Shown: piece after piece, positions 1-64,000 of the stretch | Position numbering within the stretch: the first letter of the stretch is position 1 | Layout of the letters: each line of letters opens with the position of its first letter | Origin: an uncultured Bacteroidales bacterium | Lineage (GTDB): Bacteria > Bacteroidota > Bacteroidia > Bacteroidales > Paludibacteraceae | Assembly: GCA_902766045.1 (NCBI GenBank) | Contig: CACXCA010000005.1 | Coordinates: forward strand, 1,704-65,703 | Direction of reading: 5' to 3' | DNA length: 64,000 nucleotides | Program-made: the position numbers and the translations under genes | The notes under the pieces: model-generated | The model's database searches: none | The model's input: the letters and a program-made list of their open reading frames with translations, nothing else | What the model was told of the DNA's origin: nothing

Positions 1-1
1 G

Positions 2-3000
2 CAAACAGAGATTGGTTCTAGTGTGAACTTCTTCACCTATCAATTTAATGATAACACGTTGGCGGACAACTATAATGTTATTGTAAAAGAGGGTAGATTA
101 TTAGTCTTCTCTAACACGTCTGTTAATGTTACGATTACAGAACATGCCGATACATTTGTCTATGATGGAACTGTACATGTTGTAAAGGGATATGATTTCT
201 ATTCAAGTGTTGATTTCTATACAGAGGAGGATTTCAGATTTGTTGGTCGAAACGAACTTGAGGTGACGAATGCAGGTGAATATACAATGAATCTGAAGAA
301 AGAAGATTTCGTAAATGTGAATTATAATTTCACGGATGTAGAATTTGAAATCATCCATAATACCACACTTGTTAAACCGTTGAAGGGTGTGAATGTCACT
401 ATTGTTGGACATACGGATACCTTTATGTATAATGGTATGGAGCAATATGTGGGTGGCTATGATGTGATAACGAATAATGTGCTTTATACGAAAGAGGATA
501 TCTCCTATGCAGGTGTTGATACGGTCAGAGGAACGGATGCTGGTACATACGGAATGAATCTACAGGAGAGTAGCTTCGCCAATATCAATCCAAACTTTGA
601 AGATGTGACATTTGAGGTGTTTAGTAATGACTTGGTTATCCTTCCTCTTCAAAATGTCGTTGTTGTGATTACTGAACATTCAGACACATTAATCTATAAT
701 GGAAAGACGCAACAGGTTTCTGGTTATGATTTTGCATGTAACTCAGATCTTTATAAAGAATCGTTCATTCAATTTAATGGAGACTCTGTCGCACGTGGAT
801 TGAATGTCGGTTCCTATTCAATGAGTTTGACTGAGAATGACTTTAAGAATATAAGCGAAAACTTCACAGACGTAAGATTTGTTGTTGTGAAGGGAACCTT
901 TATGATTACACCGATAGAGTACATTGTGGTAAACATAAAGGAGCATGGTGGAACACATACTTACACAGGAGAGAATCAACAAGTCGTAGGATATGATATT
1001 GAATCGACTTCTTCCTTGTATAAAAAAGGTGATTATAAGTTCTCTGGCGTTGATACTGTGAATGGAATCAATGTGGGTGATTATGAGATGCAATTAAGGG
1101 CCTCAGATTTCGAGAATATCAGTGGAAATTTTGCCAATGTGAAATTCGTCATTGTTGATGATACATTGCATATCGTACCGATTGAAGATGTGGTGGTTAC
1201 AATTACAGAGCATTCCGATACATTTGTCTATAATGGTGAGATGAGATATGCTGCAGGATATGATTTTGTTGCAAACACGCCATATTATCATGAGTATGAT
1301 TTCGACTTCATTGGTGTTGACACGGTATATGGACAGGAGGCTGGTCATTATGGTATGGGATTGAAAGAGACGGATTTTGTCAATAGAAATCGCAACTTTA
1401 CGAATGTCACCTTTGATATTGTTCATGATACATTGGTGATTAAACCATTGGATGGTGTGGAAGTCATCATAACAGAGCATGGTGATACCGTTCTTTATGA
1501 TGGTAAAGAACATATTGTGTGGGGATATGTATTCCATAGTAATGATAAACTATATGTGCCAGAGAATGCTACATTAACTACTTCTGATAGTGTGAGTGGA
1601 ATCAATGCGGGTTCTTATTCGATGAATCTGTCGGCAGATGATTTTAAGAATAATAATCCGAACTTTACGAATGTGAAATTCACCATACGTCATCATTATC
1701 TTGTGATTGTGCCGATTGAAAATGTGAATGTCACGATAAAAGAACATGCAGATACATTTATTTATAATGGTTCTGTACAGTCTGTTTCAGGATATGATAT
1801 TATCCCTGATAATCCATTGTTTGTGAGTGATAATCTAACATTCAAGGGAGACTCTGTTGTTAGTGCTATTTCGGCAGGTAAATATACGATGGATTTATCG
1901 CCATCAGATTTCCTTCCTGCAACCAATAATTTCAAGAATATACATTTCTCTGTAGAGCATGACACGATGGTGGTTTTGCCAAAGAAGGGTGTGGTAGTAC
2001 ATGTTACAGAACATGCTGATACCTTCTTCTATGACGGAGAAGAGAAAATGGTTGGTGGCTATGATTTAGACATCGAGGATCCTTTATATACTGAATCTGA
2101 CATCTTGTTTACAGGAGTTGATACAGTTCGTGGTACTGCTGTAGGTAAATATGGTATGGGACTTCAACCATCAGATTTTGAAAATATCAATCCAGATTTT
2201 GATTCGGTTCAGTTCGTAATCACACATGACTCAATGGTGATTGATCCGATGGTGGAGGTTACGGTTATGTTATCAATGAAGGGTGATACGTTAGTGTATA
2301 ATGGACAAGAACAATTTGTGTCTGGATATAAGATAGTCTCTATCAGCAATCCGATATTGAAAGCTGACGAGATCATCTATACAGGAGAGGCTGAAGATAC
2401 TATAGTACGTCGTAAGGATGTAGGTAAATCAGAGATGCCAATAAATGTAGAATTATTCAAATCGACGAACCCTAATATTACAGACATAAGATTCTTATTG
2501 GTACATAAGCCGTTAGTGATTTTGCCAAAACCTGGTGTCGTAGTTACGATAACAGAAAACAGTGATGTGGTTATGTATGATGGACAGACTCATACGGTAA
2601 GTGGATATACGGTACAGACAAATGATGAACTATATAGTGAGAAGGATTTCAAATTTACTGGTTCTGCTACTATTTCGTCTAAGGATGTAGGTTCTTATTC
2701 AATGAACCTGATTACATCAGACTTTGTCAATAAGAATAATAACTTCAAGGATGTAACCTTTGTTATTGAACGTGGTAGTTTGACAGTTACTCCGCTTGAA
2801 GGTGTGGTTGTGACGATTACAGGTAAAAAGGATACTGTGGAGTACAATGGAATGATGCATTCTATCAAAGGTTCATATCGCACATGTGATAATCCGTTGT
2901 ATGATGTATATGAGGATGTAAATGTCTTGTCATCCAACAAACAGGCGACGGGTATTCAGTCCGGTATTTATTATATGGGATTGCAACCAAGTGATTACGA

Positions 3001-4066
3001 GAACATCAATCCGAATTTCAAAGATGTGAAATTTGTTGTTGAAGATGGTTCATTACAGATTGATAAGGTAAAGCAACCTATTATTATCACAGCTAATAGT
3101 AGTTATAAGTTATATGATGGTAAACCATTGAAGAATGATGGATTTACCTATACGTCAGAACGTTTGGATCAGATTGGAGACCGTATTAAGGCTGTTATCG
3201 AGGGCGAAATAACAAATGTAGGTACTATCAATAATGAGATTGTCTCTTATAAGATCATAAACAGAAATGGAGAGAATGTGACGAACAATTATGAGAAGAT
3301 TATATTAAATGATGGTTGGTTGCAGATCAATCCACGTACCATTACGCTTACTTCAGCATCAGCTGAAAAAGAGTATGATGGTAAACCATTGGTTTGTGAT
3401 TCTGTAATTGTCTCAGGTGAAGGATTGGCCGAGTTGGATCGTATCATCTTCCATGTTGATGGAGAACAGTTTAATGTTGGAGAAAGTTCGAATACCTTCA
3501 CATACGAGTTGGTGGGCTCTCCATTCTTGTTGAATAATTATAATATCAATGTGGTTGAGGGTACGTTACGTGTGACGCCTAATTCAACACCGATCGATAT
3601 AACGGCTGCAAGTGATAAGAAGTATTATGATAAGTTGCCATTGGAGAATCCAACATATACATTTACAGAAGATGTATTGGCGGAAGGAGATACATTGTAT
3701 GTTGTTGTTTCAGGTTCTATCACCGAGGTGGGCGTTACGGACAATGTCATCACGGAATATTATATTCTTAGGGATGGAGTTGATGTGACAGACAACTATA
3801 CTATAGGCAAAATTATCAATGGTGTCCTTGAAGTATTATATTCAGAACGACTCTATACAATCTATGGTGGTAAGGGAGAGATTGTCTTCCAAGATGTGAA
3901 AGCTCCAGTTAGAGTGTTTGACACATGGGGACGTGTTTTGTATCCTGAAATATCTCCATCTTGTCCGGAATTTAATCCAGGAGAATACTATTCGATGAGT
4001 GTAGCTAAACAAGGTGTATATTATGTACGCGTATTAGGTGAGACGGTTAAAGTGGTAGTGAAATAA
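2..4066 (+). CDS. Repeat-rich surface adhesin-like protein, 5'-truncated by the window edge. About 11 tandem 89-aa 'ITEH.DTF.Y[DN]G' (MBG-like) modules, then 3 'YDGKPL'-type MBG-like modules, then a T9SS type-A-like C-terminal domain.
   Basis: The frame is open from nt 2; the GTG at 23 is only the first start the track could use. The codon string ACA-GAR-CAT (or AAA-GAA-CAT) for the T/K-E-H motif recurs at 137, 671, 1205 and 1739, an exact 534-nt spacing, and again at 2006 (267 nt), giving an 89-codon module. Later 'YKLYDGKPL', 'EKEYDGKPL' and 'KKYYDKLPL' modules follow. The last ~70 aa (..VRVFDTWGRVL...GVYYVRVLGETVKVVVK) look like a Por_Secre_tail-type sorting domain. Confidence 0.8.
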   Translation, partial: QTEIGSSVNFFTYQFNDNTLADNYNVIVKEGRLLVFSNTSVNVTITEHADTFVYDGTVHVVKGYDFYSSVDFYTEEDFRFVGRNELEVTNAGEYTMNLKKEDFVNVNYNFTDVEFEIIHNTTLVKPLKGVNVTIVGHTDTFMYNGMEQYVGGYDVITNNVLYTKEDISYAGVDTVRGTDAGTYGMNLQESSFANINPNFEDVTFEVFSNDLVILPLQNVVVVITEHSDTLIYNGKTQQVSGYDFACNSDLYKESFIQFNGDSVARGLNVGSYSMSLTENDFKNISENFTDVRFVVVKGTFMITPIEYIVVNIKEHGGTHTYTGENQQVVGYDIESTSSLYKKGDYKFSGVDTVNGINVGDYEMQLRASDFENISGNFANVKFVIVDDTLHIVPIEDVVVTITEHSDTFVYNGEMRYAAGYDFVANTPYYHEYDFDFIGVDTVYGQEAGHYGMGLKETDFVNRNRNFTNVTFDIVHDTLVIKPLDGVEVIITEHGDTVLYDGKEHIVWGYVFHSNDKLYVPENATLTTSDSVSGINAGSYSMNLSADDFKNNNPNFTNVKFTIRHHYLVIVPIENVNVTIKEHADTFIYNGSVQSVSGYDIIPDNPLFVSDNLTFKGDSVVSAISAGKYTMDLSPSDFLPATNNFKNIHFSVEHDTMVVLPKKGVVVHVTEHADTFFYDGEEKMVGGYDLDIEDPLYTESDILFTGVDTVRGTAVGKYGMGLQPSDFENINPDFDSVQFVITHDSMVIDPMVEVTVMLSMKGDTLVYNGQEQFVSGYKIVSISNPILKADEIIYTGEAEDTIVRRKDVGKSEMPINVELFKSTNPNITDIRFLLVHKPLVILPKPGVVVTITENSDVVMYDGQTHTVSGYTVQTNDELYSEKDFKFTGSATISSKDVGSYSMNLITSDFVNKNNNFKDVTFVIERGSLTVTPLEGVVVTITGKKDTVEYNGMMHSIKGSYRTCDNPLYDVYEDVNVLSSNKQATGIQSGIYYMGLQPSDYENINPNFKDVKFVVEDGSLQIDKVKQPIIITANSSYKLYDGKPLKNDGFTYTSERLDQIGDRIKAVIEGEITNVGTINNEIVSYKIINRNGENVTNNYEKIILNDGWLQINPRTITLTSASAEKEYDGKPLVCDSVIVSGEGLAELDRIIFHVDGEQFNVGESSNTFTYELVGSPFLLNNYNINVVEGTLRVTPNSTPIDITAASDKKYYDKLPLENPTYTFTEDVLAEGDTLYVVVSGSITEVGVTDNVITEYYILRDGVDVTDNYTIGKIINGVLEVLYSERLYTIYGGKGEIVFQDVKAPVRVFDTWGRVLYPEISPSCPEFNPGEYYSMSVAKQGVYYVRVLGETVKVVVK

Positions 4067-4183
4067 ACAGGTTGATTTTAGAGCAATCAGTTGGGTTCTT
4101 CAAGGTTAATTTTGAAAGGACTTTTTAACGCAAAATAGTTGCTTTTATCAATATTATTATCTATATTGGTAGTTCTAAAATAG

Positions 4184-5980
4184 ATGAATATGGATCACAT
4201 GAAGATTTGGAAAATTGCATTACACTGTAGGGTAAATATATTGATGTCTGTAGTGCTTATCTTGGCAATAAGTACAGGATGCACAGAGAAAAAGAAGCGA
4301 TGTTACAGTGTGACGTTATGTGAAGAATGGCCGGTTGTCGATGAATCTATAACTTCGAATTATGAGATGGAGGGGGATTCGTCTTACTATGTGTTGGAGA
4401 AATCATCTCGATTTTCCAGCCATTGGAATAAGGTGACGTATGTCTCGTCGGGAGAGGAGCGTTCGTTCAATTCCATCCTCACGCTACCTAAAAGCTCGTC
4501 TTTGTCGTTGAAGAATATTATGTGGAACAGTTTTGCTTCCAAAGTTAGATCGTGGGTATATACAGAAGATAAGGATGGCGCAGTTGATAATGTCAAAGCG
4601 TATGACATAGATGGTAATTTGCTATATACGCAGTATTATAGTCAGAAGGAATACGAGAAAGGTGATTTGAAGAAATGTGTTATAACATACGTGGATGCCG
4701 ATGGTGACACAATTCAATCGTATGATAAAGGAGCCTCTAGAGCTATTGTTCACTTAAATGATAAAGGATATCGAGATATTGTTTATTTCCAAAATGCACA
4801 GGGTGAGAGATGCCGAAACCAGTATGGCTTCGCGAATTTCAAAATAGGATATGACCGTAAGGGTAGTGTATCTGTTCCTTCTGGCTCGTACGATGGTGTG
4901 AACTCACATACTTATATTCTCTTGGACAATGAGAATAAAGAAAAAGTTTCGGTAAATATGGATTTCTTGCGTCAAATTAAGAAACCATATCCTATATGTA
5001 ATATAGAAATAGATGGTGATGTGAAAACGGAACGTTCTGTTTCAGATTCTGTTACGTATGTTACAACCTCTTTTGAAAAAGATGAGACTTCTATTCCGAT
5101 AGATGACAAAACCTATAAAATTGTTAGTACGTATGATGCAAAAGGTCATTTGTTAAAACGTGCATGTCAGAATAAAAATGGTGAGAATGTTTCCTCCATG
5201 CTGGTTACCGTATATACGTATGATGAGTATGGTTTTTTGGTGTTGACCGAATTGCTTTCATCTGATGAAAAACGTCCTGTTAATGGTCCTCTGGGTTGGC
5301 AAAAACGTGAGTATAAATATGATGACAACCATTTCCTGAGTGAGATTATCTATTATGATCCATCAGGCTATATTGTTATGACACCGCATGAATCTTATTA
5401 TGCATTATACCAGGATTATGATGACTATGGACGATTGCTCATGGTTTCTTGTTTGGGACGTAGTTTAAATAGATTTAAAGATGTTTTGAGGAGGAATATA
5501 TATGATTATTATAATGATTATTTTCCTCAGAAGGAATTGTTTTATGATTATGAAGCGGGTAGTTATCCCATATATCAGACACACTATTCATATTACAAAA
5601 ATGGGGATGAGTATTACGTAGGTCATTCTTATTCATTGGAAGGAAAGAATGTTCCAGCATTTGATAATCTGTTTGAGAAGGTGGTGATGTATGATAAACA
5701 AGGGAATCGTATTGTTCGATATTTAGATGATAAAGAAAATATTCTCAAGAGTGATTCATTTATGAATGAATCAGAGGCTTTTTCGTTAAAGGATCAAATA
5801 AAGGGTGAAAAACATCCTCGTTACTGTGTGATAAATACTAATCGCTGGCGATTTGAGGGATATATGCTGAATGGCGAACCTCATGGCGAAGGATGTATTG
5901 AATGGACCGAGTCGGGTGAGGTTTTGGTAGGCAACTTCCATGGATGGAATTTGATATCTTATTTTCAAAAGGTTAATTGA
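4184..5980 (+). CDS. Putative lipoprotein with YD/RHS-type repeats and a MORN-like C-terminus
   Basis: The N-terminus has a hydrophobic segment ending in a lipobox-like LAISTG|C. YD motifs recur (YDIDGNLLY, YDAKGHLL, YTYDEYGFLV, YKYDDNHFL, YDDYGRLL, YDKQGNRIV). The C-terminal GYMLNGEPHGEGCIEW..GEVLVGNFHG is MORN-like. Confidence 0.6.
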   Translation: MNMDHMKIWKIALHCRVNILMSVVLILAISTGCTEKKKRCYSVTLCEEWPVVDESITSNYEMEGDSSYYVLEKSSRFSSHWNKVTYVSSGEERSFNSILTLPKSSSLSLKNIMWNSFASKVRSWVYTEDKDGAVDNVKAYDIDGNLLYTQYYSQKEYEKGDLKKCVITYVDADGDTIQSYDKGASRAIVHLNDKGYRDIVYFQNAQGERCRNQYGFANFKIGYDRKGSVSVPSGSYDGVNSHTYILLDNENKEKVSVNMDFLRQIKKPYPICNIEIDGDVKTERSVSDSVTYVTTSFEKDETSIPIDDKTYKIVSTYDAKGHLLKRACQNKNGENVSSMLVTVYTYDEYGFLVLTELLSSDEKRPVNGPLGWQKREYKYDDNHFLSEIIYYDPSGYIVMTPHESYYALYQDYDDYGRLLMVSCLGRSLNRFKDVLRRNIYDYYNDYFPQKELFYDYEAGSYPIYQTHYSYYKNGDEYYVGHSYSLEGKNVPAFDNLFEKVVMYDKQGNRIVRYLDDKENILKSDSFMNESEAFSLKDQIKGEKHPRYCVINTNRWRFEGYMLNGEPHGEGCIEWTESGEVLVGNFHGWNLISYFQKVN

Positions 5981-5988
5981 GTTAGGTT

Positions 5989-8900
5989 ATGTGTAATAAG
6001 TTGAAATATGTTTTGTTGTTTTTTGTGGGACTATGCTATAGCCAGATGTCTGCAAAAGAGGTGTTGTGGACCGATGTGGTGAAGACAAAACCCTCCACCT
6101 ATGTGGTTAAGGATGATACTATTTTATTAAAGGATAAAAAGGCTGTGGCATGGCTTGCCTCTGTCAGCAATGGATTAAATGGACAAGAAGCATCGACATT
6201 TGAAGGGAAAGTGGTTCGTTTGATGCAGGATGTAGATATGGATGAATATGGATTCCGTTCTTTCATCTCTACTTTTAATGGTGTGTTTGATGGTTGTAAT
6301 CATGTGATTGCCAATTTGAATGATTCATCTAATACGTTTTGCCGTATCAATGAAGGCGTAATCAAGAATCTGGAAAGAAGAGGTAAAGTGGCTGGTGTTT
6401 ATATTAAGGATGTTGATTATCAGTCATGTGCATGTATTGCTGCAGATAATATGGGAACGATAGAAAATTGTCGGGTTCATTACACTGAGATGTCTTTTAT
6501 CTCCTCCATGCAGATTACGGTGGGTGTGATAGCTGCTAATAATTATGGAACAATTGAACGATGCTATACGGAAGGACATTGGATTGTGTCTGGTGCTTTT
6601 TCTGACAAATCATATTTAGGGGGCATCACTGCGTATAATAGTGGTATTATTCGAAATTGTAAAAACAGTGCTATTATCGATGGGTATTGTAAAGCAACAG
6701 GAGGTATTGCTGCGGTCAATCAGGGATATATGGCCAATTGTGCCAATACGGGAGAATTGAGAAGTGGTACTCTCATGGGTGGCTTGTGCGGTGTGTTTCA
6801 GGGAACCAACAGTATGATAGAGAATTGTTATAGTACTGCATCTCAGAATGGAAATGGACTGGTAGGAACGCAGAACGGTGGTATCCTAAGAAACTGTTAT
6901 TCAGCTTCAAAAAATAATGCTATTGGGAAGATTACCAATTCTACTATGAACGAGTACATTTATGTATGTGCAGATTCGGTAGCATCGGTGGAGAAGAATG
7001 TATATACATTCAGTGGTGTTGGACGCTATTGTCAGACAACGGATAGTGTGTTTGGTAAGGTTGCAATGCCTGATGTCTTGAATATGTGGAGCACGTTGCA
7101 AGATAATGATGACTATTCTCGTTGGACAGAGGATCGTGTAGGAATCAATAAAGGATACCCTATATTCACATGGGAATTGGATGATAATATGTATGAAAAA
7201 CCATATGAACTTTGGGTGAATGTTGTAAAAGAGAGACCTGAGACCTATGTAGAAGACGGGGATGTGATATACATTGGAGATGAACGTGCATTTGCATGGA
7301 TGGCTTCAGTGACGAATGGACTGAATGGATGTAAACAAGATGTTTATGGCAACAAGACTATTTATTTGTTGTCTGACGTGAACATGGCTCAATATGAGTG
7401 GACTCCGTTGAAGAATTTTGCAGGTGTATTTAAAGGGAATGATCATGTTGTGAAAGGTATCTTTATTGAAGATACCCTTTCGAATGTTGGTTGTATGGTA
7501 GCTAACAGTGGCGTGATACAGGATTTGAAGTTGCAGAACACCTCTATTTATGTCTATACCGGCATGAATGTGAAAGGTGCTATGTTAGTTGCAGATAACA
7601 AAGGAAAGATAGAAAACTGCGAAACGGATGGAGATATTAGGATGGATGGCTATTCTGCTGACTGTAGCGCATTGCGTCTGGGTGGTATTGTCGGTGTGAA
7701 TACAGGTTCTATCGTTAGTAGTGCATCGTATGGTAAAGTATATTTGAAATATGAAAGTCTCGGTTCCTATCCAACTGCGGAAAATATTGTAGGTGGAGTG
7801 GTGGCCGACAATCAAGGTACAGTCAATACATGTATTAACAATGCTGAAGTTGATGGAATGTGTTACAGTATTGGTGGAATTGCAGGAAGAATCAGCGGAA
7901 AGGGTAAGGTCTTGAATTGTGCAAACAAAGGGTATGTGACCAAGTTGACATCGCCTAATACAACTGTTGTGGGAGGTTTAGTTGGTTATATGCGCGATAA
8001 TGCGACTATATACAACTCATATAATAGTGTATGGGTGGATGGATGCTCGTTGGTGGGTGTCCAGTTTTCAGGAAAGATCGGTAATTGCTATAAGGTAGCT
8101 AGTCCAGTTGCTATAGGTGAATCATCTGTGAATGCATTTGAACATATATATTCATGTGCAGATAGCACTTCCTCTACACAGAATGTCAACTACACATTCA
8201 CGGGTAATGGACGAAAGTGTACACTTGCTGAACCCGTATATCAAACCACTAGTTTTGTCGAAGCATTGAATGCATGGGTGAAAGAACAGGGAAATCCTGA
8301 TTACTTGTCATGGGGAATAGATCTTAAAAAGAAAAACAACGGATATCCAACATTGATTGAAACGGTGAAGAAGGATACAACCTTCTATGTTTGTCCAGAT
8401 GTTGAGTATTATGGTAAAGTATATACATCTGAGGATGATTCTGTAGTTCAGGCTGTTACTTGGAATGATACGTTATATGAAAACGCAAGAATCATTTTGA
8501 AGGTGAAGTTTGATGGGCTTACGATTGTACATAGAAGTTCATTCGTGGTAGGTGAGGTGTTGAATCTGGCCGTCTCAACAGCATTCCCAAGTACATACTG
8601 GAAATTAGAAGATGGAACAAGTTATGCAGGCGTGGTATATCCTATGCCTGTGGATATCTCCTTTATTGACGGGAAGAAGATTACGGTGACAGTATCTAAA
8701 AGTGGTTGTTCTCATGAATTGACAGACTCGTTGGTGGCAAAACGATTAGAGTATGATACATTGATATATGTATGTCCGGAGATTGATTACTATGGTAGAG
8801 AGTTCACGGAAGAGGATGATGGGACCATACAGGTCATAAATTGGAATCGAGAAAAAATTAAAGCAAGGATCGTTCTAAAAGCAAATTTCTCTAAAGTTAA

Positions 8901-9615
8901 GTATAAGGCTCCGTCGTCATTCTGTATTGATGACACTGTATCACTACGTCTTTCAGGTGCCGACAGCTATATATGGAAGTTGGATTCAGATACATTATAT
9001 GTGGATGGAAAGATGCATAAGAAGGACCGTTATGACTGGGTTATGACATCACAGGATGTTGGAATGACGATAGATGTGGCGGCGGTACTTAATGGATGCG
9101 AGCATCATTTCTATGATACAATCCGGACGAAGTCAGAACCTGACATTGTCTATATGGAGGGCTGGGGAGATGTCCTAGCTATTAACAATTCACAAAATAA
9201 ATATATATCCTTCCAATGGTATTTCAATGGAGGAATGATGGAAGATCAGGTGGAGCAGTATTTATATCAGCCAGAAGGATTGTATTCTGGTACATATACA
9301 GCGGTGGCATATAAGGCAGATGGAACAGAAGAGAATCTTTGTTCAATTGTGATTGCAGGTAGTAATGGAAAGGAGAGAAGCATGCAGTTGCAGCCGACAC
9401 TTATTAAAACGTTTGATGCACCATCTTTGATTGGTGATTATGATGTTGAATCTATACAAATGATCTCAGTTGTTGACAGTAAAGGTAACACGGTATGTCA
9501 GGGTAGAGACATGGAGTCTATTGATTTCTCTGGCTTACAAGATGGATTGTATATAATTTGTATAAGGATGTGTGATGATACTATATTTACCTCTAAATTT
9601 TCTATAAAAAGATGA
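5989..9615 (+). CDS. GLUG-motif repeat protein with an internal ~383-aa tandem duplication and a T9SS type-A-like C-terminal domain
   Basis: Signal peptide MCNKLKYVLLFFVGLCYS|Q. GLUG-like motifs recur (GGITAYNSGIIRNC, GGIAAVNQGYMANC, GGLCGVFQG..IENCY, GGIVGVNTGSIVSS, GGVVADNQGTVNTC, GGIAGRISG). The unit starting EVLWTDVVKTKPSTY (~6058) repeats as ELWVNVVKERPETY (~7207). The C-terminus ..DGLYIICIRMCDDTIFTSKFSIKR is sorting-domain-like. Confidence 0.7.
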   Translation: MCNKLKYVLLFFVGLCYSQMSAKEVLWTDVVKTKPSTYVVKDDTILLKDKKAVAWLASVSNGLNGQEASTFEGKVVRLMQDVDMDEYGFRSFISTFNGVFDGCNHVIANLNDSSNTFCRINEGVIKNLERRGKVAGVYIKDVDYQSCACIAADNMGTIENCRVHYTEMSFISSMQITVGVIAANNYGTIERCYTEGHWIVSGAFSDKSYLGGITAYNSGIIRNCKNSAIIDGYCKATGGIAAVNQGYMANCANTGELRSGTLMGGLCGVFQGTNSMIENCYSTASQNGNGLVGTQNGGILRNCYSASKNNAIGKITNSTMNEYIYVCADSVASVEKNVYTFSGVGRYCQTTDSVFGKVAMPDVLNMWSTLQDNDDYSRWTEDRVGINKGYPIFTWELDDNMYEKPYELWVNVVKERPETYVEDGDVIYIGDERAFAWMASVTNGLNGCKQDVYGNKTIYLLSDVNMAQYEWTPLKNFAGVFKGNDHVVKGIFIEDTLSNVGCMVANSGVIQDLKLQNTSIYVYTGMNVKGAMLVADNKGKIENCETDGDIRMDGYSADCSALRLGGIVGVNTGSIVSSASYGKVYLKYESLGSYPTAENIVGGVVADNQGTVNTCINNAEVDGMCYSIGGIAGRISGKGKVLNCANKGYVTKLTSPNTTVVGGLVGYMRDNATIYNSYNSVWVDGCSLVGVQFSGKIGNCYKVASPVAIGESSVNAFEHIYSCADSTSSTQNVNYTFTGNGRKCTLAEPVYQTTSFVEALNAWVKEQGNPDYLSWGIDLKKKNNGYPTLIETVKKDTTFYVCPDVEYYGKVYTSEDDSVVQAVTWNDTLYENARIILKVKFDGLTIVHRSSFVVGEVLNLAVSTAFPSTYWKLEDGTSYAGVVYPMPVDISFIDGKKITVTVSKSGCSHELTDSLVAKRLEYDTLIYVCPEIDYYGREFTEEDDGTIQVINWNREKIKARIVLKANFSKVKYKAPSSFCIDDTVSLRLSGADSYIWKLDSDTLYVDGKMHKKDRYDWVMTSQDVGMTIDVAAVLNGCEHHFYDTIRTKSEPDIVYMEGWGDVLAINNSQNKYISFQWYFNGGMMEDQVEQYLYQPEGLYSGTYTAVAYKADGTEENLCSIVIAGSNGKERSMQLQPTLIKTFDAPSLIGDYDVESIQMISVVDSKGNTVCQGRDMESIDFSGLQDGLYIICIRMCDDTIFTSKFSIKR

Positions 9616-11288
9616 AGAAGATAGTATATGTAATTAGTTTTGCTGCTCTCTTCATCTTGAATGTAGCAGCATTGCAAGCTCAGGTGAGAGGATCTCAGTT
9701 ACGAGTTGATGCAGGTGTTGGCATGAATACACTGTTTTATGAACCTTCCATAGGTGAACGTACCAATGGATTAGGCGGAAGATTAGGGCTTACCTATTCT
9801 TACTATTTTAAAGAACGTCTAGGTATTGGTATAGGAGCATACGGTAATTTGTTTAATTCAAAGTATTCATTGACAGGACATGATTTTTATGATGGTAGTT
9901 ATACGACCGATGAAGCGAATTATGGTTATCAATATAGTAAGTCTTCCTATTTGAGACTATCTGAACAACAACGTATGATATCTGTTTCTATTCCGGTATC
10001 GTTGAAGTATCGTTTTGAAATTGGATGGAAGTGGGATATGCGCTTAAATGCAGGAGTTGCAGTGGAAATTCCTGTGGCTAGACGCTATTATTCGGATGGA
10101 GATTTATCGCTTAGTGCGTATTATAAAGAGTTAAATATTCGTTTCCATGATATGCCTAATCATGGCTTGTTTACAGATTCATACCGTGAAGATGGCGCAT
10201 TTAAATCAGCCAATATAGGAGTGTCTCCATTTGTTGAGATAGGCTTCTCTCATCGCGTAACAGAACAGGTGCGTTTTTATTTGGGCTTATATGCTTCGTA
10301 TGGAGTAATGAATTATCTGAGAAATAATCCAAATCCTGTATTCTATGATGGAGATGATGTTAATTCCAGACCTCAGAATGTGTTCGCTTCTGATGTGACG
10401 GAGGAAATGCATCCATTTTGTGCAGGATTAAGTATTGGTTTTATTCATCTCTTCCAAAAGGATGATAGGGGAGATCTTGTGATGACTGCTCAGTTTATGG
10501 AACCTATCATACCATACGAATATAAGGTGGAAGAAGAGGAATTGGAAAAGGCTGAAGAAGAGGTTGTGGCTGTAAAGGTTGATACTACATGTGAGGATGT
10601 GGTGGCAATTAATTATAAGTGGTTGGCTGATTCAACTGCAAAGGCTGATGGTTTGGATATTGCCATAAATGGATATACGAAACCGAGCACGAAACCAACA
10701 ACTAAGCCAAGTACAGTTCCGAGCACAAAACCAAGTTCATCGACTGTTCGTCACTCTCAAACGCCGTCTTCGTATAGAAATACAACTCCTAAACGTTCTG
10801 AGAAACCTAAGAACACGAATTCGACAGTTACTAAGCCGAATACACAAAATACGAATCAGACAACTCCTGCTTTGGAGGTAACAGAAAAGTGGGAAGAAAC
10901 GAAGGTTGATCCAGTGAAATTACAGAAGGCAGAACAGGTTCTCCTCGCAGAAGAAAAAGAGGTTCGTCCAGTTAATAAGATAGGTCAGACGACAGTTCAT
11001 AAGAAAAAGATATACATGAATTGTGGAAAAGGACCTAAAGCCGCCTTGTCGTTTACTGAACCAGGAGATGAGGAGTTGACAGAAAGCAAGTTGAGAGCAC
11101 TTAAACAATTGGCGGCTTATTTGAAATCACATCCACAAGAAACAGTTACCTTCAGTGTTGAAGGTGAAGAATCTGTCAGTCGCTTCGTTCAACAGAAGAA
11201 TCAATCTTATTTTGAGAAGATAAAGAAACAGTTGATTCAATATGGTGTAAAAGAGAATCAGGTGATAATGGGAGACGAAGGCAAATGA
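9612..11288 (+). CDS. Outer-membrane beta-barrel protein fused to an acidic/PT-rich linker and a degenerate OmpA-like C-terminal domain
   Basis: Signal peptide ..NVAALQA|Q. The ~290-aa N-terminal part shows alternating aromatic/small-residue beta-strand patterns (GLTYSYYF, GIGIGAYGN, VRFYLGLYASYG). Then EEEELEKAEEE and a (TKPS)n linker. The C-terminal LKQLAAYLKSHPQETVTFSVEGEE...QLIQYGVKENQVIMGDEG follows the OmpA_C layout but lacks the usual TD..G..N..LS..RA residues. The ATGA start overlaps the upstream stop (9612-9615). Confidence 0.6.
   Translation: MKKIVYVISFAALFILNVAALQAQVRGSQLRVDAGVGMNTLFYEPSIGERTNGLGGRLGLTYSYYFKERLGIGIGAYGNLFNSKYSLTGHDFYDGSYTTDEANYGYQYSKSSYLRLSEQQRMISVSIPVSLKYRFEIGWKWDMRLNAGVAVEIPVARRYYSDGDLSLSAYYKELNIRFHDMPNHGLFTDSYREDGAFKSANIGVSPFVEIGFSHRVTEQVRFYLGLYASYGVMNYLRNNPNPVFYDGDDVNSRPQNVFASDVTEEMHPFCAGLSIGFIHLFQKDDRGDLVMTAQFMEPIIPYEYKVEEEELEKAEEEVVAVKVDTTCEDVVAINYKWLADSTAKADGLDIAINGYTKPSTKPTTKPSTVPSTKPSSSTVRHSQTPSSYRNTTPKRSEKPKNTNSTVTKPNTQNTNQTTPALEVTEKWEETKVDPVKLQKAEQVLLAEEKEVRPVNKIGQTTVHKKKIYMNCGKGPKAALSFTEPGDEELTESKLRALKQLAAYLKSHPQETVTFSVEGEESVSRFVQQKNQSYFEKIKKQLIQYGVKENQVIMGDEGK
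10677..10736 (+). repeat. Five tandem degenerate 12-nt coding repeats (TKPS/TKPT/TKPS/TVPS/TKPS)
   Basis: ACGAAACCGAGC ACGAAACCAACA ACTAAGCCAAGT ACAGTTCCGAGC ACAAAACCAAGT, in frame within the 9612-11288 CDS. Confidence 0.85.
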
Positions 11289-11289
11289 G

Positions 11290-12021
11290 ATGGAGCAAAA
11301 GGAGATTGATAGGATATATAAAAAAGTTCGAGATGCAATAGACCAATTCGGCCTTATTGAAGAGGGCGATAAGATACTTGTGGGACTTTCGGGAGGGAAG
11401 GATTCTCTGGCGATGCTCGATTTTTTAAGTAGAAAAAGACAAGCGCCCTATCCAAAGTTTGATATGGTGGCTGTTCATGTCTCGATGAGTAATATTCCGT
11501 ATCAATCAGATATTGAATATCTTCGTGCGTATGCAAATGCTTTGCAGGTGGAGTTCGTTCATGATATAACCAGTTTTGATCCTACTACGGATACTAGAAA
11601 TACGCCCTGTTTTTTATGTTCATGGACAAGACGAAAACGAATGTTTGCTTTGGCAAAAGAGTTGGGCTGTAACAAGATGGCTTTGGGACATCATTTGGAT
11701 GATATGATTCAGACGTTATTGATGAATATGACTTTTCAAGGGTCATATAGCACAATGCCACCATTGTTGAAGATGGATAAATTTGACATGTGTATTATCC
11801 GCCCGTTATCTTTAGTAGAGGAAAAGGACCTGATACAATATGCCTTGCATAAAGGCTATAAGAAACAACCACACAATTGTCTGTATGAGACAGATTCAAA
11901 TAGAACATCCATACGAGAAGTATTAGATAAGATGATTCAACTAAATCCTCATGCAAAGAGTTCTTTGTTGAGGTCGATGATGAATGTACAAGATAATTAT
12001 CTGCCTAAGAGTGTCAAATAG
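11290..12021 (+). CDS. ttcA: PP-loop ATP pyrophosphatase, TtcA-like tRNA 2-thiocytidine biosynthesis family
   Basis: It has the SGGKDS PP-loop motif, the CFLCSWTRRKR (CxxC-..-RR) motif and the GHHLDD motif, and at 243 aa the size fits. The start lies 2 nt after the upstream stop. Confidence 0.6.
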   Translation: MEQKEIDRIYKKVRDAIDQFGLIEEGDKILVGLSGGKDSLAMLDFLSRKRQAPYPKFDMVAVHVSMSNIPYQSDIEYLRAYANALQVEFVHDITSFDPTTDTRNTPCFLCSWTRRKRMFALAKELGCNKMALGHHLDDMIQTLLMNMTFQGSYSTMPPLLKMDKFDMCIIRPLSLVEEKDLIQYALHKGYKKQPHNCLYETDSNRTSIREVLDKMIQLNPHAKSSLLRSMMNVQDNYLPKSVK

Positions 12022-12097
12022 TTTTGTTGTGTATTTATGGACGAGTACATGAAGAATCGAATGATTCATTGAAGGATTTTTAGTTTTCGTAAATAAC

Positions 12098-12129
12098 TTT
12101 GTCATATCAATTAGAAAAAACTAAATTTG
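12098..12129 (+). promoter_or_regulatory. Bacteroidota-type promoter for pfkA: -33 TTTG (12098-12101) and -7 TAAATTTG (12122-12129)
   Basis: This matches the TTTG / TAnnTTTG consensus with a 20-bp spacer and lies 29 nt upstream of the ATG at 12158. Confidence 0.55.
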
Positions 12130-12157
12130 CATTGATTATATTTATGAATGAATTGAT

Positions 12158-13480
12158 ATGGATTTTGCTGTTAAAAATTTAGGAGAATGTAAGATTAAAT
12201 CTCCATTAAAATTATCAAAAGTAAAAGGAGACGGAATTTATGATTTCGTGGAAGATGGGGAACGTGTTCTATACTCTTCCTCATTACAAGAGGTGATGAC
12301 AGCCATTAAGAATGGTGTTGAATTAAGATCATTTGAAAAACCAGGACCCAAAGAATATATTTATTTTGAACCGGCTAAAACAAAGGTTGCTATTGTTACC
12401 TGTGGAGGGTTATGTCCTGGGTTAAATAATGTGATCCGAGGCTTGGTGTGTCACCTATGGAACCGATATGGCGTGAGAAATATCGTAGGTGTACAATATG
12501 GATATGCGGGATTGAACCCTGCTAATCAGTTGCCTTTCATTAGTCTAGATCCAGACTTGGTGGATGATATTCATAAGGATGGAGGGTCTATGTTGGCTTC
12601 GTCTAGAGGTAATCAGCCAAGTGATGTTATCGTAGATACATTAGAAAAAAATAATATTAATATTCTCTTCTGTGTAGGTGGTGATGGGACCTTGAGAGGC
12701 GCTCATGATATTTGTCAGGAGATAGAACGGAGAGGGTTGAAAATCAGTGTTGCGGGTGTTCCCAAGACGATTGATAATGATATTAGTTATATTGATAAGT
12801 CGTTCGGATTTGAGTCAGCATTTACATCAGCACAAAATATTATCTTGAATGCTCATTATGAAGCAAAGGGTGCTCAGAACGGTGTGGCATTGATAAAACT
12901 AATGGGACGTGATTCAGGATTTATTGCAGCTAATGTGGCATTGGCTGTTCCTGATGTGAATTTCTGTTTGATTCCAGAGATGAATTTCGACTTGGAGAAT
13001 GAGAGTCAGACTGGTTTCTTGAACTGCTTGGAGAGACGTTTGATGAGCAAGAAACATGCTGTTGTTGTGGTCGCTGAAGGTGCTGGACAACAGTTTATGA
13101 CAGGAGAACGTAAAGTGGATGCTTCAGGTAATGTTTTACATGAGGATATCGGTATCTTTATGAAGAATCAGATTATTGACTTCTTTAACAAGAAAAAAGT
13201 TCCGATTAGCGTTAAATATTTCGATCCTAGTTATATTATCCGTAGTATTCCGGCGAATGCGAATGATAGTAAGTTCTGTGAACAGTTGACACAGAATGCT
13301 GTCCATGCTGCTATGGCAGGACGTACAGATTTCGTAGTAGGAAACTGGAATAACTCATTCACATTATTGCCAATTACAGCAGCTACATCGCAACGTAAGA
13401 AAGTAAATTTGGAGAGTGAATTTTGGTGGAGTGTTGTTGAGGCAACTGGACAGCCAATGGAAATGAGAGAAAAGAAGTAG
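12158..13480 (+). CDS. pfkA: 6-phosphofructokinase (long, about 440-aa class)
   Basis: PFK hallmarks are present: GGLCPGLNNVIRG, GGDGTLRGA, PKTIDNDI and MGRDSGFIA. Confidence 0.9.
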   Translation: MDFAVKNLGECKIKSPLKLSKVKGDGIYDFVEDGERVLYSSSLQEVMTAIKNGVELRSFEKPGPKEYIYFEPAKTKVAIVTCGGLCPGLNNVIRGLVCHLWNRYGVRNIVGVQYGYAGLNPANQLPFISLDPDLVDDIHKDGGSMLASSRGNQPSDVIVDTLEKNNINILFCVGGDGTLRGAHDICQEIERRGLKISVAGVPKTIDNDISYIDKSFGFESAFTSAQNIILNAHYEAKGAQNGVALIKLMGRDSGFIAANVALAVPDVNFCLIPEMNFDLENESQTGFLNCLERRLMSKKHAVVVVAEGAGQQFMTGERKVDASGNVLHEDIGIFMKNQIIDFFNKKKVPISVKYFDPSYIIRSIPANANDSKFCEQLTQNAVHAAMAGRTDFVVGNWNNSFTLLPITAATSQRKKVNLESEFWWSVVEATGQPMEMREKK

Positions 13481-13504
13481 AATAGAGATTATTTATAGGA
13501 ATAA

Positions 13505-13541
13505 AGAGAACCCCGAATGTTTTTAACATTCGGGGTTCTCT
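13505..13541. terminator. Perfect 17-bp-stem hairpin between convergent genes, a likely bidirectional terminator
   Basis: AGAGAACCCCGAATGTT-TTT-AACATTCGGGGTTCTCT. It sits 25 nt after the pfkA stop. The minus-strand side is followed by a T-rich tract. Confidence 0.7.
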
Positions 13542-13550
13542 TCGTAATGG

Positions 13551-13576
13551 TAGAGACGCACGGCCGTGCGTCTCTA
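13551..13576. repeat. 26-bp perfect GC-rich palindrome, copy A of a repeated intergenic element
   Basis: TAGAGACGCACGG|CCGTGCGTCTCTA. A second copy at 52839-52864 differs only by a compensatory pair. Confidence 0.85.
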
Positions 13577-13674
13577 TCCCTATATTGTCAAACCCTTTAC
13601 GTCTTATGAAAGAAAATTTGAGGGTGTATCAAATTGTTTTGATACACCCTCTTTCCTTTTATGCAGGGTTAGTT

Positions 13675-16600
13675 TTATCTAATCAGTGTGACAGAACCCT
13701 TCCGTTCTCCATTCTTGTGTACTTCTTTGAAATCACTTTCCCATGTGACTACATAACCATATACTCCGAATGGTGCAGGTTCTCCGTTGTAGGTACCGTC
13801 CCATTCATCCTCTTTAGTGAATCCTTCAAACATGATGGTTCCTTCACGGTTGTATATGATGAAGTGGAAGCTAGTCATAAATTCAGTTCCTAAGAATCGG
13901 AATACATCGTTCAAACCATCGTCATTAGGAGAGAAGGCATTTGGTGCCCAGAAGTTCTTCCATACCCAGATTGTTGAGTCTCCAACGTATTCACAACCTT
14001 TTTCATCAATAGCCAATGCAGTTACTACAAATGAGTCGCGTACAGATGGATTAGGGTATCGATACGTTGCTTCTACACCTTGTACTTCAGTATTATAATC
14101 GTCTCCCGTATTCCAATACCACTTAGCGTGACGAGGATATATACCTTTCATTGTGATGACAGGATTCTCTTCTACGATGATGCTTGGAGTGACAGAGAAC
14201 TCGATAGGTAAGAATGTCAGCGTATCTACTGTCATTGTATCTGAACTTGTACATCCGTTAGCATCAGTACCAACCACGGTGACCGCTGTTTCTTGGTCAA
14301 TCACTGCATATATATGGTCGGACATGTTACCTGAGATTTCTCCATTCTTAGGAACACTGCTCCATTCATAAGAGATAGCGTCACCATGAGCGGAGATATC
14401 CACACGGGTGTCGGTGCCAGGACAGCCTTCGATAGCATTTTGTTTCATCCATACATGAGGACGTTTGTTAACTCTTACCTTTACATCTTTTCTGCTTTCA
14501 CATCCGCTTTCTGATGTACCTATGACGGTAAAGACATTATCTTCTTCTATGTTTTGTATCAAAATTCTACCTTCTTTCTCGTTGTTCCATTTGTATGTTG
14601 CTGCACCTTCAGCGAGCAATACGGCGGCATCACCTTGACATACTATAGAGTCTCCGGTTACACGAATGTTTGGTTTTACGTGAGCTGTTACGTGAATCTC
14701 CATCTCGGTCGTACATGCACCTTTTGTTCCTGAAAGTGTGATACGAGTGTTGCCTTCAGGCATAAAGATAAGTGAGTCGCCTGTGACATTCTTGTTGTTG
14801 AAGTTCCATGTATAATGCTCTGCGCCATGAGCATATAGTTTTGCAGGATTTCCAACACATACAACATCGATACCAGTATAATTGATACTTGGACTCTCTT
14901 TCAATGTAAGCAGTTTATACTTAGTACTTTCACAACCATTTTTGTCTATAGCTTTTGTAAAGATATAGGTGGAAGTGTTTACTTCAGTTGCAATGGTTTC
15001 ACCGTCTCTACTGATCGCATCATCCATTGTGTTAGTACCGAATCCCCAGTAGTAATTTTCTCCATCACCTTTAGCTGTAAGTTGGACATAGAATCCACGG
15101 CAGACACTATCTTCACCTAGGATTTCAAAGTTTGGAGAAGGATTGATGGTAACAGGAACATTGATAGTGGTTTGACATCCATTCAAGTCTGTACCCGTCA
15201 ATGTGAATTTACTATTTGCTTTAGGATAAACTTCCAAATGATCGGTGTTGTTTCCTGTACTCCACTTGTATGAGGCAGCTCCGTAAGCTGTCAGATCCAA
15301 CTTGTGACCTTCGCAGATGTTTGTAACACCTTGGAAGGTAACATTCGGTTTTGGAAGAACGCTAATAGGAATGCTTAACTTGGTTGAACAGTGGTTGGCA
15401 GTACCTTCAACAATATATGTTTTATTGTTTGTTGGATTATCTGTCATGGTACCTGTTGTGTTCTCATTGTCATGAGACCATTTGTAGGTTGCAGCACCCA
15501 CCACATTAAACTTAGCCAAATCGCCTGCACATACTTCGCTTGGACCTGTATAGGTTAGGATAGGGTATGGATAGCACTTGATGTTATGTATCTTTGTTGA
15601 TACACATCCTTTCGCACTGATTGCTTCTACAGTGAATGATGTCGCATTGTTGATGATAGGAGTGATAGCGTCTGAAATAGCTCCGTTACTCCATGTGTAT
15701 CGAACTGCATCACCATCTTCAATGTACAGATTTACTGCATCACCTTGACATGCGTAGGTTGGTCCTTGAATCTTAAAGGATGGCAAAGAATCTATGTGGA
15801 TAGTGTAAGATTGGGTGTTCTTACATCCGTTTATATCCTTACCAGTGACGGTATATGTTTTGGTCTCTGTCGGTCTGTCAGTAATGATACTTGCTTTAGA
15901 ACCAGTACTCCATTCGTAGTTCATTGCACCGGACGCTGTTAACTGAATGGCTGAATTGAGACAAACTGACGACGGACCAGAAATCCAAATATTTGGCAAT
16001 TGAACGACATCAACTTGGAATGAAATAGAGCTTTCGCATCCAGAATGATTACCTACTACGTTATATGTAGTTAAATTCGTTGGTTTATCCTTCAATGTGA
16101 ATGTGCTTCCTTCGTAAGTCTTATCTTTCCAAGTATATCTATCAGCACCTTGGATGGCAATATTGATGGAATCGCCAGCACAGACTTGTTTTGGTGCATT
16201 ATAAACTAGTTCAGGATAATCTATATTGCGGATAGTGTGAGTTTTGGTATTTACACATCCGTATGCATCTGTACCAGTTACGGTAAAGTTTTGATCCTTC
16301 GTGATAACTGGATAGACGTTGGCATCTCTTTCTCCTGTACTCCATGCATATTCTGAAGCTCCGTCTGCTTTTAGGTGAGCTACGCTACCATTACAGATAC
16401 TATCATCACCCGTGATGGTGATAGTTGGTAATGCATGTACAATGACTTCGAATGGTTCTGTCGTGAAATGACATTTATGTTCATCTGTACCGGTTACTCT
16501 ATAATATACCTTTTGTGCGGTAGTGGTGGCTTCAGAAAGGGTACTTCCTGTTGCACCATTGCTCCATTCATAAGATTTTGCACCACTAGCGGATAGATTG

Positions 16601-19600
16601 ATGTTCTTTCCAAGACAAATATCACGATCACCGGTAATCCAAACATATGGCTTAGGAAGGATTGAAACAGTGAATTGTTCTTTTGTCTCACAACCATTCT
16701 TTGATCCGATGACGTAGAATGTCTTGCTGTTCAACATGTTTTCTTCAGAATAGGTTTCGCCAGTTGAACCATCCTGCCATGTATATGTTGAAGCTCCACT
16801 TGCGGTGACAGTGAGATTGTCGCCTTCGCAAATGCTTTCTGGAGCATTGGTTGTGACTACAGGATAATCTTTCTTATACACCGTCTTTGTCTTCGTTGTT
16901 TTACATCCACTTAAGTTTTCACCAATTACAGTATAGGTGGTTGTTTGGTTGATGATAGGATTGATTGTATCCTTCAACTCACCTGTATTGGTCCATGTGT
17001 ATGTTGTCGCATCTCCTTTGACATACAATGTGGCAGCGTTACCTACACAGACATCGTTATCTCCGTAGATCTCAAATTCTGGAAGATTATTAACTTTCAG
17101 AGTAAATTCATTACTCCAGTTAGAACATTTGTTAGCATCTGTACCATATACCTTATAAGTAGTACTTTCAGATGGCTTCTCCGTACGATCTGTTGTTGTT
17201 ACACCATCGCTCCATACGTAACTTACACCACCATTTGCAGTTAGGACGGATTGTTCAACGCCTTTACAAATTTCTTCTTTGTTTGTTGAGATCCAAATAT
17301 TAGGCAATGGCATTACTTGGACAGCTACTTCTTCCTGACTTGTACATGTTCCAATCTTACCAATAATTACGTATGTGGTATCTTTAACTGGTTTGTCAAC
17401 AAATTTACCATTAGGAATTACTGCTCCGTATTCATCTGTATATGAATTAGCACCTGTAATACTAATAGTAGCTTCGTCTCCATCACACACATAGTTCGGA
17501 GCTGTAATCTTCAAGTTCGGAACCTCTTTTGTTGTAATGGTAAAGTCTGCTTTGTTTTCACAACCATTGAGATCTTCTACCTCAACAGTGAATGTGCTCT
17601 TTTCACGAATGATTGAAGTAATCTGTGGTACGGATTCACCACTATTCCATGAGTATGACTTAATAATCTTTGAGTTGCTTACTGCAGTAAGGGTAACCTC
17701 ACTGTTTTCGCAGACAGCATCTACACTTAAGATTTTTACATCAGGCAATGGGTTGACAACTACTTCAAATTCAGCTGTGTTCTTACATCCGTTTTCATCT
17801 TGACCAGTAACATAATATGTTGTGGTCTCAGTAGGTTTTGCAGTGATGTCGTCTGTAGTGGCGAATACCTCAGCATTTTTATCATCAGTTAATGCCCATT
17901 TGTATTTGCCAGCAACACCTTCAGTGGCGTTTAAGATAATGCTGTCGTTCATACAAATTTCATTGTCTGGATCATTTGTGCTGATTAGTATAGAAGGAAG
18001 AGTCCATACGCCAACATTTATTACTTCTGTAGTGGAACATCCGTTTGTTGTACCTGTCACAACGAAACTTCTGTCGTCAGTCATTTTTTCTCTTATTGTT
18101 GAACCAATAACAGTATTATTCGTTGAATAGATATCGAATATGTTCTTTATGTCCACATTCTCCCAGACGAAGCTACTTGCACCAACAACAGATACTACAG
18201 CTGTGTCGTTTTGACATACATGTTCAGGTGCTTTGATATCCAGTACAGGGAATGGCTTAGTCGTAACTAGAACAGTATCCGTGTTCTCACACTGATTGAT
18301 GTCAACACCTTTTGCAACAATGTATTTCTGACCTTCTACAATCGTTGTTAAATCTTCACCTGTTGCTTCTGTTTTCCAAGTGTCAGTTTTTTCTTTTGCA
18401 GTGTACCATGTATAATCGAGTGCACTACCTGTTACTGATTTAGAGATCTCTGTGCCGTTGCAGATGATAGATGTACGATCACCCTTTATTGTCACATTTG
18501 GTAGAGGGTTCACTTTAACTTTGAATGATCTGTCAGACATACAATCATGTTCGTCCTTCGCTCTTGCAGTGAAGGTGTATGTTGTTACGGCAGAAGGTAT
18601 CTCTTGGTAAACATCGCCAGTGTAGTTCTTACCAATCCATTCGTATGTATATTTATCTGTTCCATTGGCTGTGGCTTTTATGGACAACTCTTTGTTGAGA
18701 CAGATAGAACTTGTTCCGTCTAATGAGAAGTCAGGTAATGGCCATATACCAATGTTGATAGGAAGTGATGTCGAACATCCGTCTGTTGTACCGATGACAG
18801 TAAATGTTTTCTGAGAGTTCAATTTTTCTGTTCTTGTGGCATCGGTTGATTGATTATCAGTCCATTCCCATTCATCAGCTCCGCTCAGATTGATAGTGAT
18901 ATTCTGTCCTTTACATACGAAGTCGTATTTCGTATTCGTCTCGTAGGTTGGAGTAGGGTATTCCTTTACTCCTACAGTGATGTCACCTTCGCTTACACAA
19001 GTATTCATGTCGGTGGCAACAACGTGGAAGGTGACAGATTTCTCATCCATGCTATTTGGCGTAACTTTCGTCGTGATGGTTGAGGAAGAACCGATGACGG
19101 TGGAATTGCCTTTTATAGTCCACTCATAATAACTTGCTGAACCATTGGCTACGAGAGTAGCTTCTGTTCCACGACACACATCTGCAACAGGAGGAATGGT
19201 TAAAGTAGGATGATCATAAACAATGATGCTTTGAGTGGCAGTGTTTTTACATCCATTGACGTCTTCTCCTCTAACTGAGTAGGTTTTAGTGCCGCTGGTG
19301 GTTGGTTTCACGGTTACTTTGTCCGTGGTTTTTCCAGAAGGGATGATCCATTCATATTTTCCACTTACTCCATTGATAGCTGTCAGCTTGACTGATTTGC
19401 CTAAACAAATATCAGGTTTGCTAGCTTCAATCTGAATATCAGGCAATGACCAGATGTTGATGGTTGTATCAATTCTTCTTGTACAACCTTTTGTGTCAGT
19501 ACCTTCAACCCAAATGTTAGTTGTTTCCTCCAAGTCGTTTAATGTGATTTGAGAAGAAGAACTATTGTTGAACCATTTGTAGTAGTTGGTGCCGCTGACA

Positions 19601-22600
19601 GTTAATGTTTTGTCTTCACCGAAGCATACATAATCACCTCCGTCGATATCTAATGCTACATTAGGAAGAGGATTAACTTTTACAGTAGCCTTCTTGGTTG
19701 TCTTACAACCTTCTGTTGACATACCGATTACTATATATTGTTTTGTATCGTCGATTACTTCTGTCAAACGAACGTCGCTCTTGAATCCTTCACCCCAATC
19801 ATATGATAGTCCATTGTTGCTTGCCGTGATTTGTGCTTCATCGCCGGCACATATTGGGCTGTTGGTGACAAGATTGAATGCAGGATCAGCATATACAGAT
19901 ACGGTAACCTCTTTGCTGCCTACGCAACCCTTCTCATCAGTCCCTTCTATTATATATTTCGTAGGAGTTGAAATAGCTCCTGTTGTGTAAGTGGCTTTTG
20001 ATGAAAGAGTCGTCGTGCTATTGTTCTTGTGCCATCTATATTTCGTAATAGTTGATGCACTTGAAGCACTAAGAATAGCTTTGTCCTTTTTACAAACGGT
20101 TGTGTCTTTTGCTAAGATAGTTGGCAATGTCCATACACCCACGTTGAAATCTTGTGTAGTAGTACATTGTGATACCTTATCAGTAACGTCAACTGTAAAG
20201 TTGGTACTTTGCTTGATAGTACGTGAGATGGATGCGTTTGTCTCGTTAACATCATGATTCCATAGATAATCACATGTCATAGCAGAACCATCTGGATAGG
20301 TGGCGCTTGCCGTGATAGTGATGTCGGAGTTCTTACAAACTGCCATTGGATTATCGATGGTTACGACAGGGTAATCATACTTCTTAATGAAAATCTCTTT
20401 AGATGTAGAGTCGCAACCAAAGCTGTTCCATGCTCTAACAGTGAAGGATGTATCGCTTGTAATCTTTGGCATGTAGATTTGTGAACGAGACACGATATTA
20501 CCATACTTGTCTTTCCATTCGTATGACAATGCATCATTTGAAGCTTCCAGTGTGGCAATTGTACCTTCACAGTAACCTTCTTTATGACTAACAGTGAATT
20601 TAGGAAGTTCATTGATGTTAACAGTGATCTTGTCTTTGTTTATACAGCCGTTGATATCCTTACCCCATACTTGAACCTCTTTTTGCGTACGTAAATTTAT
20701 CAACTCAATCCAGTCGGTCTCCTCGTAATTATCTTCACTGTCCCAACTGTATGATACACCACCCTCAGCAATGATTCTTACACTAGAACCTTTACATATA
20801 GACTTGCTAGGAGAATCTTGAATCTTGATGTTTGGAGATGCAGATACTTTTACGGTAACCGTTTCTTCGGACTTACATCCGTTCATGGTTGCAGTTACAT
20901 AGTATGTCTGGTCTTTGTAAAGATTTCCAGTAGATACTTCACGTTTGGATGAGAGTACTGTGCCAGCTGAATTGCCCACGTACCATTTATAGCTGGCAGA
21001 CTCATTCTTTCCTTTCATTGTTCCGCTCAATCCTTCACATACGTATGGAGGAATTTCAAGCATCATGTTAGGATATGGTTTGGTGCCTATATTTATGGTT
21101 CTTTTATCTACACAAGTAGTGGTAGGATCCATCGCATATACTGTGATATTTGTTGGCTCATCTATTTGATAGTTATAACTGAATAAGGATTGATAACCCT
21201 TGTCTTCCCAGTTGTATGTCAACTTCTTGTTATTAGTCTTCACAGTTGCTTCTTTTCCTTCACACACTTTTGAACTTGATGTTAGTGTGAATTCAGGAAG
21301 AGAGTTGACAACGACTGTTGTACTGTCAGCATTCTTACATCCATATTCATCTGTTACAACCACTTTGTATTCTGTTGTTTCTGTTGGTGATTGAGAGATG
21401 GATCGTTCGTTGCCAATTGTGTTTTTAGTCTTGTTGTTAATCCATTGATAGTTTGCTAATCCTTGGGTCGCCTCCAATGTGAATGGAGAGCCAAAACAGA
21501 TAGCTGCATCGCCTGCGATGGATACAAATGGCAAATCACGGGTGGTGGCAGATAATGTCTGGCTTGTCGTACATCTTACCTCATCGCTGCCATATTGCTT
21601 ATATACGTATGTTGCATTGGCAGTGAAGTTTTCAAATGTAGTTGCAATCTTTTGTGTGATTTGCTCTGGGTGAAGTGCTTCCGTTATATTTCTGCCTGCA
21701 GCATTTCTCCATTCAATTATAGCGTTGGCAATCGGTTGGATGGATAGGGTAGCATTGTCGCCTTTGCAGACTTCCACATTGTTTTTGTCAACTACGATGG
21801 TAGGATACTCTTTTGCACGTACATAGAATGTATATGTGGAGTCGCAAGAGTGTTGGTTGATAGCTGTGACGGAAACTTCAACGTCATTGTCGATATCGTT
21901 GATTTCAACATAATCACCATGTCTCTCTACACCATTGATAAACCACTTATATGATACATTGTCATTGTTATTGACGTTAGCATATAGGGCTGTACTTCCG
22001 CCATGACATACCACTGTGTCTCCAGAAATGCTGAACTTAGGTTTTTCGTGGATATAGACGTTAACTTCATCCTTGTTTTCACATCCGTTAGCATCCTTAC
22101 CCCAAACAAACACTTTAGTTTCTTGGTTCATGTTTTCTGATGAATAACTATTATCATCTTCGTAATCTCCGTCATTCTTATTCCATCGATATGATTCACC
22201 ACCAGAGGCTGTCAGTATGAGGGTACTTGTACGACATACGGCTGTATTGCCTTCTTCAATCTTGATGGTTGGCAATGGATTGAAGCTAACTGTAACTTCT
22301 TTGGTTTGAGTACATCCATTGTTCGTTCCTTTGACTGAGAAAGTCTTTACGTCGGTAATGTTATCTGTGACATACGTATTTTCTTTCAGAGTTTCATCGC
22401 CATTCCATATATATGTCGTTGTTCCAGAAGTGATTGCATCTGATACAACAAGGGTGGCCGGTGTGTTATAACATACAGGGCTGTTGCTTTGGATGGATAG
22501 ATCTGGATTTGGCTTCCATACTAGATTATGAAGAACTGGTTCTGACTCACATCCGTTACCATCTTTTGCTTTAATCTCAAATGATTTCTGTCCTGTTTGG

Positions 22601-25600
22601 GTGATTTCAGGAGTTTCGTATGTGTTCTTGTTTGAGAAGTCTCCTGATCCCCAGTTGTATTGCAATTGTTTATTGCTTGCTGTCAAAATGGCTGTTCCAC
22701 CATCACAGACGGCACCACCCATATTGTCTGTTACTGTGAATGTAGGTATTGTATCCACATTGACATCATGGAATGCTGAATCAGAACATCCGAAGTGATC
22801 TTTTGCGATAACCTTGTAGGTGGTGTATGTAAGCGGTGTAACTGTGAATAGTTCATCATTCTGTGATGATTGGTTGCCTGACGTTGTGTCAGTCCATACA
22901 TAGTTGTAAGGTCCTGTAGTACCGGTTGCTGCAGCTGTCAGTGTTATGCTTTCTCCTGAACACAAAGAGCTTGCGCCAGAGATAGTTACTGTTGGAATCG
23001 GTTTCACAGGAATTGTTACTTCTGCGTCAGAGCGACAAACCAATGTGCTGGTGAATGTCTCAGTTCCTTTTGTATTACTAATTAGATAAGAACTATATCC
23101 GGCAAATGAGAATGTCTCATCATCGGTCAGTTTCTTACTGATAGGCCATTCTTGAGTTAAGTCTAACAATTCACGGTTATACTCAATTGAGTCTGTGTTT
23201 GATATAGTTGAACCGTTTATAGAGAGACGTATCTTTGCCTCATTGTTCATACATACGTATTCTGGAGCCTCAGTGATTGATATGACAGGTTTGTCTTTAA
23301 CCATTATGTAGAAATGCTTAGTAGCTTCGCATGAAGATGAAGCGGTAGCTACAACATTATATGTGGCATCTTCCGTTACATTTTCTACAAGAATGGATTT
23401 AGTATTGCTTTGTCCATTCGACCATGAAAGAGATGAGGCATTTAAATCGCCAGCATTCATCTGAAGTGTGACATTCTCACCATAACATACGCCAACGTTC
23501 TCGTTGTCCAACTCAAACGTAGGTGTTGTTGCACGATATATACCGATTGGTTGTGAAACGTTGGAACAAGTATAATTTGGATTTGTGTATGTGGTTGTTC
23601 CTTTCACGATATAGTACGATGTTACATTTCCACTGTTTGGTGTCACCTCAAAGGAATTGTCTTGAACAACAGTATGAGTCGAATCGGTTTTCCATTTAGA
23701 ACCTGACTGCCATTCATACGTACTATTGCTTGGACCTTCTATAGAGATCTCTGCAGTGTTTTCACCTACGCAGATGAAGGCTGGACCAGATAATGTAAAG
23801 ACTGGTAGCTCATGGACAGATATCCGAGCTGTTTCAGAATGTGAACAAGTGAACGATTTGTTATTGATTGTCACCTTCTTTTTAGCTGACACTTCATACT
23901 CGTATGGTACTACATTTGCTGCTTTCACTGATGATTCTTTCCATCTTGTTGAAGTGGATGATGTTTTGTCAGGCCATGTATAGGTATAAGTGCCTGCAGC
24001 ATTCTTAATTTCAATTTCAGCCGTATCTTTATAGCAAATGTCTGCGCTGTAATCTAATTCGAATTCTGGATTTGTAATAACTTGTACACTCTTTTCAGCG
24101 GTGTATGTACATCCGTTTTGGTCTGATACAGTGACTCTAAATGTGGTGTCTTTTGTTATCTGAACAACAGAAGAGGTTGCTGTTCTGTCAGGATTCACAT
24201 CACCCCAATTATAGGATGTAGGTGTAGAACTACCACTCACTTTTTTCGTTGTCAATGTAATATTATTTCCTTCGCAGGCTGCAGCATCACCATTCAGTTG
24301 AATCTTTGGTAATGGATTCACATTGACGTAATAAGAAGCATTGTTCGAACAATTATTGTTGTCGGTTACTTTAACGGTATAGTAGCCATCGTCTGTGCTC
24401 TTAGCTTTATTTATTGAATATTGACTTGTTGTAACGGAAGTGGAGGTGCCGTCTGTCGTTTGTCCTTTCCACCATTCGTATGATTCAAATCCCTCATTTG
24501 CGTTAAGAGTTATGTCGTCATCAATACATAGAGAAGATTCTCCATTTGCTGCGTAACCGTTGATAGTTACCTCAGGTAATGGATTAACTGTTATAGTAAA
24601 CGTAGCTTCGTTTTTACATCCGTTTTCTGTTGCCTCTACGGTGTATCTTGTAGTTGTCTTAGGTGAGAGTGTACGTGTCGCTCCTGTGTTTTGTGATGTG
24701 TATTCACCCTCTTCCGTGTCTGACAACCATCTGAAGGTTGGTGAGTTGTTGGCCTCAGTGGCTAATGTTACCTGTTTTGAACCATTAAGACAGATGGTCG
24801 CATCAGATACTACGATGACTGGTTTGTCTTTCTTGTTAACAGTGAATGGTGCGGATGTTGCAGAACATCCGTCTTTCGTGGTACCTTTTACAGTGAATTC
24901 AGTTTCGCCATTGATGATTGGTTGTATGTTGTCTCCAATCTCACCTGTGCTCCATTCATAGGTGCCTAGTTCGCCAGCTCCTTTCGCAGTGAGATTTGCA
25001 GCTGAACCAACACAGACAGGAGAGACTCCTTCAATTGTAATTTCTGGTGTCTTAGATACAGAAACAGTGAAAGGGTCTGACAACTTGCTTTGGCATCCGT
25101 GATCGTCTTCTACCTTTACTTGGAAGGTATAAGTGCCAGTTGTTTCGCTTAATGCACTCGTTGTAACAGTTTCTTCATTCGTGTTTGTGGAATAATTTTC
25201 TCCTATCCATGTGTACTTATAAGGACTTTTTCCTTCTGATGCTACAGCTTTCAATCTTGCAGTTCCTTTATCACATGTCAGTTTATCACCTTCAATGTTG
25301 ACAACTGGATTGTTCCAGTAGTTGACAGACAATTCAGCCGATGCCTTACAATTATAATGAGTGTAGGTATATGCGGTGAATGTACGGGCATCGTTGATTG
25401 TGATGCCGCCTAAAATTGCGTCATCAGCGATTGACATATCGTTCTCGTCATGCCATTCGAATCTTTCACCTTCTGCACTGCTAGCTGTTACGTCCTTCAT
25501 GACATCCCCTTTACATACTGATATGTTGTTTTCGGATAATGTTATGGTTGGAATGTTCTCTTTTGTTATTGCGTGTTCGACCGTATCTGAACATTGTGTC

Positions 25601-28600
25601 TCAATATTAGTAACCACTAGCTTGTATGTAGTGTCTTTGCTAATTGTTTCAGTCCTAGATGTTGCTGTACTACCATTGTCAAGCCATACATAGCTATAGG
25701 CTGATGTGTTAGCATCTTTTACACTGAATATTGCTTCTTCTCCATCACATACATGTTTGTCTCCTTCTATTTCAGCAGAAGGTAATTTGTTCACATTCAC
25801 TGTGAATGTAGTTTGGTTGCTACATTCTTGGTCGGCAGCCAATTGAATAGAAGCAGTTGCAGTGTAGGTGGTTTGTGCTTCAGGATTAACGGTGATGGTA
25901 CTTTCATTTCCAAGATCGTTGCTCCATGTAATATTATCTGCGGCTGTGCTGGCTGCGGTTAAGTCAATCTTATCGCCATCACATATATTAGCAGAACCAT
26001 CTATTTGGTTGTTAATTGTGATATCTGGTTTTTCTATTACTTGGATTGTGACTGTTGTATCATTTTCACAACCGTTGTCAGATACCACTCTCAATGAATA
26101 TTCGGTGGTTGTTATAGGTTTGAATGTGTAAGAGCCTTTGATCTCTTTTTCTCCATTTTCTTCTTTTATATATACCTTATCTCCTGCATTTGTTCCTGAA
26201 ATTTGAAGAGTTGTTTCACCGCCTGCACAGATGGTCTCAGTTCCAGATATATCAAAATGAGGAGTAGGGTAGTTGGTGAGTTCAATGGTATCATGATTGC
26301 TACAGTTACCGTCGTTAACTTCTACGTAGTACCATGTTGGTTCGTTGATGACTTCGGCTAATTTGTCTTCTCCGCTACCAGACATGACGATAGAGCCTTT
26401 GGATTCAGTTCCTTTGTCATAACTATACCAAACAATGCTTGTCATGTTACCATTGATGCCAATGCTTGAAGTCGCACCAGGACAATACTGAAGCTCTCCA
26501 TTGAATGTAATGGTCGGTTTCGGATTGACAGTGAATGAACCGGTTTTCTCTTTTGAACTACAACCGTTTTGTGTGATGATTAACGAATAAGAGTAATCAC
26601 CAGTGTTGGTAGGTTCGTAATCTGTAATAGTTTTGGTCGTGTATTCCGTTTGTGTGTAATCTTTTCGACCAATTTTCCATGCGTATTCCACACCTGTTTC
26701 GTCTGCAATATCTGCGTTAATTGTGATTTTATCGTCTTGACAGATAAAGCTTGGTACATCTATGCTATTGATGACTGGCAATGGGGTACTGTTAACTGTG
26801 AGTGGCTTTGTCGCACTACATCCGTTTAATGTTCCTGTCACTGTGAAGGTGACAGTTCCTTCGATTTTCTCCGTGATGAATGTGCCTGTTTTGTGAGATG
26901 TCCAGCCTTCTTTAAACCAATCAAAGTCTGTTCCGTTAGCATAATTTATGACAGACAATGGCTTGCTTTCCCCTTCGCAGGCAGTAATATCGCTGAAATT
27001 CCATGTAGGAACATCTCTTCCGATGACTTCATATTGTATCTCATCAGCCTGACATACGAGGGTTGAACCATCCGATAATCCGTATGATTGTTTAGCTGTC
27101 ACATAATATGTCTCGCTTGCGCTGGAACTAGAAACGGTGACGCTCAAATCTTTTGCGTTTCCTAATGTTATGTTAGATCCATTGTCTTTCCTATACCATT
27201 CATAGCTATACAAAGATGCGTTATCACCAGTGATGGTAAGTGTGATGATAGAATCTTTACATGGCGCATCGTTCGTAGTAATTGATATGCCACTTGGCTT
27301 ATCGTATTCTTCGATTGTAATGCTTTTTGTCTCGGATACACAGTTTGTGGTAGGGTCCGTACCAGTTACTTCGTAGGTTCCTGCTTCACTTACTGTAATA
27401 GGGTTCTCACCTGCTGTGTGGCCTACCCATTGATAGTTGAGCGCTGTGCCAAAATTCTCTGTGGCAGTTAATGTTGAAGAACCTCCTTCACAGAATGCTT
27501 TGTCACCTGTTATGCTGATGACAGGAAGTGCGTGGATGGTTACATCTACAGGGACCTCTGTGATACATCCTTGATCCGTTACGGTTACTGTATATGTGAC
27601 AACCTTTGTGTTGTTAGTCACGGTTGCAGGTGTGTTATAGGTTGCTCCTGCTGGTGCATTTTGCCATTGTACAGATGCAGTGTTTGATGTCGGAGTAGCC
27701 GTAAGTGGAATAGATAATCCGCTACATACATGACGATCATTTTCTGCAGGTGTGATTGTGATGTTTGGCTCTGCAATGACTGAGATATCCTTAGGCTCTG
27801 ATTTGCTGTTACAATGGTACTCGTCTGTTCCTGTTGCAACGATTGTTAAATCAGAAGTGATGTTTTTAATCGTAATACTTGTTTGTGCTACGTTGTTATA
27901 AACAACATTGTTATAGATGTCTCCTGTGACTTTGTTTTTGATTGTCCAGGTGTAACTTTCAGCTCCCTCAGCAGTGTAAGTGGCATCCTTACCATAACAT
28001 ACTTCCTCATTTCCGAAAATCTCAATTGTCTTAGGACGAATGATGTTGACTTGTTGAGTGAGGGTGGTCGAACAGTTTGTTGTCTCATCTGTTATATTAA
28101 CAGAGTAGTTACGAGATTGATCAAGACCGTTCTGTTCTGTGATTTCAACCCCTGTTTTTGAGACTCCAGTTTCGCCCCATGTCCAAGTGGCATCGTTGAA
28201 TTGTGTGCTAGCTGAACCTGGTGTTACTTTTAGTGTAAATTGTGTATTGCTACATAGATCTACAGCGGCACCGTTTGTTTCTTGTCCGTTGACTAAAATA
28301 TTGGCAGTAGGTGCGTTTTTCAACTCGACATAAACGGTTGAGTCTTTCGTACAACTTCCTAGTTTGGCTGTGATGCTATATCCTCTTCTTCCGTTTAAGT
28401 TGTCGTTGGATGTCCATGTCTTTGTTGATCCATTGTAACTGCCATTAGTAGGCCAGTCAAAGCTGTCGGCTGTACTGTTAGCCCCTACATGCAATATTGC
28501 TTTTGTGGCAGGACAAATCTGTTCTGCTGTTACACCTACAATTGGCTTGCTGTTGACTGTAATCTTTTTGGTCGCTTCACCAGTACAATTATAGTCGTTG

Positions 28601-31600
28601 GTTACCACCAATTTATATGTGGTGGTTTCTTCTGGTGTCTCTGTCCATGAGTTGATCGTGGATGATAACTGAGTTGTCTCTCCCGTACTGGCTACACTAT
28701 ACCATTGATAACTGTTATAGGCTCCTTCAGTATAGACTTGTACAGGGTCGCCCTTACATATATTACCACTATTATTTGGCGTATTGTCAAGTATTGTAAC
28801 TGTTGGTTCAGCTTGTACTTCATACGATATTTCTGCATTGTTCGTACAAGTTTTGTTATCTGTGGTGAGTGATGCAGTACCTCTATAGGTTACATATCCT
28901 GTTGCGGAGCTGTTGACGGTGATTGGATTTGTACTGTTGCTTATACTTCCCCAATTTTCTCCGTTTTTCTTTTCCCATGTTATGGAAGAACCCGCAGTGA
29001 CATAAGCCGTGATTTTGTTGTCCGTGTTAGGGCATACGTTTTTCTTCTCAACGTCCAATGAGATACTTGGTGTTGGCTTAACACTAATTACAATTGGAAT
29101 TTCAATAGTACATTTGTCGTTCGCTGTATTGTCACCAGCTATGACAGTTAATGTTTTGTCACTGGTTAGAGCTTCGATGTCAGGAATTGATGATCCTGTT
29201 CCTATTTGTTTGTCACCATCCTTCCAAATGTATGATTCAGCTCCACTCAAAGTGATATCTGTTGGTTTGGTTCCACTACAAATTGGGTCGTTACCATTTA
29301 CTGTTATAGTTGGAGCGGTACCTTTTGTAATGGTGAATTTTTTTGTTGTTGGACAGTTATTTGCATTCCAACCTCTCACATATCCAGTTACTGTATTGAC
29401 ATTTTCAGCCAATGTGAACTGATTTGAAGAACCTTGAATACCTGTACTTGTAGAGTCTGCGTCCAACCATAAGAAGTTAGTAGCCGTACCGTTCTCACAT
29501 ACTAGTGTGACAGGTTTGTCAGTACATGCGGCATTGACTTGTCTTACATCAAATGTTGCTTTCGGATGAATGTAAACAGTGACGCTTTCAGTAGATGAAC
29601 AACCTCCATCTGTTGCTGTTGCTGTATATTCGCGAGAAGCCTCTTCTGTGGTTGAAATGGTATGCGTCAATTCTTTGTCCGTTGATGTTTGATTGTTACC
29701 ATATACCCAAGAATAGGTATATGCATCATTTGAACCATATATGCGAATTGGCTCATCAGAACATACAGTATTATCTGGTTTGTCGGTTGTTACAGAAAAT
29801 ACTGGTTTTAGCTTCACTGTTGCATTATATGATTCTGTCGTTTCACATGTTGATAGAGCTTTGAGCCTTGCTGTTACTGTCACCATTTCTGCATGGTTAA
29901 GTGTCATCTCTATTGAGCCACTATTATTAAGTGTCGCATTGGCTCCGTTGTATGTCCAATAGTAATTTACATCATTCGAAAGGTTACTAATGGAGATTGT
30001 GCCTTTGTCTTTTTCACAAACTTCTGTATAGTTAAATTGAATCGTCGGTTTGCTCTTTCTCTCTACTTCTGTTGTGTCATGTCCAATACAGCCGTTCTCG
30101 TCAATGACTTTTAGAACATACGCTGTGCGTTCTTGGGTAGGTGTTAGATCAATAGTTTTATTAGAACCTAACACGAAATCTTCATTTTCGCGAACACTCC
30201 AAGCGTAAGTAGTAAAGTCTTTGTTGGCTTCAAGTGAAATGCTTGAGCCCTCACAAACTAGCGAGCCATTAGGTTTGTTAATGGTGACTGTTGGATTTTT
30301 GTATACACTTAGATTGTAATCATTTTCACTTTTACATTGAAGAGTGCCTTTTGTGGTTGCAACAACATGATAGGTCACTGTTTTGTAAGCATTAGAGCCT
30401 GTGTAGGTCAACTTGTTTTCTCCTTCTGTTAACACGGCTCCTTCTGCTGTATATGTAGAGGAACTGCTACTGCTCCATACGAAATCACAGTTGGCAGCTG
30501 CGGCAGTTAATTGGAAAGGTTCTCCAGAACATATCTTTGAAGCTCCAGTGAAGGATATAACAGGTTTGTCTGTTACGTGAACAGTAACAAATGTATCCAT
30601 CGTACAGCCTGTACTATTTTCTACAGTGATTCTATATGTGGTTTCATCCGTAATATTGTTAAATGTTCGGGACGGACTAGCACCTCCTATACTCTCTGTT
30701 GTAACACCATCTATAGCCCAGATGATCTTTGTTACATTATTAATTTTAATGGTTGCATTATCTCCCTTACATATTGAAATCTCATCCCATTGTGGACGTG
30801 GTTTGCTATTAGGCGTAATCGAGTATGGAGTAGAAGTTCCTTTACAGCCATTGTCATCCGTTCCATCAACGGTGAACGAAATTGGACCTTCAATAGTTGG
30901 TGTGATAGATGTTCCTGTTCTTTCTGATGTTCCATCTTTCCAGATATATGTTCTAGCACCTGATGCAGTTAATGTAACTGGGTCGTTCACACATATATTT
31001 GTGTTATTTGCATTTATATGGATGACTGGCAGAGTATCGACTGTTATCATGATACTATCTTCTCCTTCACAGGAACCATCTAAACCAGTAACTTTGTATT
31101 TGATTTCGCCTGTAGTTGTTGGTGCTACACGTGCTTTGGATGGATCATTAAGATCTTGGGTTAATCCATTATTTACTTCCCATGTGTAGCTTCCATTGAT
31201 ACCTGCTCCAGAAGCAGTCAACGTTGCATAATCTCCTAAACAGATAGCTCTAGAAATTGGGTCTGATGATATCTTTATGTCGGGACGTGCATTGACTGTT
31301 ACAGTTGCTGATTTAGCCTCGCTTGTACAGCCGTTGAGGGTACCTGTGATAGAGTAGGTGCGACTCTCGTTTAACGTCTCAGTTTGATAATTGGTTTCGG
31401 TATTGCTCTGATTTGCGGCTATTTCTGCATGTCCATTCCCTGCCCATGTGAGGGTATATGAAGTTGCATCACCCGTCAATTTGATAGTTGCGGTTTGCTC
31501 GCTACAGATGTTTGCATTGGTGGCTGTGAATGAAGGAATTGGTTTTGTGTTTACAGTGAAGTTTGTCTCACCATAGCAGCCGTTGACATTACTTCCTTTT

Positions 31601-34600
31601 ACGGTATATGAAGTTGTGTCTTCTACAGTAGGACGATATATTGCACCACCTCCAATGATTTCTCCACCTCTGGTCCATTGGTAGTCGTTGTTATCTGCAC
31701 CTGTCGCAGTCATTTGATAACTGTCACCTTTACATACTTCTCCTTCTCCATTGACAAGACCATTGATATAAAGAGTAGGTTTCTTGTTGACGTTGACCTT
31801 GTATGATGCAGATGCAGTACATGCTGTAGTTGCGTCTGTTACGGTTACTGTAGCAGTGGCTTCTGATGCATTTGTTTCTGGCTTTAAGAAGTATGAATTG
31901 GTAACATCAGTAGCGGATCCATTCCACTTGTATGATACTGTATTAGGAGATACAGCTTTTAGTTCGATTGAATCGCCCTCACAGATGCTGCTTCTTCCAT
32001 CTTCATTTGTAATAGTTACAGAAGGTATGTCTTTTACTTCTATATCGATTGTGTCATGTTTTGTACAGCCTGTTGTCGCATTGGTTAATGTGGCTGTGAT
32101 GTGGTATGTTTTTGCAACATTCAATGTGGTGTCAAAAGAGAAAGTATGGAGGTCGCTTCTGCCAATCCATACAATGCTGGCATTTGTCTCTGTTGTGGAT
32201 GCTGTAATGGTAACTTTTTCGCCACGACAGATTGGGTTCTTGCTAGCCGAAAGTGTCAAGTTAGGTTCCTGTGCGACTTTTAAATTGAAATCGACAGGTG
32301 CTGATTCACAACCGTTAGTGTTTTTACCTTTTACTGTGTATATGTGAGGCGCAGAGATTCCTGTGATTTGGAAGTTGTCTGTTTTGTTATCTTGCTCAAC
32401 ATTATCAATATACCATGTCCAACCGTTGCTGCTCATGTTGGCATTGCCTGTTCCGCTCGCAATTAATTTTTCATTGTCACCTATACAATATTCTTTTGTG
32501 TCATCAGGCTCGATTTTGATTGTCGGCTTGGCAACGTATTGTATGAGTTTCGTGTCTGGTGTTGCAGGACAACCATTTTCACCTTTTGCATTCAATGTGA
32601 GTTGAATGTTATGCGTGACATTGTCGATTGTTATGGTGGATCCTTCACCTTGCCATGTTGCGTTGTCGTCACGAGTCCATTTATAGTCACTAATGCCTCC
32701 GATAGCTTTCACTTCCAATGTGCCATCTTCACATATCTCACCCTTGCCATTGTCGATACCGATGGCTTCTGGGGAGAAAACGTCAATGGTTATATCTTTC
32801 TGTGCCGTACAATTTTGTTCTGTGCTTGCAGTCACAACAAATGTCCGTTTGTTTGCAATTGGTGCTGTGGTGATTCTATTTGTTGTCTCACCATCGGTCC
32901 AATTCCATCTGCTTACAGCAGCTTGTGAATTTGTATTTGTGGCTTCGATGACAGTACTGCTGTCTTTACATACGACAGTTTTTGTGGCAGCCAAAGAGAG
33001 TACAGGGGTCTCCTTAGCTGTTACTTTCACCTTGGCAGTGTTGGTACAACCTATGTTGTCATACCCCTTTACTGTGTATGTGGCAGTTTCGTTGATTTGT
33101 GGATTGATAGCGTTGCATGCAGTACATGCATAATCTTTTGTCACATTGTTTTCTGTTGTATAAGTCCATGTGTATGATGTGGCTCCTTCAACTTCAATAG
33201 ACAGAGTGCTTCCTTTACATATAGAGGTGTCTTTTGTAGGAATCTTGATTTTGACATTAGGGTGATGGTTGACAGTGATTGAATATGGGTCACTTATGCC
33301 TACACAACCTTTGTCATTTTGTCCTTTCACATAGAATGTTGTTGAATTTGGATCTGCATCGAAAGTGACAACATCTGTTGTATATAATGGATTTGCAAAA
33401 TTGTTTGTCGTGCTCCATTTGTAGTTGCCAGCGGTTCCTCCTTTTGCTGTCAGAGAGACAGGTGAACCTTCACAATAGGTAGTGGAACCTACGATATAGA
33501 TGTTTGGCGGCGTTAGTACACTTAACGAGTAAGTGGTATCTACCTTACATCCTTCTTTCTCGATGGACAATGTAACAATGTAGTTGAAAATGTTTTCTCC
33601 GTTGAAATCAACGTTTCGATCATAGAATGTGTTGGTGTTAAGTCCGCTTGTCTGATGATTATTGTAAGATGGCGTCCATAAATAGGTGTAGCCTTCGAAG
33701 TTTTCCACTCCTAATTCAACGTCTAGTCCATTACATACATAGTCCTTGTTCGTATCAAGATTTTTGATTATAGGATATTCTTTTGCTCTGATACTTGTGG
33801 TGTCAGGTTCACTCTTGCAACCATGGACATCTTGTGCAATGACTACGAAATAGGTTGTTTGCGATAGAGGAAGTGAGATGTGATCGCCTGTCGCATCTCC
33901 GATATGGCTAGTAAGATCCTCTTTATATAATGTCCAGTTGTATGTGGCATAAGTTTGTCCGTCAACTTCTGCAGACAGTTCAGCAATTGAGTTGACACAA
34001 TATGCGTCTTTTGCTGGTGTAGCATGTACAACAGGATTGTCATATACAGGCATTTTTGCAGTTGTATGACCTTCACAATTATGATCATCCTTGGCTTTTA
34101 CAAGATATGTGTAGGTGCCTGATTGAGTAGAGTGTATTTGGATTTCACTGTTGTGATCTCCTGTGCCACTCATTGGTATTGTGTCAATTGTGGTACTTCC
34201 CGTTCTTTCTACGATTTCAAACCATGAGTAGTCTTTTCCTGTTCCAGCTCCGTTGGCAACAAGTATTGTGTCAAAACCTATACAAAGACCAGCTTCATGA
34301 CCTGTAATAGCCAAACCTGGAGCAGGTCTTACCACGATACTTTTCCTTAGTGAACTTGTACAGCTGATGGTTTTTCCATCTTCTGTATAGTTTTTCGTTC
34401 CCAATAATGTGTAATATACAATACCAGTACCCGAAGGCTTGTGCGTCAGTGATTGTTCTCGTCCAACAGTGTCGTTGTCGAAAATCCATATATATGAATC
34501 TGCATTTGTACCCGTTAATGTTGTGGCGGTATTCTCACACATTTCATCATCTAGGGTAATGCCAATTTCAGGATAAGGTTTTGTCTTGACGGATACAGAT

Positions 34601-37600
34601 TCTTCAGAGGAACAATTGTATGCATCGGTACCTTTTACCAAGTATGTCTTGTCACTTCCTACAGTCACTTCGTAGGTGCTGTTTTTGGTTCCGTCGTCCC
34701 ATACATATTCAACAATCTTTCGTTCGTTATCATTGGCATTGTCATCTATTGTATAGAGAGTGTCTCTTTCGTTTACACAGACTAATCCTTGTTTTGCGTA
34801 TGCCTTAAATGATGGAGCTTCGTGGATGGTGATAGTCATGCTGTCAAGTTTAGAACAACCGGTAAAGTTGTCCTCTGCATATCCACGTACGTAGTATGTG
34901 ATGGAACTTAAATTAGAAGCAGGAGTGTGTCGCATATCTCCAGTTTGGCTAATTGTAGTGGAGAAGTCTCTTGATGTACTCCATTTATAACTATTAGCAC
35001 CGGAAACGGAGAGGTGAACTTCGCTGTTTTTACAAATATGGCCTGCACGGTATCCATGATCCATGATGGTGATCTTAGGTGCATTTTGTACAGTTATATT
35101 GAATTCTTTTTGAGAAGAACAGAGCACGTCACCATGTTTTTTGAATCCCTCCACATAGTATGCCTTGGTAGTGACATTAGGTGTATCTACCATCGTCAGT
35201 TTTAATTCATTTAGATAGTGAGGGTTTACACCACCTGTCCATACAGAACATGAATCAACTTCTCCATTGGCGGAGATTGTTAAGGTGATAGGTTCACCTT
35301 CACATACAGTTGTGCTGGATGAATTGTCTAACTGGATGTTAGGTACATTATGTACCTGAATAGTATCTTTCTTTTTACTGCTACAACCGTTGTTGTTAGT
35401 ACCCAATAATTCAAGGTGGTATTCTGATTGATTTTCAGTAAATAGAAGAGTTAGATTCTTGTTTTGGAAGTTTGTGTTATTGTCGAGTGTCCATACGTAA
35501 CTTGTTTCATCTTCTGCGCCTCCGGCTGTGAAGGTGTAGTCGCTACCCGCACATACGTCATGAGGACCGTTGATGGTTAGGTCTGGGCTTTCCTTTTTGT
35601 ATATATATACAGAGTCCATGTCAAAACACTCATCAACAGTTGTACAAGTTGAATAGAATAGAGTGGAGTCTGTAATCTCAGGTGTTGTGTAATTGTCGGA
35701 AGGTAAATGATAATTTGAGTTGGTCTCTCTTAAAAGTTCCTTGTTTTCGTTGTGCCATTTAAAGTCGCAATCCATGTTGCTAGTGGCACTTAGCTTGATG
35801 CTGTCACCTTCACAGACTTCAACGTAGCGAATTGTGTTGCCGTGGCTGTCTGTAGTAAACTTCATACCCTCAGCTGCCAAAGTGATGGTAGGACGTTCTT
35901 TGACGGTGATGTTGTGGTCACCCTCATAGATACAAGTACGGTCGGTTATTGTGTGACCGTCTAAGTCTTTGTTTTCAATACTCTTAATTTGTAGTGTATA
36001 TGTTGCAGTTCCGTTCGTTGGACTAGCCATATAAGAAACCGCATTTTCACCTGTGAATATATTATTTAAGGTATTTCCTTTCTCATCTTTCCAATAGTAT
36101 TCAAAGGCGTTGCCATAGTTGTTGGTATATGCACCACCATTGGTTGAACCAAGATAGGCTGGTGTGACAAGTCTTAATTCCTTAGAACTGCCAAAGCAGA
36201 CAGTGTTATCACCTTGTATCTCAACATTAGGACGACCTGTGACATGGATAGTTTTACGGACTTCCTTTCGGCAATCATTTTTGGTGATTAAAGTCATAAC
36301 GATGTCGTAGGTGCATGTCACCCCAATTTGACATGGTAAAATGATGGAAGTGCTATCACCTTGTATCTGCACCTTGTTAGCTTCATTTTGCACATTGTTT
36401 TTCCAGTAGGTCCAGATGACATTTATGATAGAATCTGGTTCTTCGAGCTCCCCATTGTGCATGATAGGTGTGATAGTGGATTTATTGGTAAGTAATACTT
36501 CGTTGTAACACGCCACCTCTGCATCAAAATCAAGCGTAAATGGATCTTTTGTTAAGGTGAATTTGTCTTCAGTTTGTGTACAAGTTGAGCCACTATTGAT
36601 TAAGTTTGGATCGTTATCGTTATTATGCATGGTAACGGTGTATTCCTTGTTTGCCTCGATTTCTGTTTTAAAAATTGTTGCTTCGTTCGATGTGGCAGTG
36701 CCAGAAATTTGAGGAGTCCATTGATAATAAGAGAATCCTTCAGGCGCAGTTAATTCAATCGGTGCTCCGTTATCACAGTTTTTGATGATAACTTCAAAAG
36801 GTTTTGTTTCGGCAGTGAAATAACCGTATGTGCGGTGATAACCAGCTCCATATCGCTGATGGAATACTTTTTTGTCTTCATGTTTTATGTTTCTACAATA
36901 TGGACATGTGTAGGTTCCTTTTACTCCATATTGATCTGATGTTATATTTGTTGGAGTGATATCCGCAAAATAGTGCTGGCAGTTGTCACATACCCAAAGT
37001 TTCTCTATACAATCGTGATTAACTATTTCAATTGTAATTTCATCACCTATGAAATCTCTTAAATCGTATGATATAGTAGTCCAGTCTTTGAAATATGTTT
37101 TTTCCAAATATTCTGCTGGCAAGTATGCTTGCTGACAATATGAGTTACTTTGCACTGCGATTGTTCCTTCATCCAAGCATGTTCTAATGATATCTCCTGA
37201 TGAATTACATACATAGCATGTGTGAGCTAGAGAAGGATTGGTGTTTTCTAAATCCTCATAAATTAATGTATTTTTCTTGTTTGTACCATATGTACATTCC
37301 ACGCAAATATCTCTGTTTTCGATACGTGTCCGAGGCTCTTCATGTGATTTGGTTGTGACGGTCTCTGTTCCTATATAGTGGTAATAATAGCTTTGATTTG
37401 GCTGTTTTTCAAATTCACTGTTTCCGAAGTCGTCTGTTCGCAATGGTTGGTTATAATACACTCGAGTATTCCCATTGTTGTAGTAATATTTTCTTTGAGA
37501 AGTACTGTAATAGTATTGCCTATAGTTTGTTCTTCCATTCGATGTGTATGTTTCGTATGTGGACCATTTTTCTTTGGTTTCATCTATGATGGTCACATAA

Positions 37601-38502
37601 TAAGTTATTTCTACATCCTTGTTGATGCTTCTGATACATTGGAAGTCGTGCTTATTTGCAGAAGCTTTACACTCTGGACATTCCGTTAAGTCGTCTGTCT
37701 CTGCACAACCAGCAGTGTGAGTGTCGAAACCAGCACTTTCAGGAAGCGTTTCTTCGCAGACTTTACAATATGTGGAATAGCCGGAGATGGTGTGTGAGTT
37801 GGCTTTTGTAAGTCCATTGGAACTGTTTATTACACTTGAGTTGCATAGAGTCTCAGTATCTCCATTCTGTTTTTTGTGATGAATATATATAGCAAAAGGA
37901 GGCTTCTCGTTTTTATGATTATTGTTGAAGTCGGGGTCGTGTGATAATACAGCATATTTGTAAGTGAGTAACGTGGATTTATTATCTACGGTAAAAGTAT
38001 ATGTCATTCTCTCTGCCATAGCACGTTTGCACCATTGATATGGAGCGTCTTCTGTAGTCGGATTAAGAGGCGTGTCTAATGCTCTGTTTTCGGCATCTTC
38101 GCTTGAACCGATACGAACTGCATATGTGCTTCCATCTGGTACTTGTTTCAAATTGTCGCAGGCAATATTTTTATCGATACTTGCTGAACTCATAATTTGG
38201 AAGCCTCCATATATTGTACCTGTGATTTGAGCATCACGAACAGTCCACACGTCTGTTCCTGGCACAACAGATTGAGCCTCAGTTTTTGTGGTGGCTTCGA
38301 AAATGTCTGATATGACTAATGGCTGAAAATTATCCATAAAGCAAGATGGTCCATAATATCCATAATATCGTGTCCATCCTTCATAGGTTCCTTTTTCAAA
38401 GCCTAAGTTCGGAGTGCTGGAGTTCACATCGCTCGATTGTCCAAATGTGTTGGGATACCCTAAAAACATCAAACCGACCAATATTATCCACTTATATTTC
38501 AT
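13675..38502 (-). CDS. Giant (about 8,280 aa) T9SS type-B-CTD cell-surface repeat protein, SprB-class
   Basis: An uninterrupted ORF runs 13675-38526. The likely start is the ATG at 38502 (MKYKWIILVGLMFLGYPNTFG|Q signal peptide); 38526 is the alternative. The body is tandem ~80-90-aa modules, each with a conserved Cys pair ('..C.G....L.A.GA..Y.W...' then '...GC....'). The C-terminal ~90 aa, FWAPNAFSPNDDGLNDVFRFLG...IIYNREGTIMFE...WDGTYNGEPAPFGVYGYVV...GSVTLIR, fits the gliding-motility-associated (CHU_C / type-B) sorting domain. Confidence 0.92.
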   Translation of the reverse strand: MKYKWIILVGLMFLGYPNTFGQSSDVNSSTPNLGFEKGTYEGWTRYYGYYGPSCFMDNFQPLVISDIFEATTKTEAQSVVPGTDVWTVRDAQITGTIYGGFQIMSSASIDKNIACDNLKQVPDGSTYAVRIGSSEDAENRALDTPLNPTTEDAPYQWCKRAMAERMTYTFTVDNKSTLLTYKYAVLSHDPDFNNNHKNEKPPFAIYIHHKKQNGDTETLCNSSVINSSNGLTKANSHTISGYSTYCKVCEETLPESAGFDTHTAGCAETDDLTECPECKASANKHDFQCIRSINKDVEITYYVTIIDETKEKWSTYETYTSNGRTNYRQYYYSTSQRKYYYNNGNTRVYYNQPLRTDDFGNSEFEKQPNQSYYYHYIGTETVTTKSHEEPRTRIENRDICVECTYGTNKKNTLIYEDLENTNPSLAHTCYVCNSSGDIIRTCLDEGTIAVQSNSYCQQAYLPAEYLEKTYFKDWTTISYDLRDFIGDEITIEIVNHDCIEKLWVCDNCQHYFADITPTNITSDQYGVKGTYTCPYCRNIKHEDKKVFHQRYGAGYHRTYGYFTAETKPFEVIIKNCDNGAPIELTAPEGFSYYQWTPQISGTATSNEATIFKTEIEANKEYTVTMHNNDNDPNLINSGSTCTQTEDKFTLTKDPFTLDFDAEVACYNEVLLTNKSTITPIMHNGELEEPDSIINVIWTYWKNNVQNEANKVQIQGDSTSIILPCQIGVTCTYDIVMTLITKNDCRKEVRKTIHVTGRPNVEIQGDNTVCFGSSKELRLVTPAYLGSTNGGAYTNNYGNAFEYYWKDEKGNTLNNIFTGENAVSYMASPTNGTATYTLQIKSIENKDLDGHTITDRTCIYEGDHNITVKERPTITLAAEGMKFTTDSHGNTIRYVEVCEGDSIKLSATSNMDCDFKWHNENKELLRETNSNYHLPSDNYTTPEITDSTLFYSTCTTVDECFDMDSVYIYKKESPDLTINGPHDVCAGSDYTFTAGGAEDETSYVWTLDNNTNFQNKNLTLLFTENQSEYHLELLGTNNNGCSSKKKDTIQVHNVPNIQLDNSSSTTVCEGEPITLTISANGEVDSCSVWTGGVNPHYLNELKLTMVDTPNVTTKAYYVEGFKKHGDVLCSSQKEFNITVQNAPKITIMDHGYRAGHICKNSEVHLSVSGANSYKWSTSRDFSTTISQTGDMRHTPASNLSSITYYVRGYAEDNFTGCSKLDSMTITIHEAPSFKAYAKQGLVCVNERDTLYTIDDNANDNERKIVEYVWDDGTKNSTYEVTVGSDKTYLVKGTDAYNCSSEESVSVKTKPYPEIGITLDDEMCENTATTLTGTNADSYIWIFDNDTVGREQSLTHKPSGTGIVYYTLLGTKNYTEDGKTISCTSSLRKSIVVRPAPGLAITGHEAGLCIGFDTILVANGAGTGKDYSWFEIVERTGSTTIDTIPMSGTGDHNSEIQIHSTQSGTYTYLVKAKDDHNCEGHTTAKMPVYDNPVVHATPAKDAYCVNSIAELSAEVDGQTYATYNWTLYKEDLTSHIGDATGDHISLPLSQTTYFVVIAQDVHGCKSEPDTTSIRAKEYPIIKNLDTNKDYVCNGLDVELGVENFEGYTYLWTPSYNNHQTSGLNTNTFYDRNVDFNGENIFNYIVTLSIEKEGCKVDTTYSLSVLTPPNIYIVGSTTYCEGSPVSLTAKGGTAGNYKWSTTNNFANPLYTTDVVTFDADPNSTTFYVKGQNDKGCVGISDPYSITVNHHPNVKIKIPTKDTSICKGSTLSIEVEGATSYTWTYTTENNVTKDYACTACNAINPQINETATYTVKGYDNIGCTNTAKVKVTAKETPVLSLAATKTVVCKDSSTVIEATNTNSQAAVSRWNWTDGETTNRITTAPIANKRTFVVTASTEQNCTAQKDITIDVFSPEAIGIDNGKGEICEDGTLEVKAIGGISDYKWTRDDNATWQGEGSTITIDNVTHNIQLTLNAKGENGCPATPDTKLIQYVAKPTIKIEPDDTKEYCIGDNEKLIASGTGNANMSSNGWTWYIDNVEQDNKTDNFQITGISAPHIYTVKGKNTNGCESAPVDFNLKVAQEPNLTLSASKNPICRGEKVTITASTTETNASIVWIGRSDLHTFSFDTTLNVAKTYHITATLTNATTGCTKHDTIDIEVKDIPSVTITNEDGRSSICEGDSIELKAVSPNTVSYKWNGSATDVTNSYFLKPETNASEATATVTVTDATTACTASASYKVNVNKKPTLYINGLVNGEGEVCKGDSYQMTATGADNNDYQWTRGGEIIGGGAIYRPTVEDTTSYTVKGSNVNGCYGETNFTVNTKPIPSFTATNANICSEQTATIKLTGDATSYTLTWAGNGHAEIAANQSNTETNYQTETLNESRTYSITGTLNGCTSEAKSATVTVNARPDIKISSDPISRAICLGDYATLTASGAGINGSYTWEVNNGLTQDLNDPSKARVAPTTTGEIKYKVTGLDGSCEGEDSIMITVDTLPVIHINANNTNICVNDPVTLTASGARTYIWKDGTSERTGTSITPTIEGPISFTVDGTDDNGCKGTSTPYSITPNSKPRPQWDEISICKGDNATIKINNVTKIIWAIDGVTTESIGGASPSRTFNNITDETTYRITVENSTGCTMDTFVTVHVTDKPVISFTGASKICSGEPFQLTAAAANCDFVWSSSSSSTYTAEGAVLTEGENKLTYTGSNAYKTVTYHVVATTKGTLQCKSENDYNLSVYKNPTVTINKPNGSLVCEGSSISLEANKDFTTYAWSVRENEDFVLGSNKTIDLTPTQERTAYVLKVIDENGCIGHDTTEVERKSKPTIQFNYTEVCEKDKGTISISNLSNDVNYYWTYNGANATLNNSGSIEMTLNHAEMVTVTARLKALSTCETTESYNATVKLKPVFSVTTDKPDNTVCSDEPIRIYGSNDAYTYSWVYGNNQTSTDKELTHTISTTEEASREYTATATDGGCSSTESVTVYIHPKATFDVRQVNAACTDKPVTLVCENGTATNFLWLDADSTSTGIQGSSNQFTLAENVNTVTGYVRGWNANNCPTTKKFTITKGTAPTITVNGNDPICSGTKPTDITLSGAESYIWKDGDKQIGTGSSIPDIEALTSDKTLTVIAGDNTANDKCTIEIPIVISVKPTPSISLDVEKKNVCPNTDNKITAYVTAGSSITWEKKNGENWGSISNSTNPITVNSSATGYVTYRGTASLTTDNKTCTNNAEISYEVQAEPTVTILDNTPNNSGNICKGDPVQVYTEGAYNSYQWYSVASTGETTQLSSTINSWTETPEETTTYKLVVTNDYNCTGEATKKITVNSKPIVGVTAEQICPATKAILHVGANSTADSFDWPTNGSYNGSTKTWTSNDNLNGRRGYSITAKLGSCTKDSTVYVELKNAPTANILVNGQETNGAAVDLCSNTQFTLKVTPGSASTQFNDATWTWGETGVSKTGVEITEQNGLDQSRNYSVNITDETTNCSTTLTQQVNIIRPKTIEIFGNEEVCYGKDATYTAEGAESYTWTIKNKVTGDIYNNVVYNNVAQTSITIKNITSDLTIVATGTDEYHCNSKSEPKDISVIAEPNITITPAENDRHVCSGLSIPLTATPTSNTASVQWQNAPAGATYNTPATVTNNTKVVTYTVTVTDQGCITEVPVDVTIHALPVISITGDKAFCEGGSSTLTATENFGTALNYQWVGHTAGENPITVSEAGTYEVTGTDPTTNCVSETKSITIEEYDKPSGISITTNDAPCKDSIITLTITGDNASLYSYEWYRKDNGSNITLGNAKDLSVTVSSSSASETYYVTAKQSYGLSDGSTLVCQADEIQYEVIGRDVPTWNFSDITACEGESKPLSVINYANGTDFDWFKEGWTSHKTGTFITEKIEGTVTFTVTGTLNGCSATKPLTVNSTPLPVINSIDVPSFICQDDKITINADIADETGVEYAWKIGRKDYTQTEYTTKTITDYEPTNTGDYSYSLIITQNGCSSKEKTGSFTVNPKPTITFNGELQYCPGATSSIGINGNMTSIVWYSYDKGTESKGSIVMSGSGEDKLAEVINEPTWYYVEVNDGNCSNHDTIELTNYPTPHFDISGTETICAGGETTLQISGTNAGDKVYIKEENGEKEIKGSYTFKPITTTEYSLRVVSDNGCENDTTVTIQVIEKPDITINNQIDGSANICDGDKIDLTAASTAADNITWSNDLGNESTITVNPEAQTTYTATASIQLAADQECSNQTTFTVNVNKLPSAEIEGDKHVCDGEEAIFSVKDANTSAYSYVWLDNGSTATSRTETISKDTTYKLVVTNIETQCSDTVEHAITKENIPTITLSENNISVCKGDVMKDVTASSAEGERFEWHDENDMSIADDAILGGITINDARTFTAYTYTHYNCKASAELSVNYWNNPVVNIEGDKLTCDKGTARLKAVASEGKSPYKYTWIGENYSTNTNEETVTTSALSETTGTYTFQVKVEDDHGCQSKLSDPFTVSVSKTPEITIEGVSPVCVGSAANLTAKGAGELGTYEWSTGEIGDNIQPIINGETEFTVKGTTKDGCSATSAPFTVNKKDKPVIVVSDATICLNGSKQVTLATEANNSPTFRWLSDTEEGEYTSQNTGATRTLSPKTTTRYTVEATENGCKNEATFTITVNPLPEVTINGYAANGESSLCIDDDITLNANEGFESYEWWKGQTTDGTSTSVTTSQYSINKAKSTDDGYYTVKVTDNNNCSNNASYYVNVNPLPKIQLNGDAAACEGNNITLTTKKVSGSSTPTSYNWGDVNPDRTATSSVVQITKDTTFRVTVSDQNGCTYTAEKSVQVITNPEFELDYSADICYKDTAEIEIKNAAGTYTYTWPDKTSSTSTRWKESSVKAANVVPYEYEVSAKKKVTINNKSFTCSHSETARISVHELPVFTLSGPAFICVGENTAEISIEGPSNSTYEWQSGSKWKTDSTHTVVQDNSFEVTPNSGNVTSYYIVKGTTTYTNPNYTCSNVSQPIGIYRATTPTFELDNENVGVCYGENVTLQMNAGDLNASSLSWSNGQSNTKSILVENVTEDATYNVVATASSSCEATKHFYIMVKDKPVISITEAPEYVCMNNEAKIRLSINGSTISNTDSIEYNRELLDLTQEWPISKKLTDDETFSFAGYSSYLISNTKGTETFTSTLVCRSDAEVTIPVKPIPTVTISGASSLCSGESITLTAAATGTTGPYNYVWTDTTSGNQSSQNDELFTVTPLTYTTYKVIAKDHFGCSDSAFHDVNVDTIPTFTVTDNMGGAVCDGGTAILTASNKQLQYNWGSGDFSNKNTYETPEITQTGQKSFEIKAKDGNGCESEPVLHNLVWKPNPDLSIQSNSPVCYNTPATLVVSDAITSGTTTYIWNGDETLKENTYVTDNITDVKTFSVKGTNNGCTQTKEVTVSFNPLPTIKIEEGNTAVCRTSTLILTASGGESYRWNKNDGDYEDDNSYSSENMNQETKVFVWGKDANGCENKDEVNVYIHEKPKFSISGDTVVCHGGSTALYANVNNNDNVSYKWFINGVERHGDYVEINDIDNDVEVSVTAINQHSCDSTYTFYVRAKEYPTIVVDKNNVEVCKGDNATLSIQPIANAIIEWRNAAGRNITEALHPEQITQKIATTFENFTANATYVYKQYGSDEVRCTTSQTLSATTRDLPFVSIAGDAAICFGSPFTLEATQGLANYQWINNKTKNTIGNERSISQSPTETTEYKVVVTDEYGCKNADSTTVVVNSLPEFTLTSSSKVCEGKEATVKTNNKKLTYNWEDKGYQSLFSYNYQIDEPTNITVYAMDPTTTCVDKRTINIGTKPYPNMMLEIPPYVCEGLSGTMKGKNESASYKWYVGNSAGTVLSSKREVSTGNLYKDQTYYVTATMNGCKSEETVTVKVSASPNIKIQDSPSKSICKGSSVRIIAEGGVSYSWDSEDNYEETDWIELINLRTQKEVQVWGKDINGCINKDKITVNINELPKFTVSHKEGYCEGTIATLEASNDALSYEWKDKYGNIVSRSQIYMPKITSDTSFTVRAWNSFGCDSTSKEIFIKKYDYPVVTIDNPMAVCKNSDITITASATYPDGSAMTCDYLWNHDVNETNASISRTIKQSTNFTVDVTDKVSQCTTTQDFNVGVWTLPTILAKDTTVCKKDKAILSASSASTITKYRWHKNNSTTTLSSKATYTTGAISTPTKYIIEGTDEKGCVGSKEVTVSVYADPAFNLVTNSPICAGDEAQITASNNGLSYDWGEGFKSDVRLTEVIDDTKQYIVIGMSTEGCKTTKKATVKVNPLPNVALDIDGGDYVCFGEDKTLTVSGTNYYKWFNNSSSSQITLNDLEETTNIWVEGTDTKGCTRRIDTTINIWSLPDIQIEASKPDICLGKSVKLTAINGVSGKYEWIIPSGKTTDKVTVKPTTSGTKTYSVRGEDVNGCKNTATQSIIVYDHPTLTIPPVADVCRGTEATLVANGSASYYEWTIKGNSTVIGSSSTITTKVTPNSMDEKSVTFHVVATDMNTCVSEGDITVGVKEYPTPTYETNTKYDFVCKGQNITINLSGADEWEWTDNQSTDATRTEKLNSQKTFTVIGTTDGCSTSLPINIGIWPLPDFSLDGTSSICLNKELSIKATANGTDKYTYEWIGKNYTGDVYQEIPSAVTTYTFTARAKDEHDCMSDRSFKVKVNPLPNVTIKGDRTSIICNGTEISKSVTGSALDYTWYTAKEKTDTWKTEATGEDLTTIVEGQKYIVAKGVDINQCENTDTVLVTTKPFPVLDIKAPEHVCQNDTAVVSVVGASSFVWENVDIKNIFDIYSTNNTVIGSTIREKMTDDRSFVVTGTTNGCSTTEVINVGVWTLPSILISTNDPDNEICMNDSIILNATEGVAGKYKWALTDDKNAEVFATTDDITAKPTETTTYYVTGQDENGCKNTAEFEVVVNPLPDVKILSVDAVCENSEVTLTAVSNSKIIKSYSWNSGESVPQITSIIREKSTFTVEVEDLNGCENKADFTITTKEVPNLKITAPNYVCDGDEATISITGANSYTDEYGAVIPNGKFVDKPVKDTTYVIIGKIGTCTSQEEVAVQVMPLPNIWISTNKEEICKGVEQSVLTANGGVSYVWSDGVTTTDRTEKPSESTTYKVYGTDANKCSNWSNEFTLKVNNLPEFEIYGDNDVCVGNAATLYVKGDATTYTWTNTGELKDTINPIINQTTTYTVIGENLSGCKTTKTKTVYKKDYPVVTTNAPESICEGDNLTVTASGASTYTWQDGSTGETYSEENMLNSKTFYVIGSKNGCETKEQFTVSILPKPYVWITGDRDICLGKNINLSASGAKSYEWSNGATGSTLSEATTTAQKVYYRVTGTDEHKCHFTTEPFEVIVHALPTITITGDDSICNGSVAHLKADGASEYAWSTGERDANVYPVITKDQNFTVTGTDAYGCVNTKTHTIRNIDYPELVYNAPKQVCAGDSINIAIQGADRYTWKDKTYEGSTFTLKDKPTNLTTYNVVGNHSGCESSISFQVDVVQLPNIWISGPSSVCLNSAIQLTASGAMNYEWSTGSKASIITDRPTETKTYTVTGKDINGCKNTQSYTIHIDSLPSFKIQGPTYACQGDAVNLYIEDGDAVRYTWSNGAISDAITPIINNATSFTVEAISAKGCVSTKIHNIKCYPYPILTYTGPSEVCAGDLAKFNVVGAATYKWSHDNENTTGTMTDNPTNNKTYIVEGTANHCSTKLSIPISVLPKPNVTFQGVTNICEGHKLDLTAYGAASYKWSTGNNTDHLEVYPKANSKFTLTGTDLNGCQTTINVPVTINPSPNFEILGEDSVCRGFYVQLTAKGDGENYYWGFGTNTMDDAISRDGETIATEVNTSTYIFTKAIDKNGCESTKYKLLTLKESPSINYTGIDVVCVGNPAKLYAHGAEHYTWNFNNKNVTGDSLIFMPEGNTRITLSGTKGACTTEMEIHVTAHVKPNIRVTGDSIVCQGDAAVLLAEGAATYKWNNEKEGRILIQNIEEDNVFTVIGTSESGCESRKDVKVRVNKRPHVWMKQNAIEGCPGTDTRVDISAHGDAISYEWSSVPKNGEISGNMSDHIYAVIDQETAVTVVGTDANGCTSSDTMTVDTLTFLPIEFSVTPSIIVEENPVITMKGIYPRHAKWYWNTGDDYNTEVQGVEATYRYPNPSVRDSFVVTALAIDEKGCEYVGDSTIWVWKNFWAPNAFSPNDDGLNDVFRFLGTEFMTSFHFIIYNREGTIMFEGFTKEDEWDGTYNGEPAPFGVYGYVVTWESDFKEVHKNGERKGSVTLIR

Positions 38503-38790
38503 GTTTGTGAGTATACTTATATTCATATTTAACTGTCTTTTAGTTCTTTACTTTGTTTCGTTACCTACTAAGGTTCAATCTGTAAATTTATCATTAAGTT
38601 TTTTCTTTACCAAATTTAAATCTTGTTAAAAAGGGTTTTCTTAGTTTTTTTTTATTAAATGTCGGTTTGTGAAAATTGTACAATGATGGCTCGTGTTTTT
38701 TAATGATATGCTAAAATATTGAAAGATAGTATTTTATATTTTCTACGTAAAAAGATCTTTATTCTTAATCAAAAAAAATAGAACTTTATA

Positions 38791-38822
38791 TTTGCGATTT
38801 CAAAAAAATAGTTATAATTTTG
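38791..38822 (+). promoter_or_regulatory. Bacteroidota-type promoter for tRNA-Glu: -33 TTTG (38791-38794) and -7 TAATTTTG (38815-38822)
   Basis: The spacer is 20 bp, and the -7 element ends 22 nt before the tRNA 5' end. A second -7-like TATATTTG (38787-38794) overlaps the -33 site, and both -7 elements are preceded by CAAAAAAA(A)TAG. Confidence 0.5.
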
Positions 38823-38844
38823 CATCGTCAAATAGACAAAGTAT

Positions 38845-38917
38845 GGCGGATTAGTGTAGTGGCCTAGCACGTAGCTCTCTCACGGCTTAGACCCGGGTTC
38901 GATTCCCGGATCCGCTA
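38845..38917 (+). tRNA. tRNA-Glu (anticodon CUC)
   Basis: The cloverleaf was read by hand. Acceptor GGCGGAT/ATCCGCT (G1-U72 wobble), D-arm GTGT..GCAC, anticodon loop CT-CTC-AC, 4-nt variable loop (typical of Glu), T-arm CCGGG-TTCGATT-CCCGG. CCA is not encoded. Confidence 0.8.
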
Positions 38918-38922
38918 CGAAG

Positions 38923-38954
38923 AAAGACTTCTAATTTTTAGAAGTCTTTTTTTT
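38923..38954 (+). terminator. Rho-independent terminator after tRNA-Glu
   Basis: AAAGACTTCTAA-TTT-TTAGAAGTCTTT (12-bp stem) followed by a T run. Confidence 0.8.
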
Positions 38955-39092
38955 GTTTTATCTTTGCATATATTCGAACGACTCATTAATTTAATGATAG
39001 TAACTATACAATTTCAAGGTGTTTCTTAGTACTTGTTGTTACTAAGAAAAGCGAAGCTTTTATATTTTGATAATCTTATATTTCTAAATTAT

Positions 39093-40082
39093 ATGAAACA
39101 AATTACATGGGTATTATTCCCTATTTTTTTATTGTTATGTTCATGTACGACAAATCCAGCAGAACATGTGTCGTCTGAGACTAATACTAAAGATTTTGCG
39201 TTAAGAAAAGGTCGTATTCATCCTTCGTTTTCTTCGGATTCTGCTTTGGCTTTCATCCAAAAACAGTGTGATTTTGGATTCCGTTTGCCTAATACGGCTG
39301 AACATGATGCATGTGGAAATTATTTAGTGCAAAAGCTAAACTCGTATGGTTGCTCGACAACTGTTCAATCTTTTACTGCAGAGGCTTTTGATGGGACGAA
39401 ATTAAAAGGCATGAATATTATAGGACAGTTTTGTCCTGAAATTGAAAAACGGGTGGTGCTATTCGCTCACTGGGATACTCGTCCGGTTTGTGACAACGAT
39501 GTTGAGTCCAACTGGCATAAACCCGTGATGGGTGCTAATGATGGTGCAAGTGGTGTCGGAGTTTTGTTGGAGGTTGTTAGACAATTACAGATGGGAGGTG
39601 ATTCGATAGGGGTTGATATTGTGTTCCTCGACTTAGAAGACTATGGTAAACCCTCATTTGATCAACAGGAGAAAAAGGATACTTGGTGTTTAGGCTCTCA
39701 GTATTTGGCTTCGCACCCGTATTACAAGTGTCGTCCTCGAATGGGAATTCTATTGGATATGGTTGGCGCCAAAAATCCATTTTTTGGTTTTGATCAAGTT
39801 TCTCTATATTTTGCGGAAAGTTATCTCCAAAAAATCTGGAGTATTGCTAAGTCATTAGGATATGCTTCTGCTTTTGTTCCAAAAGAGTCAGGCACAATTA
39901 TGGATGATCATTATTATATTAATACTGTTGCACAGATACCTACGGTAGATATCATTGATTTCAATCATGATAGGGGCTTCCCTATGACGTGGCATACCGT
40001 CAATGATACTCCGGAGAATATTCATAAGGAGACGTTGCAGATGGTCGGTGAGGTAGTGCTCAGTTTTGTAAGAGGGGAGTGA
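39093..40082 (+). CDS. Glutaminyl-peptide cyclotransferase (M28-fold QC), lipoprotein
   Basis: MKQITWVLFPIFLLLCS|C lipobox. M28/QC metal-site motifs are present: FAHWDTRP, GANDGASGVGVLLE and FLDLEDYG. The track start at 39033 (TTG) looks like an artefactual extension. Confidence 0.75.
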   Translation: MKQITWVLFPIFLLLCSCTTNPAEHVSSETNTKDFALRKGRIHPSFSSDSALAFIQKQCDFGFRLPNTAEHDACGNYLVQKLNSYGCSTTVQSFTAEAFDGTKLKGMNIIGQFCPEIEKRVVLFAHWDTRPVCDNDVESNWHKPVMGANDGASGVGVLLEVVRQLQMGGDSIGVDIVFLDLEDYGKPSFDQQEKKDTWCLGSQYLASHPYYKCRPRMGILLDMVGAKNPFFGFDQVSLYFAESYLQKIWSIAKSLGYASAFVPKESGTIMDDHYYINTVAQIPTVDIIDFNHDRGFPMTWHTVNDTPENIHKETLQMVGEVVLSFVRGE

Positions 40083-40105
40083 TATATTTATTCTGCGTGG
40101 GTTGA

Positions 40106-41344
40106 ATGGGAGAGACCGATGGAATTATAAATAGGGAGGAAAGGAAACATCTGTTTTCTAATTTCTCATGGCTTTTCCTTCTTCAGGTTGCGAGTTATCT
40201 GTTTCCGTTGATGACGATACCTTATTTGGCGAAGGTGATTGGAGCAGATGGATTAGGAAAGATTGCGGTAGCTTCTGTTGTAGCCACTTGGGTTTATACT
40301 ATCTCGGATTGGGGGTTTAAATATACGGCTACAAGAGATATGGCTCGAATTACATCGGACAAACTAGCTATGGCATCTTTGTATTCTTCTGTTATATATG
40401 CAAAGATGTTTTTGTTCTTGATGTGTTTGATAGTCATTGGATTAGCTGCCTTTTTTGTCCCTTTTCTTAGAAATGAGGCTATGCTTCTTGTCTTCTCTCT
40501 TTTGGTTGTCTTGGGTAGAATACTATTGGCAGAATGGTTTTATCAGTCGATGGGGAAGATGAAATATATAACAATCTTCAATATTTTTGTTAGAATTCTG
40601 TTTTCTCTCCTTGTCTTTCTTTTTATTACGAAAAAGGAAGATTACTATATTCAACCATTACTCCTCTCGTCCGGTTTTTTGATTTCTGGGATTTTCTCAT
40701 TTTTATTGATGTATAAGAAATGGAACATAACATTTCAAAAATCATCTTTTTTTTCGATTAAACAATTATTAAGGTCTGGGTTCCCTGTTTTTTTGTCTGG
40801 CTTTATGCCCAATTTATACAATAGTTTTTCCCAATGTTTATTGTTTTATGAGGGAGGTAGTTCAGCATCGGGACGCTATGATGTGGGCAATAAGTTTTTC
40901 ACTTTTGCCAATCAGCTACTGTCTGTTGTGTCGGTCGTCTTTTTCCCCTTTCTGTCGCAGAAGATTTCTGCGCATAGATTGTATGCGTTAATTTCGATTT
41001 CTTTATCAGTTATCTTCTCGTCGTTTTTGTTTTTCCTAGGTCCTATCATCTTTCCTTATTTTTTTTCAGGTGAGTTTGCTTCCTCTGTTGTGATTATGAA
41101 GATTTTATCTTTATCGCTTCCCTTTATGGCGATTACTTCTGTGTATGGAACTAATTATATGGTATTGAATGGCATGGAGAAACAATATTCTTGGATTGTC
41201 AGTCTGATATCACTGATTGGTTTTGCTCTTTCGTTTCCGCTGATTGCCTATTTTCATGAATGGGGGATGGCTATTTTACTATTGGGAACAAGGTTTTTAA
41301 TGGCAGTGCTGGTGTATTTTTATGCAGGAAGAAAAAATGAATAA
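40106..41344 (+). CDS. wzx: Oligosaccharide/polysaccharide flippase (Wzx, MOP superfamily)
   Basis: A 412-aa polytopic membrane protein whose N-terminus (FSNFSWLFLLQVASYLFPLMTIPYLAKVIGADGLGKIAV) is typical of the Polysacc_synt family. It sits in a glycosyltransferase cluster. Confidence 0.7.
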   Translation: MGETDGIINREERKHLFSNFSWLFLLQVASYLFPLMTIPYLAKVIGADGLGKIAVASVVATWVYTISDWGFKYTATRDMARITSDKLAMASLYSSVIYAKMFLFLMCLIVIGLAAFFVPFLRNEAMLLVFSLLVVLGRILLAEWFYQSMGKMKYITIFNIFVRILFSLLVFLFITKKEDYYIQPLLLSSGFLISGIFSFLLMYKKWNITFQKSSFFSIKQLLRSGFPVFLSGFMPNLYNSFSQCLLFYEGGSSASGRYDVGNKFFTFANQLLSVVSVVFFPFLSQKISAHRLYALISISLSVIFSSFLFFLGPIIFPYFFSGEFASSVVIMKILSLSLPFMAITSVYGTNYMVLNGMEKQYSWIVSLISLIGFALSFPLIAYFHEWGMAILLLGTRFLMAVLVYFYAGRKNE

Positions 41345-42287
41345 GATATGTCTTACAACTGTCGTTTATGGGGATTTATATTGTGATTTTATTCCTTTCT
41401 TAATCTATTCGTGTCATCAGGCTTATCCAGAGTATGATATTCTGATCTATGTTTGTGGAAAACTTCCTGAACGTATAAAAAATATGATAGCAGATCTATG
41501 TGTGCCTAATGCACATGTGTTCGAAAACTGTTTCAAAAATATTCAATCAAATCGCAAGTTGGATTATAAATGTTTGCGGTGGGTGTTATGGGATGAACGG
41601 TTTAGAAATTATGATTATTTATATGTTGTGGATGTGGATATTTTGTATTGTAGAGAACCTATTCCATTATGTGAACAGCATATTCAACACATGAAGATCA
41701 CAAATATGTGTTATGATAATATCCAACGTTCGATTAAAAGAACTCCGTTCCATTGGGTGCAGTTTTTCTCACGAATTAAGAGAGCGGGTTTTACATCTCT
41801 AGGAAAGTTTATCATGGGGAACAAATTGGAAAGAAGGGTTACTGGTTTGCATTTTGTAAATGTCAAGCAATATTTTTCAGTTTTAACTCCCCAAGTATTG
41901 AAAAAATATGAAAACGAAATTGTATCAGGAAAGTATTTAAAATACGTAATGCATTCGAGTGATGAAATTTTTTTATATCATATATTGGAAAAAGAAGGGC
42001 TGACCCCTGAACGGTTGCCAATGCAAACGGATTCTGTTACTATGCTGGATTTTGAACATGTTGATCGACTTGAATTCCGTCCCCATCATGGTTTGCATTT
42101 AGGCATTTTTAGATGTGCTGATTTGTCATCATTTAAAAAGATCTTGTTGTCTAAAACTTATGCATACTATGTCACTGAATATCAAAAATACAAAAAAGAT
42201 ATGACGTTTATGCGATTGTTGGAAAATACGAGTTCTCAGGTAAAGAAAATATTTTCAGCAATAGATGATTTTTATAGTATTGGTTAA
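41337..42287 (+). CDS. Putative glycosyltransferase (DxD-type), family unassigned
   Basis: A soluble ~316-aa protein inside the polysaccharide locus with a 'YLYVVDVDILY' DxD-like motif. The ATG at 41337 overlaps the wzx stop by 8 nt. Confidence 0.4.
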   Translation: MNKICLTTVVYGDLYCDFIPFLIYSCHQAYPEYDILIYVCGKLPERIKNMIADLCVPNAHVFENCFKNIQSNRKLDYKCLRWVLWDERFRNYDYLYVVDVDILYCREPIPLCEQHIQHMKITNMCYDNIQRSIKRTPFHWVQFFSRIKRAGFTSLGKFIMGNKLERRVTGLHFVNVKQYFSVLTPQVLKKYENEIVSGKYLKYVMHSSDEIFLYHILEKEGLTPERLPMQTDSVTMLDFEHVDRLEFRPHHGLHLGIFRCADLSSFKKILLSKTYAYYVTEYQKYKKDMTFMRLLENTSSQVKKIFSAIDDFYSIG

Positions 42288-42303
42288 TACTAAACTTAGA
42301 AAG

Positions 42304-43542
42304 ATGAAGAAAATATTAAATAACTCGGCGACCATACCTTTTATTTTTTTGTTGATATTTATATCAATGGAATTCTTGGGCGGACTCTATGTGTCTTTTT
42401 TGAGTTTTCGTCATGTTGCTGTTGTTTGTATGTTTTTATATGTAATACGACATTTTAAATCTTTGATTGTTGTAATGAAAAGAGAATCTCTTTTCTCCTT
42501 TTATATTCTCTTTTCGTACTACTTATATGTGTCACTACTAGGTGTTTTTAATGGACTTTACTACGACAATTTTGGCGTTACGTTAATTTTGGCGAGATTC
42601 CTTCCTTTTACTATTTGTTTTTTGTTTATGACTATTGTGTATGCTCATAGGAGAGATTCTATAGATATGTGTACAAATATACTTTATTTGGTTTTGATAG
42701 TAGATTCCATAATAACGATAATGCAAGGCTTAAATATAGATATAGGATGGCAAATCAGAGCGTTGCTTTCGTCAGATAATACAGCATGGGAATTAATGGA
42801 AAATAGAGACGATTCTGTTGGATGCTCAATAGTGTCAGGCTTATTCGTGTATAGTGTGGAGAATGGGTATTTTTTAGCTAGTTACGGATGTATAGTGTTC
42901 CTTTTTTTACACAAACAAAGGAAATCATATATACTTTTCATTCTCGGAGCTCTGTTGACATTCATGGCTCTTTTTTTTACGCAGCAGAGAATGGCTATGT
43001 ATGTATATATTGCCTCTTGTGTTATTTTGTCGTTTTATTTGGATAGGAAATTATCCATATTGTTTTTTACTTTTTATTTTGTCATTAATTTTGTTGGTAA
43101 TGATATTGCTTTTGATGTGGGACGTCTGGAGAATTATTATGATAATAACAGAGTTATGATGTTGGGTAATTTTTTTTCTTTCTTTCCCGAACATCTCTTT
43201 TTAGGAGATAGAACTATATACGTTGCTACGTATGGCATAACTCCACATTCTTTTTTCCTTGAAAGTTTCTTGTTGGGTGGAATTTTTGGTATGTTGATGA
43301 TGATTGCCTTTTTTGTATATATTGTTTGTCTAGTTTTTGTTAAAGGGAGATCCTGTACAAATGCTTTTGTTATATATGCTGTATCTGTTATTTCCTTTAT
43401 TATGGTGAGTATGACCCACTCATCTGGATTTCATACAGGTTTTACAATTATTATACCATTATATGTGTTTATGTTACTGACTTCTTCTGCCAAGAAGCAT
43501 GTGAATTGTATAACAAATGACCAAAATTCTCTGTCTTATTGA
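42304..43542 (+). CDS. wzy: O-antigen/EPS polymerase-like polytopic membrane protein (Wzy / O-antigen ligase family)
   Basis: There are many hydrophobic segments, a large loop with R/H residues, and it lies between wzx and the glycosyltransferases. The likely start is MKKILNN at 42304. Confidence 0.5.
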   Translation: MKKILNNSATIPFIFLLIFISMEFLGGLYVSFLSFRHVAVVCMFLYVIRHFKSLIVVMKRESLFSFYILFSYYLYVSLLGVFNGLYYDNFGVTLILARFLPFTICFLFMTIVYAHRRDSIDMCTNILYLVLIVDSIITIMQGLNIDIGWQIRALLSSDNTAWELMENRDDSVGCSIVSGLFVYSVENGYFLASYGCIVFLFLHKQRKSYILFILGALLTFMALFFTQQRMAMYVYIASCVILSFYLDRKLSILFFTFYFVINFVGNDIAFDVGRLENYYDNNRVMMLGNFFSFFPEHLFLGDRTIYVATYGITPHSFFLESFLLGGIFGMLMMIAFFVYIVCLVFVKGRSCTNAFVIYAVSVISFIMVSMTHSSGFHTGFTIIIPLYVFMLLTSSAKKHVNCITNDQNSLSY

Positions 43543-44605
43543 AAGCCTCGCTTCTGGCGGGGCAGAACGTCAGATGGTGAATTTGGCTTGTTTACTTCAA
43601 AACAATGGTTTTGAGGTATCCATTTTGTGTTATTATCAAAATGAATTCTTCCTTCCAATTATTCAACAAAAAGGAGTTAGATATGAATGTGTTTCTCATG
43701 CAAAACCTATTATTCGGAGATTGTTTGACTTGAATCGTGTTCTATATAGAGAGAAACCTGATGTTCTGATTGCTTTTATGAATACACCTTCTACTCTTGC
43801 ATGCTTATTGAAATGGATTCATCCTCAAATCAATGTTATTGTATCGGAACGAAACTACTCTGTGCAAAATGATGTTCGACAACGATTGAAATTTTTCATG
43901 TACAGATTTGCGGATCATATTGTCTCTAATTCATATACTCAGGCAATGAATATAAAGGATCGGTATAAGAATTTGTCGGACAAGTTGTGCGTTATAACCA
44001 ATTGGGTGGATGTCAAACGATTTAAAAGAGAAACGGTTAGGACGTATTGGGAGAATGAAAAACTTGGAATGACTCGTTTCCTAGTTGTGGGAAGAAGAGT
44101 GGAACAGAAAAATGTCATTCGTTTTCTAGAGGCGGTCGCACACGTTCGTCAAAGAGGATACAATTTTGTAGTGAAATGGGTAGGTCCTATTGTCGATGCT
44201 CTCTATTATGAGCAGATTCGTGAGACAATGGAAAAATTAGAATTAAACAATATCGTTCAGTTTGAAGATCCGATGGTTGATATTGTCTCCGTATATTCAT
44301 CGGCTGATGTGTTTTGCCTTCCGTCTATTTATGAAGGCACATCCAATGCGATTTGTGAAGCTATGTGTAATGGATTGCCAGTTTTGTGCGGAAATATTTG
44401 TGATAATTCACGTTGGGTGGAGGATCAAGTCAATGGGTTTTTGTTTAACCCCTATGATGTGCAGTCTATTGCTCAAGCGATGATGAACTTTATGGACTTA
44501 CCTCCAGAAAGGAAACAGGAGATCTCGGAAAGGAATATCGCATTTTCAGAAGACGTCTTTGCTCCTGAACAATTTGTCTCTAAGTATATTGCATTGATAG
44601 AATAA
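43517..44605 (+). CDS. Glycosyltransferase family 4 (GT-B, Glycos_transf_1)
   Basis: The N-terminal 'SLASGGAERQ' and the C-terminal 'PSIYEGTSNAICEAMCNGLPVL' E-x7-E region support the call. Confidence 0.8.
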   Translation: MTKILCLIESLASGGAERQMVNLACLLQNNGFEVSILCYYQNEFFLPIIQQKGVRYECVSHAKPIIRRLFDLNRVLYREKPDVLIAFMNTPSTLACLLKWIHPQINVIVSERNYSVQNDVRQRLKFFMYRFADHIVSNSYTQAMNIKDRYKNLSDKLCVITNWVDVKRFKRETVRTYWENEKLGMTRFLVVGRRVEQKNVIRFLEAVAHVRQRGYNFVVKWVGPIVDALYYEQIRETMEKLELNNIVQFEDPMVDIVSVYSSADVFCLPSIYEGTSNAICEAMCNGLPVLCGNICDNSRWVEDQVNGFLFNPYDVQSIAQAMMNFMDLPPERKQEISERNIAFSEDVFAPEQFVSKYIALIE

Positions 44606-44614
44606 AAATTTAAT

Positions 44615-45661
44615 ATGCAGAAAATAACTGTATGTGGACATTTCGGGGGGGATTCTCTGAAGCTTGATGGACAAACAATCAAAACCAAAATCATTGTTAG
44701 TGAATTAATCAAATCATATGGGGAGAAATCTATTTATAGGATTGATACATGCGGAAGAATAAATCAGTTGCTATTCCTTTTCCGTTTGGTGTATGCGGTT
44801 TTGATTTCTTCTTGCGTGATTATCTTTCCTGCACAAAATGCACTTAAAGTAGAGGCTCCATTATTGGCTTTATTAATACGTTTCTTCCGTTGCAAAATTC
44901 ATTATGTTGTAATTGGAGGTTGGCTTCCTGATTATTTGTCTCAACATCGATGTGTGAAACATGCTTTGTATTTATTTGATGGAATATATGTTGAGTTAGA
45001 TTCTATGAGACATAAATTAATGGAGATGAGCTATAAGAGTGTCTATGTTTTGCCGAATTTCAGACGGACTTTAAATTCTTTGTTGAGAAATGAAGAAAAA
45101 GAAAGTAATGAAGTACCATGTCGTTTTGTCGTGTTTTCTCGTGTGGCGAGAGAAAAGGGAATCGAAGATGCAGTTGAGGTTGTCAAAAAGTTAAATGCTG
45201 ATAAAGGAGAGAACTATTATACATTGGATATTTATGGAGAGGTAAATCCGAAACAGAAAGAATGGTTTGATGATTTAATGAGTTCGGTCCCATACTATAT
45301 AACGTATGGGGGAGCGATTCCATATCGAAGGAGTACGGAGGTTTTATCATCTTATCATATTATGTTGTTCCCAACATATTATGAAGGAGAAGGTATGGCA
45401 GGAAGTATCATAGAGGCATATGCTGCCGGATTGCCTGTTGTGGCTAGTGACTGGAAGTATAATGCAGAGGTCGTAAAAAATGGAGAAACAGGTTTCTTGT
45501 TTAAACCTCATTGCCTTGATGATTTATATAATAAAATATATTTATTATGCAACTCTCCTGGATTGTGGAGAATTATGAAGTCTAATTGCAGAAAGGAATA
45601 TCTTGGAAAATATACACCAGAATCTGCTATGAAGGTATTGTTTGATAAAATAATATTTTGA
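44615..45661 (+). CDS. Glycosyltransferase family 4 (GT-B, Glycos_transf_1)
   Basis: 'PTYYEGEGMAGSIIEAYAAGLPVVASDW...NGETGFLF' gives the E-x7-E motif region. Confidence 0.75.
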   Translation: MQKITVCGHFGGDSLKLDGQTIKTKIIVSELIKSYGEKSIYRIDTCGRINQLLFLFRLVYAVLISSCVIIFPAQNALKVEAPLLALLIRFFRCKIHYVVIGGWLPDYLSQHRCVKHALYLFDGIYVELDSMRHKLMEMSYKSVYVLPNFRRTLNSLLRNEEKESNEVPCRFVVFSRVAREKGIEDAVEVVKKLNADKGENYYTLDIYGEVNPKQKEWFDDLMSSVPYYITYGGAIPYRRSTEVLSSYHIMLFPTYYEGEGMAGSIIEAYAAGLPVVASDWKYNAEVVKNGETGFLFKPHCLDDLYNKIYLLCNSPGLWRIMKSNCRKEYLGKYTPESAMKVLFDKIIF

Positions 45662-45667
45662 TAAATT

Positions 45668-46468
45668 ATGAAATATAAATTATATAAAGGTGCATTGGTA
45701 TATGATGGGGCACCGCACGAAGAGACCAAGTTGACAAAGACGCAGTGTGTTTCTTTGTTAAAAGAATTCTCTGCATATTTTATTAGAAATGTTTATGATT
45801 TTGATTGCGATGAACAAACGTCATTTGGATATGTTATAAAGGATTCTTACGAAGATTTTGATTCTTTCTCTAAGAAAATGAAAGAACATCTGCGAAAATC
45901 TTATAAACAATTTTCTGTAAGGAAAATAAGTAAAGAAGAAATGATAAAAAATGGTTATCATATCTTAAAAGCAGCTGCAGATTCATATAATCCGCCATTA
46001 CCTATTTCTAGGGAAGAACATTTTGATCAGACAATTATGAACGCACCATCTTCTTTTGAGTATTGGGGTGTTTTTGAAAATGTAACGGGGAAAATGATTG
46101 CTTATGCTATTACTCATTGTCAGGATTCTTGTTGTTGTTATGATTCGGCGAAAGCTATACCACAATTTCGTAAATCATATTGTATGTATCCTTTAATAAT
46201 GGAGATGAATAAGTATTATTTGGATACTTTGCGTTTGAAATATGTGAGTGATGGCGCACGCTCTATTACCAATCACTCTAATATACAGCCGTTCCTTATG
46301 GAAAAGTTTCATTTTCGGAAAGCTTATTGCCATGTGCAAATATATTATGTTTGGTGGTTGAAACTTTTGGTCACAATACTTTTCCCGTTCCGATCCTTCT
46401 TTCCTACTGGTAGAATCAAAGCTCTTCTGTTTCAAGAGGAGGTGCGAAGAAATAAACTTCCATGGTAA
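45668..46468 (+). CDS. Hypothetical protein, possibly a FemAB-like/GNAT-fold acyltransferase modifying the polysaccharide
   Basis: A 266-aa soluble ORF inside the locus. The pattern '...YWGVFE..GKMIAYAI...' is weakly reminiscent of the Acetyltransf_6 family; I saw no strong motif. Confidence 0.35.
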   Translation: MKYKLYKGALVYDGAPHEETKLTKTQCVSLLKEFSAYFIRNVYDFDCDEQTSFGYVIKDSYEDFDSFSKKMKEHLRKSYKQFSVRKISKEEMIKNGYHILKAAADSYNPPLPISREEHFDQTIMNAPSSFEYWGVFENVTGKMIAYAITHCQDSCCCYDSAKAIPQFRKSYCMYPLIMEMNKYYLDTLRLKYVSDGARSITNHSNIQPFLMEKFHFRKAYCHVQIYYVWWLKLLVTILFPFRSFFPTGRIKALLFQEEVRRNKLPW

Positions 46469-46469
46469 A

Positions 46470-47450
46470 ATGATAACAATAATACTTCCACTCCTAAACG
46501 AGGAGAAATATATATCCCGATGTCTTGATTCTGTTTTGTCTCAGGATTATCCATTGCAGGAGATGGAGATCTTATTGATAGATGGTATGAGTGAGGATGA
46601 TACTCGACTTATTATTCGTGGGTATCAAGAAAAATATTCTGCAATAAAATTAATTGATAATCCATCGAGAACGGTTCCTTATGCGTTGAATATTGGCATA
46701 AGGGTTGCAATGGGTGATGTTATCATTCGGATGGATGCACATGCCGATTATCCGTCAAATTATCTTTCTTCGTTGTGTCGGCAATTATCCGCATTACAGG
46801 CTGATAATGTGGGATGCGTGTGTAAGACTGATGTGTTGCATAAAAATGCTAAAAGCTTGGCTATTCGTGAAGTGTTGTGCAATCGATTCGGCGTGGGTAA
46901 TTCAACGTTCCGTCTGGGTTGCTCAGAAGTGAAACAGGTTGATACGGTTCCGTTTGGTTGCTTCCCGAAAAAAACGTTCGATACGTATGGTTTGTTTGAT
47001 GAACGATTGTCCCGCAATCAAGATATTGAGATGAATAAGCGTATCATACGGAAAGGAGGGAAGATATTCTTGGTGCCAGATACCTATTGCACGTACTATG
47101 CAAGGGAGACATATAAAGATTTGATACATAATAATTTTTCTAATGGCATGTGGAATATCCTCACAGTTTATTATACTCGTGAATTTAATTCATTGTCAAT
47201 CAGACATTTTGTTCCTCTTGCGTTTGCACTATCAATTTTCTTTTGCCTTGCCTTCTCGCTTATTCATGTGTTGCCGTTGATTCTTCTTCTTGGTGTATAT
47301 AGTTGTTTAATTGGCATAATCTCACTTCTTTTGTCATACAAGAAAAAATTAAATTTCTTTTACTTGCTTGTGACATTCCCGATTCTACATATCAGTTATG
47401 GAATCGGATCTATGGTGGGGATGTTGCGCATATTATTTAATAGGGTATAA
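46470..47450 (+). CDS. Glycosyltransferase family 2 with C-terminal membrane segments
   Basis: 'ITIILPLLNEEKYISRCLDSVLSQDY', 'RMDAHADY' (DxH-like) and 'NQDIEMNKR' are typical of GT2. Confidence 0.8.
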   Translation: MITIILPLLNEEKYISRCLDSVLSQDYPLQEMEILLIDGMSEDDTRLIIRGYQEKYSAIKLIDNPSRTVPYALNIGIRVAMGDVIIRMDAHADYPSNYLSSLCRQLSALQADNVGCVCKTDVLHKNAKSLAIREVLCNRFGVGNSTFRLGCSEVKQVDTVPFGCFPKKTFDTYGLFDERLSRNQDIEMNKRIIRKGGKIFLVPDTYCTYYARETYKDLIHNNFSNGMWNILTVYYTREFNSLSIRHFVPLAFALSIFFCLAFSLIHVLPLILLLGVYSCLIGIISLLLSYKKKLNFFYLLVTFPILHISYGIGSMVGMLRILFNRV

Positions 47451-47460
47451 TGTGAATGAT

Positions 47461-48069
47461 ATGTATGTGAAATTTCTTTTTGATCGATTGTTTTCTTTTT
47501 TAGGATTATGCTTGATCTCATGGCTTCTTCTGTTGATAGCTCTTGTCATAAAAATATCGGATGGTGGTAGCGTCTTGTTTAAACAACAGCGTGTGGGAAA
47601 AGATGGACAACTTTTCACGATACATAAATTCCGCTCGATGGTGGATAACCATGGTGGATCGACCGTCTCTGTCGCTGGGGATAAAAGGATTACCCCTGTC
47701 GGTAAGTTTCTTCGTCGGTTTAAATTAGATGAACTGCCTGAACTATGGGATGTGTTGGTGGGGAATATGAGTTTCGTTGGACCTCGTCCGGATGTCCCTG
47801 GTTATGCTGATCGTTTGCAAGGAGAGGATCGGGAAATCCTTGCCTGGTTGCCCGGTATCACTGGTCCGGCCTCTTTGAAATATCGAAATGAGGAAGATCT
47901 ATTGGCTGCGGTGGATGATCCTGAAAGATATCACGATGATGTGATCTACCCCGATAAGGTCCGTCTGAATTTATATTATTTCCGTCATTACTCTTTTTTT
48001 ACCGATTTGAAAATTATTTTTGCGACACTTTTTCATTTCAAAATAGAGTTCGCTGGTGAACTAATATGA
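47461..48069 (+). CDS. Small monotopic phosphoglycosyl transferase (Bac_transf; PglC/WbaP C-terminal-domain type), the initiating enzyme
   Basis: 'FKQQRVGKDGQLFTIHKFRSM', 'LDELPELWDVLVGNMSFVGPRP' and 'PGITG' are present. The likely start is MYVKFLFDR at 47461. Confidence 0.85.
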   Translation: MYVKFLFDRLFSFLGLCLISWLLLLIALVIKISDGGSVLFKQQRVGKDGQLFTIHKFRSMVDNHGGSTVSVAGDKRITPVGKFLRRFKLDELPELWDVLVGNMSFVGPRPDVPGYADRLQGEDREILAWLPGITGPASLKYRNEEDLLAAVDDPERYHDDVIYPDKVRLNLYYFRHYSFFTDLKIIFATLFHFKIEFAGELI

Positions 48070-48184
48070 GATATTTTCTAGAAAATATGTAATTTTACAT
48101 TGTCATTGCGAAACTGAGTTTTTATATTCACGGCTTAAATAAAATTAATATAAATTGTGGGTTGATAAAAATACTATTCATAAT

Positions 48185-48811
48185 ATGGATTTGATTTTAA
48201 AATATTTCCCGAATATCACGGATAAGCAAAAAGAGCAATTCTCTGCATTATATGATTTATATCTTGACTGGAATAGTAAGATTAATGTAATCTCTCGTAA
48301 GGATATTGAAAATCTGTATGAGCATCATGTCCTTCATTCTCTTGCTATTGCAAAGATTATAAATTTCACACCTGGTACATCTATTATGGATGTTGGAACG
48401 GGTGGGGGCTTCCCTGCTATTCCTTTAGCAATATATTTCCCTGAATGTACGTTTCATCTGGTAGATTCTATAGGTAAAAAGATCCGTGTGGCTACGGAAG
48501 TCTCTACTGCTATTGGTTTGACAAATACTACTTTTTGTCACGAACGGGTGGAGGATGAAAAGCAGAAGTTTGATTTCGTCGTTAGCCGAGCTGTGATGCC
48601 GCTTTCTGACTTGATGCGTCTATCCCAAAAGAATATATCGGTGAAAAATCAGAAAAATGCATTGCCCAATGGCGTGATTTGTCTGAAAGGAGGAGAACTT
48701 CAGAATGAGGTTCTGCCGTACAAGAATCGTGCCTCCTTGTTCGATATAAAAGATTTCTTTCAAGAGGAATATTTCCAGACAAAAAAGGCCGTTTATGTGC
48801 CAGTATGCTAA
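48185..48811 (+). CDS. rsmG: 16S rRNA (guanine527-N7)-methyltransferase RsmG
   Basis: 'LYLDWNSKINVISRKDIENLYEHHVLHSL' and the SAM motif 'DVGTGGGFPAIPLAI' support this. The likely start is MDLILKY at 48185. Confidence 0.85.
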   Translation: MDLILKYFPNITDKQKEQFSALYDLYLDWNSKINVISRKDIENLYEHHVLHSLAIAKIINFTPGTSIMDVGTGGGFPAIPLAIYFPECTFHLVDSIGKKIRVATEVSTAIGLTNTTFCHERVEDEKQKFDFVVSRAVMPLSDLMRLSQKNISVKNQKNALPNGVICLKGGELQNEVLPYKNRASLFDIKDFFQEEYFQTKKAVYVPVC

Positions 48812-49467
48812 AAAAATCTCCTTTTATGCCTGCTAGCTATAAGTTTATCGCAAGAAGGAAGAATCTAGTTTCTTTGTTGCAACAAAAGGGAATAACGACC
48901 CCTCTTGTGTTAAATGCAATTGGCAGTGTGCCACGTGAACTGTTTATGAATTCTTCTTTGATTGAATTGGCTTATGAAGACAAAGCTTATCCGATTGCAG
49001 GAGGACAAACGATATCTCAACCCTATACAGTGGCTCGTCAAACTGAATTGCTGGATTTAAATGGGGGAGAGAAAGTGTTGGAGATCGGTACAGGTTCAGG
49101 ATATCAATCAGCGGTCTTGTGTGCGTGTGGTTGTCATGTATATAGTGTTGAGAGACAGCGAGTACTGTATGAGCAAACATCTTCTCTGTTGAGAGAATTA
49201 CAATATGATGCGATGTGCGTTTATGGTGATGGATATGAGGGATGGCCTCAGTACGCTCCGTATGATCGTATTCTTGTTACAGCTGGTTGCCATGAATTGC
49301 CTGTGGCGTTGTTGAAACAGTTGAGTGTCGGCGGACTTATGGTGATTCCTTTTGGAAAGGATAATGAACTGAGAATGATTCGCATACGTCGTACGTCTGA
49401 AAATGAATATGAACGGGAAGATTTTGGTGATTGCGCATTCGTCCCTATGTTGAAGGGGGTTCAATAA
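48805..49467 (+). CDS. pcm: Protein-L-isoaspartate O-methyltransferase
   Basis: 'GQTISQPYTVA' and 'VLEIGTGSGYQSAVL' are present. It overlaps the rsmG stop by 7 nt. Confidence 0.85.
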   Translation: MLKKSPFMPASYKFIARRKNLVSLLQQKGITTPLVLNAIGSVPRELFMNSSLIELAYEDKAYPIAGGQTISQPYTVARQTELLDLNGGEKVLEIGTGSGYQSAVLCACGCHVYSVERQRVLYEQTSSLLRELQYDAMCVYGDGYEGWPQYAPYDRILVTAGCHELPVALLKQLSVGGLMVIPFGKDNELRMIRIRRTSENEYEREDFGDCAFVPMLKGVQ

Positions 49468-49480
49468 TAATGATTCTCAA

Positions 49481-50194
49481 ATGCTGAATTTAAAGGAATT
49501 AGTGATAGGATATCAGTCCATTCGAGAAAAACGGATTCTGACATTGCCTATTTCTACTGAAATGAAGCAGGGAACTCTGATTCCTCTGTTAGGGCCTAAT
49601 GGTGTCGGAAAATCCACCTTCTTACGAACTTTGGCAGGACTTGTTGCTCCTATATCGGGCTCTATTGTCTATGATGGAACATTGATGAATAAACTATCTC
49701 CTCAGCAGCGGGCAGCTTATATGAGCGTTGTCTTCAGCAAGAAAGATGGGTCGCCTAGTTTCTCTGTTCGTGATTATGTCTTGATGGGAAGATATCGATT
49801 CTATTCATGGATGGAGGGTTGGTCCGAAAAGGAAGAAGAGGATGTAGAGCCCATACTGAATCGTCTTGATTTGATTGATTTGCAAAAACGAAATATAAAT
49901 GAACTTTCTGATGGAGAGTTTCAGCGAGTCGATTTGGCAAGAGCTTTGTATCAGCATACTCCTATGCTGTTGCTGGATGAACCCACCTCGCATTTGGATT
50001 ATCCATCAAGGAATAAAATCATGTCTCTTTTAAAGGATTTGTCACAAGAAAGAAATCTTTTAATCATTGCTAGTACACATGAATTGGACTTGGCTCAGAA
50101 ATATGGAGATTCTTTTTTGCTTATGCAGAAAAATAAAGTTCTTTCGTATGTCGAAGAACTGACCGATCAGTGTATTCATCAATTGTTTGTTTAA
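49481..50194 (+). CDS. ABC transporter ATP-binding protein (FepC/BtuD-like), with no adjacent permease
   Basis: Walker A GPNGVGKST, signature LSDGEFQRV and Walker B LLLDEPTSHLD. Confidence 0.8.
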   Translation: MLNLKELVIGYQSIREKRILTLPISTEMKQGTLIPLLGPNGVGKSTFLRTLAGLVAPISGSIVYDGTLMNKLSPQQRAAYMSVVFSKKDGSPSFSVRDYVLMGRYRFYSWMEGWSEKEEEDVEPILNRLDLIDLQKRNINELSDGEFQRVDLARALYQHTPMLLLDEPTSHLDYPSRNKIMSLLKDLSQERNLLIIASTHELDLAQKYGDSFLLMQKNKVLSYVEELTDQCIHQLFV

Positions 50195-50203
50195 GTTATT
50201 TTT

Positions 50204-51199
50204 ATGAAACGTGTTTTGACTGTCGATATTCTAAGATTTGTAAGTGCCTTTATGGTAGTGCTCTTCCATTCGGAGTATTTCTGTAGAGATATAGTGAACA
50301 TTATCCCTCGATATGCTGTGCCCGTCTTTTTTATGATATCTGGATTCTTTATGTATGAATCCGATACTCAACGATTTAAGGAGAGGTTAAATCGTTCACT
50401 TATAAAAATGATTGTCATAACACTGGTTGCTTCTTTCTTCTTCTTCCTCTTTTATCTTCCGTTGTATCTGCGTGATGGCTTCCCTTCGTTGAATGCATAT
50501 GTTAATTTCATCGTATTTAATGAAAATCCATTCGCCTTTCATTTATGGTATTTGACAGCCTTTTTATATGTATTGATGCTTTTCAGAGTTTTTGTGGGGA
50601 CACCTTTGTTGAAAGGGATAATCAGCTATTCTCCTTTTTTGTTGTTGATCAACCTAATGTTGGGCGAGTTGGGCTTCCTGTTCCTAGATCATTCGTTGCC
50701 GAATTATATGTTACGAAACTTCCTGTTGGAAGGATTGCCATGTTATTCGTTGGGATGTCTCATCTCCATTAATAAGGAGAAACTACTGATGTCAGGGAGA
50801 ATGTTCTCGTCTGCCTTGATGACGATTGTCGCATTTTCTTTAATGGAATATTATTATATAAAGCATTGGGGATGTGTGGAGATGGCCACTGCAACAGATT
50901 TATATTTTAGTTCGATACTCTTTTCTGTCGTGATTCTTGTCTGGTCCATACAGCCTCATTCATTGAATAGTTTTGGTGAAAAAGTGGCAGAATGGGGACG
51001 GAAATATACTCTTGATATTTATATTTTTCATGTGGTCTTCTTGGTGATTATTCGTTCTGCATTAAAAAATCATGAGAATGTGTTGAGTGTGTATTCTTCT
51101 TTTTTCGAACCAATTGTCGTCTTCCTTTGTGCATGGTGTTTTGCGATAGTATGGCATTGGATAAAACAGAGGATACCTTTACTGAATAAATACTTATAG
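50204..51199 (+). CDS. Acyltransferase family 3 (OafA-like) integral membrane protein
   Basis: The N-terminal 'VDILRFVSAFMVVLFHS' is typical of acyltransferase_3, and many TM segments follow. Confidence 0.7.
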   Translation: MKRVLTVDILRFVSAFMVVLFHSEYFCRDIVNIIPRYAVPVFFMISGFFMYESDTQRFKERLNRSLIKMIVITLVASFFFFLFYLPLYLRDGFPSLNAYVNFIVFNENPFAFHLWYLTAFLYVLMLFRVFVGTPLLKGIISYSPFLLLINLMLGELGFLFLDHSLPNYMLRNFLLEGLPCYSLGCLISINKEKLLMSGRMFSSALMTIVAFSLMEYYYIKHWGCVEMATATDLYFSSILFSVVILVWSIQPHSLNSFGEKVAEWGRKYTLDIYIFHVVFLVIIRSALKNHENVLSVYSSFFEPIVVFLCAWCFAIVWHWIKQRIPLLNKYL

Positions 51200-51225
51200 G
51201 ATAGATACGCTGAACATACTATAAA

Positions 51226-51258
51226 AACAGCGGGGTCATTTTTAATGGCTCCGCTGTT
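51226..51258. terminator. Hairpin between convergent genes (acyltransferase / asnS)
   Basis: AACAGCGG pairs with CCGCTGTT, extended by G-U and A-T pairs to a TTT loop. It is followed by CTTCTTTATT. Confidence 0.55.
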
Positions 51259-51277
51259 CTTCTTTATTATTGACATG

Positions 51278-52678
51278 TTAAAAATTAGCTGTCTTAGGTG
51301 TTCTTGGGAATGGAATAACATCACGAATGTTTTGCATTCCTGTGACGAACAGCATCAATCTTTCGAATCCTAATCCGAATCCTCCGTGTGGACATGATCC
51401 GTATTTACGTGTGTCTAGATACCACCACATATCTTTCATCGGAATATTGAGTTCTTCTATTCTCTTCAAGAGTTTGTCGTAGTTCTCTTCGCGGACACTA
51501 CCACCAATGATTTCTCCAATTTGAGGAAAGAGAACATCCGTTCCTTGAACTGTTTTCTTATCTTCGTTCTCTTTCATATAGAATGCTTTGATCTCCTTAG
51601 GATAGTTGATCATGATGACAGGTCTCTTGAAATGCTCTTCAACCAAATAGCGTTCGTGCTCGCTGGCAAGATCGCAGCCCCAATATACAGGGAACTCAAA
51701 TTTATGTCCGGCTTTAATCGCGTCCTCCAATATTTTAACACCTTCTGTGTAAGGAAGCCTCACAAATTCGGTATTGACAACAGCTTTCAATCTTTCTATC
51801 AATCCATTGTCAATCATTTTGTTTAGGAATTGTAGATCATCCATACAATTTTCTAAAGCCCAATTGACACAATATTTGATGAAGTCTTCTTCCAAATCCA
51901 TCAAATCTTGGAGATCGATAAATGCTACTTCAGGCTCAATCATCCAGAACTCTGCCAAGTGACGAGGTGTGTTTGAGTTTTCTGCACGGAATGTAGGTCC
52001 AAATGTATAAATTGCGCCTAATGCAGTTGCACCTAATTCTCCTTCCAATTGACCGGAAACGGTAAGTGATGTTTGCTTGCCGAAGAAGTCATCATCGTAT
52101 CGAATGTTGCCGTTCTCATCTTTTTTCAGATTGTATAGGTTCTGTGTGGTTACTTGGAACATCTGTCCGGCACCTTCACAGTCGGATGCGGTGATGATAG
52201 GAGAGTGGAAATAGAAGAATCCTTTCTCATGGAAATATTTGTGGATGGCAATGGCCATGTTGTGTCTGATTCGTAAAACTGCACTGAAGGTATTTGTGCG
52301 GGGACGAAGGTGTGCAATATCACGAAGATATTCCATCGTATGTCCTTTCTTTTGCAATGGATATGTATCGTCCGCAATTCCGTAGATTTCTATCTTTTCG
52401 GCTTGAACCTCAACAGCCTGACCTCCACCCATTGATTCAACTAACTTACCGGTTACACCGATACATGCTCCTGTTGTAATGGATTTGAGTATGCTGTCAT
52501 CAAACTTGTCAACGTCCGCAACTATCTGAATATTATTTATGGTAGAACCATCGTTCAACGCAATAAAGTTTACACTTTTGTTTCCTCTTTTTGTTCTAAC
52601 CCAACCTTTTACGTTAATGGGTTCGCCAAATGATGTCTTCTTAAGAGCATCAACAATTCTAGTTCTACGAATTTCCAT
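51278..52678 (-). CDS. asnS: Asparagine--tRNA ligase
   Basis: A 466-aa class-II aaRS with an N-terminal OB fold ([10 protein letters not shown]), '[23 protein letters not shown]' and '[28 protein letters not shown]'. Confidence 0.9.
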
Positions 52679-52838
52679 TTTATAAATATTTATGTCTTTA
52701 TATTGCTTTATATATAATATGCTGGATGCAAAGTTAGTAATAAGTTTTTATATAATTTTTATTTCCTGTATAGTTTTGAACCAATTAAACTGCGTTTTTT
52801 GCCAAATAGTAGGTTGATAATTGTTATGGGTGTCTTCG

Positions 52839-52864
52839 TAGAGACACACGGCCGTGTGTCTCTA
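52839..52864. repeat. 26-bp perfect GC-rich palindrome, copy B of the element at 13551
   Basis: TAGAGACACACGG|CCGTGTGTCTCTA. Like copy A it is preceded by CTTCG and followed by TCC. Confidence 0.85.
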
Positions 52865-53046
52865 TCCAACAGGTTAATTCGATATGTTAAAAATCTCACG
52901 AAACGAATTTATAAACCTCACCTTATGTGTGCAAAAAAAATTATATTGTTTTGAAATAAATTTATATCTTTGCATAGATACAGACGAATAATGTTAGTGT
53001 GTATATGATAAGTCTATTATTAATCTATTGTTTGAGTTAATTTAAT

Positions 53047-53469
53047 ATGAAAAAAGAAAATGTTTGTAAGAATCTGTCCGACTATGTTTCTGCAGATTTT
53101 TTTATGTGTGCATGTCAGAAACCGATTGTTAAAAATGCCTGGCAGGAGTATGAACCGATTGTTCGGGAGTTAAATGACGCATTGAGAAATATGCCTCCTT
53201 TGTATGCTCAAGAAAATGAAGGATATAAGGCAAAGGTGTATGCTCATTATTTCGGTGGTGCCACGGATGTCTTTGTGACTGAGTGTAGTGGTGGCGATGC
53301 GTTTGGTTATGTGATTCTGAACGGAGATTATGATAATTCAGAATTGGGGTATGTCTCTATTGAAGAGATAACGTCTATCGAGGCTTTGAATCTTGATTTC
53401 TATTGGGAGGTTTGCCCTCTGTCGGAGGCGCTAATGCAAGTGGATGCAGAATATTTCAGCAACATGTAA
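53047..53469 (+). CDS. DUF2958-like protein
   Basis: 'PPLYAQE....KVYAHYFGGATDVFVTE....AFGYVILNGDYDNSELGYVSIEEI' follows the DUF2958 pattern (LYAQE / FF..g..W..tE / FGYV.L.g...ELGY.sl.EL) as I remember it. Confidence 0.6.
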   Translation: MKKENVCKNLSDYVSADFFMCACQKPIVKNAWQEYEPIVRELNDALRNMPPLYAQENEGYKAKVYAHYFGGATDVFVTECSGGDAFGYVILNGDYDNSELGYVSIEEITSIEALNLDFYWEVCPLSEALMQVDAEYFSNM

Positions 53470-53483
53470 ATTTGCATAATAAG

Positions 53484-53514
53484 AATAGGGATGACCTAAT
53501 CAGTCATCCCTATT
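53484..53514 (+). terminator. Hairpin terminator after the DUF2958-like gene
   Basis: AATAGGGATGAC-CTAATCA-GTCATCCCTATT (12-bp stem) followed by TCTCT. Confidence 0.6.
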
Positions 53515-53580
53515 TCTCTATATGAATCTGTTTGTGCGGAATTTAAATTCATATCGTTGAATTTTTGAATCTGTACCTGT

Positions 53581-53604
53581 ACGGACGTGGTGTGCCGCGT
53601 CCGT
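53581..53604 (-). terminator. GC-rich hairpin 17 nt downstream of the argS stop
   Basis: ACGGACGTG-GTGTGC-CGCGTCCGT (9-bp stem including one G-U pair). No U-tract follows on the minus strand. Confidence 0.4.
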
Positions 53605-53620
53605 TATGGTTCCCCCGTTA

Positions 53621-55414
53621 TTACATTCTCTCTGGAACTTCGATTCCTAATAAGCCCATACCAGACTTAATGACGTCAGCAATTTTCTTAGATAATAACA
53701 AACGGAACTCTTTCATGTCTGAGTTTTCTTCCTTCAAAATGGAGAAATCATGATAGAAAGAGTTGTATTGCTTAACCAATTCGTATATGTAGTTGGCTAT
53801 TAATGCTGGACTGTAGTCGGCGCCCGCTTGTTTGATTACATTAGGGTAGTTGGATAGATACTGTATCAGGTTAACTTCTGTGTCAGAAAGAGTTAAGTTG
53901 CCCTTCACGGTATTATTCAACTGAATGCCTTGTTCGTTGGCTTTTCTTAATACAGAGCAAATTCTTGCATGTGTATATTGAATAAATGGTCCAGTGTTGC
54001 CGTTGAAGTCGATGGATTCTTTAGGGTTGAACAACATGTTTTTCCTTGGATCCACTTTCAGGATAAAGTATTTCAAAGCACCTAATCCGCAGATACGGGC
54101 AATCTCATTGATTTCATATTCTGTCATGCCATCCAATTTGCCTAGTTCGGCAGAGACGTCGCGAGCAGTTTGAATCATCTCGTCCATCAAATCATCGGCA
54201 TCAACTACGGTACCTTCTCTGGACTTCATCTTTCCTTCTGGTAATTCAACCATTCCATAAGAGAAATGCACTAGATCTTTTCCCCATGAGAATCCTAGAC
54301 GGTCAAGCAGAATAGACAAGACTTGGAAGTGGTAATTCTGTTCATTTCCCACAACATATATCATTTTGTCAATGTTGAACTCTTTGAAACGTTGTGTGGC
54401 AGTTCCGATATCTTGGGTCATATAGACAGACGTTCCGTCGCCACGGAGCAACAGTTTCTCATCCAACCCGTTGGAAGATAGATCTGCCCATACAGAACCA
54501 TCCTCACGACGATAGAATAGACCTTTCTCCAATCCTTCATTGACTTTTGCTTTTCCATCAATGTATGTGGTTGATTCATAATAGATCTTATCAAAAGCTA
54601 CACCTAGTCGTTTGTATGTCTCATCAAATCCGGCATATACCCAGCTATTCATTTCATTCCATAGCTTTCGAACTTCTGGATCTCCGTCTTCCCATTTCTT
54701 TAACATCGACTGAGCCTCTTGTAACAGAGGAGCTTGTTTTTTAGCTTCTTCCTCGGTTAGACCTTTCTCCATCAGAGTTTTTACCTCTTTTTTATATTCT
54801 TGGTCAAATTTCACATAATAGTCTCCGACTAAGTGATCCCCTTTCTTTCCTGTGGAAGCTGGTGTTTCGCCATTGCCGAATTTTTGCCATGCCAACATTG
54901 ATTTACAGATGTGGATTCCACGGTCATTTACAATATTGGTCTTAACAACCTTGTACCCGTTGGCTTCCAATATCTTACATAAACTGTATCCTAATAAATT
55001 ATTACGGATATGTCCTAAGTGAAGTGGCTTATTGGTGTTGGGTGAAGAATATTCTATCATGTATAGTGGAGCGTCGTCAGTTGCTTTCTTGAACCCGAAT
55101 TGAGGGTCGGATAACATGACATTGAGTGTGTCCACCCATGTGTTCTTGTTTATTGTAAGGTTGAGGAATCCCTTTATGACATTGAATTTCTCTACAACAT
55201 CACAGTTCTTTACTAAAGCTTCTCCGATTTCTGAGGCTGTTAATTCTGGAGTTTTCTTCGAAATCTTTAAGAAAGGAAAAACAACCAGGGTCAGGTCTCC
55301 CTCAAATTCCTTCTTTGTGGTTTGCAGTTGAACCATCTTTTCCTCTACTTTCTGTCCGTAAAGGTCTTCAATGGTCTGCATAATAGAATGCATTAATTTT
55401 TCTTCTAAACTCAT
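53621..55414 (-). CDS. argS: Arginine--tRNA ligase
   Basis: 'SSPNTNKPLHLGHIRN' (HIGH region), the 'GKMKSREG' KMSK-like motif and a DALR-type C-terminus. The likely start is MSLEEKL at 55414; the track start at 55492 adds an implausible leader. Confidence 0.9.
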   Translation of the reverse strand: MSLEEKLMHSIMQTIEDLYGQKVEEKMVQLQTTKKEFEGDLTLVVFPFLKISKKTPELTASEIGEALVKNCDVVEKFNVIKGFLNLTINKNTWVDTLNVMLSDPQFGFKKATDDAPLYMIEYSSPNTNKPLHLGHIRNNLLGYSLCKILEANGYKVVKTNIVNDRGIHICKSMLAWQKFGNGETPASTGKKGDHLVGDYYVKFDQEYKKEVKTLMEKGLTEEEAKKQAPLLQEAQSMLKKWEDGDPEVRKLWNEMNSWVYAGFDETYKRLGVAFDKIYYESTTYIDGKAKVNEGLEKGLFYRREDGSVWADLSSNGLDEKLLLRGDGTSVYMTQDIGTATQRFKEFNIDKMIYVVGNEQNYHFQVLSILLDRLGFSWGKDLVHFSYGMVELPEGKMKSREGTVVDADDLMDEMIQTARDVSAELGKLDGMTEYEINEIARICGLGALKYFILKVDPRKNMLFNPKESIDFNGNTGPFIQYTHARICSVLRKANEQGIQLNNTVKGNLTLSDTEVNLIQYLSNYPNVIKQAGADYSPALIANYIYELVKQYNSFYHDFSILKEENSDMKEFRLLLSKKIADVIKSGMGLLGIEVPERM

Positions 55415-55492
55415 CTTATTCTTTTTTTTGCAAAAATACAATAAAAAAGGGAAGGTAACCATACCTTCCCTTTGTTTTTTGCAAATCAGCAA

Positions 55493-55765
55493 TTAGTTAA
55501 CTGCTTTATTCAATTCTGAACCAGCTTTGAATTTTGCAACTTTCTTTGCAGCAATTTTAATCTTTTTCTTTGTCAAAGGATTGATACCTTCGCGTGCAGG
55601 ATTTTCTTTTACAGAGAATGTTCCAAATCCAACTAGGGCAACTTTGTCGCCTGATTTTAATGCACCTGTAATTGCTGCAGTGATTGCATCTACTGCTTTT
55701 TTGCTGTCTGCTTTTGTTAACCCAGATTTTTCAGCTACTGCGTCGATTAGTTCTGTCTTATTCAT
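55493..55765 (-). CDS. hup: HU family DNA-binding protein
   Basis: MNKTELIDAVAEKSGLTKADSKKAVDA...GFGTFSVKENPAREGINPLTKKKIKI is canonical HU at 90 aa. The start at 55765 lies within the longer track ORF. Confidence 0.9.
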   Translation of the reverse strand: MNKTELIDAVAEKSGLTKADSKKAVDAITAAITGALKSGDKVALVGFGTFSVKENPAREGINPLTKKKIKIAAKKVAKFKAGSELNKAVN

Positions 55766-55801
55766 AAGATTATAGTTTAATAATGTTAGTCTTAATTGTT
55801 G

Positions 55802-55832
55802 CAAATCTATCTTAAAAATCTTTGATTCCAAA
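55802..55832 (-). promoter_or_regulatory. Bacteroidota-type promoter for hup: -7 TAGATTTG and -33 TTTG, read on the minus strand
   Basis: On the plus strand, CAAATCTA lies at 55802-55809 and CAAA at 55829-55832, with a 19-bp spacer. The -7 element is 37-44 nt upstream of the ATG at 55765. Confidence 0.5.
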
Positions 55833-56028
55833 GGATTTGCATAAAATTATCGAAAAAAAATCTTTTTTTTTTCTTATTTGTGTTAAAAAACATAAATAGA
55901 AGCTCTTTTTCGTTTATCTTTGTCGAAAATTACGGCATGACTTGTTCGTAAAGGGCATAGTCTATGATGATTTTACATCTTTCTTGATTGTTAATTATGG
56001 GGGGAACCCCCTTGTTTATTTTTATGAT

Positions 56029-56787
56029 ATGTTTAAATCTAATTCTTCTAATGGATTCATGGATACTATTCCTCCATTAACCAAACATATATTAATCATT
56101 AATGTGATTTGTTTTATTGCGGCTATCTCATTGCCAAGAATTGGAGTCGATGTGTATCAGATCTTGGGCTTGCATTATTGGGAGGGTACCGATTTCCATT
56201 TCTATCAGTTGATTACCTATATGTTTATGCATAGTGGCATCGGTCACATATTTTTTAATATGTTTGCGGTCTTTATGTTCGGACAAGTGATTGAAAGGTA
56301 CTATGGTCCGAAGTTCTATCTGCTGTTTTTCTTCGTGACTGGATTAGGGGCAGGAATTGTTCAGGAGTTTGCTTGGATGTATGATCTTCGTCCGGCTATT
56401 GAAGAGTATCATTCCTATTTAAATAATTTCCCAACTGGAGGAATTGACGTAGGAAGTAAGGTTGTACATTCAATAGATGAGTTAACCGCTTGGTTTCATG
56501 ATGATTTCTGCAATCGTATGATTACGGTGGGGGCTTCTGGTGCTGTCTTCGGTTTGTTGATAGCGTTTGCTATTTCTTTTCCAGATGCGCCTATATATAT
56601 TATGTTTATACCGATTCCAATAAAAGCAAAATACATGATGATTGGTTATGCTGTTCTGGAGCTATTCCTGGGTGTTCAAAACTTTACGGGAGACAATGTG
56701 GCGCATTTCGCTCATCTAGGTGGCGCATTGTTCGGTGCGGTTTTGATTATATATTATCGAAAGTCTAGAATTATAAATCGTAAATGA
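56029..56787 (+). CDS. Rhomboid family intramembrane serine protease (paralog 1)
   Basis: 'HSGIGHIFFNMF' (H-x3-N), 'GASGAVFGLL' (GxSG) and 'AHLGGALFG'. The likely start is MFKSNSS at 56029. Confidence 0.8.
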   Translation: MFKSNSSNGFMDTIPPLTKHILIINVICFIAAISLPRIGVDVYQILGLHYWEGTDFHFYQLITYMFMHSGIGHIFFNMFAVFMFGQVIERYYGPKFYLLFFFVTGLGAGIVQEFAWMYDLRPAIEEYHSYLNNFPTGGIDVGSKVVHSIDELTAWFHDDFCNRMITVGASGAVFGLLIAFAISFPDAPIYIMFIPIPIKAKYMMIGYAVLELFLGVQNFTGDNVAHFAHLGGALFGAVLIIYYRKSRIINRK

Positions 56788-56788
56788 T

Positions 56789-57673
56789 ATGTCTTTAAAG
56801 GAGGATTTAATCAGATCGTTTCGAGAAGGAAATCTCTTGATAAAGTTGATCTATATAAATTTGATCGTTTTTGTCATAGCGAATTTAGCTCTTGTTGTTT
56901 GCCATCTATTCCAATTGAATACGTCATGGATGAATGGTTTGATGCTTTCTTCTAATGTGTGGCAGTTAATCTTTCACCCATGGTCGTGTATTACGTATAT
57001 GTTCTTACATATGGGTTTTGTCCACTTGATATGTAATGTCTTGATGTTGTATTGGTTTGGACAACTTTTCTTGCTGTTCTTTCAGCAGAAAGATCTGGTG
57101 GGCGTCTATATCTTCGGCGGATTAATGGGCGGATTAATCTATTTTGCTGCCTACAACATCATCCCGTATTATATGTCATCGAATGGTGCGGTGTTGATGG
57201 GGGCATCTGCTTCTGTAATGGCTGTTGTGGTGGCAACGGCAGTGATGTCGCCCGAATATCAAGTGCGTATTCCATTAATAGGAAATGTGAAAATAGAATG
57301 GATAGCCTTGGCTACTGTTTTGATAAGCTTGTTAAGCATTACGTCTCAAAATGCGGGAGGAGAGTTGGCTCATCTGGGTGGTGCCTTGGCAGGTTATCTT
57401 TTTGCTTCTCGATATAAGAAAGGGAAGAATATTGTTGCATGGGTAAACCGTGTGATCGATGCGTTGGCCAACGTGTTTAGGAAAAGAAAAGGCATGAGAG
57501 TCTCGTATGAAAATGAAGGACATTCATCTTTTGATCGAATGAATGCAGACATGGAATATAATGCTCAGAAAAAGCAAAAGGAAGAGGAAATCAATCGGAT
57601 TTTGGAAAAAATCAAACAAAGTGGTTATGACTCTCTCTCTTCTGATGAGCGTGCAAAATTATTTGGTAAATAA
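56789..57673 (+). CDS. Rhomboid family protein (paralog 2) with a ~70-aa charged C-terminal tail
   Basis: 'HMGFVHLICNVL', 'GASASVMAV' (GxSA variant) and 'AHLGGALAGYL'. The tail reads ..EEEINRILEKIKQSGYDSLSSDERAKLFGK. Confidence 0.75.
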   Translation: MSLKEDLIRSFREGNLLIKLIYINLIVFVIANLALVVCHLFQLNTSWMNGLMLSSNVWQLIFHPWSCITYMFLHMGFVHLICNVLMLYWFGQLFLLFFQQKDLVGVYIFGGLMGGLIYFAAYNIIPYYMSSNGAVLMGASASVMAVVVATAVMSPEYQVRIPLIGNVKIEWIALATVLISLLSITSQNAGGELAHLGGALAGYLFASRYKKGKNIVAWVNRVIDALANVFRKRKGMRVSYENEGHSSFDRMNADMEYNAQKKQKEEEINRILEKIKQSGYDSLSSDERAKLFGK

Positions 57674-57723
57674 TCGTAGGTGAACGTATAAATTCACCGT
57701 TTAAACAAAATGCCTTAAGCATA

Positions 57724-59643
57724 ATGAGGAACTTATTTCTCATATTGTGTTTGTTGTTGAGTACACCTCTTTATTCTCAGAATGATTCCCTACAAATACA
57801 TGAATTACAGGAGGTGGAGGTCTCTACTTTTCGCCCTATCTCCAATGAAGCTTTTTCGGGGACTACGGTTCTGTCGGCTCCGACGGAGGTGCTGTCTCAA
57901 TATCAAAATGCCTCTCTTTCTGATTATCTGGCGGCAGGAACTCCCTTGTTTATTAAAGAATCAGGTTATGGAATGTTGTCAACGCTTTCTCTACGGGGTA
58001 CTGCAGCTTCTCATACTAAGGTGAATTGGGAGGGTGTCCCTATCAATTCTCAGACGATGGGACAGGTGGATTTCAGTCAGTTGCCTATCCTTTTTTTCGA
58101 TGAAGTGTCGATTTATCCTGGTGGTGAATGTGCAGTTCATGGCAATGGCGCGATTGGGGGAGCTGTTTCTCTGAAAGGAAAGGTCTTGTTTAAGGATACA
58201 ATGTCATTACAAATCCATTCAACAGTTGGTTCTTTTGCCACTCTACACGAAGCAGTGAAATGTATGGTAAGTACCCCCAGGATACATTCCACTACAGCTT
58301 TATATTATAGGAAATCGGACAATGATTTCCCGTTCTATTTTAGGAAGGAAAAACAGTATCAGCAGAACGCTTCTTTTTATGATTATGGTGTGATGGAGAA
58401 TTTGGCATTCCGTATCTCGCCTCGTCAAGTGTTAAGCGCAAAACTGTGGCATACATATTACGATAGGAATATTCAGCCAATGATGCAGAATAACCAGAAC
58501 AGTGCCAAGTATGAATCCATTTCTAATCAATCCACAAAGTTATGGCTGGACTATGCTCATTATACTCCGCTTTTATGGAATGTGCGCTTGGGTTGGCAAG
58601 CCGATGATCAGTTATATGAATCGCATAAGATAGCTACCGATGATTGGTTCATGCAAACTTCGGTGGAGAAGTCATGGAAGAAAAAATCGGTAGTGGATGC
58701 CTCGCTGAAGTTTGGAGGTGAGGTGCATGTGATTCGTCCGGAGGTATATGCTTATTTGGACACATCAGTGGAATGTCGTTCCGATGTATATCTTTTGTCT
58801 AAATTTACTTTTCTGAATAAGCTAGACCTGACATGTAATCTGAGAAAAGATTTTGTGTCGGATCAAATTGTTCCGTTCTCGCCTTCGTTTAGTTTGTCAT
58901 ATTGGTTTGTGAAAAAAGAATTCACACGTTTGTCTGCGGGAATGGGTTGTTCCCGTAATGTAAATGTGCCTACGTTGAATGATAGGTATTGGGGAATGAT
59001 TGACAATCGTGATTTGCGTCCTGAAAAAGGAGCCAACACGGAGTTGAATATTGGATTTGAAAAGATGATACGCAAATATCAGTTATCTGCACAATCATCT
59101 CTTTATCGAAATTCGGTGACAGATTGGATCTTATGGATGCCAAGAGGAAATATTTGGAAACCAGTTAATCTAGACCATGTGTTGGCAAAGGGGTTTGAAC
59201 TCTCTATTGTGCAGAAACTATTGATGAAAAAGAGTTCGGTTTCGCTTGATGTCCATTATGCATATAATCATACGGAGGTGAAGGAAGGATTTGCTGAGAT
59301 GAAACCTTTTGAGAATCGACAGACTCCATTATTGCCGTCTCAAACGCTATCAACTACTCTGTATGGTTCCGTTGGTAATTTTCATTATACACTCCTAGGC
59401 AAATGGGTGGGGGAGCGGAATACGACAGATGTGTTTGAACAGTTAGATCCTTATTTCTTGATGAATGTTGCGGCGGATTATTCTTTCGAGCTGAAAAAAC
59501 GTGATCGGAAGTTTCTGTATGTTATTGACGTAGGCTCTCAGGTGAATAACTTACTGGATGTTGCTTATTATACAATGCCTTATCGAGCTATGCCGATGAG
59601 ACATTTTGTATTTTTTGTAAAACTATATATGAATAAGAATTGA
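57724..59643 (+). CDS. TonB-dependent receptor (small, BtuB/CirA-size)
   Basis: Signal peptide ..STPLYS|Q. Plug motifs 'LSTLSLRGTAASHTKVNWEGVPINS' and 'GGAVSLK' are followed by a long beta-barrel region with alternating aromatic residues. Confidence 0.8.
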   Translation: MRNLFLILCLLLSTPLYSQNDSLQIHELQEVEVSTFRPISNEAFSGTTVLSAPTEVLSQYQNASLSDYLAAGTPLFIKESGYGMLSTLSLRGTAASHTKVNWEGVPINSQTMGQVDFSQLPILFFDEVSIYPGGECAVHGNGAIGGAVSLKGKVLFKDTMSLQIHSTVGSFATLHEAVKCMVSTPRIHSTTALYYRKSDNDFPFYFRKEKQYQQNASFYDYGVMENLAFRISPRQVLSAKLWHTYYDRNIQPMMQNNQNSAKYESISNQSTKLWLDYAHYTPLLWNVRLGWQADDQLYESHKIATDDWFMQTSVEKSWKKKSVVDASLKFGGEVHVIRPEVYAYLDTSVECRSDVYLLSKFTFLNKLDLTCNLRKDFVSDQIVPFSPSFSLSYWFVKKEFTRLSAGMGCSRNVNVPTLNDRYWGMIDNRDLRPEKGANTELNIGFEKMIRKYQLSAQSSLYRNSVTDWILWMPRGNIWKPVNLDHVLAKGFELSIVQKLLMKKSSVSLDVHYAYNHTEVKEGFAEMKPFENRQTPLLPSQTLSTTLYGSVGNFHYTLLGKWVGERNTTDVFEQLDPYFLMNVAADYSFELKKRDRKFLYVIDVGSQVNNLLDVAYYTMPYRAMPMRHFVFFVKLYMNKN

Positions 59644-59716
59644 TTATTTTGTTAATTTTGTACATGCATTTCAATTGAATGATTTTGATGAAAAATTTTT
59701 AATGTAATATAATTAT

Positions 59717-60820
59717 ATGAATCGATTCAGTTTTAAATTTTTAGGATGGGCTGTTGTAGCTTCTGTTTTATTCTTTTCATGTGAAAAGACAGAAGAAGGA
59801 GGAGAAGAATTAGTTCCTCAGAAAACAGTGAAATGTTTGGTTGTTAACCAAGGAAATTACAGCGATGCAAACGGAGGAATCTCTGTTTTGTATAGTGATG
59901 GATCGCTTGTTAATCAAGCTTATCAAAACGCAAATGGTGAACCTTTGGCAGCTATTGTTGAGTCTGCTGTCGATTGTGGTAATACGTGGGCATTGATGTG
60001 CGCTAATGAAGACAAAATTGAGTTTTTGGATAAAAACACATTTAAGTCAGTTGCTGTGGTAAAGGGCATCTCTACTCCACGTTATGGTGCAGTTGTAGGA
60101 AACGCATTGTACGTTACCTCTTCTGATTTCTATAACTTAAGCACCAATGGTTTGTATAAAATAGATCTTTCCACATATAAACAAACAGATTATTATCCGC
60201 TGGAAGGAACTCCTGAAGGTGTTATTTATTATGATGATTGCTTGTGGGTGGCTTCTGCTTTATATAATGCAGAAACATGGGCATCATACGATCCGTATGT
60301 GTGTCGTTTCCAATTGAAAAACGACATGAAAAAGGATGTATATAAGTTGGAAGGCTCTACAATGGCAGCTCGTCATCTTGCAGTGGATAAAAATGGAACG
60401 ATTTGGGCTTCCTTATCAGCTTATGGTATGGATGGACAATTGGTTCAAGTGGATACAACGGAACGTAAGTTGGATAATGAGATTACATTGGCTCAGCTGA
60501 ATTACCCAGGACATATCTATGCATCTAGCACAGGAGATCAGATTTATTATATGACAACAGATGGATATAGTGCTGGAGGTGCTGAAGAAATAACTACGAT
60601 TAAGACGATTGATGTGACTTCAAAGAGCATCACTACGGTTGTGAGTGGAAACGGATTCTATGGCTTTGGTGTCGATGGAACAACAGGAGATATCTATACA
60701 GCAAATGTTAACGGATTCCAGACAAATGCAACGATGTATATCTACACATCAACTGGTGAACAAAAGAATGAGGGTGATCTAGTAGGTGTCGGTGCATGTC
60801 GCTTCCTTTTCCCTAAATGA
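59717..60820 (+). CDS. Surface lipoprotein, probable YncE-like beta-propeller, a putative partner of the adjacent TonB-dependent receptor
   Basis: Lipobox VLFFS|C. Short strand-turn units recur (..LYVTSS.., ..LWVASA.., ..IWASLS.., ..IYYMTT.., ..IYTANV..), consistent with propeller blades. Confidence 0.45.
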   Translation: MNRFSFKFLGWAVVASVLFFSCEKTEEGGEELVPQKTVKCLVVNQGNYSDANGGISVLYSDGSLVNQAYQNANGEPLAAIVESAVDCGNTWALMCANEDKIEFLDKNTFKSVAVVKGISTPRYGAVVGNALYVTSSDFYNLSTNGLYKIDLSTYKQTDYYPLEGTPEGVIYYDDCLWVASALYNAETWASYDPYVCRFQLKNDMKKDVYKLEGSTMAARHLAVDKNGTIWASLSAYGMDGQLVQVDTTERKLDNEITLAQLNYPGHIYASSTGDQIYYMTTDGYSAGGAEEITTIKTIDVTSKSITTVVSGNGFYGFGVDGTTGDIYTANVNGFQTNATMYIYTSTGEQKNEGDLVGVGACRFLFPK

Positions 60821-60843
60821 TCATTGACGATTAAGACGAATAG

Positions 60844-60876
60844 CGGGTTGGACAGTTGTCTGACCCGTTTTTTTTT
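60844..60876 (+). terminator. Rho-independent terminator
   Basis: The CGGGTTGGACA..TGTCTGACCCG stem (with two G-U pairs) is followed by T9. Confidence 0.75.
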
Positions 60877-61003
60877 GTATGTGAATTAAATCTATTTAAC
60901 AAAAATTTGTATTTCGATGGGTTATTTTGTATTTTTGTACGTTGGATATAGTTATAAAATTATTATTTCACAACGTAGTTATTCTAAAAAAACACATATA
61001 ACC

Positions 61004-64000
61004 ATGAAAAAGAAATATACATTACATAAATGTGTTGTGTTTTTATCCCTTTTGCTATCTTGCTTAACTGCAAAGGCAGTTCCAGTACATATTAACTCGG
61101 GAAATCCGGCTTTCCCTTTTCCTCAGTTTTTGGAGTACACCTATGGGGCGAGTCATAGATTGGGCAACTTGGGCACGAAGAATGCGGAAGGTGTTGTCCA
61201 TGCTGAATTGGAGCAGGATATCCGTGACGCCTATCAGGTCCATGCCAACGAGTTCGCCTACACGGGCGATTCATGGGGTGGTTACAAATACATCTGGACA
61301 CCATACAAATCCGCATACGATTGTACCGAGGGTGATGGTTACGGACTCTTGGCCGCTGCCTACATGGGCGATGCGGTGACGTTCAATGGCTATTGGATGT
61401 GCACGCACGACAAGAGACGTAACAGGTCTAAGAAGTATTCGTCTTGCACGGATATCGCACCTGATTATGCGTATGGCCCGTTTGCGATCGGTGATAATGG
61501 CCCTGGTGGTAACACGGCGGCCGACGGAGATGTGGATGTGGCCCTGGCCCTTTATGTGGCGTACAAGCAGTGGGGTGAGTTCATGCGCGATTTGGATGGA
61601 AACATCGTGAATGACGCCTGCGGAAACCCTATCTCGTACAAGGAGGCGATGATTGAGGTGATCCGCGGTCTGGTCGCTTTGAGCACAAAGTTCCCGACGG
61701 AGAACCCTATGCGCGTCAATTCCGGATTGATCGGTTTGGATGGCTATCCGAAGGGCGGTGATACGTGGAACGAGCAGACGCATTTCGTGACGACCGCCAA
61801 TCCTATAACGGTTGATGGCAAGATCTATGATCTGACAAGGGCGGGCGTGGGCAATGCGATGGCACAGGTGGACGTGACGGGCGTTTCCCTCTATCCTGAG
61901 TTCCAGGGAGGTAATAAACAGCATATCGATTACGATGCCCCTGCTTATTTCCGTGAGTTCTGGGAGTTGTTCGAGGAATTGGGCGGTGATCCGTTCGAAA
62001 TCGAGCAGTTCAAGCGCGGTGAAGCCTCTTCCGATTGGCTGATTGGTAACCTGATCTCGAAAAACGCGAAGGCGATCCCTACCGCTGGTTGGAGCGAAGT
62101 GAGCGACGATGGCTCTACCACATCCTATTCGAACTTTAACCAAGGTGAGGATTACCGTTGCTCTTGGCGTACCATCAGCAACCACACATGGCATGGAAAT
62201 CCTGTCAATACATGGAACCCGAAGACGCATAAGGCGGAGTCGGGCTCTAATACATACGAGTATGACGCGGCGGTCCGCTTGTCCGAGTTCCTGAACGACC
62301 CTGCCCATTGGAATGAATCGGCGGGCTCCAAGTGTATCACTTACGGTGACCCTAAGATCCCATACTCGGGACCTGCCACGCTGAATATCCAGTACGACCC
62401 GATGACGGGTATCACCCAGTCTGATTTCTATGTGCTGAACTGGCAGGTGGGAACTGGTACTTTCGCGGCGGTCTCCGCACAAGACTTTGACCTCATGGGC
62501 CTCTTGTATCGCCAGTGCGCCATCGAGTGGGACGTGACGACGGGTGGTGACTGCTACCTGACCTCGGTTTCCAACTATATGCATGGTTGGGCGCGCCATT
62601 TGGGTATGATGGTGACTTCGGGTAATTACCATGCGCCAAGTCAGATGAATCCGTCGGCGAATATGAAAATCTATCGCTCCATCGAGGATTCCGTGACCTA
62701 TTGTTACACAGGTGACCAAATCAAGTTCGTGTTGGATTACCGTAACTATGGTACGGTGGATGCTGAGGATGTGAAGATCGTGGAGAAAGTCCCTTCCGAT
62801 TTCGTCTTCGTTGAGGCTTCCTCCGGAGGTGTGTATGATAAGGCGACACATACCGTCACCTGGAACATAGGAAAGGTGTCGGGATTCAAAAGCGACAATA
62901 AGGAGGGCGTCGAATTGGACTTCAAATCCGGTAATTTGGCGAAGACCATCGGCCAGGTGTGGTATAAACTGCGTGCGGGTGATAAGGCGTCCGGCAGGTA
63001 TTGTACCACGGCGGAAATCACTTGCTCCAATGGCTTGGGATGGACTACCAATGAATATCCTAACTTCAGGACTCCTACCATGCAACGTAACTGCGTGGAC
63101 GTGGTGGCTCGCTCCTTGCTCATATCCAAGGATGTGGACCGCCGTAGGGTGAATGACGGAAACATGGCGACCTACACGATTAAGTTCGAGAACTCTTCGG
63201 AGGCGGGATGGATCGATGGCGGTCGTCCTCGTGTGAATGTCTCCTTCGCGAACGGTCAGGATGGCGCTCGCCTCCAGCTGATGGCTCGCTTGTGGAATGA
63301 TGCGATCGAACCATACATCAACTATGGTAATTACCGTATTTCCTACTATCTGTATGACGCTAGCATAAACTGTTATGCGGGTGAGGGTGATTGTACTACG
63401 GGATGGGGCTTGTCCACTGAAATCTATGAGGGTAACAAGGCTATCGGTAGTGCGGAGGGTATCACGGTCTCCCATGAGAATATTGTCGAAGGTAGTGATG
63501 AGTATGGTAAGTGGAACCAACGTATGTGTATCCAGTTCGCACCGTTGCTGGTGACTACTACTATGCATGTCTCCCGTTACTTCGGAGGTGCGGGTTGCCG
63601 TATCCATAAGGGAGGTTTCTCCCCTATGCGTGGCGTATGGGCTCTGTACCCGAGCAACTATGGAGCGGTGAACTGGAATGACGATTGGTCGTGGAGCGCT
63701 TCGTATAATTCGGAAAAGGATGGCTTGTTTTATCCTGTGACTCCTTCTTGGCAGAAACTGGATGAGAAGGGTAAGTCCATAGAAGAACCAGTGAACAAAT
63801 GGTTGACTTGCGGTTGTACGGAGTCCAGTAAGACAGTGCCAAATATCTTGGTGGAGGAGTATGACGGCTACGTGTGGCGCCGTATCTTGGGCAATGGCCC
63901 GATGGCTGGACGTGACGTGGATAATGTGGTGATCAGGGATACGCTCCCTAAGGGATTGAAGTTCGGCGAGTTCGTGAACGAGTGCCCGTTGAGCGACCCT
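61004..64000 (+). CDS. GC-rich secreted protein, 3'-truncated by the window edge: GH8-like (alpha/alpha)6 glycoside hydrolase domain followed by DUF11-like beta-sandwich repeats. It is NOT in the supplied ORF track.
   Basis: I translated 999 codons from ATG 61004 by hand and found no stop up to nt 64000. Signal peptide MKKKYTLHKCVVFLSLLLSCLTAKA. 'CTEGDGYGLLAAAY' (Glu codon 61328-61330) and 'TAADGDVDVALALYVAYKQW' (Asp codons 61523/61529) approximate the GH8 signatures (SEGQGYGM; A-[ST]-D-[AG]-D-x2-[IM]-A..). From ~62680 on, 'GDQIKFVLDYRNYGTVDAEDVKIVEKVPSDFVFV..', 'GNMATYTIKFENSS' and 'DVDNVVIRDTLPKGLKF' look like DUF11 repeats. An in-frame ATG at 60917 is a less likely alternative start. Confidence 0.85.
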   Translation, partial: MKKKYTLHKCVVFLSLLLSCLTAKAVPVHINSGNPAFPFPQFLEYTYGASHRLGNLGTKNAEGVVHAELEQDIRDAYQVHANEFAYTGDSWGGYKYIWTPYKSAYDCTEGDGYGLLAAAYMGDAVTFNGYWMCTHDKRRNRSKKYSSCTDIAPDYAYGPFAIGDNGPGGNTAADGDVDVALALYVAYKQWGEFMRDLDGNIVNDACGNPISYKEAMIEVIRGLVALSTKFPTENPMRVNSGLIGLDGYPKGGDTWNEQTHFVTTANPITVDGKIYDLTRAGVGNAMAQVDVTGVSLYPEFQGGNKQHIDYDAPAYFREFWELFEELGGDPFEIEQFKRGEASSDWLIGNLISKNAKAIPTAGWSEVSDDGSTTSYSNFNQGEDYRCSWRTISNHTWHGNPVNTWNPKTHKAESGSNTYEYDAAVRLSEFLNDPAHWNESAGSKCITYGDPKIPYSGPATLNIQYDPMTGITQSDFYVLNWQVGTGTFAAVSAQDFDLMGLLYRQCAIEWDVTTGGDCYLTSVSNYMHGWARHLGMMVTSGNYHAPSQMNPSANMKIYRSIEDSVTYCYTGDQIKFVLDYRNYGTVDAEDVKIVEKVPSDFVFVEASSGGVYDKATHTVTWNIGKVSGFKSDNKEGVELDFKSGNLAKTIGQVWYKLRAGDKASGRYCTTAEITCSNGLGWTTNEYPNFRTPTMQRNCVDVVARSLLISKDVDRRRVNDGNMATYTIKFENSSEAGWIDGGRPRVNVSFANGQDGARLQLMARLWNDAIEPYINYGNYRISYYLYDASINCYAGEGDCTTGWGLSTEIYEGNKAIGSAEGITVSHENIVEGSDEYGKWNQRMCIQFAPLLVTTTMHVSRYFGGAGCRIHKGGFSPMRGVWALYPSNYGAVNWNDDWSWSASYNSEKDGLFYPVTPSWQKLDEKGKSIEEPVNKWLTCGCTESSKTVPNILVEEYDGYVWRRILGNGPMAGRDVDNVVIRDTLPKGLKFGEFVNECPLSDP

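Follow-up and report, generated by a model that had tools for sequence, protein, structure and literature searches.

The locus described here raises the question of what is encoded by a single reading frame of 8283 codons, and what such a protein might do for its host. The window, i.e., the whole 64,000-nucleotide stretch of DNA that was analyzed, comes from an uncultured Paludibacteraceae bacterium of ruminant guts. The sequence-only reading had assigned it to the Bacteroidales, in agreement with the origin of the related sequences, which are from Paludibacteraceae MAGs. That reading had also reported a single uninterrupted minus-strand ORF, which indeed extends from an ATG start to its stop codon, while the other five frames across the same stretch contain 323–738 stops. 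From the base composition of the ORF, 8283 stop-free codons would arise by chance with a probability of ~10^-239. The mature protein has a computed mass of ~902 kDa and a pI of 4.7. Judged by its sequence, the protein consists of four parts: a signal peptide, a head of ~560 aa, a stem of ~92 Ig_7 modules and a type-B T9SS C-terminal domain (CTD):

13675..38526, (-) strand: entire coding sequence of the giant protein (ATG start, 8283 codons and a stop)
38440..38526, (-) strand: signal peptide, aa 1–29, inferred from hydropathy profile and sequence, with predicted signal peptidase I cleavage between TFG and Q30
36751..38439, (-) strand: head, aa 30–592, unnamed domain family, predicted β-sandwich (jelly-roll) core split by insertions
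14137..36741, (-) strand: stem, aa ~596–8130, ~92 tandem Ig-like modules (Pfam Ig_7, PF19081), two conserved Cys each
13678..13947, (-) strand: type-B T9SS C-terminal sorting domain, aa 8194–8283, PF13585 and TIGR04131

The gene is also intact in at least five other metagenome assemblies, and independent assemblies call the protein as 8283 or 8295 aa. It is under strong purifying selection, with a dN/dS of 0.04–0.07 and no indels over the C-terminal 3267 codons in a comparison with six other assemblies, one of them shorter. Five of these are indel-free over 9.8 kb, the sixth, shorter contig is concordant across 7.9 kb, and the six agree at 99.4% identity. At the DNA level the gene lacks tandem and long direct repeats, its longest repeat family being 72 nt at 61–79% identity, which makes collapse or expansion of the array unlikely. 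Orthologous giant genes were found in 16 related Paludibacteraceae/Bacteroidales MAGs, mostly from herbivore guts. These are open for at least 3587–3940 aa, except for one of 633 aa that ends at a contig edge, and the module array is common to 15 of the 16.

The gene appears to be monocistronic. It is divergent from a tRNA and from the QC gene, and the first gene on its downstream side, beyond a hairpin, is PFK in convergent orientation. Candidate signals are present on both sides:

13620..13651, no strand assigned: 14-bp palindromic hairpin, 24 nt past the stop codon, in the gap that separates the giant gene from the convergent PFK gene
38611..38618, (-) strand: TAAATTTG, fits the -7 promoter consensus of Bacteroidetes, TAnnTTTG, and precedes the ATG by ~85 nt

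The hairpin is a candidate bidirectional terminator; there were three terminator-like sites, compared to 0.3 expected from shuffles. TAAATTTG is a candidate promoter only: TAnnTTTG shows no enrichment across the window as a whole, and the site is thus a consensus match rather than evidence of function.

At the N-terminus, a basic n-region (K10, K12) and a hydrophobic core (W13–L22) are followed by PNTFG and, past the predicted cut, QSSDV, which places a small residue at the -1 position. The equivalent cleavage site in the closest orthologs lies between YA and Q(T/N)S. The signal peptide cleaved before Gln that had been proposed earlier is thereby borne out as a prediction.

The stem had been described as a long run of diverged modules with a Cys pair, and this description held up. 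A self-trained HMM delineated 92 modules arranged in tandem between aa ~596 and 8130, with a median period of 81 aa and two conserved Cys in each. The mean pairwise identity between modules is 23%, with a maximum of 45%. Ig_7 ("CHU_C-associated Ig-like") matched all of the three pieces that together covered the whole protein, with E-values of 2e-50, 1e-79 and 3e-67 (169, 263 and 223 bits, relative to a gathering cut-off of 27.3), and 20 stretches passed the threshold individually. The stem is rich in Thr (14.1%) and Ser (8.5%), and O-glycosylation sequons showed no significant enrichment in the giant protein (z = 1.7). The modules nearest the CTD form a distinct group:

14137..21459, (-) strand: C-terminal third of the stem, aa ~5690–8130, younger sub-array with a period-3 super-repeat

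In this sub-array, mean module identity is 0.31–0.32 at offsets of 3 and 6, where the best pairs are found, compared to ~0.26–0.28 elsewhere. The last ~20 modules are shorter, with a period of mostly 71–75 aa.

The C-terminal ~90 aa, already recognized as a type-B (CHU_C) sorting domain, scored 53 bits with PF13585 (cut-off 27) over nearly the whole model and 51 bits with TIGR04131 (cut-off 35) over model positions 3–84 of 85. A CTD from a related MAG, 73% identical to this one, bears the NCBI name [quoted passage not shown]. The lineage has a second type-B cargo, a CHU_C-bearing C10 peptidase found in a related MAG, which lends indirect support to a presumed T9SS core machinery (SprA/Sov, PorK/L/M/N, PorP) in the genome. 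An Ig_7 stem combined with a CHU_C tail is also characteristic of the "CHU large proteins" and generic "gliding motility-associated" proteins, from which the giant protein differs in its exceptional length and its unnamed head. The "CHU large proteins" are an annotation class lacking a characterized function, first noted in Cytophaga hutchinsonii. Between the stem and the CTD lies a short segment:

13954..14136, (-) strand: degenerate last module or linker, aa 8131–8191, weak partial module match

Type-B signals are reported to require 150–235 aa (PMC12618676), and this segment is probably part of an extended type-B secretion signal.

Searches of all ORFs in the window with PorP/SprF models gave no match, and no PorP/SprF or PorE gene adjoins the giant gene, either here or in a related MAG. 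[quoted passage not shown] With no adjacent PorP/SprF gene, the giant protein counts among the "orphan" type-B cargo defined in PMC12618676, where such cargo are described as using a shared shuttle encoded elsewhere. Type-B cargo are retained at the surface by PorP-like proteins (PMC9143113).

The head is non-repetitive, as had been noted for a Cys/Tyr-rich region of about 600 aa, and contains 3.9% Cys and 8.3% Tyr, compared to 2.6% and 4.5% in the stem. It had no match to Pfam, including the CBM families, to NCBIfam or to PDB sequences. The sole profile–sequence match in the PDB was the porphyran-binding CBM 8xmz (E = 0.17), which itself comes from a T9SS-CTD protein. An exhaustive profile search returned 719 representatives at E ≤ 1e-3. 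Of ten relatives that were scanned, eight possess a T9SS CTD, of type B in six and of type A in two, and seven have PKD domains. On these sequence relationships, the head is a member of an unnamed family of N-terminal domains of T9SS cargo.

In an AF2 model, the core of the head had a pLDDT of 80–97, and a compact homolog was modeled with a pLDDT of 84.7. Foldseek searches with the compact model gave 18 PDB and 66 viral matches at E ≤ 1e-3, including CBM27, CBM61, CBM16, porphyran- and alginate-binding CBMs and phage tailspike glycan-binding domains. The matches to the head core had E-values of 1e-5 to 9e-4 and a probability of 1.0, but low TM-scores (TMt ≤ 0.54, TMq ~0.3). The head core models as a CBM-like jelly-roll, a fold it would share with CBM27, CBM61, CBM16, 8xmz and the distal glycan-binding domains of Klebsiella phage tailspikes. 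It differs from the β-sandwich CBMs in having roughly double their size and in its lack of sequence-level membership in these families. Insertions that together carry three conserved CxxC...CxxC pairs add to the modeled core:

37129..37791, (-) strand: head insertion 1, aa ~246–466, Tyr/Cys-rich, with CxxC...CxxC pairs 254/257+283/286 and 408/411+437/440
36847..37008, (-) strand: head insertion 2, aa ~507–560, with the third pair, 513/516+541/544

Insertion 1 has a pLDDT below 50 and is missing in compact family members (median head length 304 aa). Insertion 2 is modeled as paired β-hairpins with a pLDDT of 85–89. The CxxC positions are kept in orthologs L010, L011, L013 and L014 (50–53% identical), and five of the six are kept in L012. 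The head also carries invariant His, Asp and Glu residues, which could equally constitute a metal or catalytic site.

The sequence-only reading had left the role open. Taken together, the evidence favors a fibrillar adhesin that is static and bears a CBM-like head, and we consider it reasonably probable that the protein is a cell-anchored adhesin exported by the type IX pathway, with an Ig-like extender and a distal, CBM-like glycan-binding head. We infer the following export route, anchoring and orientation. Sec and signal peptidase I would take the protein to the periplasm, leaving Gln30 at the N-terminus, and the modules would fold and form their disulfides there. Guided by its type-B CTD, the protein would then pass in folded form through the T9SS translocon and reach an outer membrane (OM) shuttle of the PorP/SprF type, encoded elsewhere in the genome, by which its C-terminus would be retained on the cell surface. 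The ~92 Ig-like modules would act as an extender that keeps the N-terminal head far from the cell, and the head, with its CBM-like jelly-roll core and Cys4-containing insertions, would form the ligand-binding tip. A glycan, carried by plant particles or by other cells of the rumen, is the most likely ligand. The length of the fibre can be estimated at ~0.3–0.4 µm by scaling from GhpA (52 repeats, 240 nm).

GhpA, the grappling hook protein A of Aureispira sp. CCB-QB1 (PDB 9flp and related entries), a protein of 5898 aa that is anchored in the OM at its C-terminus (bioRxiv 10.1101/2024.01.29.577165), is the only protein of known structure, and the only PDB sequence, matched by both the stem and the CTD. 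It has the same domain order, with a Sec signal peptide, a distal N-terminal head, an Ig-like stem and a membrane-proximal type-B CTD, and its stem repeats likewise vary slightly, bear Cys and are rich in Thr and Ser. We considered the possibility of a GhpA-type multimeric appendage, in which protomers would lie side by side to form a rigid, disulfide-stapled hollow rod, a "grappling hook" or spear that captures other cells or particles, rather than a single flexible adhesin strand. The CTD matched residues 5817–5883 at the GhpA C-terminus (E = 6e-7), and a 3000-aa piece of the stem matched in eight stretches (E = 6e-65). The two conserved Cys per module and the Thr/Ser-rich stem also recall the glycosylated, disulfide-linked GhpA stem. 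However, single pieces of 444 and 515 aa gave no match at E ≤ 1e-3, and the stem similarity appears to be cumulative and remote, a kinship at the level of domain families only. The head (aa 1–700) had no match at E ≤ 1 to PDB sequences, including full-length GhpA, whose hook module comprises residues 26–1402, and thus belongs to an unrelated family. There are no ghpB (PorP) or ghpC (PorE) genes downstream, and no T6SS or predatory context was seen; the host of GhpA is a marine Saprospiria predator, whereas the giant gene is found in an anaerobic gut Bacteroidales. With ~92 modules rather than 52 repeats, the giant protein is also the larger of the two. The rod formed by GhpA is a heptameric, hollow one. 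We regard such a multimeric rod as unlikely for the giant protein. The fuller proposal, that strictly anaerobic gut Bacteroidales (Paludibacteraceae of ruminants and horses) build a GhpA-like rigid, multimeric appendage of ~0.3–0.4 µm, tipped by a new receptor-binding domain with three conserved Cys4 (zinc-ribbon-like) knuckles, is similarly doubtful. If true, the appendage would serve to spear or tether plant particles, protozoa or other microbes, and T9SS appendages would include a new functional class in lineages that neither prey nor glide; the protein may then be the largest T9SS cargo reported so far.

The sequence-only reading had placed the protein in the "SprB class". With 8283 aa it is indeed larger than SprB of Flavobacterium johnsoniae (6497 aa), likewise a giant surface filament of repetitive build that reaches the outside by way of the T9SS and a type-B CTD. 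However, a search for the SprB repeat (PF13573) gave no match at E ≤ 0.01 in three pieces covering the whole protein, the stem being made of Ig_7 modules instead, and there is no sprC/D/F operon context, with no sprF-like gene downstream. The term therefore holds for architecture and export signal, but not for family membership. A function like that of SprB, in which the type-B CTD would load the protein onto a gliding track, is consistent with the presence of this CTD and with the NCBI name of its relative. Type-B cargo of F. johnsoniae without an adjacent PorE-like gene go to the gliding machinery (PMC12618676), and no such gene is adjacent here. On the other hand, P. gingivalis, also Bacteroidales and non-motile, holds an orphan type-B cargo statically by PorP–PorE (PMC9143113). 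No sign of gliding is known from the host lineage; literature searches on gliding machinery and surface movement returned nothing for Paludibacteraceae. The genus Paludibacter was reportedly described as non-motile by Ueki et al. in 2006. A mobile gliding adhesin is thus very unlikely. A parallel is PG1035 of Porphyromonas gingivalis, a member of the Bacteroidales that does not glide. This type-B cargo is bound to PorP–PorE (PMC9143113), which by analogy suggests static anchoring via the core PorP.

Some T9SS cargo are released, and the invariant His, Asp and Glu of the head could be those of an enzyme. The protein might be shed as a matrix, biofilm or S-layer-like coat protein, a coat having been proposed in the sequence-only reading as well, or might carry an enzymatic head, such as a jelly-roll lyase or hydrolase, on a long tether. 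We consider this quite improbable: the type-B CTD cargo that have been studied stay attached to PorP-like proteins, the top fold matches of the head are binding modules and not jelly-roll enzymes, and a linear array of 92 domains fits a fibre better than a two-dimensional lattice. The weakest alternative, a mis-assembled repeat array or decaying pseudogene, might be suspected in a long, repetitive gene from a short-read metagenome assembly, but is effectively refuted by the intact gene in concordant assemblies, the purifying selection, the low identity between modules, the lack of long DNA repeats, and the orthologs in 15 other species-level MAGs, which are open for at least 3587 aa.

The static fibrillar adhesin favored here overturns no current model, and the giant protein would be an unusually large member of a known adhesin class. 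The type-B pathway of non-gliding gut Bacteroidales probably handles cargo of ~900 kDa, exceeding both SprB and GhpA, and the gene is conserved across herbivore-gut Paludibacteraceae. The unnamed head family is a target for a new Pfam or CBM family and for glycan-binding tests. An adhesin of 0.3–0.4 µm would be a plausible determinant of fibre or cell attachment in an abundant, uncultured rumen lineage.

The sequence-only reading had proposed a single huge minus-strand ORF, and this was borne out. The giant gene and its immediate surroundings are organized as follows.

38526 to 13675 (−): giant gene, one ORF of 8283 codons with an ATG start
24 nt past the giant-gene stop: hairpin of 14 bp, followed by the convergent PFK gene
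upstream of the giant gene: AT-rich region of 500 bp, holding a match to the TAAATTTG consensus
38845–38918 (+): tRNA-Glu (anticodon CTC), between the giant gene and the QC gene
39033–40082 (+): glutaminyl cyclase homolog (QC gene), divergent from the giant gene

From the base composition of its strand, a stop would be expected every ~16 codons, and the probability of 8283 codons without one is about 10^-239; over the same span, the remaining five frames contain 323–738 stops. The concern that the repeat array might have been mis-assembled proved unfounded. Tandem Repeats Finder returned only trivial micro-repeats from the gene, the longest direct-repeat family was 72 nt (61–79% identity), and at the protein level the stem modules share a mean identity of only 23% (maximum 45%). 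Independent assemblies of the locus (ENA, Logan, NCBI) were found by exact-protein look-up of the adjoining PFK gene; in these, gene calls give the giant gene a length of 8283 or 8295 aa, unless a contig end truncates it. As a test of selection, the C-terminal 3267 codons were compared with six independent assemblies, one of them cut short. The nucleotide identity was 99.4%, without any indel, and the 39–49 synonymous and 6–12 non-synonymous differences corresponded to a dN/dS of 0.04–0.07. The giant gene is a real gene under selection. Repeat mis-assembly or a pseudogene is ruled out by the repeat scans, the divergence of the modules, the independent assemblies, the dN/dS and the open orthologs described below. 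Two antisense ORFs inside the gene, at 30626–31189 (+) and 31784–32347 (+), both 187 aa, hydrophobic and mutually unrelated, are most likely spurious. Ranking the protein by size against database proteins is unsafe: two large protein libraries did not return the 8283-aa protein itself, so that their size distributions are unfit to judge how unusual its length is. Very long proteins may be absent from both libraries; the contig index lists the gene at 8283 and at 8295 aa.

The export signal, architecture and size originally ascribed to the protein were also right. It is divided as follows.

aa 1–29: Sec signal peptide, predicted from the form of the sequence and ending ...PNTFG↓Q30
aa 30–592: head, non-repetitive, with 3.9% Cys and 8.3% Tyr
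aa about 596 to 8130: stem, a tandem array of 92 modules, median period 81 aa (self-trained HMM)
aa 8131–8191: linker or degenerate module
aa 8194–8283: type-B CTD, scoring 53 bits with PF13585 (cut-off 27) and 51 bits with TIGR04131 (cut-off 35)

The mature protein has a computed mass of about 902 kDa and a pI of 4.7. In the closest orthologs, the signal peptide ends in ...YA↓Q(T/N)S. The CTD alignments span nearly the full length of both models, in agreement with the CHU_C assignment made from the sequence. Pfam assigned the stem modules to Ig_7 (PF19081, “Ig-like domain CHU_C associated”) at 169–263 bits per whole piece; the SprB repeat, also suggested as a candidate, was not found in the Pfam scan, and the PKD models stayed below threshold. 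The spacing of Cys residues in the stem alternates between about 25–26 and 53–59 residues, and the two Cys within an Ig_7 match lie ~56 residues apart (e.g., C1685 and C1741 in match 1678–1753). The stem is rich in Thr and Ser, and all 54 sites of the Bacteroidetes O-glycosylation sequon D[ST][AILVMT] fall within it, with an enrichment z of only 1.7. In the last third of the stem, the identity at module offsets of 3 and 6 rises to 0.31–0.32, compared to about 0.26–0.28 otherwise, and the final ~20 modules are shorter, with a period of mostly 71–75 aa. Together, these features suggest that the last third arose by a later expansion of three-module blocks.

The Bacteroidales-like context noted earlier is correct: NCBI lists proteins identical to the housekeeping neighbours PFK and AsnRS under Paludibacteraceae bacterium MAGs. 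When one genome was scanned for each GTDB species, 20 loci emerged, 16 of them in Paludibacteraceae/Bacteroidales MAGs (head identity 31–53%). By record name, the related loci come from buffalo reticulum and rumen, goat omasum, yak rumen and cecum, sheep rumen and horse faeces. In 15 of the 16 MAGs, the ORF beginning with the head runs without a stop through all of the flanking sequence retrieved (3,587–3,940 aa), within which the same module HMM finds 33–39 contiguous modules; the sixteenth ortholog ends at 633 aa at a contig end. The four non-Bacteroidales matches are short proteins of 580–650 aa. From these open head-first ORFs and module arrays, as opposed to the short proteins elsewhere, the giant is judged to be conserved in this gut lineage.

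The head had no match in Pfam, NCBIfam or the PDB sequences, and a profile search of the PDB was also without a significant match, the sole one being a weak match to 8xmz (E 0.17). Only three relatives came from a word-indexed search of 5.8 billion clusters, while exhaustive profile searching of 1.84 billion representatives yielded 719 at E ≤ 1e-3, 88 of them at E ≤ 1e-10. When ten relatives were scanned with Pfam, eight ended in a T9SS CTD (six type B, CHU_C; two type A, Por_Secre_tail), seven had PKD and four Ig_7 above threshold, and none had a family covering the head itself. Among 104 representatives with a core-spanning match, the domain is almost always at or near the N-terminus and typically about 300 aa long (median 304). 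The head of the giant protein is nearly twice that size due to two insertions.

aa ~246–466: insertion 1, Tyr/Cys-rich, with two CxxC...CxxC pairs
aa ~507–560: insertion 2, with a third CxxC...CxxC pair

All six CxxC positions are kept in four orthologous loci (L010, L011, L013 and L014; 50–53% identity) and five of the six in a fifth (L012); the motifs are lost in more distant members of the family.

Structure prediction of the full head with AlphaFold2 gave a confident beta-sandwich core (pLDDT 80–97) and left insertion 1 unresolved. With 280 of 592 residues below a pLDDT of 50, a fold search with this model returned no match at E ≤ 1e-3. A compact natural family member was therefore modelled instead (pLDDT 84.7, pTM 0.82). 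This model had 18 PDB fold matches at E ≤ 1e-3, including TmCBM27, TmCBM61, CBM16, the porphyran-binding CBM of a T9SS protein (8xmz) and the oligosaccharide-binding Klebsiella phage K2-2 tailspike; slightly weaker matches were an alginate-binding CBM and the Kgp K1 adhesin domain. There were 66 viral fold matches, mostly to tail fibres and receptor-binding proteins. The TM-scores were low (TMt ≤ 0.54); what can safely be said from the model is that the head core has a CBM-type jelly-roll fold, and the head may bind glycans. The invariant residues of the head family (W51, R138, E172, H204, W482, D505-C506, H564 and Y569) would be consistent with a site for a ligand or a metal; alternatively, they could be catalytic.

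A 3000-aa piece of the stem matched exactly one of the PDB sequences, that of GhpA (5,898 aa; E 6e-65), the grappling-hook protein of Aureispira, and the CTD region matched the GhpA C-terminus (residues 5817–5883, E 6e-7). The similarity is only cumulative, as single stem pieces of 444–515 aa matched nothing in the PDB at E ≤ 1e-3; for the same reason, transfer of the GhpA disulfide pattern by residue-level alignment failed. GhpA has a Sec signal peptide, a distal, N-terminal adhesin-like hook, a stem of 52 Ig-like repeats forming a 240-nm fibre, intramolecular disulfides between nearby Ig-like domains, Ser/Thr O-glycans and a membrane-proximal T9SS sorting domain; it assembles as a heptamer, and PorP and PorE homologs are encoded downstream (ixotrophy preprint, bioRxiv 10.1101/2024.01.29.577165). 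The giant protein follows the same plan, and scaling from GhpA would give its 92 modules a fibre length of roughly 0.3–0.4 µm. However, the two heads are unrelated, and the giant gene lacks the downstream PorP/PorE genes. A GhpA-like multimeric rod would agree with the shared plan, but not with these differences, and we consider it unlikely. The description of the protein as “SprB-class” holds for its SprB/GhpA-like architecture; membership of the SprB family is rejected, because there are no SprB repeats.

The giant gene appears to be monocistronic, and the tRNA-Glu(CTC) was the only Rfam or ARAGORN match in the window. The QC gene product is close to solved Bacteroidetes glutaminyl cyclases (4fuu/7d1d, E 1.5e-91; T. 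forsythia 6qro, E 3e-89; P. gingivalis 6qql, E 7e-70), and the enzyme would act on an N-terminal Gln, for instance the predicted Gln30, by cyclising it. Of 16 related loci, 8 retain the divergent pairing, even where the adjacent polysaccharide locus is replaced; this may be simple synteny. That locus, a polysaccharide or glycan biosynthesis cluster at 40106–48069 (+), encodes a Wzx-type flippase, two no-family proteins, two GT4, another no-family protein, one GT2 and one Bac_transf initiating transferase; it varies between species and is not beside the QC gene in three related loci (L015, L016 and L025). Towards the window end (62001–64000), G+C rises from about 0.38 to 0.52, and a 778-aa ORF at 61271–63607 (−) had no Pfam or NCBIfam match. 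A second surface-protein cluster lies at 23–11288 (+), with no T9SS CTD detected on its proteins.

23–11288 (+) cluster: MBG-domain protein, cut by the window start (1924–2155 aa in other assemblies)
23–11288 (+) cluster: 598-aa protein, no family
23–11288 (+) cluster: 1208-aa GLUG-motif protein
9612–11288 (+): 558-aa outer-membrane beta-barrel, its start overlapping the stop of the preceding gene

The barrel matches only generic OMP_b-brl models and, weakly, a TDE1717-family model; the PorP/SprF and PorE models (Pfam, NCBIfam) matched none of the window ORFs of ≥150 aa. In a related Paludibacteraceae MAG (L030), the orthologous giant gene ends beside a convergent PP-loop gene, and a Peptidase_C10 protein with a CHU_C type-B CTD (L030:3362–4435 (+)), ~3 kb from the 3' end of the giant gene, likewise has no PorP-like neighbour. 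Type-B cargo of this lineage thus seems to be generally unlinked to shuttle genes, and the giant protein is an “orphan” type-B substrate in published terms. In F. johnsoniae, three orphan type-B substrates use one common shuttle encoded elsewhere, and the CTD–shuttle pair sets gliding track versus static PorE-linked anchoring (PMC12618676). P. gingivalis has a single type-B cargo, PG1035, which binds to the core PorP–PorE complex (PMC9143113); by analogy, this arrangement is the more likely one for a Bacteroidales bacterium. A gliding adhesin would fit the type-B CTD, but the missing SprB repeats and the P. gingivalis analogy speak against it, and it is unlikely; a literature search for T9SS or gliding genes in Paludibacteraceae found nothing usable.

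The best-supported mechanism, which we consider fairly probable, is that of a T9SS-exported, C-terminally anchored fibrillar adhesin. The C-terminus would keep the protein on the cell surface via a PorP-type protein, the Ig_7 array would serve as the extender, and the distal CBM-like head would form the binding tip. A released or enzymatic protein, which would suit a catalytic role of the invariant residues but not such anchoring, has only a slim chance. As a fibrillar adhesin, the giant protein is a very large addition to an already known kind of protein; what is actually new is the head family, as yet unnamed, and the conserved Cys4 insertions within it.

Follow-up and report, generated by a model that had tools for sequence, protein, structure and literature searches.

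A beta-sandwich head family of Bacteroidota T9SS cargo and candidate metal-knuckle inserts in the tip loops of a giant gut Bacteroidales fibre protein

Structural knowledge of giant T9SS fibres, SprB and GhpA among them, is only beginning to accumulate, and the ligands of their tips are mostly unknown. The Aureispira grappling-hook protein GhpA (5,898 aa; PDB 9flp and others) is a giant protein exported via Sec/T9SS, with a head that is antigen I/II-like and Ca-dependent and in which no CxxC units are described (bioRxiv 10.1101/2024.01.29.577165). The protein analyzed here is encoded in a 64,000-nucleotide stretch of DNA from an uncultured Bacteroidales bacterium, and this whole stretch is referred to below as the window. 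The window protein shares its layout with GhpA: both have a distal adhesin module at the N terminus and end in a T9SS sorting domain, with tens of Ig-like repeats containing paired Cys in between, and a profile that includes the stalk matched GhpA at E 4.5e-193 over 26 stretches. However, this match ran through the repeats and tail alone, and a profile of the head core only found nothing in the PDB. The two proteins also differ in setting, because PorP and PorE homologues lie downstream of GhpA and none adjoins the window gene, and because GhpA belongs to an aerobic marine predator and the window protein to an anaerobic gut/rumen organism. The comparison with SprB of Flavobacterium johnsoniae showed two differences: the SprB repeat (PF13573) was absent from every part of the window protein, and no sprF-like gene adjoins its gene. 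The neighboring genes encode a phosphofructokinase (convergent) and an M28 peptidase (divergent), and no PorP_SprF match was found among the nine larger neighboring ORFs scanned. A PorP/SprF-like partner of this giant cargo may be encoded elsewhere in the genome.

The gene encodes 8,283 aa in a single frame, and its features are listed in Table 1. The initial annotation had described the product as T9SS-secreted, and the type-B tail bears this out, with the CHU_C (PF13585) and TIGR04131 matches both exceeding the family cutoffs. The signal peptide was recognized by reading the sequence; orthologs keep a hydrophobic N-terminal stretch, and the cleavage site given is a predicted one. The stalk repeats detected with the iterated self-HMM have a median length of 73 aa, and 83 of the 91 contain exactly two Cys. 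The protein is exported via Sec/T9SS as a fibre of ~0.9 MDa, composed of the head, 91 Ig-like repeats, and the type-B sorting tail.

Table 1. Features of the giant T9SS cargo gene and its product, in window coordinates
Feature	Residues (aa)	Position (nt)	Strand	Description
Whole gene		13675..38526	-	Giant fibre/adhesin, T9SS type-B cargo; single ORF with Ig_7 and CHU_C matches
Signal peptide	1-29	38440..38526	-	MNISILTNMKYKWIILVGLMFLGYPNTFG, predicted cleavage before Q
Head core, N-terminal part	35-240	37807..38424	-	Motifs TPNLGFEKGT.EGW, ACDNL, RAMAE, C228; AF2 pLDDT ~85-97
Unit 1	254-297	37636..37767	-	C254xxC257 ... C274 ... C283xxC286 ... C297; AF2 low-confidence
CKVC	254	37767-37756	-	CxxC, pair 1
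CPEC	283	37680-37669	-	CxxC, pair 1
Tyr/Thr/Asn-rich variable segment	301-399	37330..37626	-	17 Tyr in 99 aa
Unit 2	408-450	37177..37305	-	C408xxC411 ... C437xxC440 ... C450; five Cys invariant in 6 clade-1 sequences
CVEC	408	37305-37294	-	CxxC, pair 2
CYVC	437	37218-37207	-	CxxC, pair 2
Head core, C-terminal part 1	464-512	36991..37137	-	C464, WTTISYDLRD, EITIEIVNHDC506; pLDDT 90-97
Unit 3	513-544	36895..36990	-	C513xxC516 ... C541xxC544; zinc-ribbon-like insert, DC..GxH hairpin
CDNC	513	36990-36979	-	CxxC, pair 3
CPYC	541	36906-36895	-	CxxC, pair 3
Head core, C-terminal part 2	553-580	36787..36870	-	GYH564RTYGYFTAET
Stalk	581-8189	13960..36786	-	91 detected Ig_7-like repeats (iterated self-HMM and Pfam Ig_7)
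T9SS type-B sorting domain (C-terminal)	8190-8283	13678..13959	-	PF13585 CHU_C E 6e-15; TIGR04131 E 8e-14

Bacteroidota T9SS cargo proteins include a large, uncurated family whose members share an N-terminal beta-sandwich domain, and the window head (aa 30-580) is one such domain. The family core is all-beta and usually ~240-300 aa long, and well over 100 related T9SS cargo proteins have it at this length, free of inserts. At E<=1e-3, the head-family profile recovered 1,321 representative clusters, of which 313 reached E<=1e-10, and a re-search of a 5.8-billion-protein set with the family profile added only three proteins. Pfam and NCBIfam gave no match to the window head, and the wide family has no model in either database. 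The family signature is N..FE.G...W ... H ... C ... W.T...DL..Y.G..[IV].[IV] ... DC ... GxH..Y.Y, and the window head carries it at N40, F43, W51, H204, C228, W482, D505, C506, H564, Y567, and Y569. The DC...GxH..Y.Y portion was found in 140 of the 173 sequences examined. The N-terminal part of the core is conserved in 17 Paludibacteraceae-type heads and in the wide family. In the wide-family alignment, W482, D505, C506, and H564 are each at least 90% conserved and Y567 and Y569 are invariant; in an alignment of insert-free cores, H564, Y567, and Y569 are all invariant.

According to the initial annotation, the parts flanking the CxxC pairs form a jelly-roll or lectin-type fold into which the pairs are inserted. 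The architecture of a beta-sandwich core with inserts stands: the core also occurs insert-free in relatives, and an AlphaFold2 (AF2) model built from 88 sequences, with an alignment that was shallow over the insert regions, was all-beta at pLDDT ~90 in the core (a first run with four sequences gave pLDDT 38 and no usable model). The likeness to a particular fold is less firm, and the matches to CBM and jelly-roll folds were weak and below threshold. A sequence search of the PDB with the head alone gave nothing, and the best match of the core-only family profile (E 0.096) was to the first strand of 8xmz, a T9SS porphyran-binding CBM with a similar N-terminal strand, N-x-x-F-E-x-G-x-x-x-W. Foldseek searches of the PDB and BFVD with the head model yielded no match at E<=1e-3. 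The matches obtained were generic jelly-roll, CBM, and tail-fibre-tip ones, including the Eph ligand-binding domain, PNGase F, and phage tail-fibre tips, as well as unrelated folds; the best CBM matches had E 0.07-0.35 and TM ~0.15-0.31 on the target. The disordered inserts in the head model probably depress these scores. Relatives of the head had sub-threshold CBM_4_9 and InhA-like_MAM matches (CBM_4_9-type, E 5e-4 to 0.055), and the window head had none. The head shares an all-beta fold with the CBM4/9/22 and MAM/Eph jelly-rolls, but it matched none of them at E 1e-3 by fold or at a curated threshold by sequence, and the H...C...DC...GxH..Y.Y signature is the head family's own and is absent from those families.

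The window head carries six CxxC motifs in three pairs, and all of the peptides and approximate coordinates previously quoted for them were right. The whole protein contains 217 Cys, yet only seven CxxC motifs, six of which are in the head and the seventh at aa 1801. When the mature head (22 Cys in 591 aa) was shuffled, six or more CxxC motifs arose in 1 of 100,000 shuffles, and the cluster is thus non-random. The spacing from first Cys to first Cys is 29, 29, and 28 aa in pairs 1, 2, and 3, and the knuckles have canonical sequences (W-[VI]-C-x-x-C and C-P-x-C). The motifs could be a by-product of Cys-rich, fast-evolving inserts, with coincidental pairing and no specific role. The inserts of other clades are indeed also Cys-rich and differently arranged, and profile-profile comparison of the three units with each other (hhalign) detected no homology (probabilities of 11%, 18%, and 2%). 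However, the shuffling result, the regular spacing, and the invariance of the ligand Cys amid freely changing neighbors all argue against such a by-product, which is already disfavored and which we consider the least probable of the explanations weighed here. By the same hhalign values, the idea that the three units are paralogous repeats of one module is unsupported. A c-type haem motif was rejected because the protein contains no CxxCH.

In rumen/gut Paludibacteraceae-type lineages, two loops of the head domain are expanded, and one of these expansions holds unit 3. In the window, it is a ~55-aa insert between the most conserved residues of the family, D505-C506 and H564. In most family members, the DC-to-GxH loop is 0-16 aa long, typically a hairpin of 2-4 aa, and has no Cys pair, whereas in carriers it is 43-61 aa long with exactly four ligand positions. 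There are ~30 carriers, from rumen/gut Paludibacteraceae-type lineages, and all four ligands are kept in every one of them; the genome-resolved carriers are all rumen, caecum, or faecal MAGs. Unit 3 is an all-or-none module. Clades 1 and 2 have CxxC as its first knuckle, but in all ~13 sequences of clade 3 this knuckle is C-x3-5-H (e.g., RCGGDH, RCGGNH, RCLNGGH, RCENVAAH, and MCSNYDHH), leaving three Cys and a His. The second knuckle is CxxC, except in L023 and P0002, where it is Cx4C. An alignment of 13 CxxC-type sequences has no invariant columns in the unit other than the four Cys, and the rest is hypervariable; between the window and P0001, the identity is 38% in unit 3 versus 85-86% in the flanking core. 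The AF2 model, which we used here for secondary structure only, places strands at aa 507-513, 526-531, and 534-539 (pLDDT ~90), with pLDDT values of 90, 90, 92, and 74 at the four Cys. Because the four ligands are kept and one clade has a Cys3His set, unit 3 points to a metal site and not to disulfides. The zinc knuckle that had been proposed over a disulfide knot is therefore favored for pair 3, and the two Cx4C sequences agree with this.

We compared the units with known zinc ribbons (eL43, RpoP, TFIIB/TFIIS-type, ClpX ZBD, and the GATA treble clef). The likeness lies in the CxxC-(~25 aa)-CxxC arrangement, the CPxC-type knuckles, the predicted short beta-hairpins, and the Cys/His exchange at one ligand position. 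All three units have the zinc-ribbon layout of two CxxC-like knuckles ~10-30+ residues apart. Four ligand positions kept with Cys/His swaps at most were found for unit 3, and those of units 1 and 2 are invariant in 6-7 sequences. When searched in isolation against Pfam, the units matched mostly Zn-finger, Zn-ribbon, and rubredoxin-type families, all below threshold. The best match was Zn_Ribbon_1 on unit 3 of ortholog L003 (E 1.5e-4, 21.9 bits against a cutoff of 25); no curated Zn-ribbon family exceeded its threshold, and the window units scored 15-18 bits against cutoffs of 24-30. The unit-3 profile matched solely metal-knuckle proteins in the PDB, namely eL43 (7.7e-4), GATA (1.3e-3), PolD DP2, RpoP, ClpX ZBD, and rubredoxin. 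A CxxC...CxxC profile draws zinc fingers almost by construction, which tempers these matches. The units also differ from known zinc ribbons in that the latter are intracellular and mostly bind nucleic acids or proteins, whereas here the unit is a loop insert of an exported beta-sandwich with a hypervariable surface. Exported proteins rarely contain Cys4 zinc sites, and our literature search found no paper linking zinc ribbons to T9SS cargo.

The same arrangement recalls rubredoxin, which has two CxxC knuckles ~30 aa apart with aromatic neighbors. The units could thus be Fe(Cys)4 sites with a redox or electron-transfer role at the tip, or the CxxC motifs could be thiol-disulfide exchange sites. 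The 28-29 aa spacing and aromatic-rich knuckles, the weak sub-threshold matches to PknG_rubred, RUBY_RBDX, Zn_ribbon_LapB, and rubredoxin chains, and the Fe(II) supplied by the rumen are consistent with this. However, the rubredoxin family itself was not matched, neither a thioredoxin fold nor a CxxCH haem motif is present, and no partner redox genes are adjacent. The Cys-to-His variant and the hypervariable surface of this exported, structural, and variable protein are also more in keeping with a structural site than with a tuned, conserved redox center. We consider a redox role improbable.

Units 1 and 2 lie, together with the Tyr-rich segment, in the second expanded loop, an insert of 237 aa flanked by the conserved residues C228 and C464; across the rumen/gut Paludibacteraceae-type lineages, this insert is hypervariable and 106-262 aa long. 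In unit 1, C254, C257, C283, C286, and C297 are invariant in seven sequences, including the fragment P0018; C274 is kept as judged by eye, but the automatic alignment does not bring it into line with P0018. Both units were modeled with low confidence (pLDDT 28-47) because the alignment of the insert is shallow. The expectation that all six CxxC motifs are conserved in orthologs was only partly confirmed. Pairs 1 and 2 are kept in the nearest clade (~8 sequences, 50-75% identity) and the ligands of pair 3 in all its carriers, but more distant orthologs have other Cys-rich sequence in the insert that holds pairs 1 and 2. The segment between these two pairs had been called a Tyr-rich low-complexity insert. 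It is Tyr-rich, with the highest Tyr count of any 99-aa stretch of the protein (mean 4.7, sd 2.2), but it is a variable segment rather than a disordered low-complexity linker. Its identity to clade-1 orthologs is 26-34% versus 65-89% for the core, and no tandem repeat was found in its DNA. The segment probably forms a variable beta-hairpin segment. In sister lineages, this region contains three C-x8-11-C pairs.

These observations bear on whether the CxxC pairs, together with Cys 274/297 and 450/464, instead form disulfide ladders or knots that stiffen the inserts without a metal. Disulfide-stiffened loops are common in extracellular Cys-rich domains, and the window protein is exported. The paired Cys of its stalk repeats, the disulfides formed by the stalk Cys of the related aerobic giant GhpA, and the hairpin-type C-x8-11-C pairs of sister lineages, which have been lost pairwise in the window, are all consistent with disulfides, as is the finding that units 1 and 2 show no Cys/His swap among ~8 fairly close sequences. 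However, in clade 3 the three Cys and conserved His of unit 3 make two disulfides impossible, and the total number of head Cys is odd in 8 of the 17 orthologs, so there is no bias toward even numbers. The CPxC and W-V-C-x-x-C knuckles, with their CxxC-to-Cx4C exchange, also argue against disulfides, as does the origin of all genome-resolved carriers in strictly anaerobic, reducing gut habitats. Anaerobic Bacteroidales are reported to lack periplasmic disulfide catalysis. We regard the disulfide explanation as unlikely, but clearly more credible than a redox role.

The variation among heads was also examined at the DNA level, and the comparisons showed head alleles to be recombination mosaics. 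The DNA of L023 is 98-100% identical to that of the window over aa ~262-440 and 95% identical in the next bin, to ~466, whereas the identity is 33-73% at aa 61-111, 142-171, 202-231, and 497-556. In most of these low-identity stretches, L023 is closer to L024/P0001 than to the window. Diversification by a diversity-generating retroelement was rejected, since the rest of the window contains no template repeat for the head; the variation includes indels and block mosaics.

Returning to the metal-knuckle interpretation, structural Zn knuckles probably hold up the variable loops of the adhesin tip, with metal binding predicted from the ligand pattern. Each CxxC...CxxC unit would fold as a small zinc-ribbon-type knuckle pair around a single metal ion, most probably Zn(II), coordinated by four Cys or, in a sister clade, by Cys3His. 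Such metal staples would support long surface loops rigidly and independently of redox state in a reducing anaerobic habitat in which disulfides may be unreliable. The residues between the ligands and the Tyr-rich beta-hairpins would form an exposed, rapidly diversifying surface, and this surface may determine the binding partner of the fibre tip, be it a glycan or a cell-surface ligand, or may be the target recognized by the enemies of the tip. The position of unit 3, beside the H...C...DC...H loop cluster conserved in the family, makes it a probable cap or shaping element of the ancestral binding site. Taken as a whole, the proposal of zinc-ribbon-type metal staples under diversifying tip loops, with an ancestral site capped or shaped by unit 3, is the one toward which we lean, on balance.

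The head defines a large family of tip domains without a Pfam or NCBIfam model, and one lineage of this family has rebuilt its tip loops with candidate metal-knuckle modules. The invariant ligands, the hypervariable surface, and the mosaics together suggest which residues may decide specificity for ligands or host surfaces in rumen Paludibacteraceae. Should the zinc sites prove real, they would be rare Cys4 zinc ribbons outside the cell and a means by which obligate anaerobes stabilize loops without disulfides. A broader idea, possible though doubtful at present, is that in strictly anaerobic gut/rumen Bacteroidales the tips of ~0.9-MDa fibres consist of a conserved beta-sandwich with loops supported by up to three extracellular Cys4/Cys3His zinc knuckles, redox-proof stand-ins for disulfides, and that the hypervariable surface recombines like cassettes to set adhesion specificity or evade recognition. 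If true, this would put the zinc ribbon to a new use outside the cell and would add a new scheme of adhesin diversification.

The paired CxxC and Tyr-rich features lie in the initial 1.7 kb of the giant gene, a single 24.9-kb ORF encoding 8,283 aa. Sequence inspection identified a signal peptide at the N-terminus of this protein, which ends in a type-B T9SS sorting domain (PF13585, TIGR04131). An iterated self-profile detected 91 Ig_7-like stalk repeats, 83 of which contain exactly two Cys. There were two gaps in the repeat detection, each of roughly 105 aa (aa 662-769 and 5078-5181), where repeats may have diverged or domains of another kind may lie. When the stalk was included, the profile matched GhpA (PDB 9flp; E 4.5e-193) via the repeats and tail. 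In GhpA, the adhesin module is N-terminal and distal, the Ig-like repeats contain disulfides, and the tail is of the T9SS type (10.1101/2024.01.29.577165). The overall architecture of the giant protein is therefore like that of the giant T9SS fibres SprB and GhpA, although its head has no sequence relation to the GhpA head and, unlike SprB, it contained no SprB repeats in the domain scan. By analogy, we consider that the giant protein as a whole works like GhpA or SprB, and because the architectures match, we expect its head to form the distal tip of the fibre. The coordinates of the features are summarized in the table below.

Features of the giant gene, its head and the neighbouring loci
Feature	Window position	Strand	Residues (aa)	Remarks
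Upstream co-directional cluster	23-11288	+		Large ORFs with cell-surface-type domains: 1,347 aa, MBG domain; 598 aa, no match; 1,208 aa, GLUG motifs; 558 aa, OMP beta-barrel N-terminus
Giant gene	13675..38526	-	1-8283
Stalk repeats	13960-36786	-	581-8189
Head			30-580
Head core	36787-38424
Unit 1			254, 283	CxxC starts, spacing 29 residues
Unit 2			408, 437	CxxC starts, spacing 29 residues
Unit 3			513, 541	CxxC starts, spacing 28 residues
Tyr-rich stretch			301-399
Site A			between conserved C228 and C464	From alignment of relatives; 106 to 262 aa, very variable
Site B (unit 3)			hairpin between DC and GxH	From alignment of relatives
Allele comparison region	36850-38350		~61-556	Compared with L023 and L024
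Tandem DNA repeat	38350-38369			9-bp unit, 2.2 copies
M28 peptidase	39033-40082			Divergent from giant gene
Polysaccharide locus	40106-48069	+		Capsule or O-antigen type
ORF of 778 aa	61271-63607	-		No Pfam or NCBIfam match

The initial annotation described three CxxC pairs and a Tyr-rich insert in the head. All of its quoted peptides were reproduced by translation, as were the three pairs. The remainder of the giant protein has one further CxxC despite 195 more Cys, and six CxxC were reached in 1 of 100,000 shuffles of the mature head. The Tyr-rich stretch contains 17 Tyr in 99 residues, the protein-wide maximum (mean 4.7, sd 2.2), with no underlying DNA tandem repeat. The motif cluster and the Tyr maximum thus confirm the observation as it was written. 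Just one tandem DNA repeat occurs within the head region, and it encodes an invariant YYGYYG within a conserved RYYGYYGP motif.

The head had no sequence match in Pfam, NCBIfam or PDB, and neither Pfam nor NCBIfam has a curated model for its core; for relatives, the CBM_4_9, InhA-like MAM and HpiC1-like matches were all below the threshold. Among 1.84 billion representative proteins, a profile built from the head plus the three homologues found first matched 1,321 clusters at E<=1e-3, or 313 when the cutoff was E<=1e-10; for some of the weaker clusters, the match covers just the first Ig domain or a strand motif that is repeated. The typical member is a T9SS cargo protein carrying PKD, SprB or Ig_7 repeats and ending in CHU_C or Por_Secre_tail, and in such members the core spans only about 240-300 aa. 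Its signature is N..FE.G...W, a conserved His, a conserved Cys, W.T...DL..Y.G, and then DC..GxH..Y.Y (N40, F43, W51, H204, C228, W482, D505, C506, H564, Y567 and Y569 in the window). The head core belongs to a large family of N-terminal domains in Bacteroidota T9SS cargo (proteins P0013-P0152), and the conserved H...C...DC..GxH..Y.Y loop set (H204, C228, D505, C506, H564) looks like a putative functional or metal site. Separately, three unrelated giants (P0023, P0037 and P0104) matched just the strand-hairpin part of the profile (profile positions ~486-560), 10-26 times each, so a WTT..YDL..Y.G..[IV].[IV]-like repeat exists elsewhere as a tandem module.

AlphaFold2, with an 88-sequence alignment, predicted an all-beta core (pLDDT about 85-97). 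Foldseek searches of the head model against PDB and BFVD found nothing at E<=1e-3, and the weak matches comprised CBMs, the Eph ligand-binding domain, PNGase F and phage tail-fibre tips, together with unrelated folds. Of the proposed jelly-roll or lectin-type fold with inserts, the inserts were borne out, and the fold is plausible rather than demonstrated.

A scan of species-representative genomes found 16 close relatives and four distant ones without inserts, and a metagenome scan added 12 further loci. The close relatives are all Paludibacteraceae or Bacteroidales MAGs from buffalo, goat, sheep, yak, horse or human gut; the distant ones are from aerobic Bacteroidota. Their alignment revealed two expansion sites, A and B, and the comparison argues strongly for a core-plus-inserts layout of the head. 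At site A, units 1 and 2 are limited to the clade of the window (the window, P0001/L024, L023, L003/L025, L004, L006 and L007; fragment P0018, which carries unit 1, was grouped with it), where their CxxC cysteines and a trailing Cys (C297, C450) are invariant. The Tyr-rich segment is only 26-34% identical within this clade. Its region has three C-x8-11-C pairs in L003, L004, L006 and L007, and in the window and P0001 these are lost pairwise, with Tyr-rich sequence in their place; the segment is therefore probably a variable beta-hairpin and not a disordered linker. In other clades, site A is filled by a different Cys-rich sequence. In a sister clade (L010-L017, L026-L028, P0003), the module (e.g., ECEEWEC...C...C) has 12-16 Cys in 130-160 aa, in a pattern unrelated to units 1 and 2.

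At site B, the hairpin is 0-16 aa without a Cys pair in most of the wide family, but reaches 43-61 aa or more in proteins of the Paludibacteraceae type and in a small number of others (P0005, P0007, P0009). Conservation of the six CxxC in orthologs held in part: all four ligand positions of unit 3 are kept in every carrier, and units 1 and 2 only within their own clade. The sole invariant columns of unit 3 are its four Cys, and no part of the head varies more than the remainder of this unit, where the window and P0001 share 38% identity, versus 85-86% in the flanking core. Two clades have [WY]-[VI]-C-x-x-C as knuckle 1, and every member of the third has C-x3-5-H there, so that its ligands are three Cys and one His. 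At knuckle 2, the motif is C-[Px]-x-C, with C-x4-C instead in L023 and P0002. AlphaFold2 was confident here (pLDDT 90/90/92/74), with short strands flanking both knuckles. The insertion point of unit 3 falls precisely between the most conserved loop residues of the family, D505-C506 and H564, and unit 3 probably caps or reshapes the ancestral functional site.

The sequence patterns strongly favor a putative four-ligand metal-type site, Zn or Fe, in unit 3, because the Cys-to-His exchange leaves the module with an odd number of Cys, CxxC and Cx4C interchange, the knuckles are of the CPxC type, and the head Cys totals have no even-number bias (odd in 8 of 17 orthologs). The unit-3 profile matched only metal-knuckle proteins in PDB (eL43, GATA, PolD DP2, RpoP, ClpX ZBD and rubredoxin), which we regard as resemblance and not membership, because the result is partly built into the CxxC...CxxC pattern. 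The isolated units matched mostly Zn-finger, Zn-ribbon or rubredoxin-type Pfam families, all below the threshold; they would work like zinc ribbons, yet belong to no curated zinc-ribbon family, and pairwise comparison detected no paralogy among them. For units 1 and 2, the zinc-knuckle reading is weaker: motif, spacing and invariance in about eight fairly close sequences, with low AlphaFold2 confidence, point moderately to putative metal knuckles. Disulfides are a serious alternative, especially for these two units, because the stalk repeats have paired Cys and the GhpA stalk has real disulfides. The habitats of the carriers are reducing and anoxic, and anaerobic Bacteroidales reportedly lack DsbA/DsbB-type machinery.

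If the units do bind metal, they may act as small metal-stapled struts that keep long loops in shape at the fibre tip, and the residues between the ligands and the Tyr-rich hairpins would form an exposed, diversifying surface. The L023 and window DNA is 98-100% identical over aa ~262-440 and 95% in the bin that follows (up to ~466), and drops to 33-73% at aa 61-111, 142-171, 202-231 and 497-556, where L023 is mostly closer to L024/P0001; L024 and the window are 100% identical at aa 707-766. Because the head alleles are block mosaics, this suggests recombination between them, as cassette exchange in a population. Mutagenic diversification is unlikely, because the 64-kb window contains no template repeat for the head.

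Among the neighbouring loci, a polysaccharide locus adjoins the giant gene beyond the M28 peptidase. Its gene order is common to the window and the contig of P0001, and its genes are named from the Pfam annotation of that syntenic contig (L001 1-6929), the window ORFs being just translated: a Polysacc_synt flippase, a Wzy_C polymerase, several glycosyltransferases and an ATP-grasp protein. No PorP/SprF-like gene was found in the scanned ORFs adjoining the giant gene, and the PorP/SprF model had no match in the upstream cluster. Over the rightmost part of the window (60001-64000), GC climbs from about 0.37-0.39 to 0.44-0.52, and this DNA may be foreign; no Rfam family was detected in 52000-64000.

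Our literature search found no paper connecting zinc ribbons with T9SS cargo. What is new here is a giant T9SS adhesin whose uncurated tip domain carries putative extracellular metal-knuckle inserts. The present basis is comparative sequence; three Zn sites in an exported adhesin tip, if true, would be a notable finding.

Follow-up and report, generated by a model that had tools for sequence, protein, structure and literature searches.

A giant surface-protein gene, its antisense shadow reading frame and a probable cross-species import in an uncultured Bacteroidales bacterium

The window studied here, a stretch of 64,000 nt from an uncultured bacterium of the Paludibacteraceae, ends inside a real plus-strand gene: positions 61004–64000 cover the 5′ third of a transcription unit made up of this one gene. 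Taking all the evidence together, we consider it very probable that the locus combines a real gene for a giant surface protein, an antisense shadow ORF lying over it and a recent import of sequence from another species. An ORF track that requires stop codons conceals this gene, about 8.4 kb in full, and displays its antisense shadow in its place. Current understanding is not overturned by the case, which is an ordinary annotation correction combined with an example of a mosaic gene.

The plus-strand gene and its upstream region

Direct translation of the plus strand from the ATG at 61004 gives 999 sense codons without a single stop, up to the last base of the window, and reproduces what the first-pass annotation had claimed from the letters alone. 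In shuffled versions of the stretch (n = 1,000), the longest open run in any frame was on average 136 codons, with a maximum of 277. As that annotation had also pointed out, the gene is absent from the ORF track, in which only a minus-strand ORF of 778 aa (61271–63607) is listed; the plus frame is missing because ORFs running off the window are dropped by the ORF lister. Extension past 64000, proposed as a way to find the stop, does find it: the gene goes on for ~5.4 kb beyond the window, and the stop, seen in the same-species contig L086, falls at ~69,397 in window-extrapolated coordinates. Translation, homologs and same-species contigs thus agree that 61004–64000 (+) is a partial CDS, holding codons 1–999 of ~2,797. 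The full gene, with its product of ~2,797 aa, is complete in the same-species contigs L086 and L087, the former differing from the window by two amino acids over the 999 codons.

When 8,000 candidates were scored, the plus-strand product had 296 matches at E ≤ 0.001. Compared with L004, one of two orthologs (L004 and L005) from two Paludibacteraceae species of ~50% GC, 41 of the 49 nucleotide differences sit at codon position 3 of the plus frame. A second in-frame ATG lies upstream, at 60917; the ATG at 61004 is conserved among the aligned orthologs, in which AACCATG is invariant, and is the one at which the signal-peptide-like segment starts.

The upstream neighbors of the gene are a DUF5074 gene and a Plug receptor, and the wider upstream synteny (ArgRS, rhomboids, Plug receptor, DUF5074) is common to the low-GC relatives and not to L004 and L005. 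The DUF5074 gene is set apart from the target gene by a terminator-like hairpin at 60842–60879 (+), with a 12-pair stem containing six G-C pairs and then the T-run TTTTTTTGTA; one such site was found against 0.3 expected from shuffles. The −7 promoter of Bacteroidota has the consensus TAnnTTTG, and a match to it, TATTTTTG, stands at 60930–60937 (+), 66 nt upstream of the ATG. The motif has no window-wide enrichment (72 matches against 67 expected), and we regard the site as a weak promoter candidate and a lead only.

Architecture and predicted function of the protein

Read from its sequence, the protein consists, in this order, of a putative Sec-type signal peptide, a GH8-like head, a stalk of DUF11/CLIPPER and other Ig-like domains, and a type B sorting domain of the type IX secretion system (T9SS). 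At 61004–61078 (+) the gene encodes an N-terminus that resembles a signal peptide, MKKKYTLHKCVVFLSLLLSCLTAKA; the conserved mature start, VPVHINSGNPAFPFPQF, comes next. On inspection, the n-region contains KKK, a hydrophobic core follows and AKA precedes the mature start; residues 2–24 are predicted to be helical in the AlphaFold model, and conservation within the family begins at V28–N34.

The head, approximately residues 26–545 (61079–62638, +), is modeled as a divergent GH8-like (α/α)6-barrel with large β-hairpin insertions (AlphaFold pLDDT 87.6, pTM 0.89). In a Foldseek search against the PDB, the best 39 matches were all GH8 (E 2e-11; TM 0.56–0.74, target-length normalized), and the family profile matched PDB GH8 chains with E values of 9.5e-13 to 4e-5 (9.5e-13 for 5xd0 and 4.8e-9 for CelA). 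The two GH8-like signatures reported at first pass are both found in the translation, TEGDGYG at residues 108–114 and AADGDVDVALALYVAYKQW at residues 172–190, and PF01270, the Pfam GH8 family, matches residues 104–192 at 28.3 bits (cut-off 24, E 1.1e-6), over no more than profile positions 49–131 (83 of 341 positions). We take the head signature to depart from the PROSITE GH8 pattern at three positions. The candidate catalytic residues, chosen by conservation and alignment, are E109 (61328–61330), D174 (61523–61525) and E382/D383 (62147–62152), all on the plus strand. E109 and D174 align with the CelA, ChoK and BcsZ-type motifs and, together with D309 and R389, are invariant in 31 of 31 sequences, with homologs as distant as 45% identity among them; 25–26 of the 31 homologs retain E382 and D383, which lie near the base position, as placed by a weak local HMMER match that aligns GEDYRCSWRT to ...TRYGWRT of CelA. 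The family threshold, the fold and the acid-Glu and Asp motifs all agree in assigning the head, as modeled, to GH8.

The DUF11-like repeats that had been proposed downstream of the head find support in two families, both above their cut-offs: PF01345 (DUF11) scores 50 bits (cut-off 24.6, E 4.4e-13) at residues 568–626, and TIGR01451 scores 40.3 bits (cut-off 24), with two stretches matched. The first DUF11/CLIPPER Ig-like domain, a β-sandwich in the model, has its Pfam core at 62705–62881 (+). It is followed by further β-sandwich (Ig-like) modules at about residues 627–974 (62882–63925, +), seen with AlphaFold and Foldseek, for which the Pfam search gave no family, and then by a second DUF11-like repeat, of which only the beginning, VVIRDTLPKGLKF... 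(63926–64000, +), lies inside the window; the full-length relative L004 has two DUF11 stretches. The stalk model is all-β (AlphaFold pLDDT 84.6), and its Foldseek matches include the CLIPPER structure 9ifr, integrin leg domains, PrgB Ig-like domains and pilins. The sorting domain lies beyond the window and was read from the same-species full-length gene in L086, where TIGR04131 scores 93.8 bits (cut-off 35) and PF13585 matches with E 2e-13. Over the full gene, L086 and L087 show GH8, DUF11, three copies of Ig_7, CHU_C (PF13585) and TIGR04131, and the architecture of L004 is the same, sorting domain included. Another CHU_C cargo (8,283 aa) is encoded in the same window and would be an indirect sign of T9SS machinery in this genome.

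The family is uncharacterized and abundant in rumen and hindgut Paludibacteraceae; judging by their sequences, its members are giant proteins exported by the T9SS and headed by a divergent GH8-like domain. The protein would leave the cytoplasm via Sec, and the T9SS would carry it over the outer membrane to be displayed on the cell surface, where the head would cleave, or at least bind, a β-linked plant or microbial glycan in the rumen; we infer that such surface display, with the head acting on glycan, is probably its function. Known type B CTD cargo of the T9SS includes SprB of Flavobacterium johnsoniae and the large CHU_ proteins of Cytophaga hutchinsonii. The present protein resembles them in being giant and in having a putative N-terminal signal peptide, Ig_7 ("CHU_C associated") repeats and a C-terminal TIGR04131/PF13585 domain; it differs from them in its GH8-like head and in that no PorP/SprF-like partner gene is found beside it in L086. 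Such a partner could be located elsewhere in the genome, and the comparison is not meant to suggest a role in gliding motility. Downstream in L086 lies a gene of 332 aa for which NCBIfam gave no match; in L004, purB and an MsbA-like ABC transporter follow.

We compared the head with the GH8 structures of Clostridium thermocellum CelA (1CEM/1KWF), the Bacillus sp. K17 chitosanase (1V5C/7CJU) and the Paenibacillus sp. X4 β-1,3-1,4-glucanase (5XD0). It shares with these solved enzymes the (α/α)6 barrel (TM 0.71–0.74, target-length normalized), and two of its motifs can be aligned with theirs: TEGxGYG, which contains the Glu, and A-x-D-G-D-x-D-[IV]-A. Unlike them, it has ~520 aa against ~360–400, with β-hairpin insertions, is only 12–16% identical in sequence and continues into more than 2,200 aa of stalk and sorting domain; its candidate base position is set by a weak alignment, in a head known here from sequence and model. 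In the rumen, "Candidatus Paraporphyromonas polyenzymogenes" has T9SS-linked multimodular CAZymes, such as GH8-CBM6-GH11 (PMC5831590). That organism is likewise an uncultured rumen Bacteroidota with T9SS sorting domains on glycoside hydrolases, GH8 included, whereas the catalytic-domain/CBM combinations described there contrast with the single divergent GH8-like head, ~2,000-aa stalk and type B sorting domain of our protein.

Fibrillar adhesins with CLIPPER (DUF11) stalks provide another parallel (PDB 9IFR; bioRxiv 10.1101/2025.04.25.650565); some DUF11 domains are without the residues for intramolecular isopeptide bonds, according to the same study. Our protein is likewise long and, by prediction, displayed at the surface; it has PF01345 domains, a putative signal peptide, a head with a presumed function and a sorting domain. 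It differs in that only two CLIPPER repeats are recognizable, the other modules being other Ig-like domains. The fibrillar-adhesin architecture of head, CLIPPER/Ig stalk and sorting domain also suggests an alternative, that the GH8-like head has lost its hydrolase activity and forms the carbohydrate-binding tip of an adhesin. The great divergence of the head from characterized GH8 enzymes and the weak match by which its base residue is aligned speak for such a loss. The invariance of the GH8 acid position E109 and of D174 in the DGD motif in 31 homologs (at least 45% identity) speaks against it, as does the retention of E382 and D383 in most of them, and we consider a purely binding tip possible but rather unlikely: the residue conservation fits retained catalysis.

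Origin of the high-GC tract

From 61184 to 64000 (+), and on to ~64,200 beyond the window, the gene differs sharply from its surroundings. The tract has a GC content of 0.52 and a GC3 of ~0.62; GC3 is 0.28–0.43 in the 26 other ORFs of the window and 0.56–0.75 in the neighbor genes of L004 and L005, and the codon log-odds switch sign at 61184, from −0.21 on its left to +0.27 on its right. Identity to L004 and L005 is 98.3% within the tract, synonymous sites included, and the flanks are either below 80% or unalignable. Compared with L004, there are 23 mismatches in 61075–61183 (79% identity) and then 49 in 2,817 nt (98.3%); at the right boundary, around 64,200, mismatches rise to 24–38 per 100 nt. 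Sharp bounds, donor-type composition and junctions found in other assemblies are together what an inter-species mosaic would look like, and we infer that the tract from 61184 to ~64,200 is a recent cross-species allelic replacement: by homologous recombination, the orthologous segment of a ~50%-GC Paludibacteraceae lineage would have replaced the native sequence. Mosaic genes of this origin are known from the pbp genes of Streptococcus and Neisseria. As in those, a near-identical block is shared between species, identity drops sharply at its ends and the gene is a chromosomal one at a conserved locus; unlike in those, the partners are ~12 GC points apart, the flanks differ by more than 20% and the product is a surface glycan-active or adhesin protein.

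All the sequences are metagenome-derived and the join falls in a conserved block of the gene, a setting in which an assembly could have joined, at a conserved stretch, the low-GC flank and the high-GC body of two co-occurring rumen species. Two contigs, L082 and L083, break off at the same position, 61546, a hint of strain heterogeneity in their assemblies; reciprocal-looking mosaics exist, L009 being a high-GC host with a low-GC patch; and two JGI metagenome scans gave no independent copy. Such a chimera is nevertheless very unlikely. The left junction was recovered in eight other contigs (L080–L087) from eight different sample/assembly accessions (counted by accession) and of three kinds (Logan contigs, k141-named contigs and ENA scaffolds), which argues against an assembly artifact. 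Three allele types are found among them: the 3-kb tract is complete in two, that of the window and that of L084, which are separated by 21 nt differences inside the tract and 28 nt in the flank, and the third, L080, becomes L004-like near the same position, for ~1 kb only. Moreover, L086 and L087 cross both junctions, returning to low-GC sequence and low-GC downstream genes, and the tract is ~1.7–2% away from both L004 and L005 and so does not simply consist of reads of either candidate donor.

Even less probable, in our view, is that the high GC and GC3 are the work of native selection, either expression-linked codon bias or amino-acid composition, and not of import. It is true that in other low-GC relatives, too, the ortholog has a somewhat higher GC content than the sequence around it (L013: 0.43–0.48 against ~0.39) and that a 3′ module of the same gene has a GC content of 0.60 with no donor identified. 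Native selection is contradicted, however, by the sharpness of the boundaries at 61184 and ~64,200, by the fall in identity to L004/L005 outside them and by the same-species strain L080, which has a low-GC allele (GC3 0.28–0.40) over the same codons from ~62,200.

Cross-species replacement, as we read it here, may have counterparts elsewhere in the family. Besides the window and L004/L005, four other pairs have near-identical segments confined to the target gene: L006 and L013 (96% over 4 kb, beginning just after the signal peptide), L012 and L059 (99.8% over 1.6 kb), L080 and L009 (96–100% from ~63,000 on), and L004 and L005 themselves (97–100% in the first 3 kb against 73–85% in the remaining gene). 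The locus looks like a recombination hotspot, and we find it likely that the first ~3 kb, consisting of the GH8-like head and the first Ig/CLIPPER modules, is a cassette that homologous recombination has carried from one Paludibacteraceae species of herbivore guts to another, even where their genomes lie ~12 GC points apart. If true, the cassette exchange would suggest that the exposed head is under strong selection shared among species, whether by phage, host immunity or substrate specificity. Exchange of heads between species would bear on fibre degradation and on surface-protein diversification in gut Bacteroidota.

The antisense reading frame

Frame, homology, stops and substitutions all show that the minus-strand ORF at 61271–63607 is not a gene; it is a noncoding shadow of the plus-strand gene, as had been proposed. 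It is exactly antisense and codon-aligned, (61271 − 61004) being divisible by 3, and the minus frame stays open for 909 codons, up to the window end. The ORF had been described as free of recognizable motifs and Arg/His/Thr/Val-rich. Pfam and TIGR/NCBIfam searches gave it no family match, against the 296 homologs and the GH8 and DUF11 families of the plus strand; the composition was roughly right, with R 12.2%, V 9.1%, T 8.5% and H 6.2%, accompanied by I 10.9% and L 9.4%. Among 1.84 billion representative proteins, the minus ORF has two matches only, P0143 and P0144, both of which map antisense to genes of the same family. Public protein collections thus already hold shadow "proteins" of this family, gene callers having chosen the wrong strand in relatives, as the first-pass annotation had predicted of pipelines given the window alone.

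Substitutions ignore the minus frame: the codon differences to L004 are 39 synonymous and 6 nonsynonymous in the plus frame and 5 and 40 in the antisense frame, and those to L005 are 49 and 11 against 9 and 51. Nor is the open frame kept, antisense stops numbering 3 in L004, 5 in L005 (~97% identical) and 9–51 in more distant homologs. The tests proposed at first pass, homology and coding statistics among them, all favor the plus strand; RNY bias, offered as a clue, fails to separate the strands, since the two frames do not differ in their RNY fraction (0.35 and 0.36). That the minus ORF is a real overlapping gene can be dismissed, although an open run of at least 909 codons exceeds expectation even under donor codon usage and related antisense ORFs stand as predicted proteins in public collections, given the missing domain match, database matches that are themselves antisense to the same gene family, the 3–5 in-frame stops of 97–98% identical alleles, the overwhelmingly nonsynonymous substitutions and the coincidence of the open stretch with the imported tract.

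In a codon-aligned antisense frame, stops arise only from sense TTA, CTA and TCA, and antisense shadow ORFs are known from codon-biased genes. The presumed donor lineage has a codon usage almost without these three codons, and the frame is therefore open over the imported tract, ends ~350 nt past it and is closed elsewhere in the gene. In L086, it is open for 1,094 codons (61271–64553); downstream of 64553, in the adjoining low-GC segment, the gaps between antisense stops are mostly 4–50 codons. The gene had been called GC-rich, which holds relative to its surroundings (0.52 against 0.36–0.41 in the rest of the window) but not for the genome, at ~38% GC; the shadow ORF is long because the imported tract carries higher-GC codon usage and not because the genome is GC-rich. 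Donor codon usage predicts 7.5 antisense stops in 909 codons and none is seen (P ~5e-4), a tail event that is not predicted outright and that we explain as an extreme picked out by scanning. Like known shadow ORFs, this one is codon-aligned and open through the rarity of sense TTA, CTA and TCA; different from the usual case, the bias comes from a foreign 3-kb tract in a 38%-GC genome and is not genome-wide, which makes the shadow ORF a marker of the recombination tract. In low-GC genomes, antisense ORFs of unusual length can serve as a flag for tracts of foreign, higher-GC codon usage.

Coding strand and its shadow

Read on the plus strand, 61004-64000 stays open through all of its 999 sense codons. 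Among 1,000 shuffled versions of it, the longest open run, taken over all six frames, had a mean of 136 codons and a maximum of 277. The first-pass annotation had held that this gene was missing from the ORF track, and so it is: ORFs running off the source go unlisted, and the sole ORF listed there is the 778-aa one on the minus strand, 61271..63607. Homology searches of both translations, which it had proposed as a check, favored the plus strand. The plus product, in which the GH8-like motifs it had quoted were found, matches Pfam GH8 (28.3 bits; cut-off 24), DUF11 (E 4.4e-13) and TIGR01451, and among the candidates scored it has 296 matches at E<=0.001, mainly in metagenome-assembled genomes of Paludibacteraceae and other Bacteroidales and annotated as 'glycosyl hydrolase family 8' or 'DUF11 domain-containing protein'. 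The best match of the first protein search was 77% identical, and relatives at 98% surfaced solely in a scan of genome contigs. The minus product has no match in Pfam or NCBIfam, and a full HMMER search of 1.84 billion representative proteins returned only two, P0143 (952 aa) and P0144 (218 aa), both mapping antisense to the target gene or its paralogs. These two are shadow ORFs passed by gene callers and no independent family; the predicted mis-calling of the strand has already happened, in that public protein collections contain antisense 'proteins' of this gene family.

Differences from L004 and L005, the loci carrying the orthologs of the two nearest relatives, are distributed as expected of a plus-strand gene. 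Against L004, they are 39 synonymous and 6 nonsynonymous in the plus frame and 5 and 40 in the antisense frame, with 41/49 falling at plus-frame codon position 3; against L005, the counts are 49 and 11 in the plus frame and 9 and 51 in the antisense frame, four creating or removing a stop. The antisense frame contains three stops in L004, five in L005 and 9-51 in homologs at 63-77% identity. The minus ORF does lie exactly antisense to the plus gene, as first claimed: the two are codon-aligned, and the antisense frame is open for 909 codons, reaching the window end. On these comparisons, the ORF at 61271-63607 is a textbook shadow ORF. RNY content was rejected as a strand discriminator since it takes the same value in both frames.

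The start codon at 61004 is conserved among the aligned orthologs, with AACCATG invariant, and a typical signal-peptide-like segment begins there. A second in-frame ATG, at 60917, was rejected as the start because translation from it would leave the signal peptide internal and because the orthologs conserve the other ATG; a lipoprotein signal via Cys20 was likewise rejected, the cysteine not being kept in L004, L005 or the homolog locus L013. A terminator-like hairpin lies at 60842-60869, 3' of the upstream gene, and a scan for sigma-70 promoters gave just two sites, on the wrong strand and in the number expected by chance.

Full-length gene and its product

As the window's gene has no stop, same-species contigs were sought through exact-sequence look-ups of two proteins, the DUF5074 protein encoded upstream and a 98% relative of it. 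The look-ups gave nine contigs of the window's species, and the whole target gene is present in L086 and L087. L086 differs from the window by two amino acids over the 999 codons and locates the stop that the first-pass annotation had placed beyond 64000: at the window-extrapolated position 69,397, so that the protein, counted from the conserved ATG, is 2,797 aa long. In L086, it has GH8 and DUF11 domains, Ig_7 in three copies and, at the C-terminus, a T9SS type B sorting domain (CHU_C / TIGR04131), and the same layout is found in the 98% relatives (L004, 2,873 aa; L005, 2,855 aa).

An AlphaFold model of residues 1-576, built on a 31-sequence alignment, is of high confidence, with a pLDDT of 87.6 and a pTM of 0.89, and its best 39 PDB matches are all GH8 enzymes, among them chitosanase ChoK, CelA, a beta-1,3-1,4-glucanase, Rex, a xylanase and BcsZ; the matches reach E 2e-11 and a TM of 0.74 (target length), at a sequence identity of only 12-16%. 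Searching PDB sequences with the family profile recovered the same GH8 chains (5xd0, E 9.5e-13; CelA, E 4.8e-9); a single-sequence search gave marginal matches (E 0.003-0.009), and finding the GH8 chains needed the profile and fold searches. All 31 homologs have E109 (in TEGDGYG) and D174 (in AADGD), which align with the GH8 acid and DGD motifs; E382 and D383 lie near the CelA base position and are kept in 25-26 of the 31, the assignment of the base being insecure. Residues 545-999 are modelled as tandem beta-sandwiches (pLDDT 84.6) resembling the Ig-like legs of adhesins and integrins as well as the structure of CLIPPER, the present name of DUF11, a stalk domain of fibrillar adhesins (bioRxiv 10.1101/2025.04.25.650565).

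The best-supported reading is a protein predicted to be exported by the T9SS and displayed on the surface, with a putative glycan-cleaving or glycan-binding head. In L086, no PorP/SprF-like partner gene adjoins the target gene. The gene adds a further case to kinds already known, joining a divergent GH8-like domain to a CLIPPER/Ig stalk in a T9SS type B cargo, and its product is conceptually close to the fibrillar adhesins of that preprint and to the T9SS-linked CAZymes of the rumen bacterium 'Ca. Paraporphyromonas polyenzymogenes' (PMC5831590). Literature searches on Paludibacteraceae with GH8 and on RGIG7979 found nothing specific to this gene family. In the higher-GC lineages, a short paralog of ~1,080 aa (GH8 and DUF11) lies directly upstream of the giant gene, at 6626-9877 in L004, 4-2814 in L005 and ~6600-9500 in L006 and L009; in the window's low-GC lineage, its place is occupied by the DUF5074 and Plug receptor genes.

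A probably imported high-GC tract

GC content is 36-41% in the window and 51-55% in 61500-64000. GC3 of the target gene, over its whole window part, is 0.62, against 0.28-0.43 in the 26 other window ORFs and 0.56-0.75 in the genes neighboring the L004 and L005 orthologs, which belong to two different Paludibacteraceae species of ~50% GC from buffalo and yak rumen. The donor-versus-native codon log-odds change from -0.21 in 61004-61183 to +0.27 in 61184-64000. In a gap-free alignment from 61075, the window is 97.5% identical to L004 and 97.0% to L005, and the mismatches to L004 are uneven: 23 fall in 61075-61183 (79% identity) and 49 in the next 2,817 nt (98.3%). Past the window, as read from L086, there are at most 6 mismatches per 100 nt up to ~64,200 and then 24-38 per 100. 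The upstream genes (an AsnRS/AspRS-type synthetase, ArgRS, two rhomboids, the Plug receptor and DUF5074) are syntenic with low-GC relatives (L013, L010 and others) and not with L004 and L005, which have the upstream paralog. Given the 98.3% identity inside, the sharp drops outside and the low-GC type of the upstream synteny, a 3.0-kb tract of the resident gene appears to have been replaced by the orthologous segment from a higher-GC lineage, in a recent inter-species allelic replacement.

The same pattern would arise if an assembly chimera had joined a low-GC flank to a high-GC gene body. The left junction, however, recurs in L080-L087, eight same-species contigs listed under eight accessions and of three kinds (Logan, k141-named and ENA scaffolds): over 58005-63488, L081 matches the window at 99.98%; L082 and L083 match it at 100%, and L084-L087 at 98.2-98.9% overall. 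Moreover, two separate haplotypes, those of the window and of L084, carry the full tract and can be told apart by 21 nt within it and 28 nt in the flank beside it. L086 and L087 cross the tract, re-enter low-GC sequence 99.7% identical to L080 and end in low-GC downstream genes. Exact-pattern scans of JGI metagenomes for the flank (60791-60829) and the catalytic-motif region (61319-61359) gave zero matches and no further junctions. Cross-species segments confined to the target gene are also found elsewhere: L006 and L013 share 96.2% along a 4-kb stretch that begins immediately past the signal peptide, L012 and L059 share 99.8% along 1.6 kb, and L004 and L005 are 97-100% identical in its first 3 kb and 73-85% thereafter. 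L080, of the window's species and ~99.7% identical in the flank, has a different mosaic, L004-like only at ~61300-62200 and then of a low-GC allele that, from ~63,000 on, matches a low-GC patch of the high-GC genome L009 at 96-100% identity. With the junction recurring, two haplotypes carrying the tract and other gene-confined segments at hand, we consider a chimera highly improbable. The locus looks like a recombination hotspot.

The allelic replacement bears on the length of the shadow ORF. Codon-aligned antisense stops arise solely from sense TTA, CTA or TCA, which make up 4.1% of codons in the other window genes, 1.06% in the L004 and L005 neighbor genes and 1/939 codons in the target gene after 61184. 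L086 has none for 1,094 codons between 61271 and 64553. Outside this gap, at the native 5' end and in the low-GC sequence that borders the tract downstream, most are spaced 1-50 codons apart. As the gap coincides with the tract and the codons recur outside it, the shadow ORF would mark the imported tract. Even under donor codon usage, 7.5 antisense stops are expected, and zero is a tail event (P ~5e-4), which we read as chance surfaced by scanning, as stops interrupt the antisense frame in both L004 and L005. That this shadow ORF would report a recent inter-species allelic replacement is the less ordinary point here, of moderate interest and no new kind of system.

Further patches and large putative surface proteins

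The 3' third of the target gene, at 6200-9500 in L086 (window-extrapolated ~65,700-69,000), is more foreign in composition than the tract (GC 0.60, GC3 0.75, in a genome of ~38% GC). None of the fetched loci is nearly identical to it (best L089, 75%), and it may be a second import, older or unsampled. The reverse pattern is seen at 10000-14000 in both L009 and L016, where the gene's 5' 4 kb is low-GC (0.39-0.46) in contigs of ~0.50-0.55 GC. L082 and L083, from different ENA assemblies, both end at window position 61546, the same base inside the target gene, probably an assembly-graph branch where co-existing alleles diverge. Between the window and the L084-L087 strain, with flanks otherwise 99-100% identical, differences cluster at 57930-59430 and 60241-60508: a patch of the Plug/TonB-dependent receptor gene is 88-94% identical, and 26 differences fall within 270 nt of the DUF5074 gene. 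These neighboring surface-protein genes look like strain-level recombination patches too.

Large putative surface proteins are abundant in the window. On the minus strand, 13675-38526 is a single 8,283-aa ORF. Its N-terminal part contains PKD/Ig-like domains, and its last 1,200 aa match Ig_7 at E 1.2e-23 and the T9SS sorting domain CHU_C at E 1.6e-14, by which it is predicted to be a second giant T9SS type B cargo within the window. Two plus-strand ORFs of 187 aa each (30626-31189 and 31784-32347) lie antisense inside it, and their equal length suggests internal repeats with a period of ~1.16 kb. On the plus strand, 23-9615 holds a 1,347-aa ORF with an MBG domain and a 1,208-aa ORF with GLUG motifs, followed by an outer-membrane beta-barrel domain protein.

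Follow-up and report, generated by a model that had tools for sequence, protein, structure and literature searches.

Extensive DNA transfer is reported to occur between co-resident gut Bacteroidales; Coyne et al. are said to have described, in 2014, DNA more than 97% identical across species, moved mainly by conjugative or mobilisable elements and as whole gene clusters. Rhs proteins, CdiA (through its C-terminal domains) and the tail-fibre and receptor-binding proteins of phages exchange a variable module by recombination at conserved junctions and keep the delivery or anchoring part. Mosaic genes that arise by interspecies homologous recombination include pneumococcal pbp2x, pbp1a, pbp2b and pspA, and penA of Neisseria (PMC8321556, PMC3018475). 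As to surface proteins of the wider phylum, the surface cellulases and large CHU proteins of Cytophaga hutchinsonii are type IX cargo with a type-B (CHU_C) CTD (PMC11611037).

The gene that starts at position 61004 of the window (the complete stretch of 64,000 nt analysed here) is a clear new case of a known process, the interspecies homologous-recombination mosaic. It combines a near-identical internal tract, an abrupt breakpoint, an ancestral locus and donor-type codon usage. We consider it very probable that a native, syntenic gene has had its head replaced via homologous recombination from a Paludibacteraceae lineage of ~48% GC.

The start codon (ATG at 61004) is the one originally proposed, and the compositional jump within the coding sequence is borne out. 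In a sliding analysis, the three 1-kb windows following 61000 have a GC content of 0.512, 0.526 and 0.515 (z = 5.1–5.7), compared to a mean of 0.384 (sd 0.025, maximum 0.426) in the remaining 61. The open reading frame itself (61004..>64000) has a GC content of 0.52 and a GC3 of 0.617 (z = 6.6), while all 26 other window ORFs of at least 150 aa lie between 0.28 and 0.42 (mean 0.350, sd 0.040). Within the gene, GC3 is 0.42 in codons 1–60 and 0.63 in codons 61–999 (binomial p = 0.001), with only 11 of the first 40 codons ending in G or C.

The GC-rich part of the gene has close counterparts in two Paludibacteraceae rumen MAGs, RGIG7979 and RGIG10174 (L005 and L006). Positions 61075–64000 align without gaps, at 97.5% nucleotide identity to L005 and 97.0% to L006, and identity to both alleles is 97–99% over 61184–64000. 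Upstream of 61075, blastn gave no alignment of the window to either locus, and tblastx of the two loci against window positions 1–61003 returned 0 hits. Mismatches to these alleles occur at a rate of 19–22% in 61076–61183, about every 5 nt to the left of 61184, and fall abruptly to 1.8–2.4% beyond. The maximum chi-square test places the breakpoint at 61174 and 61183 (chi2 = 167 for L005 and 92 for L006). It had been suggested that the switch occurs at ~61140; GC3 is indeed rising at this point, the climb beginning at ~61124 and thus some 60 nt 5' of the ancestry breakpoint, but ancestry itself changes at 61174–61183, next to a crossover interval at 61184–61203. Nor is an AT-rich signal peptide simply joined to a GC-rich mature region, as the ancestry break lies 35 residues into the mature protein and not at the cleavage site.

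All features around this junction are on the + strand. A terminator-like hairpin followed by a T-run (60842..60869; 12-bp stem with 6 GC pairs, T8 tail) closes the upstream DUF5074 gene, so that the gene at 61004 is its own transcription unit. The intervening AT-rich region (60870..61003, GC 0.20–0.22) is of host type, containing promoter and 5'UTR, and is homologous to the region at the same position in syntenic low-GC rumen MAGs (87–91% identity to L033 and L039). It is followed by a host-type Sec signal peptide, MKKKYTLHKCVVFLSLLLSCLTAKA, recognised in the translation (aa 1–25, 61004..61078) and encoded with A/T-ending codons; its cleavage after AKA was judged by eye. This segment shows 83–87% nucleotide identity to L033, L039 and the near-clonal strain contig L001, and no homology was found to the signal peptide of the donor clade (MVHFITIHKK...).

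The next segment, mature residues 26–60 (VPVHINSGNPAFPFPQFLEYTYG..., 61079..61183), is a 5' anchor, the conserved stretch with which the GH8 domain opens, and is also of host type according to alignment and codon usage. Here, the protein is nearly the same as that of the donor alleles, yet 19–22% of the nucleotides differ, almost all of them synonymously: over 61076–61183 there are 21 synonymous codon differences to the GC-rich alleles and a single amino-acid difference, which confirms the synonymous nature of the shift that had been pointed out from codon usage. In a comparison of donor and host codon models, the first 60 codons are host-like (log-likelihood ratio −0.19 per codon). The crossover interval (61184..61203) is a 20-nt run common to host-type and donor-type alleles, flanked by the last host-specific site at 61183 and the next mismatch at 61204, and the protein reads across it through a conserved motif with no indel. 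From 61184 onward, the introgressed GC-rich head tract (61184..64000, aa 61–999), delimited by blastn, the mismatch list and RSCU, runs past the end of the window; its length is at least 2.8 kb, with the window stopping at aa 999.

According to the mismatch list, the window departs from L001 already at 60919, and the block carrying promoter and signal peptide (60919–61099) differs by ~15–18% from this otherwise clonal strain. Because of this difference, and because GC3 rises ~60 nt early, the 5' end carries further mosaic history in addition to the 61184 junction.

The codon usage of the tract closely resembles that of the genomes in which the matching alleles reside. Flanks in L005 and L006 have a GC content of 0.47–0.49, with a GC3 of 0.56–0.72 in the flanking genes; those next to the L005 allele include purB (adenylosuccinate lyase) and ABC-transporter genes. 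The RSCU of the tract correlates with these genes at r = 0.91–0.94 (0.91 for L005) compared to r = 0.10 with the 26 host ORFs, and the donor model is favoured over the host model by a log-likelihood ratio of +0.26 per codon, whereas every host ORF falls between −0.14 and −0.38. The original prediction of horizontal acquisition is thereby upheld, based on the 97–99% match to alleles embedded in unalignable flanks of ~48% GC and on the codon usage of the tract. Divergence from L005 is uneven, with 3.3% over 61184–62318 and 0.7% over 62319–64000. The window and L005 differ in the tract by 39 synonymous and 6 nonsynonymous codons, and diversifying selection between the two is not supported by these numbers.

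We infer homologous recombination as the mechanism, with the following course of events. The starting point would be a native gene in its syntenic place, encoding a giant surface protein exported by type IX secretion, whose head combines a GH8-fold glycanase with the beta-sandwich domains behind it. Recombination with DNA from a higher-GC (~48% GC) Paludibacteraceae would have swapped the head-coding segment in situ, with the 5' crossover falling within the 20-nt identical run, in the N-terminal motif that is best conserved in the mature protein. A crossover at this position would have left everything up to mature residue 35, from the promoter and 5'UTR through the signal peptide, in its host form, with the sequence from 61184 to at least 64000 being donor-type. 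The incoming DNA would not yet have drifted toward host composition, and this would account for the abrupt step in GC and GC3. The 3' crossover probably lies near a second conserved anchor at ~aa 1290–1380 (~64.9–65.1 kb); analogous 3' breakpoints are seen at ~aa 1080–1290 in L001 and at ~aa 1300–1356 in L014, a syntenic low-GC MAG. No longer contig of this strain beyond the window was found, and the contigs carrying the upstream DUF5074 protein all stop inside the gene. A scan of metagenome contigs returned nothing nearer than 77%, and a protein search with the distal part of L001 gave just two weak partial hits. The best match in the protein database is 77%, although MAGs hold genes that are 98% identical; full-length forms (~2850 aa) seem to be missing from that database.

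The sequences used are all short-read metagenome assemblies and MAGs, with ERZ913637, ERZ28613425, ERZ27280252 and SRR30684046 as source samples. Besides a higher-GC Bacteroidota donor with a junction in the 5' part of the gene and a domain swap, the original prediction had offered a chimera of the assembly. The donor and the domain swap have proved to be descriptions of the same event and both hold; the chimera does not hold for the 5' junction. It would mean that, within the gene, the contig leaps from the low-GC host to the genome of a high-GC organism living alongside it, and a head that is near-identical in co-resident species is indeed prone to graph switches. It also fits such a leap that two assemblies (L003 and L004) stop at the same base, window position 61546, which suggests a graph branch, and that continuity past ~62200 is backed by the window and L002 only. 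However, the 5' join is present in five assemblies from different samples: the window, three further assemblies that are 99.98–100% identical across the junction (L002, L003, L004), and L001, which represents a diverged haplotype. L001 is 99–100% identical to the window over 51418–60900, carries a 0.9-kb donor-like patch, and then returns to host-like low-GC3 sequence; over 62200–64000 identity is 62–85%, GC3 is 0.25–0.42 and codon usage is host-like (r = 0.83). This patch and the 3.6-kb head of L014, which goes into and out of similarity to the head of L007 (heads 96–100% identical, flanks unalignable), would each require two precise switches. Moreover, the exact shared run at the join is just 20 nt, and a de Bruijn switch would need the true host allele to be donor-like already. 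We therefore regard a chimera as very unlikely. Metagenome assembly and binning are at their most fragile in segments of this kind, which are near-identical across co-resident species.

The exchange of heads is not restricted to this gene, which bears on the direction of transfer. Besides the pair L014 and L007, the heads of L005 and L006 are 94–100% identical, in contrast to 72–84% in the remainder of the gene and 72–92% in the flanks. The converse is found in L121/L133 and in L025/L089, where flanks are 97–99% identical and heads ~71%. Four high-GC genomes (L010, L017, L055, L075) have heads with low GC3 and a codon usage like that of the window's host. Transfer thus runs both ways between low-GC and high-GC lineages, and repeatedly so. 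Some genomes have a short, head-only paralog in tandem upstream, which is just ~70% identical.

In principle, the GC-rich head could have originated in the lineage of the window and been exported to those of L005 and L006. High-GC genomes of this family do acquire heads from low-GC ones, and the head that L005 and L006 have in common is younger than the split of the two species, so that at least one of them is also a recipient. Export is nevertheless highly improbable, as the tract resembles the flanking genes of L005 and L006 and not the ORFs of the window in codon usage, and as the heads of the conspecific L001 and the syntenic L011 are low in GC3 (0.26 in L011, a native-looking value). L005 and L006 are best described as carrying donor-like alleles and are candidate donors only; to judge by the record names, the donor lineage is likewise a member of the Paludibacteraceae.

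From the large compositional contrast and the location of the gene at the edge of the window, with downstream content out of view, one might suspect that a mobile element inserted a complete foreign gene or island, and that a native signal peptide came to stand in front of it by chance. However, five low-GC MAGs (L014, L011, L033, L039, L031) have an ortholog at the same syntenic place, and they share with the window the upstream genes for an aminoacyl-tRNA synthetase (the ArgRS proteins being 89.6% identical), a rhomboid protein and a TonB receptor. Promoter and signal peptide of the window gene are homologous to those ahead of the ortholog in these syntenic relatives. Because the ortholog occupies the same place in them, the locus is ancestral. 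A conserved motif spans the junction without an indel. The island with integrase or tRNA attachment signatures that had been envisaged was not detected: no integrase domain occurs in the 16 window ORFs scanned and no transposase in the examined part of the window, the only tRNA of the window (tRNA-Glu at 38845) is 22 kb away, and no plasmid or phage match was found. The gene is surrounded in the window by housekeeping genes and by those for rhomboid, TonB and DUF5074 proteins. Such an insertion is thus extremely unlikely, and the event is an allelic replacement of one protein module, not an integrase- or tRNA-bound island.

That no transfer took place at all, with the GC-rich codons resulting from codon selection (e.g. 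for high expression) or from amino-acid composition after an AT-rich initiation region, deserves almost no credence even though bacterial genes often have AT-rich 5' ends and signal-peptide regions: the near-clonal strain has low GC3 at the same codons, a further gene of the window that encodes a giant type IX cargo protein (13675–38526) has a native GC3 of 0.34, the GC content of the gene follows that of its flanks across 77 family loci, which rules out family-wide codon selection, and selection cannot generate 97–99% nucleotide identity, including synonymous sites, to an otherwise unalignable genome.

Replacement of the head by recombination, which we favour, concerns a protein domain that is predicted to be a GH8 family member, both by sequence threshold and by its (alpha/alpha)6 barrel fold. 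The catalytic-type domain (~aa 30–545, 61091..62638) was assigned by Pfam, PDB profile, AF2 and Foldseek. PF01270 matches with 28.3 bits (cutoff 24), spanning aa 104–192 only, and the family profile retrieves GH8 enzymes from the PDB (5xd0, E = 3.9e-15; 7cju, 1.8e-10; CelA, 3.2e-9). The AF2 model of the domain (pLDDT 90, pTM 0.90) has its best Foldseek matches in the GH8 structures 1cem (CelA, TM 0.74), 1v5c and 5xd0 (target TM 0.73–0.74, E ~2e-10). Its motifs include PFPQ, TEGDGYG and AADGDVDVALALYVAYKQWG. The glutamate of the second motif, E109, does not vary among 68 homologs, and its motif is aligned to SEAHGYG in 5xd0 and to SEGQGYG in 7cju; we take it to be the putative proton donor (catalytic acid) of the GH8 (S/T)EGxGYG motif. 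A DUF11 beta-sandwich domain follows (aa 568–626, 62705..62881; PF01345, E = 4.4e-13), and beta-sandwich domains continue thereafter to the end of the window, the AF2 model being rich in beta-strands from aa 552 on. The absence of Gln after the signal peptide, which had been noted as exceptional in the window, is a trait of the entire family (conserved mature N-terminus VPVHINSGNP) and not a consequence of the transfer.

The gene product is probably a giant (~2850 aa) type IX-secreted surface protein with a glycanase-fold head. The assignment to type IX secretion is based on the signal peptide found here together with the C-terminal CHU_C domain (aa 2766–2848, E = 1.5e-16) of the full-length L005 homolog, which is 98% identical over aa 6–999, rather than on the C-terminus of the window protein itself, and the stalk of the window strain may differ. 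A literature search on this protein family or on a head swap returned nothing specific.

Conservation within the N-terminal half is highest in two segments, aa 28–87 and aa 1350–1377, which match the borders of the exchanged region, with the head (~aa 60–1350) located between them. It is tempting, though rather doubtful, to regard the head (GH8-fold plus beta-sandwich domains) as a dedicated exchangeable cassette which circulates both ways between these anchors among co-resident rumen and hindgut Paludibacteraceae regardless of genomic GC, while promoter, signal peptide and type IX stalk stay those of the respective lineage, and with exchange being maintained by selection (e.g. for substrate specificity, or for escape from phage or host recognition) instead of being neutral. 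If true, this would be the glycanase counterpart of module swapping in polymorphic toxins or tail fibres. The GH8-fold head of this large, predicted type IX surface protein appears unusually mobile, and may determine fibre-degradation specificity or surface recognition. More generally, a compositional step within a gene can pin a crossover to 20 nt, and near-identical incoming alleles can be found in public MAGs; the present case documents recent, two-way exchange of DNA below the gene level among uncultured rumen Bacteroidales that are ~10 GC points apart.

As in the cases attributed to Coyne et al., near-identical DNA is shared by species of one gut ecosystem; here, however, part of a single gene is replaced in situ and no element genes were detected. 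The bordering conserved sequence and the retention of the anchoring part of the protein are reminiscent of Rhs, CdiA and tail fibres, but it is an N-terminal GH-fold head that is exchanged and not a toxin or a receptor-binding tip, and neither an adjacent immunity gene nor an orphan cassette array was seen. The L005 homolog resembles the cargo proteins of Cytophaga hutchinsonii in its Sec signal peptide and glycanase domain, its Ig/PKD-like repeats and its CHU_C C-terminus; the protein is, however, far larger than typical secreted cellulases, and its GH8 head has large insertions (513 aligned columns compared to the 363-aa CelA). The closest likeness is to the pneumococcal and Neisseria mosaics, where a block of a conserved syntenic gene is likewise replaced by the allele of a relative, with abrupt intragenic breakpoints, native flanks, no mobile element, and differences between strains. 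In contrast to these, the present case involves uncultured rumen or hindgut Paludibacteraceae without known competence or known selective agent, and a discrete module of ~1300 aa which is bounded by two conserved anchors and exchanged both ways among several species; and the partners are ~10 GC points apart, so that the tract is visible from composition alone.

Before position 61000 the sequence is uniformly AT-rich (mean GC 0.384, sd 0.025, maximum 0.426 in 61 one-kb windows), compared with GC values of 0.512, 0.526 and 0.515 in the last three one-kb windows (z = 5.1–5.7). The change falls at the target gene, an ORF whose ATG is at 61004 and which is cut off by the window end after 999 codons; its GC3 of 0.617 exceeds the 0.28–0.42 of the 26 other window ORFs of at least 150 aa (z = 6.6). 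The abrupt change described by the original prediction, from an AT-rich signal peptide to a GC-rich mature region, is thus real, and its claim that the shift affects synonymous sites is borne out by a GC3 step within the gene, from 0.42 in codons 1–60 to 0.63 in codons 61–999 (p = 0.001), with 11 of the first 40 codons ending in G or C. The rise in GC3 starts at about 61124, ahead of the ancestry breakpoint. The lowest-GC stretch of the window, 41000–46500 (GC 0.31–0.35; ORF GC3 0.28–0.30), sits inside a same-strand ORF run (40106–51199) whose last member is an Acyl_transf_3 gene, and is possibly a glycan-biosynthesis cluster of distinct composition.

Scanning species-representative genomes gave 77 loci, two of which align gap-free to window 61075–64000: those of the Paludibacteraceae MAGs RGIG7979 from buffalo rumen (L005, 97.5% nucleotide identity) and RGIG10174 from yak rumen (L006, 97.0%). 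Neither aligns to the window upstream of 61075. Their 10-kb flanks have a GC of 0.47–0.49, and neighbour-gene GC3 is 0.56–0.72. Mismatches against these alleles amount to 19–22% in 61076–61183 and to 1.8–2.4% thereafter, with maximum chi-square breakpoints at 61174 (L005, chi2 = 167) and 61183 (L006, chi2 = 92). Of the 36 codons ahead of the breakpoint, 21 differ from the GC-rich alleles synonymously and one by an amino-acid change; the 939 codons past it differ from L005 in 39 synonymous and 6 nonsynonymous codons, and the predominance of synonymous differences there gives no hint of diversifying selection after the transfer. Codon usage of 61184–64000 correlates with that of the L005 flank genes (r = 0.91) and hardly with that of 26 host ORFs (r = 0.10), while the first 60 codons of the gene score as host-like, a combination that indicates transfer from a higher-GC lineage into the low-GC lineage of the window. 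L005 and L006 are donor-like alleles, their status as donors being unproven. Divergence from L005 is uneven within the tract (3.3% in 61184–62318, only 0.7% in 62319–64000), which suggests either two events or a closer, unsampled donor.

Pfam finds a DUF11 domain in the protein and a weak GH8 match (aa 104–192; 28.3 bits, cutoff 24). A 68-homolog profile matches solved GH8 enzymes (5xd0 at E = 3.9e-15) and aligns the motifs PFPQ, (S/T)EGxGYG and DGDxD...QWG with them. The AlphaFold2 model of aa 1–999 is confident (pLDDT 90, pTM 0.90); its first ~540 residues resemble the GH8 (alpha/alpha)6 barrels of CelA (1cem), chitosanase (1v5c) and glucanase (5xd0), with target TM values of 0.73–0.74, and beta-sandwich domains follow the barrel. 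In the full-length L005 homolog (2853 aa), the C-terminal part consists of Ig-like and PKD-like repeats followed by a CHU_C sorting domain (E = 1.5e-16), a type of cargo to which the surface cellulases of Cytophaga hutchinsonii belong (PMC11611037). From profile, model and homolog, the gene product is predicted to be a giant surface protein secreted by the type IX system, its head having a glycanase fold. Since a terminator-like hairpin at 60842–60869 closes the upstream DUF5074 gene, the target gene would form its own transcription unit. An ORF of 8283 aa on the minus strand (13675–38526), with native codon usage (GC3 0.34), N-terminal PKD and Ig-like repeats and C-terminal Ig_7 repeats plus CHU_C, appears to be another type IX surface protein of giant size in the window.

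An integrase- or tRNA-associated island, for which attachment signatures had been proposed as a check, was rejected, as no integrase domain was found in the 16 window ORFs scanned, the single tRNA found lies 22 kb from the gene, and a search for plasmid or phage similarity found none. The original prediction also considered a chimeric assembly join. All sequences compared are short-read metagenome assemblies or MAGs; however, the upstream DUF5074 protein occurs on four more contigs from four different assemblies, and all share the arrangement. Three are 99.98–100% identical to the window across the junction (L002 over 58.0–63.5 kb, L003 over 58.8–61.5 kb, L004 over 59.7–61.5 kb) and the fourth, L001, is a diverged haplotype. 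Left of 61184, window and GC-rich alleles differ at about every fifth base, and at the join they share an exact run of no more than 20 nt, so that a de Bruijn-graph switch there would need a host allele that was already donor-like. For these reasons an artefact was rejected for the junction itself. Continuity past ~62200 is backed by the window and L002 only. L003 and L004, from different ENA assemblies and 100% identical to the window, stop at the same base inside the head (61546), which hints at an assembly-graph branch caused by alleles co-occurring in the sample.

The locus itself is ancestral. In five low-GC MAGs the same genes lie upstream as in the window (two rhomboids, a TonB-dependent receptor and aminoacyl-tRNA synthetases, with ArgRS 89.6% identical in protein), and all five bear an ortholog of the target gene at the same position (flank GC 0.37 in L011, 0.39 in L014, 0.40 in L031, L033 and L039). 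In the promoter and signal-peptide region the window is 83–91% identical to L033 and L039, but the heads share just ~55% protein identity; the L011 head, with a GC3 of 0.26, is native-looking. The near-clonal strain L001 is 99–100% identical to the window over 51418–60900, with the first mismatches at 60919, in the promoter. Over 62200–64000, identity falls to 62–85%, and L001 there has a GC3 of 0.25–0.42 and host-like codon usage (r = 0.83). The head is thus polymorphic, L001 being a mosaic itself: in its own coordinates, a 0.9-kb L005-like patch is followed by a low-GC3 segment related to L010 (~87–93% identical at 10800–11660, 97–100% at 11660–12530), a short patch resembling L005, and low-GC3 sequence without likeness to any sampled allele.

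Window 60919–61099 differs by ~15–18% from L001 9520–9700, AT-rich in both, after 9.4 kb at 99–100% identity, and the following 84 nt (61100–61183) are again 99% identical. Such divergence between otherwise clonal strains indicates that the 5' end is a small-scale mosaic itself, with mosaic history additional to that of the main junction. The intergenic promoter (60867–61003) is 87–89% identical to L033 9867–9994 and L039 9863–10000, more conserved than the adjacent coding genes (66–82% nt), which suggests a strongly constrained regulatory region or a block that was exchanged as well. The window (59717–60820, plus strand), L001 and L014 have the DUF5074 gene between receptor and target gene; it is missing from the syntenic L033, L039 and L031, where receptor and promoter homology are just ~65 nt apart.

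Related patterns recur across the family. The heads of L014 and of L007, a locus with flanks of 0.45–0.49 GC, are 96–100% identical over ~3.6 kb, and their flanks are unalignable. L005 and L006 share heads at 94–100%, the rest of the gene at 72–84% and flanks mostly at 81–92%. In the pairs L121/L133 and L025/L089, each of closely related genomes, from distant clades (~36% and ~61–66% protein identity to the query), flanks are 97–99% and heads ~71% identical. Transfer in the opposite direction, of low-GC heads into high-GC genomes, is apparent in L010, L017, L055 and L075 (flank GC3 0.62–0.67, head GC3 0.36–0.39), where head codon usage resembles that of the window's host genes (r = 0.73–0.81) and the stalks match their own flanks (r = 0.89–0.91). 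An extreme intragenic mosaic was seen in L050 (10001–18295), with a GC3 of ~0.32 in the head and ~0.86 in the stalk, a sharp switch at ~aa 1320, and flank genes (0.50) unlike either half. In L005 (6626–9877), L007, L010 and L011 the long gene is immediately preceded by a tandem head-only paralog (~1080 aa, GH8 and DUF11). These paralogs share ~70% nt identity with the head of the window and could serve as intragenomic conversion partners; the window is without one.

Nucleotide conservation in the N-terminal half, compared over ten full-length orthologs, is highest in two segments, aa 28–87 and aa 1350–1377, which match the 5' and 3' borders seen for the exchanged head. The data are best explained by homologous recombination of diverged alleles, the crossover falling within conserved anchor sequence. 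This would have swapped out the head-coding cassette and left in place the promoter, signal peptide and first 35 mature residues of the recipient, and presumably its stalk; the tract runs through the window end, placing the 3' junction of this strain beyond 64000. The GC step would then reflect imported DNA that has still to drift to host composition.

A backdrop to this exchange is the DNA sharing among co-resident gut Bacteroidales that was reportedly described by Coyne et al. 2014. The target gene appears to be a mosaic gene from interspecies recombination, a kind already known from pbp and pspA in pneumococci (PMC8321556, PMC3018475). It differs from these known cases in that the partners are far apart in GC content, the unit exchanged is a module between two anchors, the exchange runs both ways, and the module would be the enzymatic head of a predicted type IX surface glycanase.
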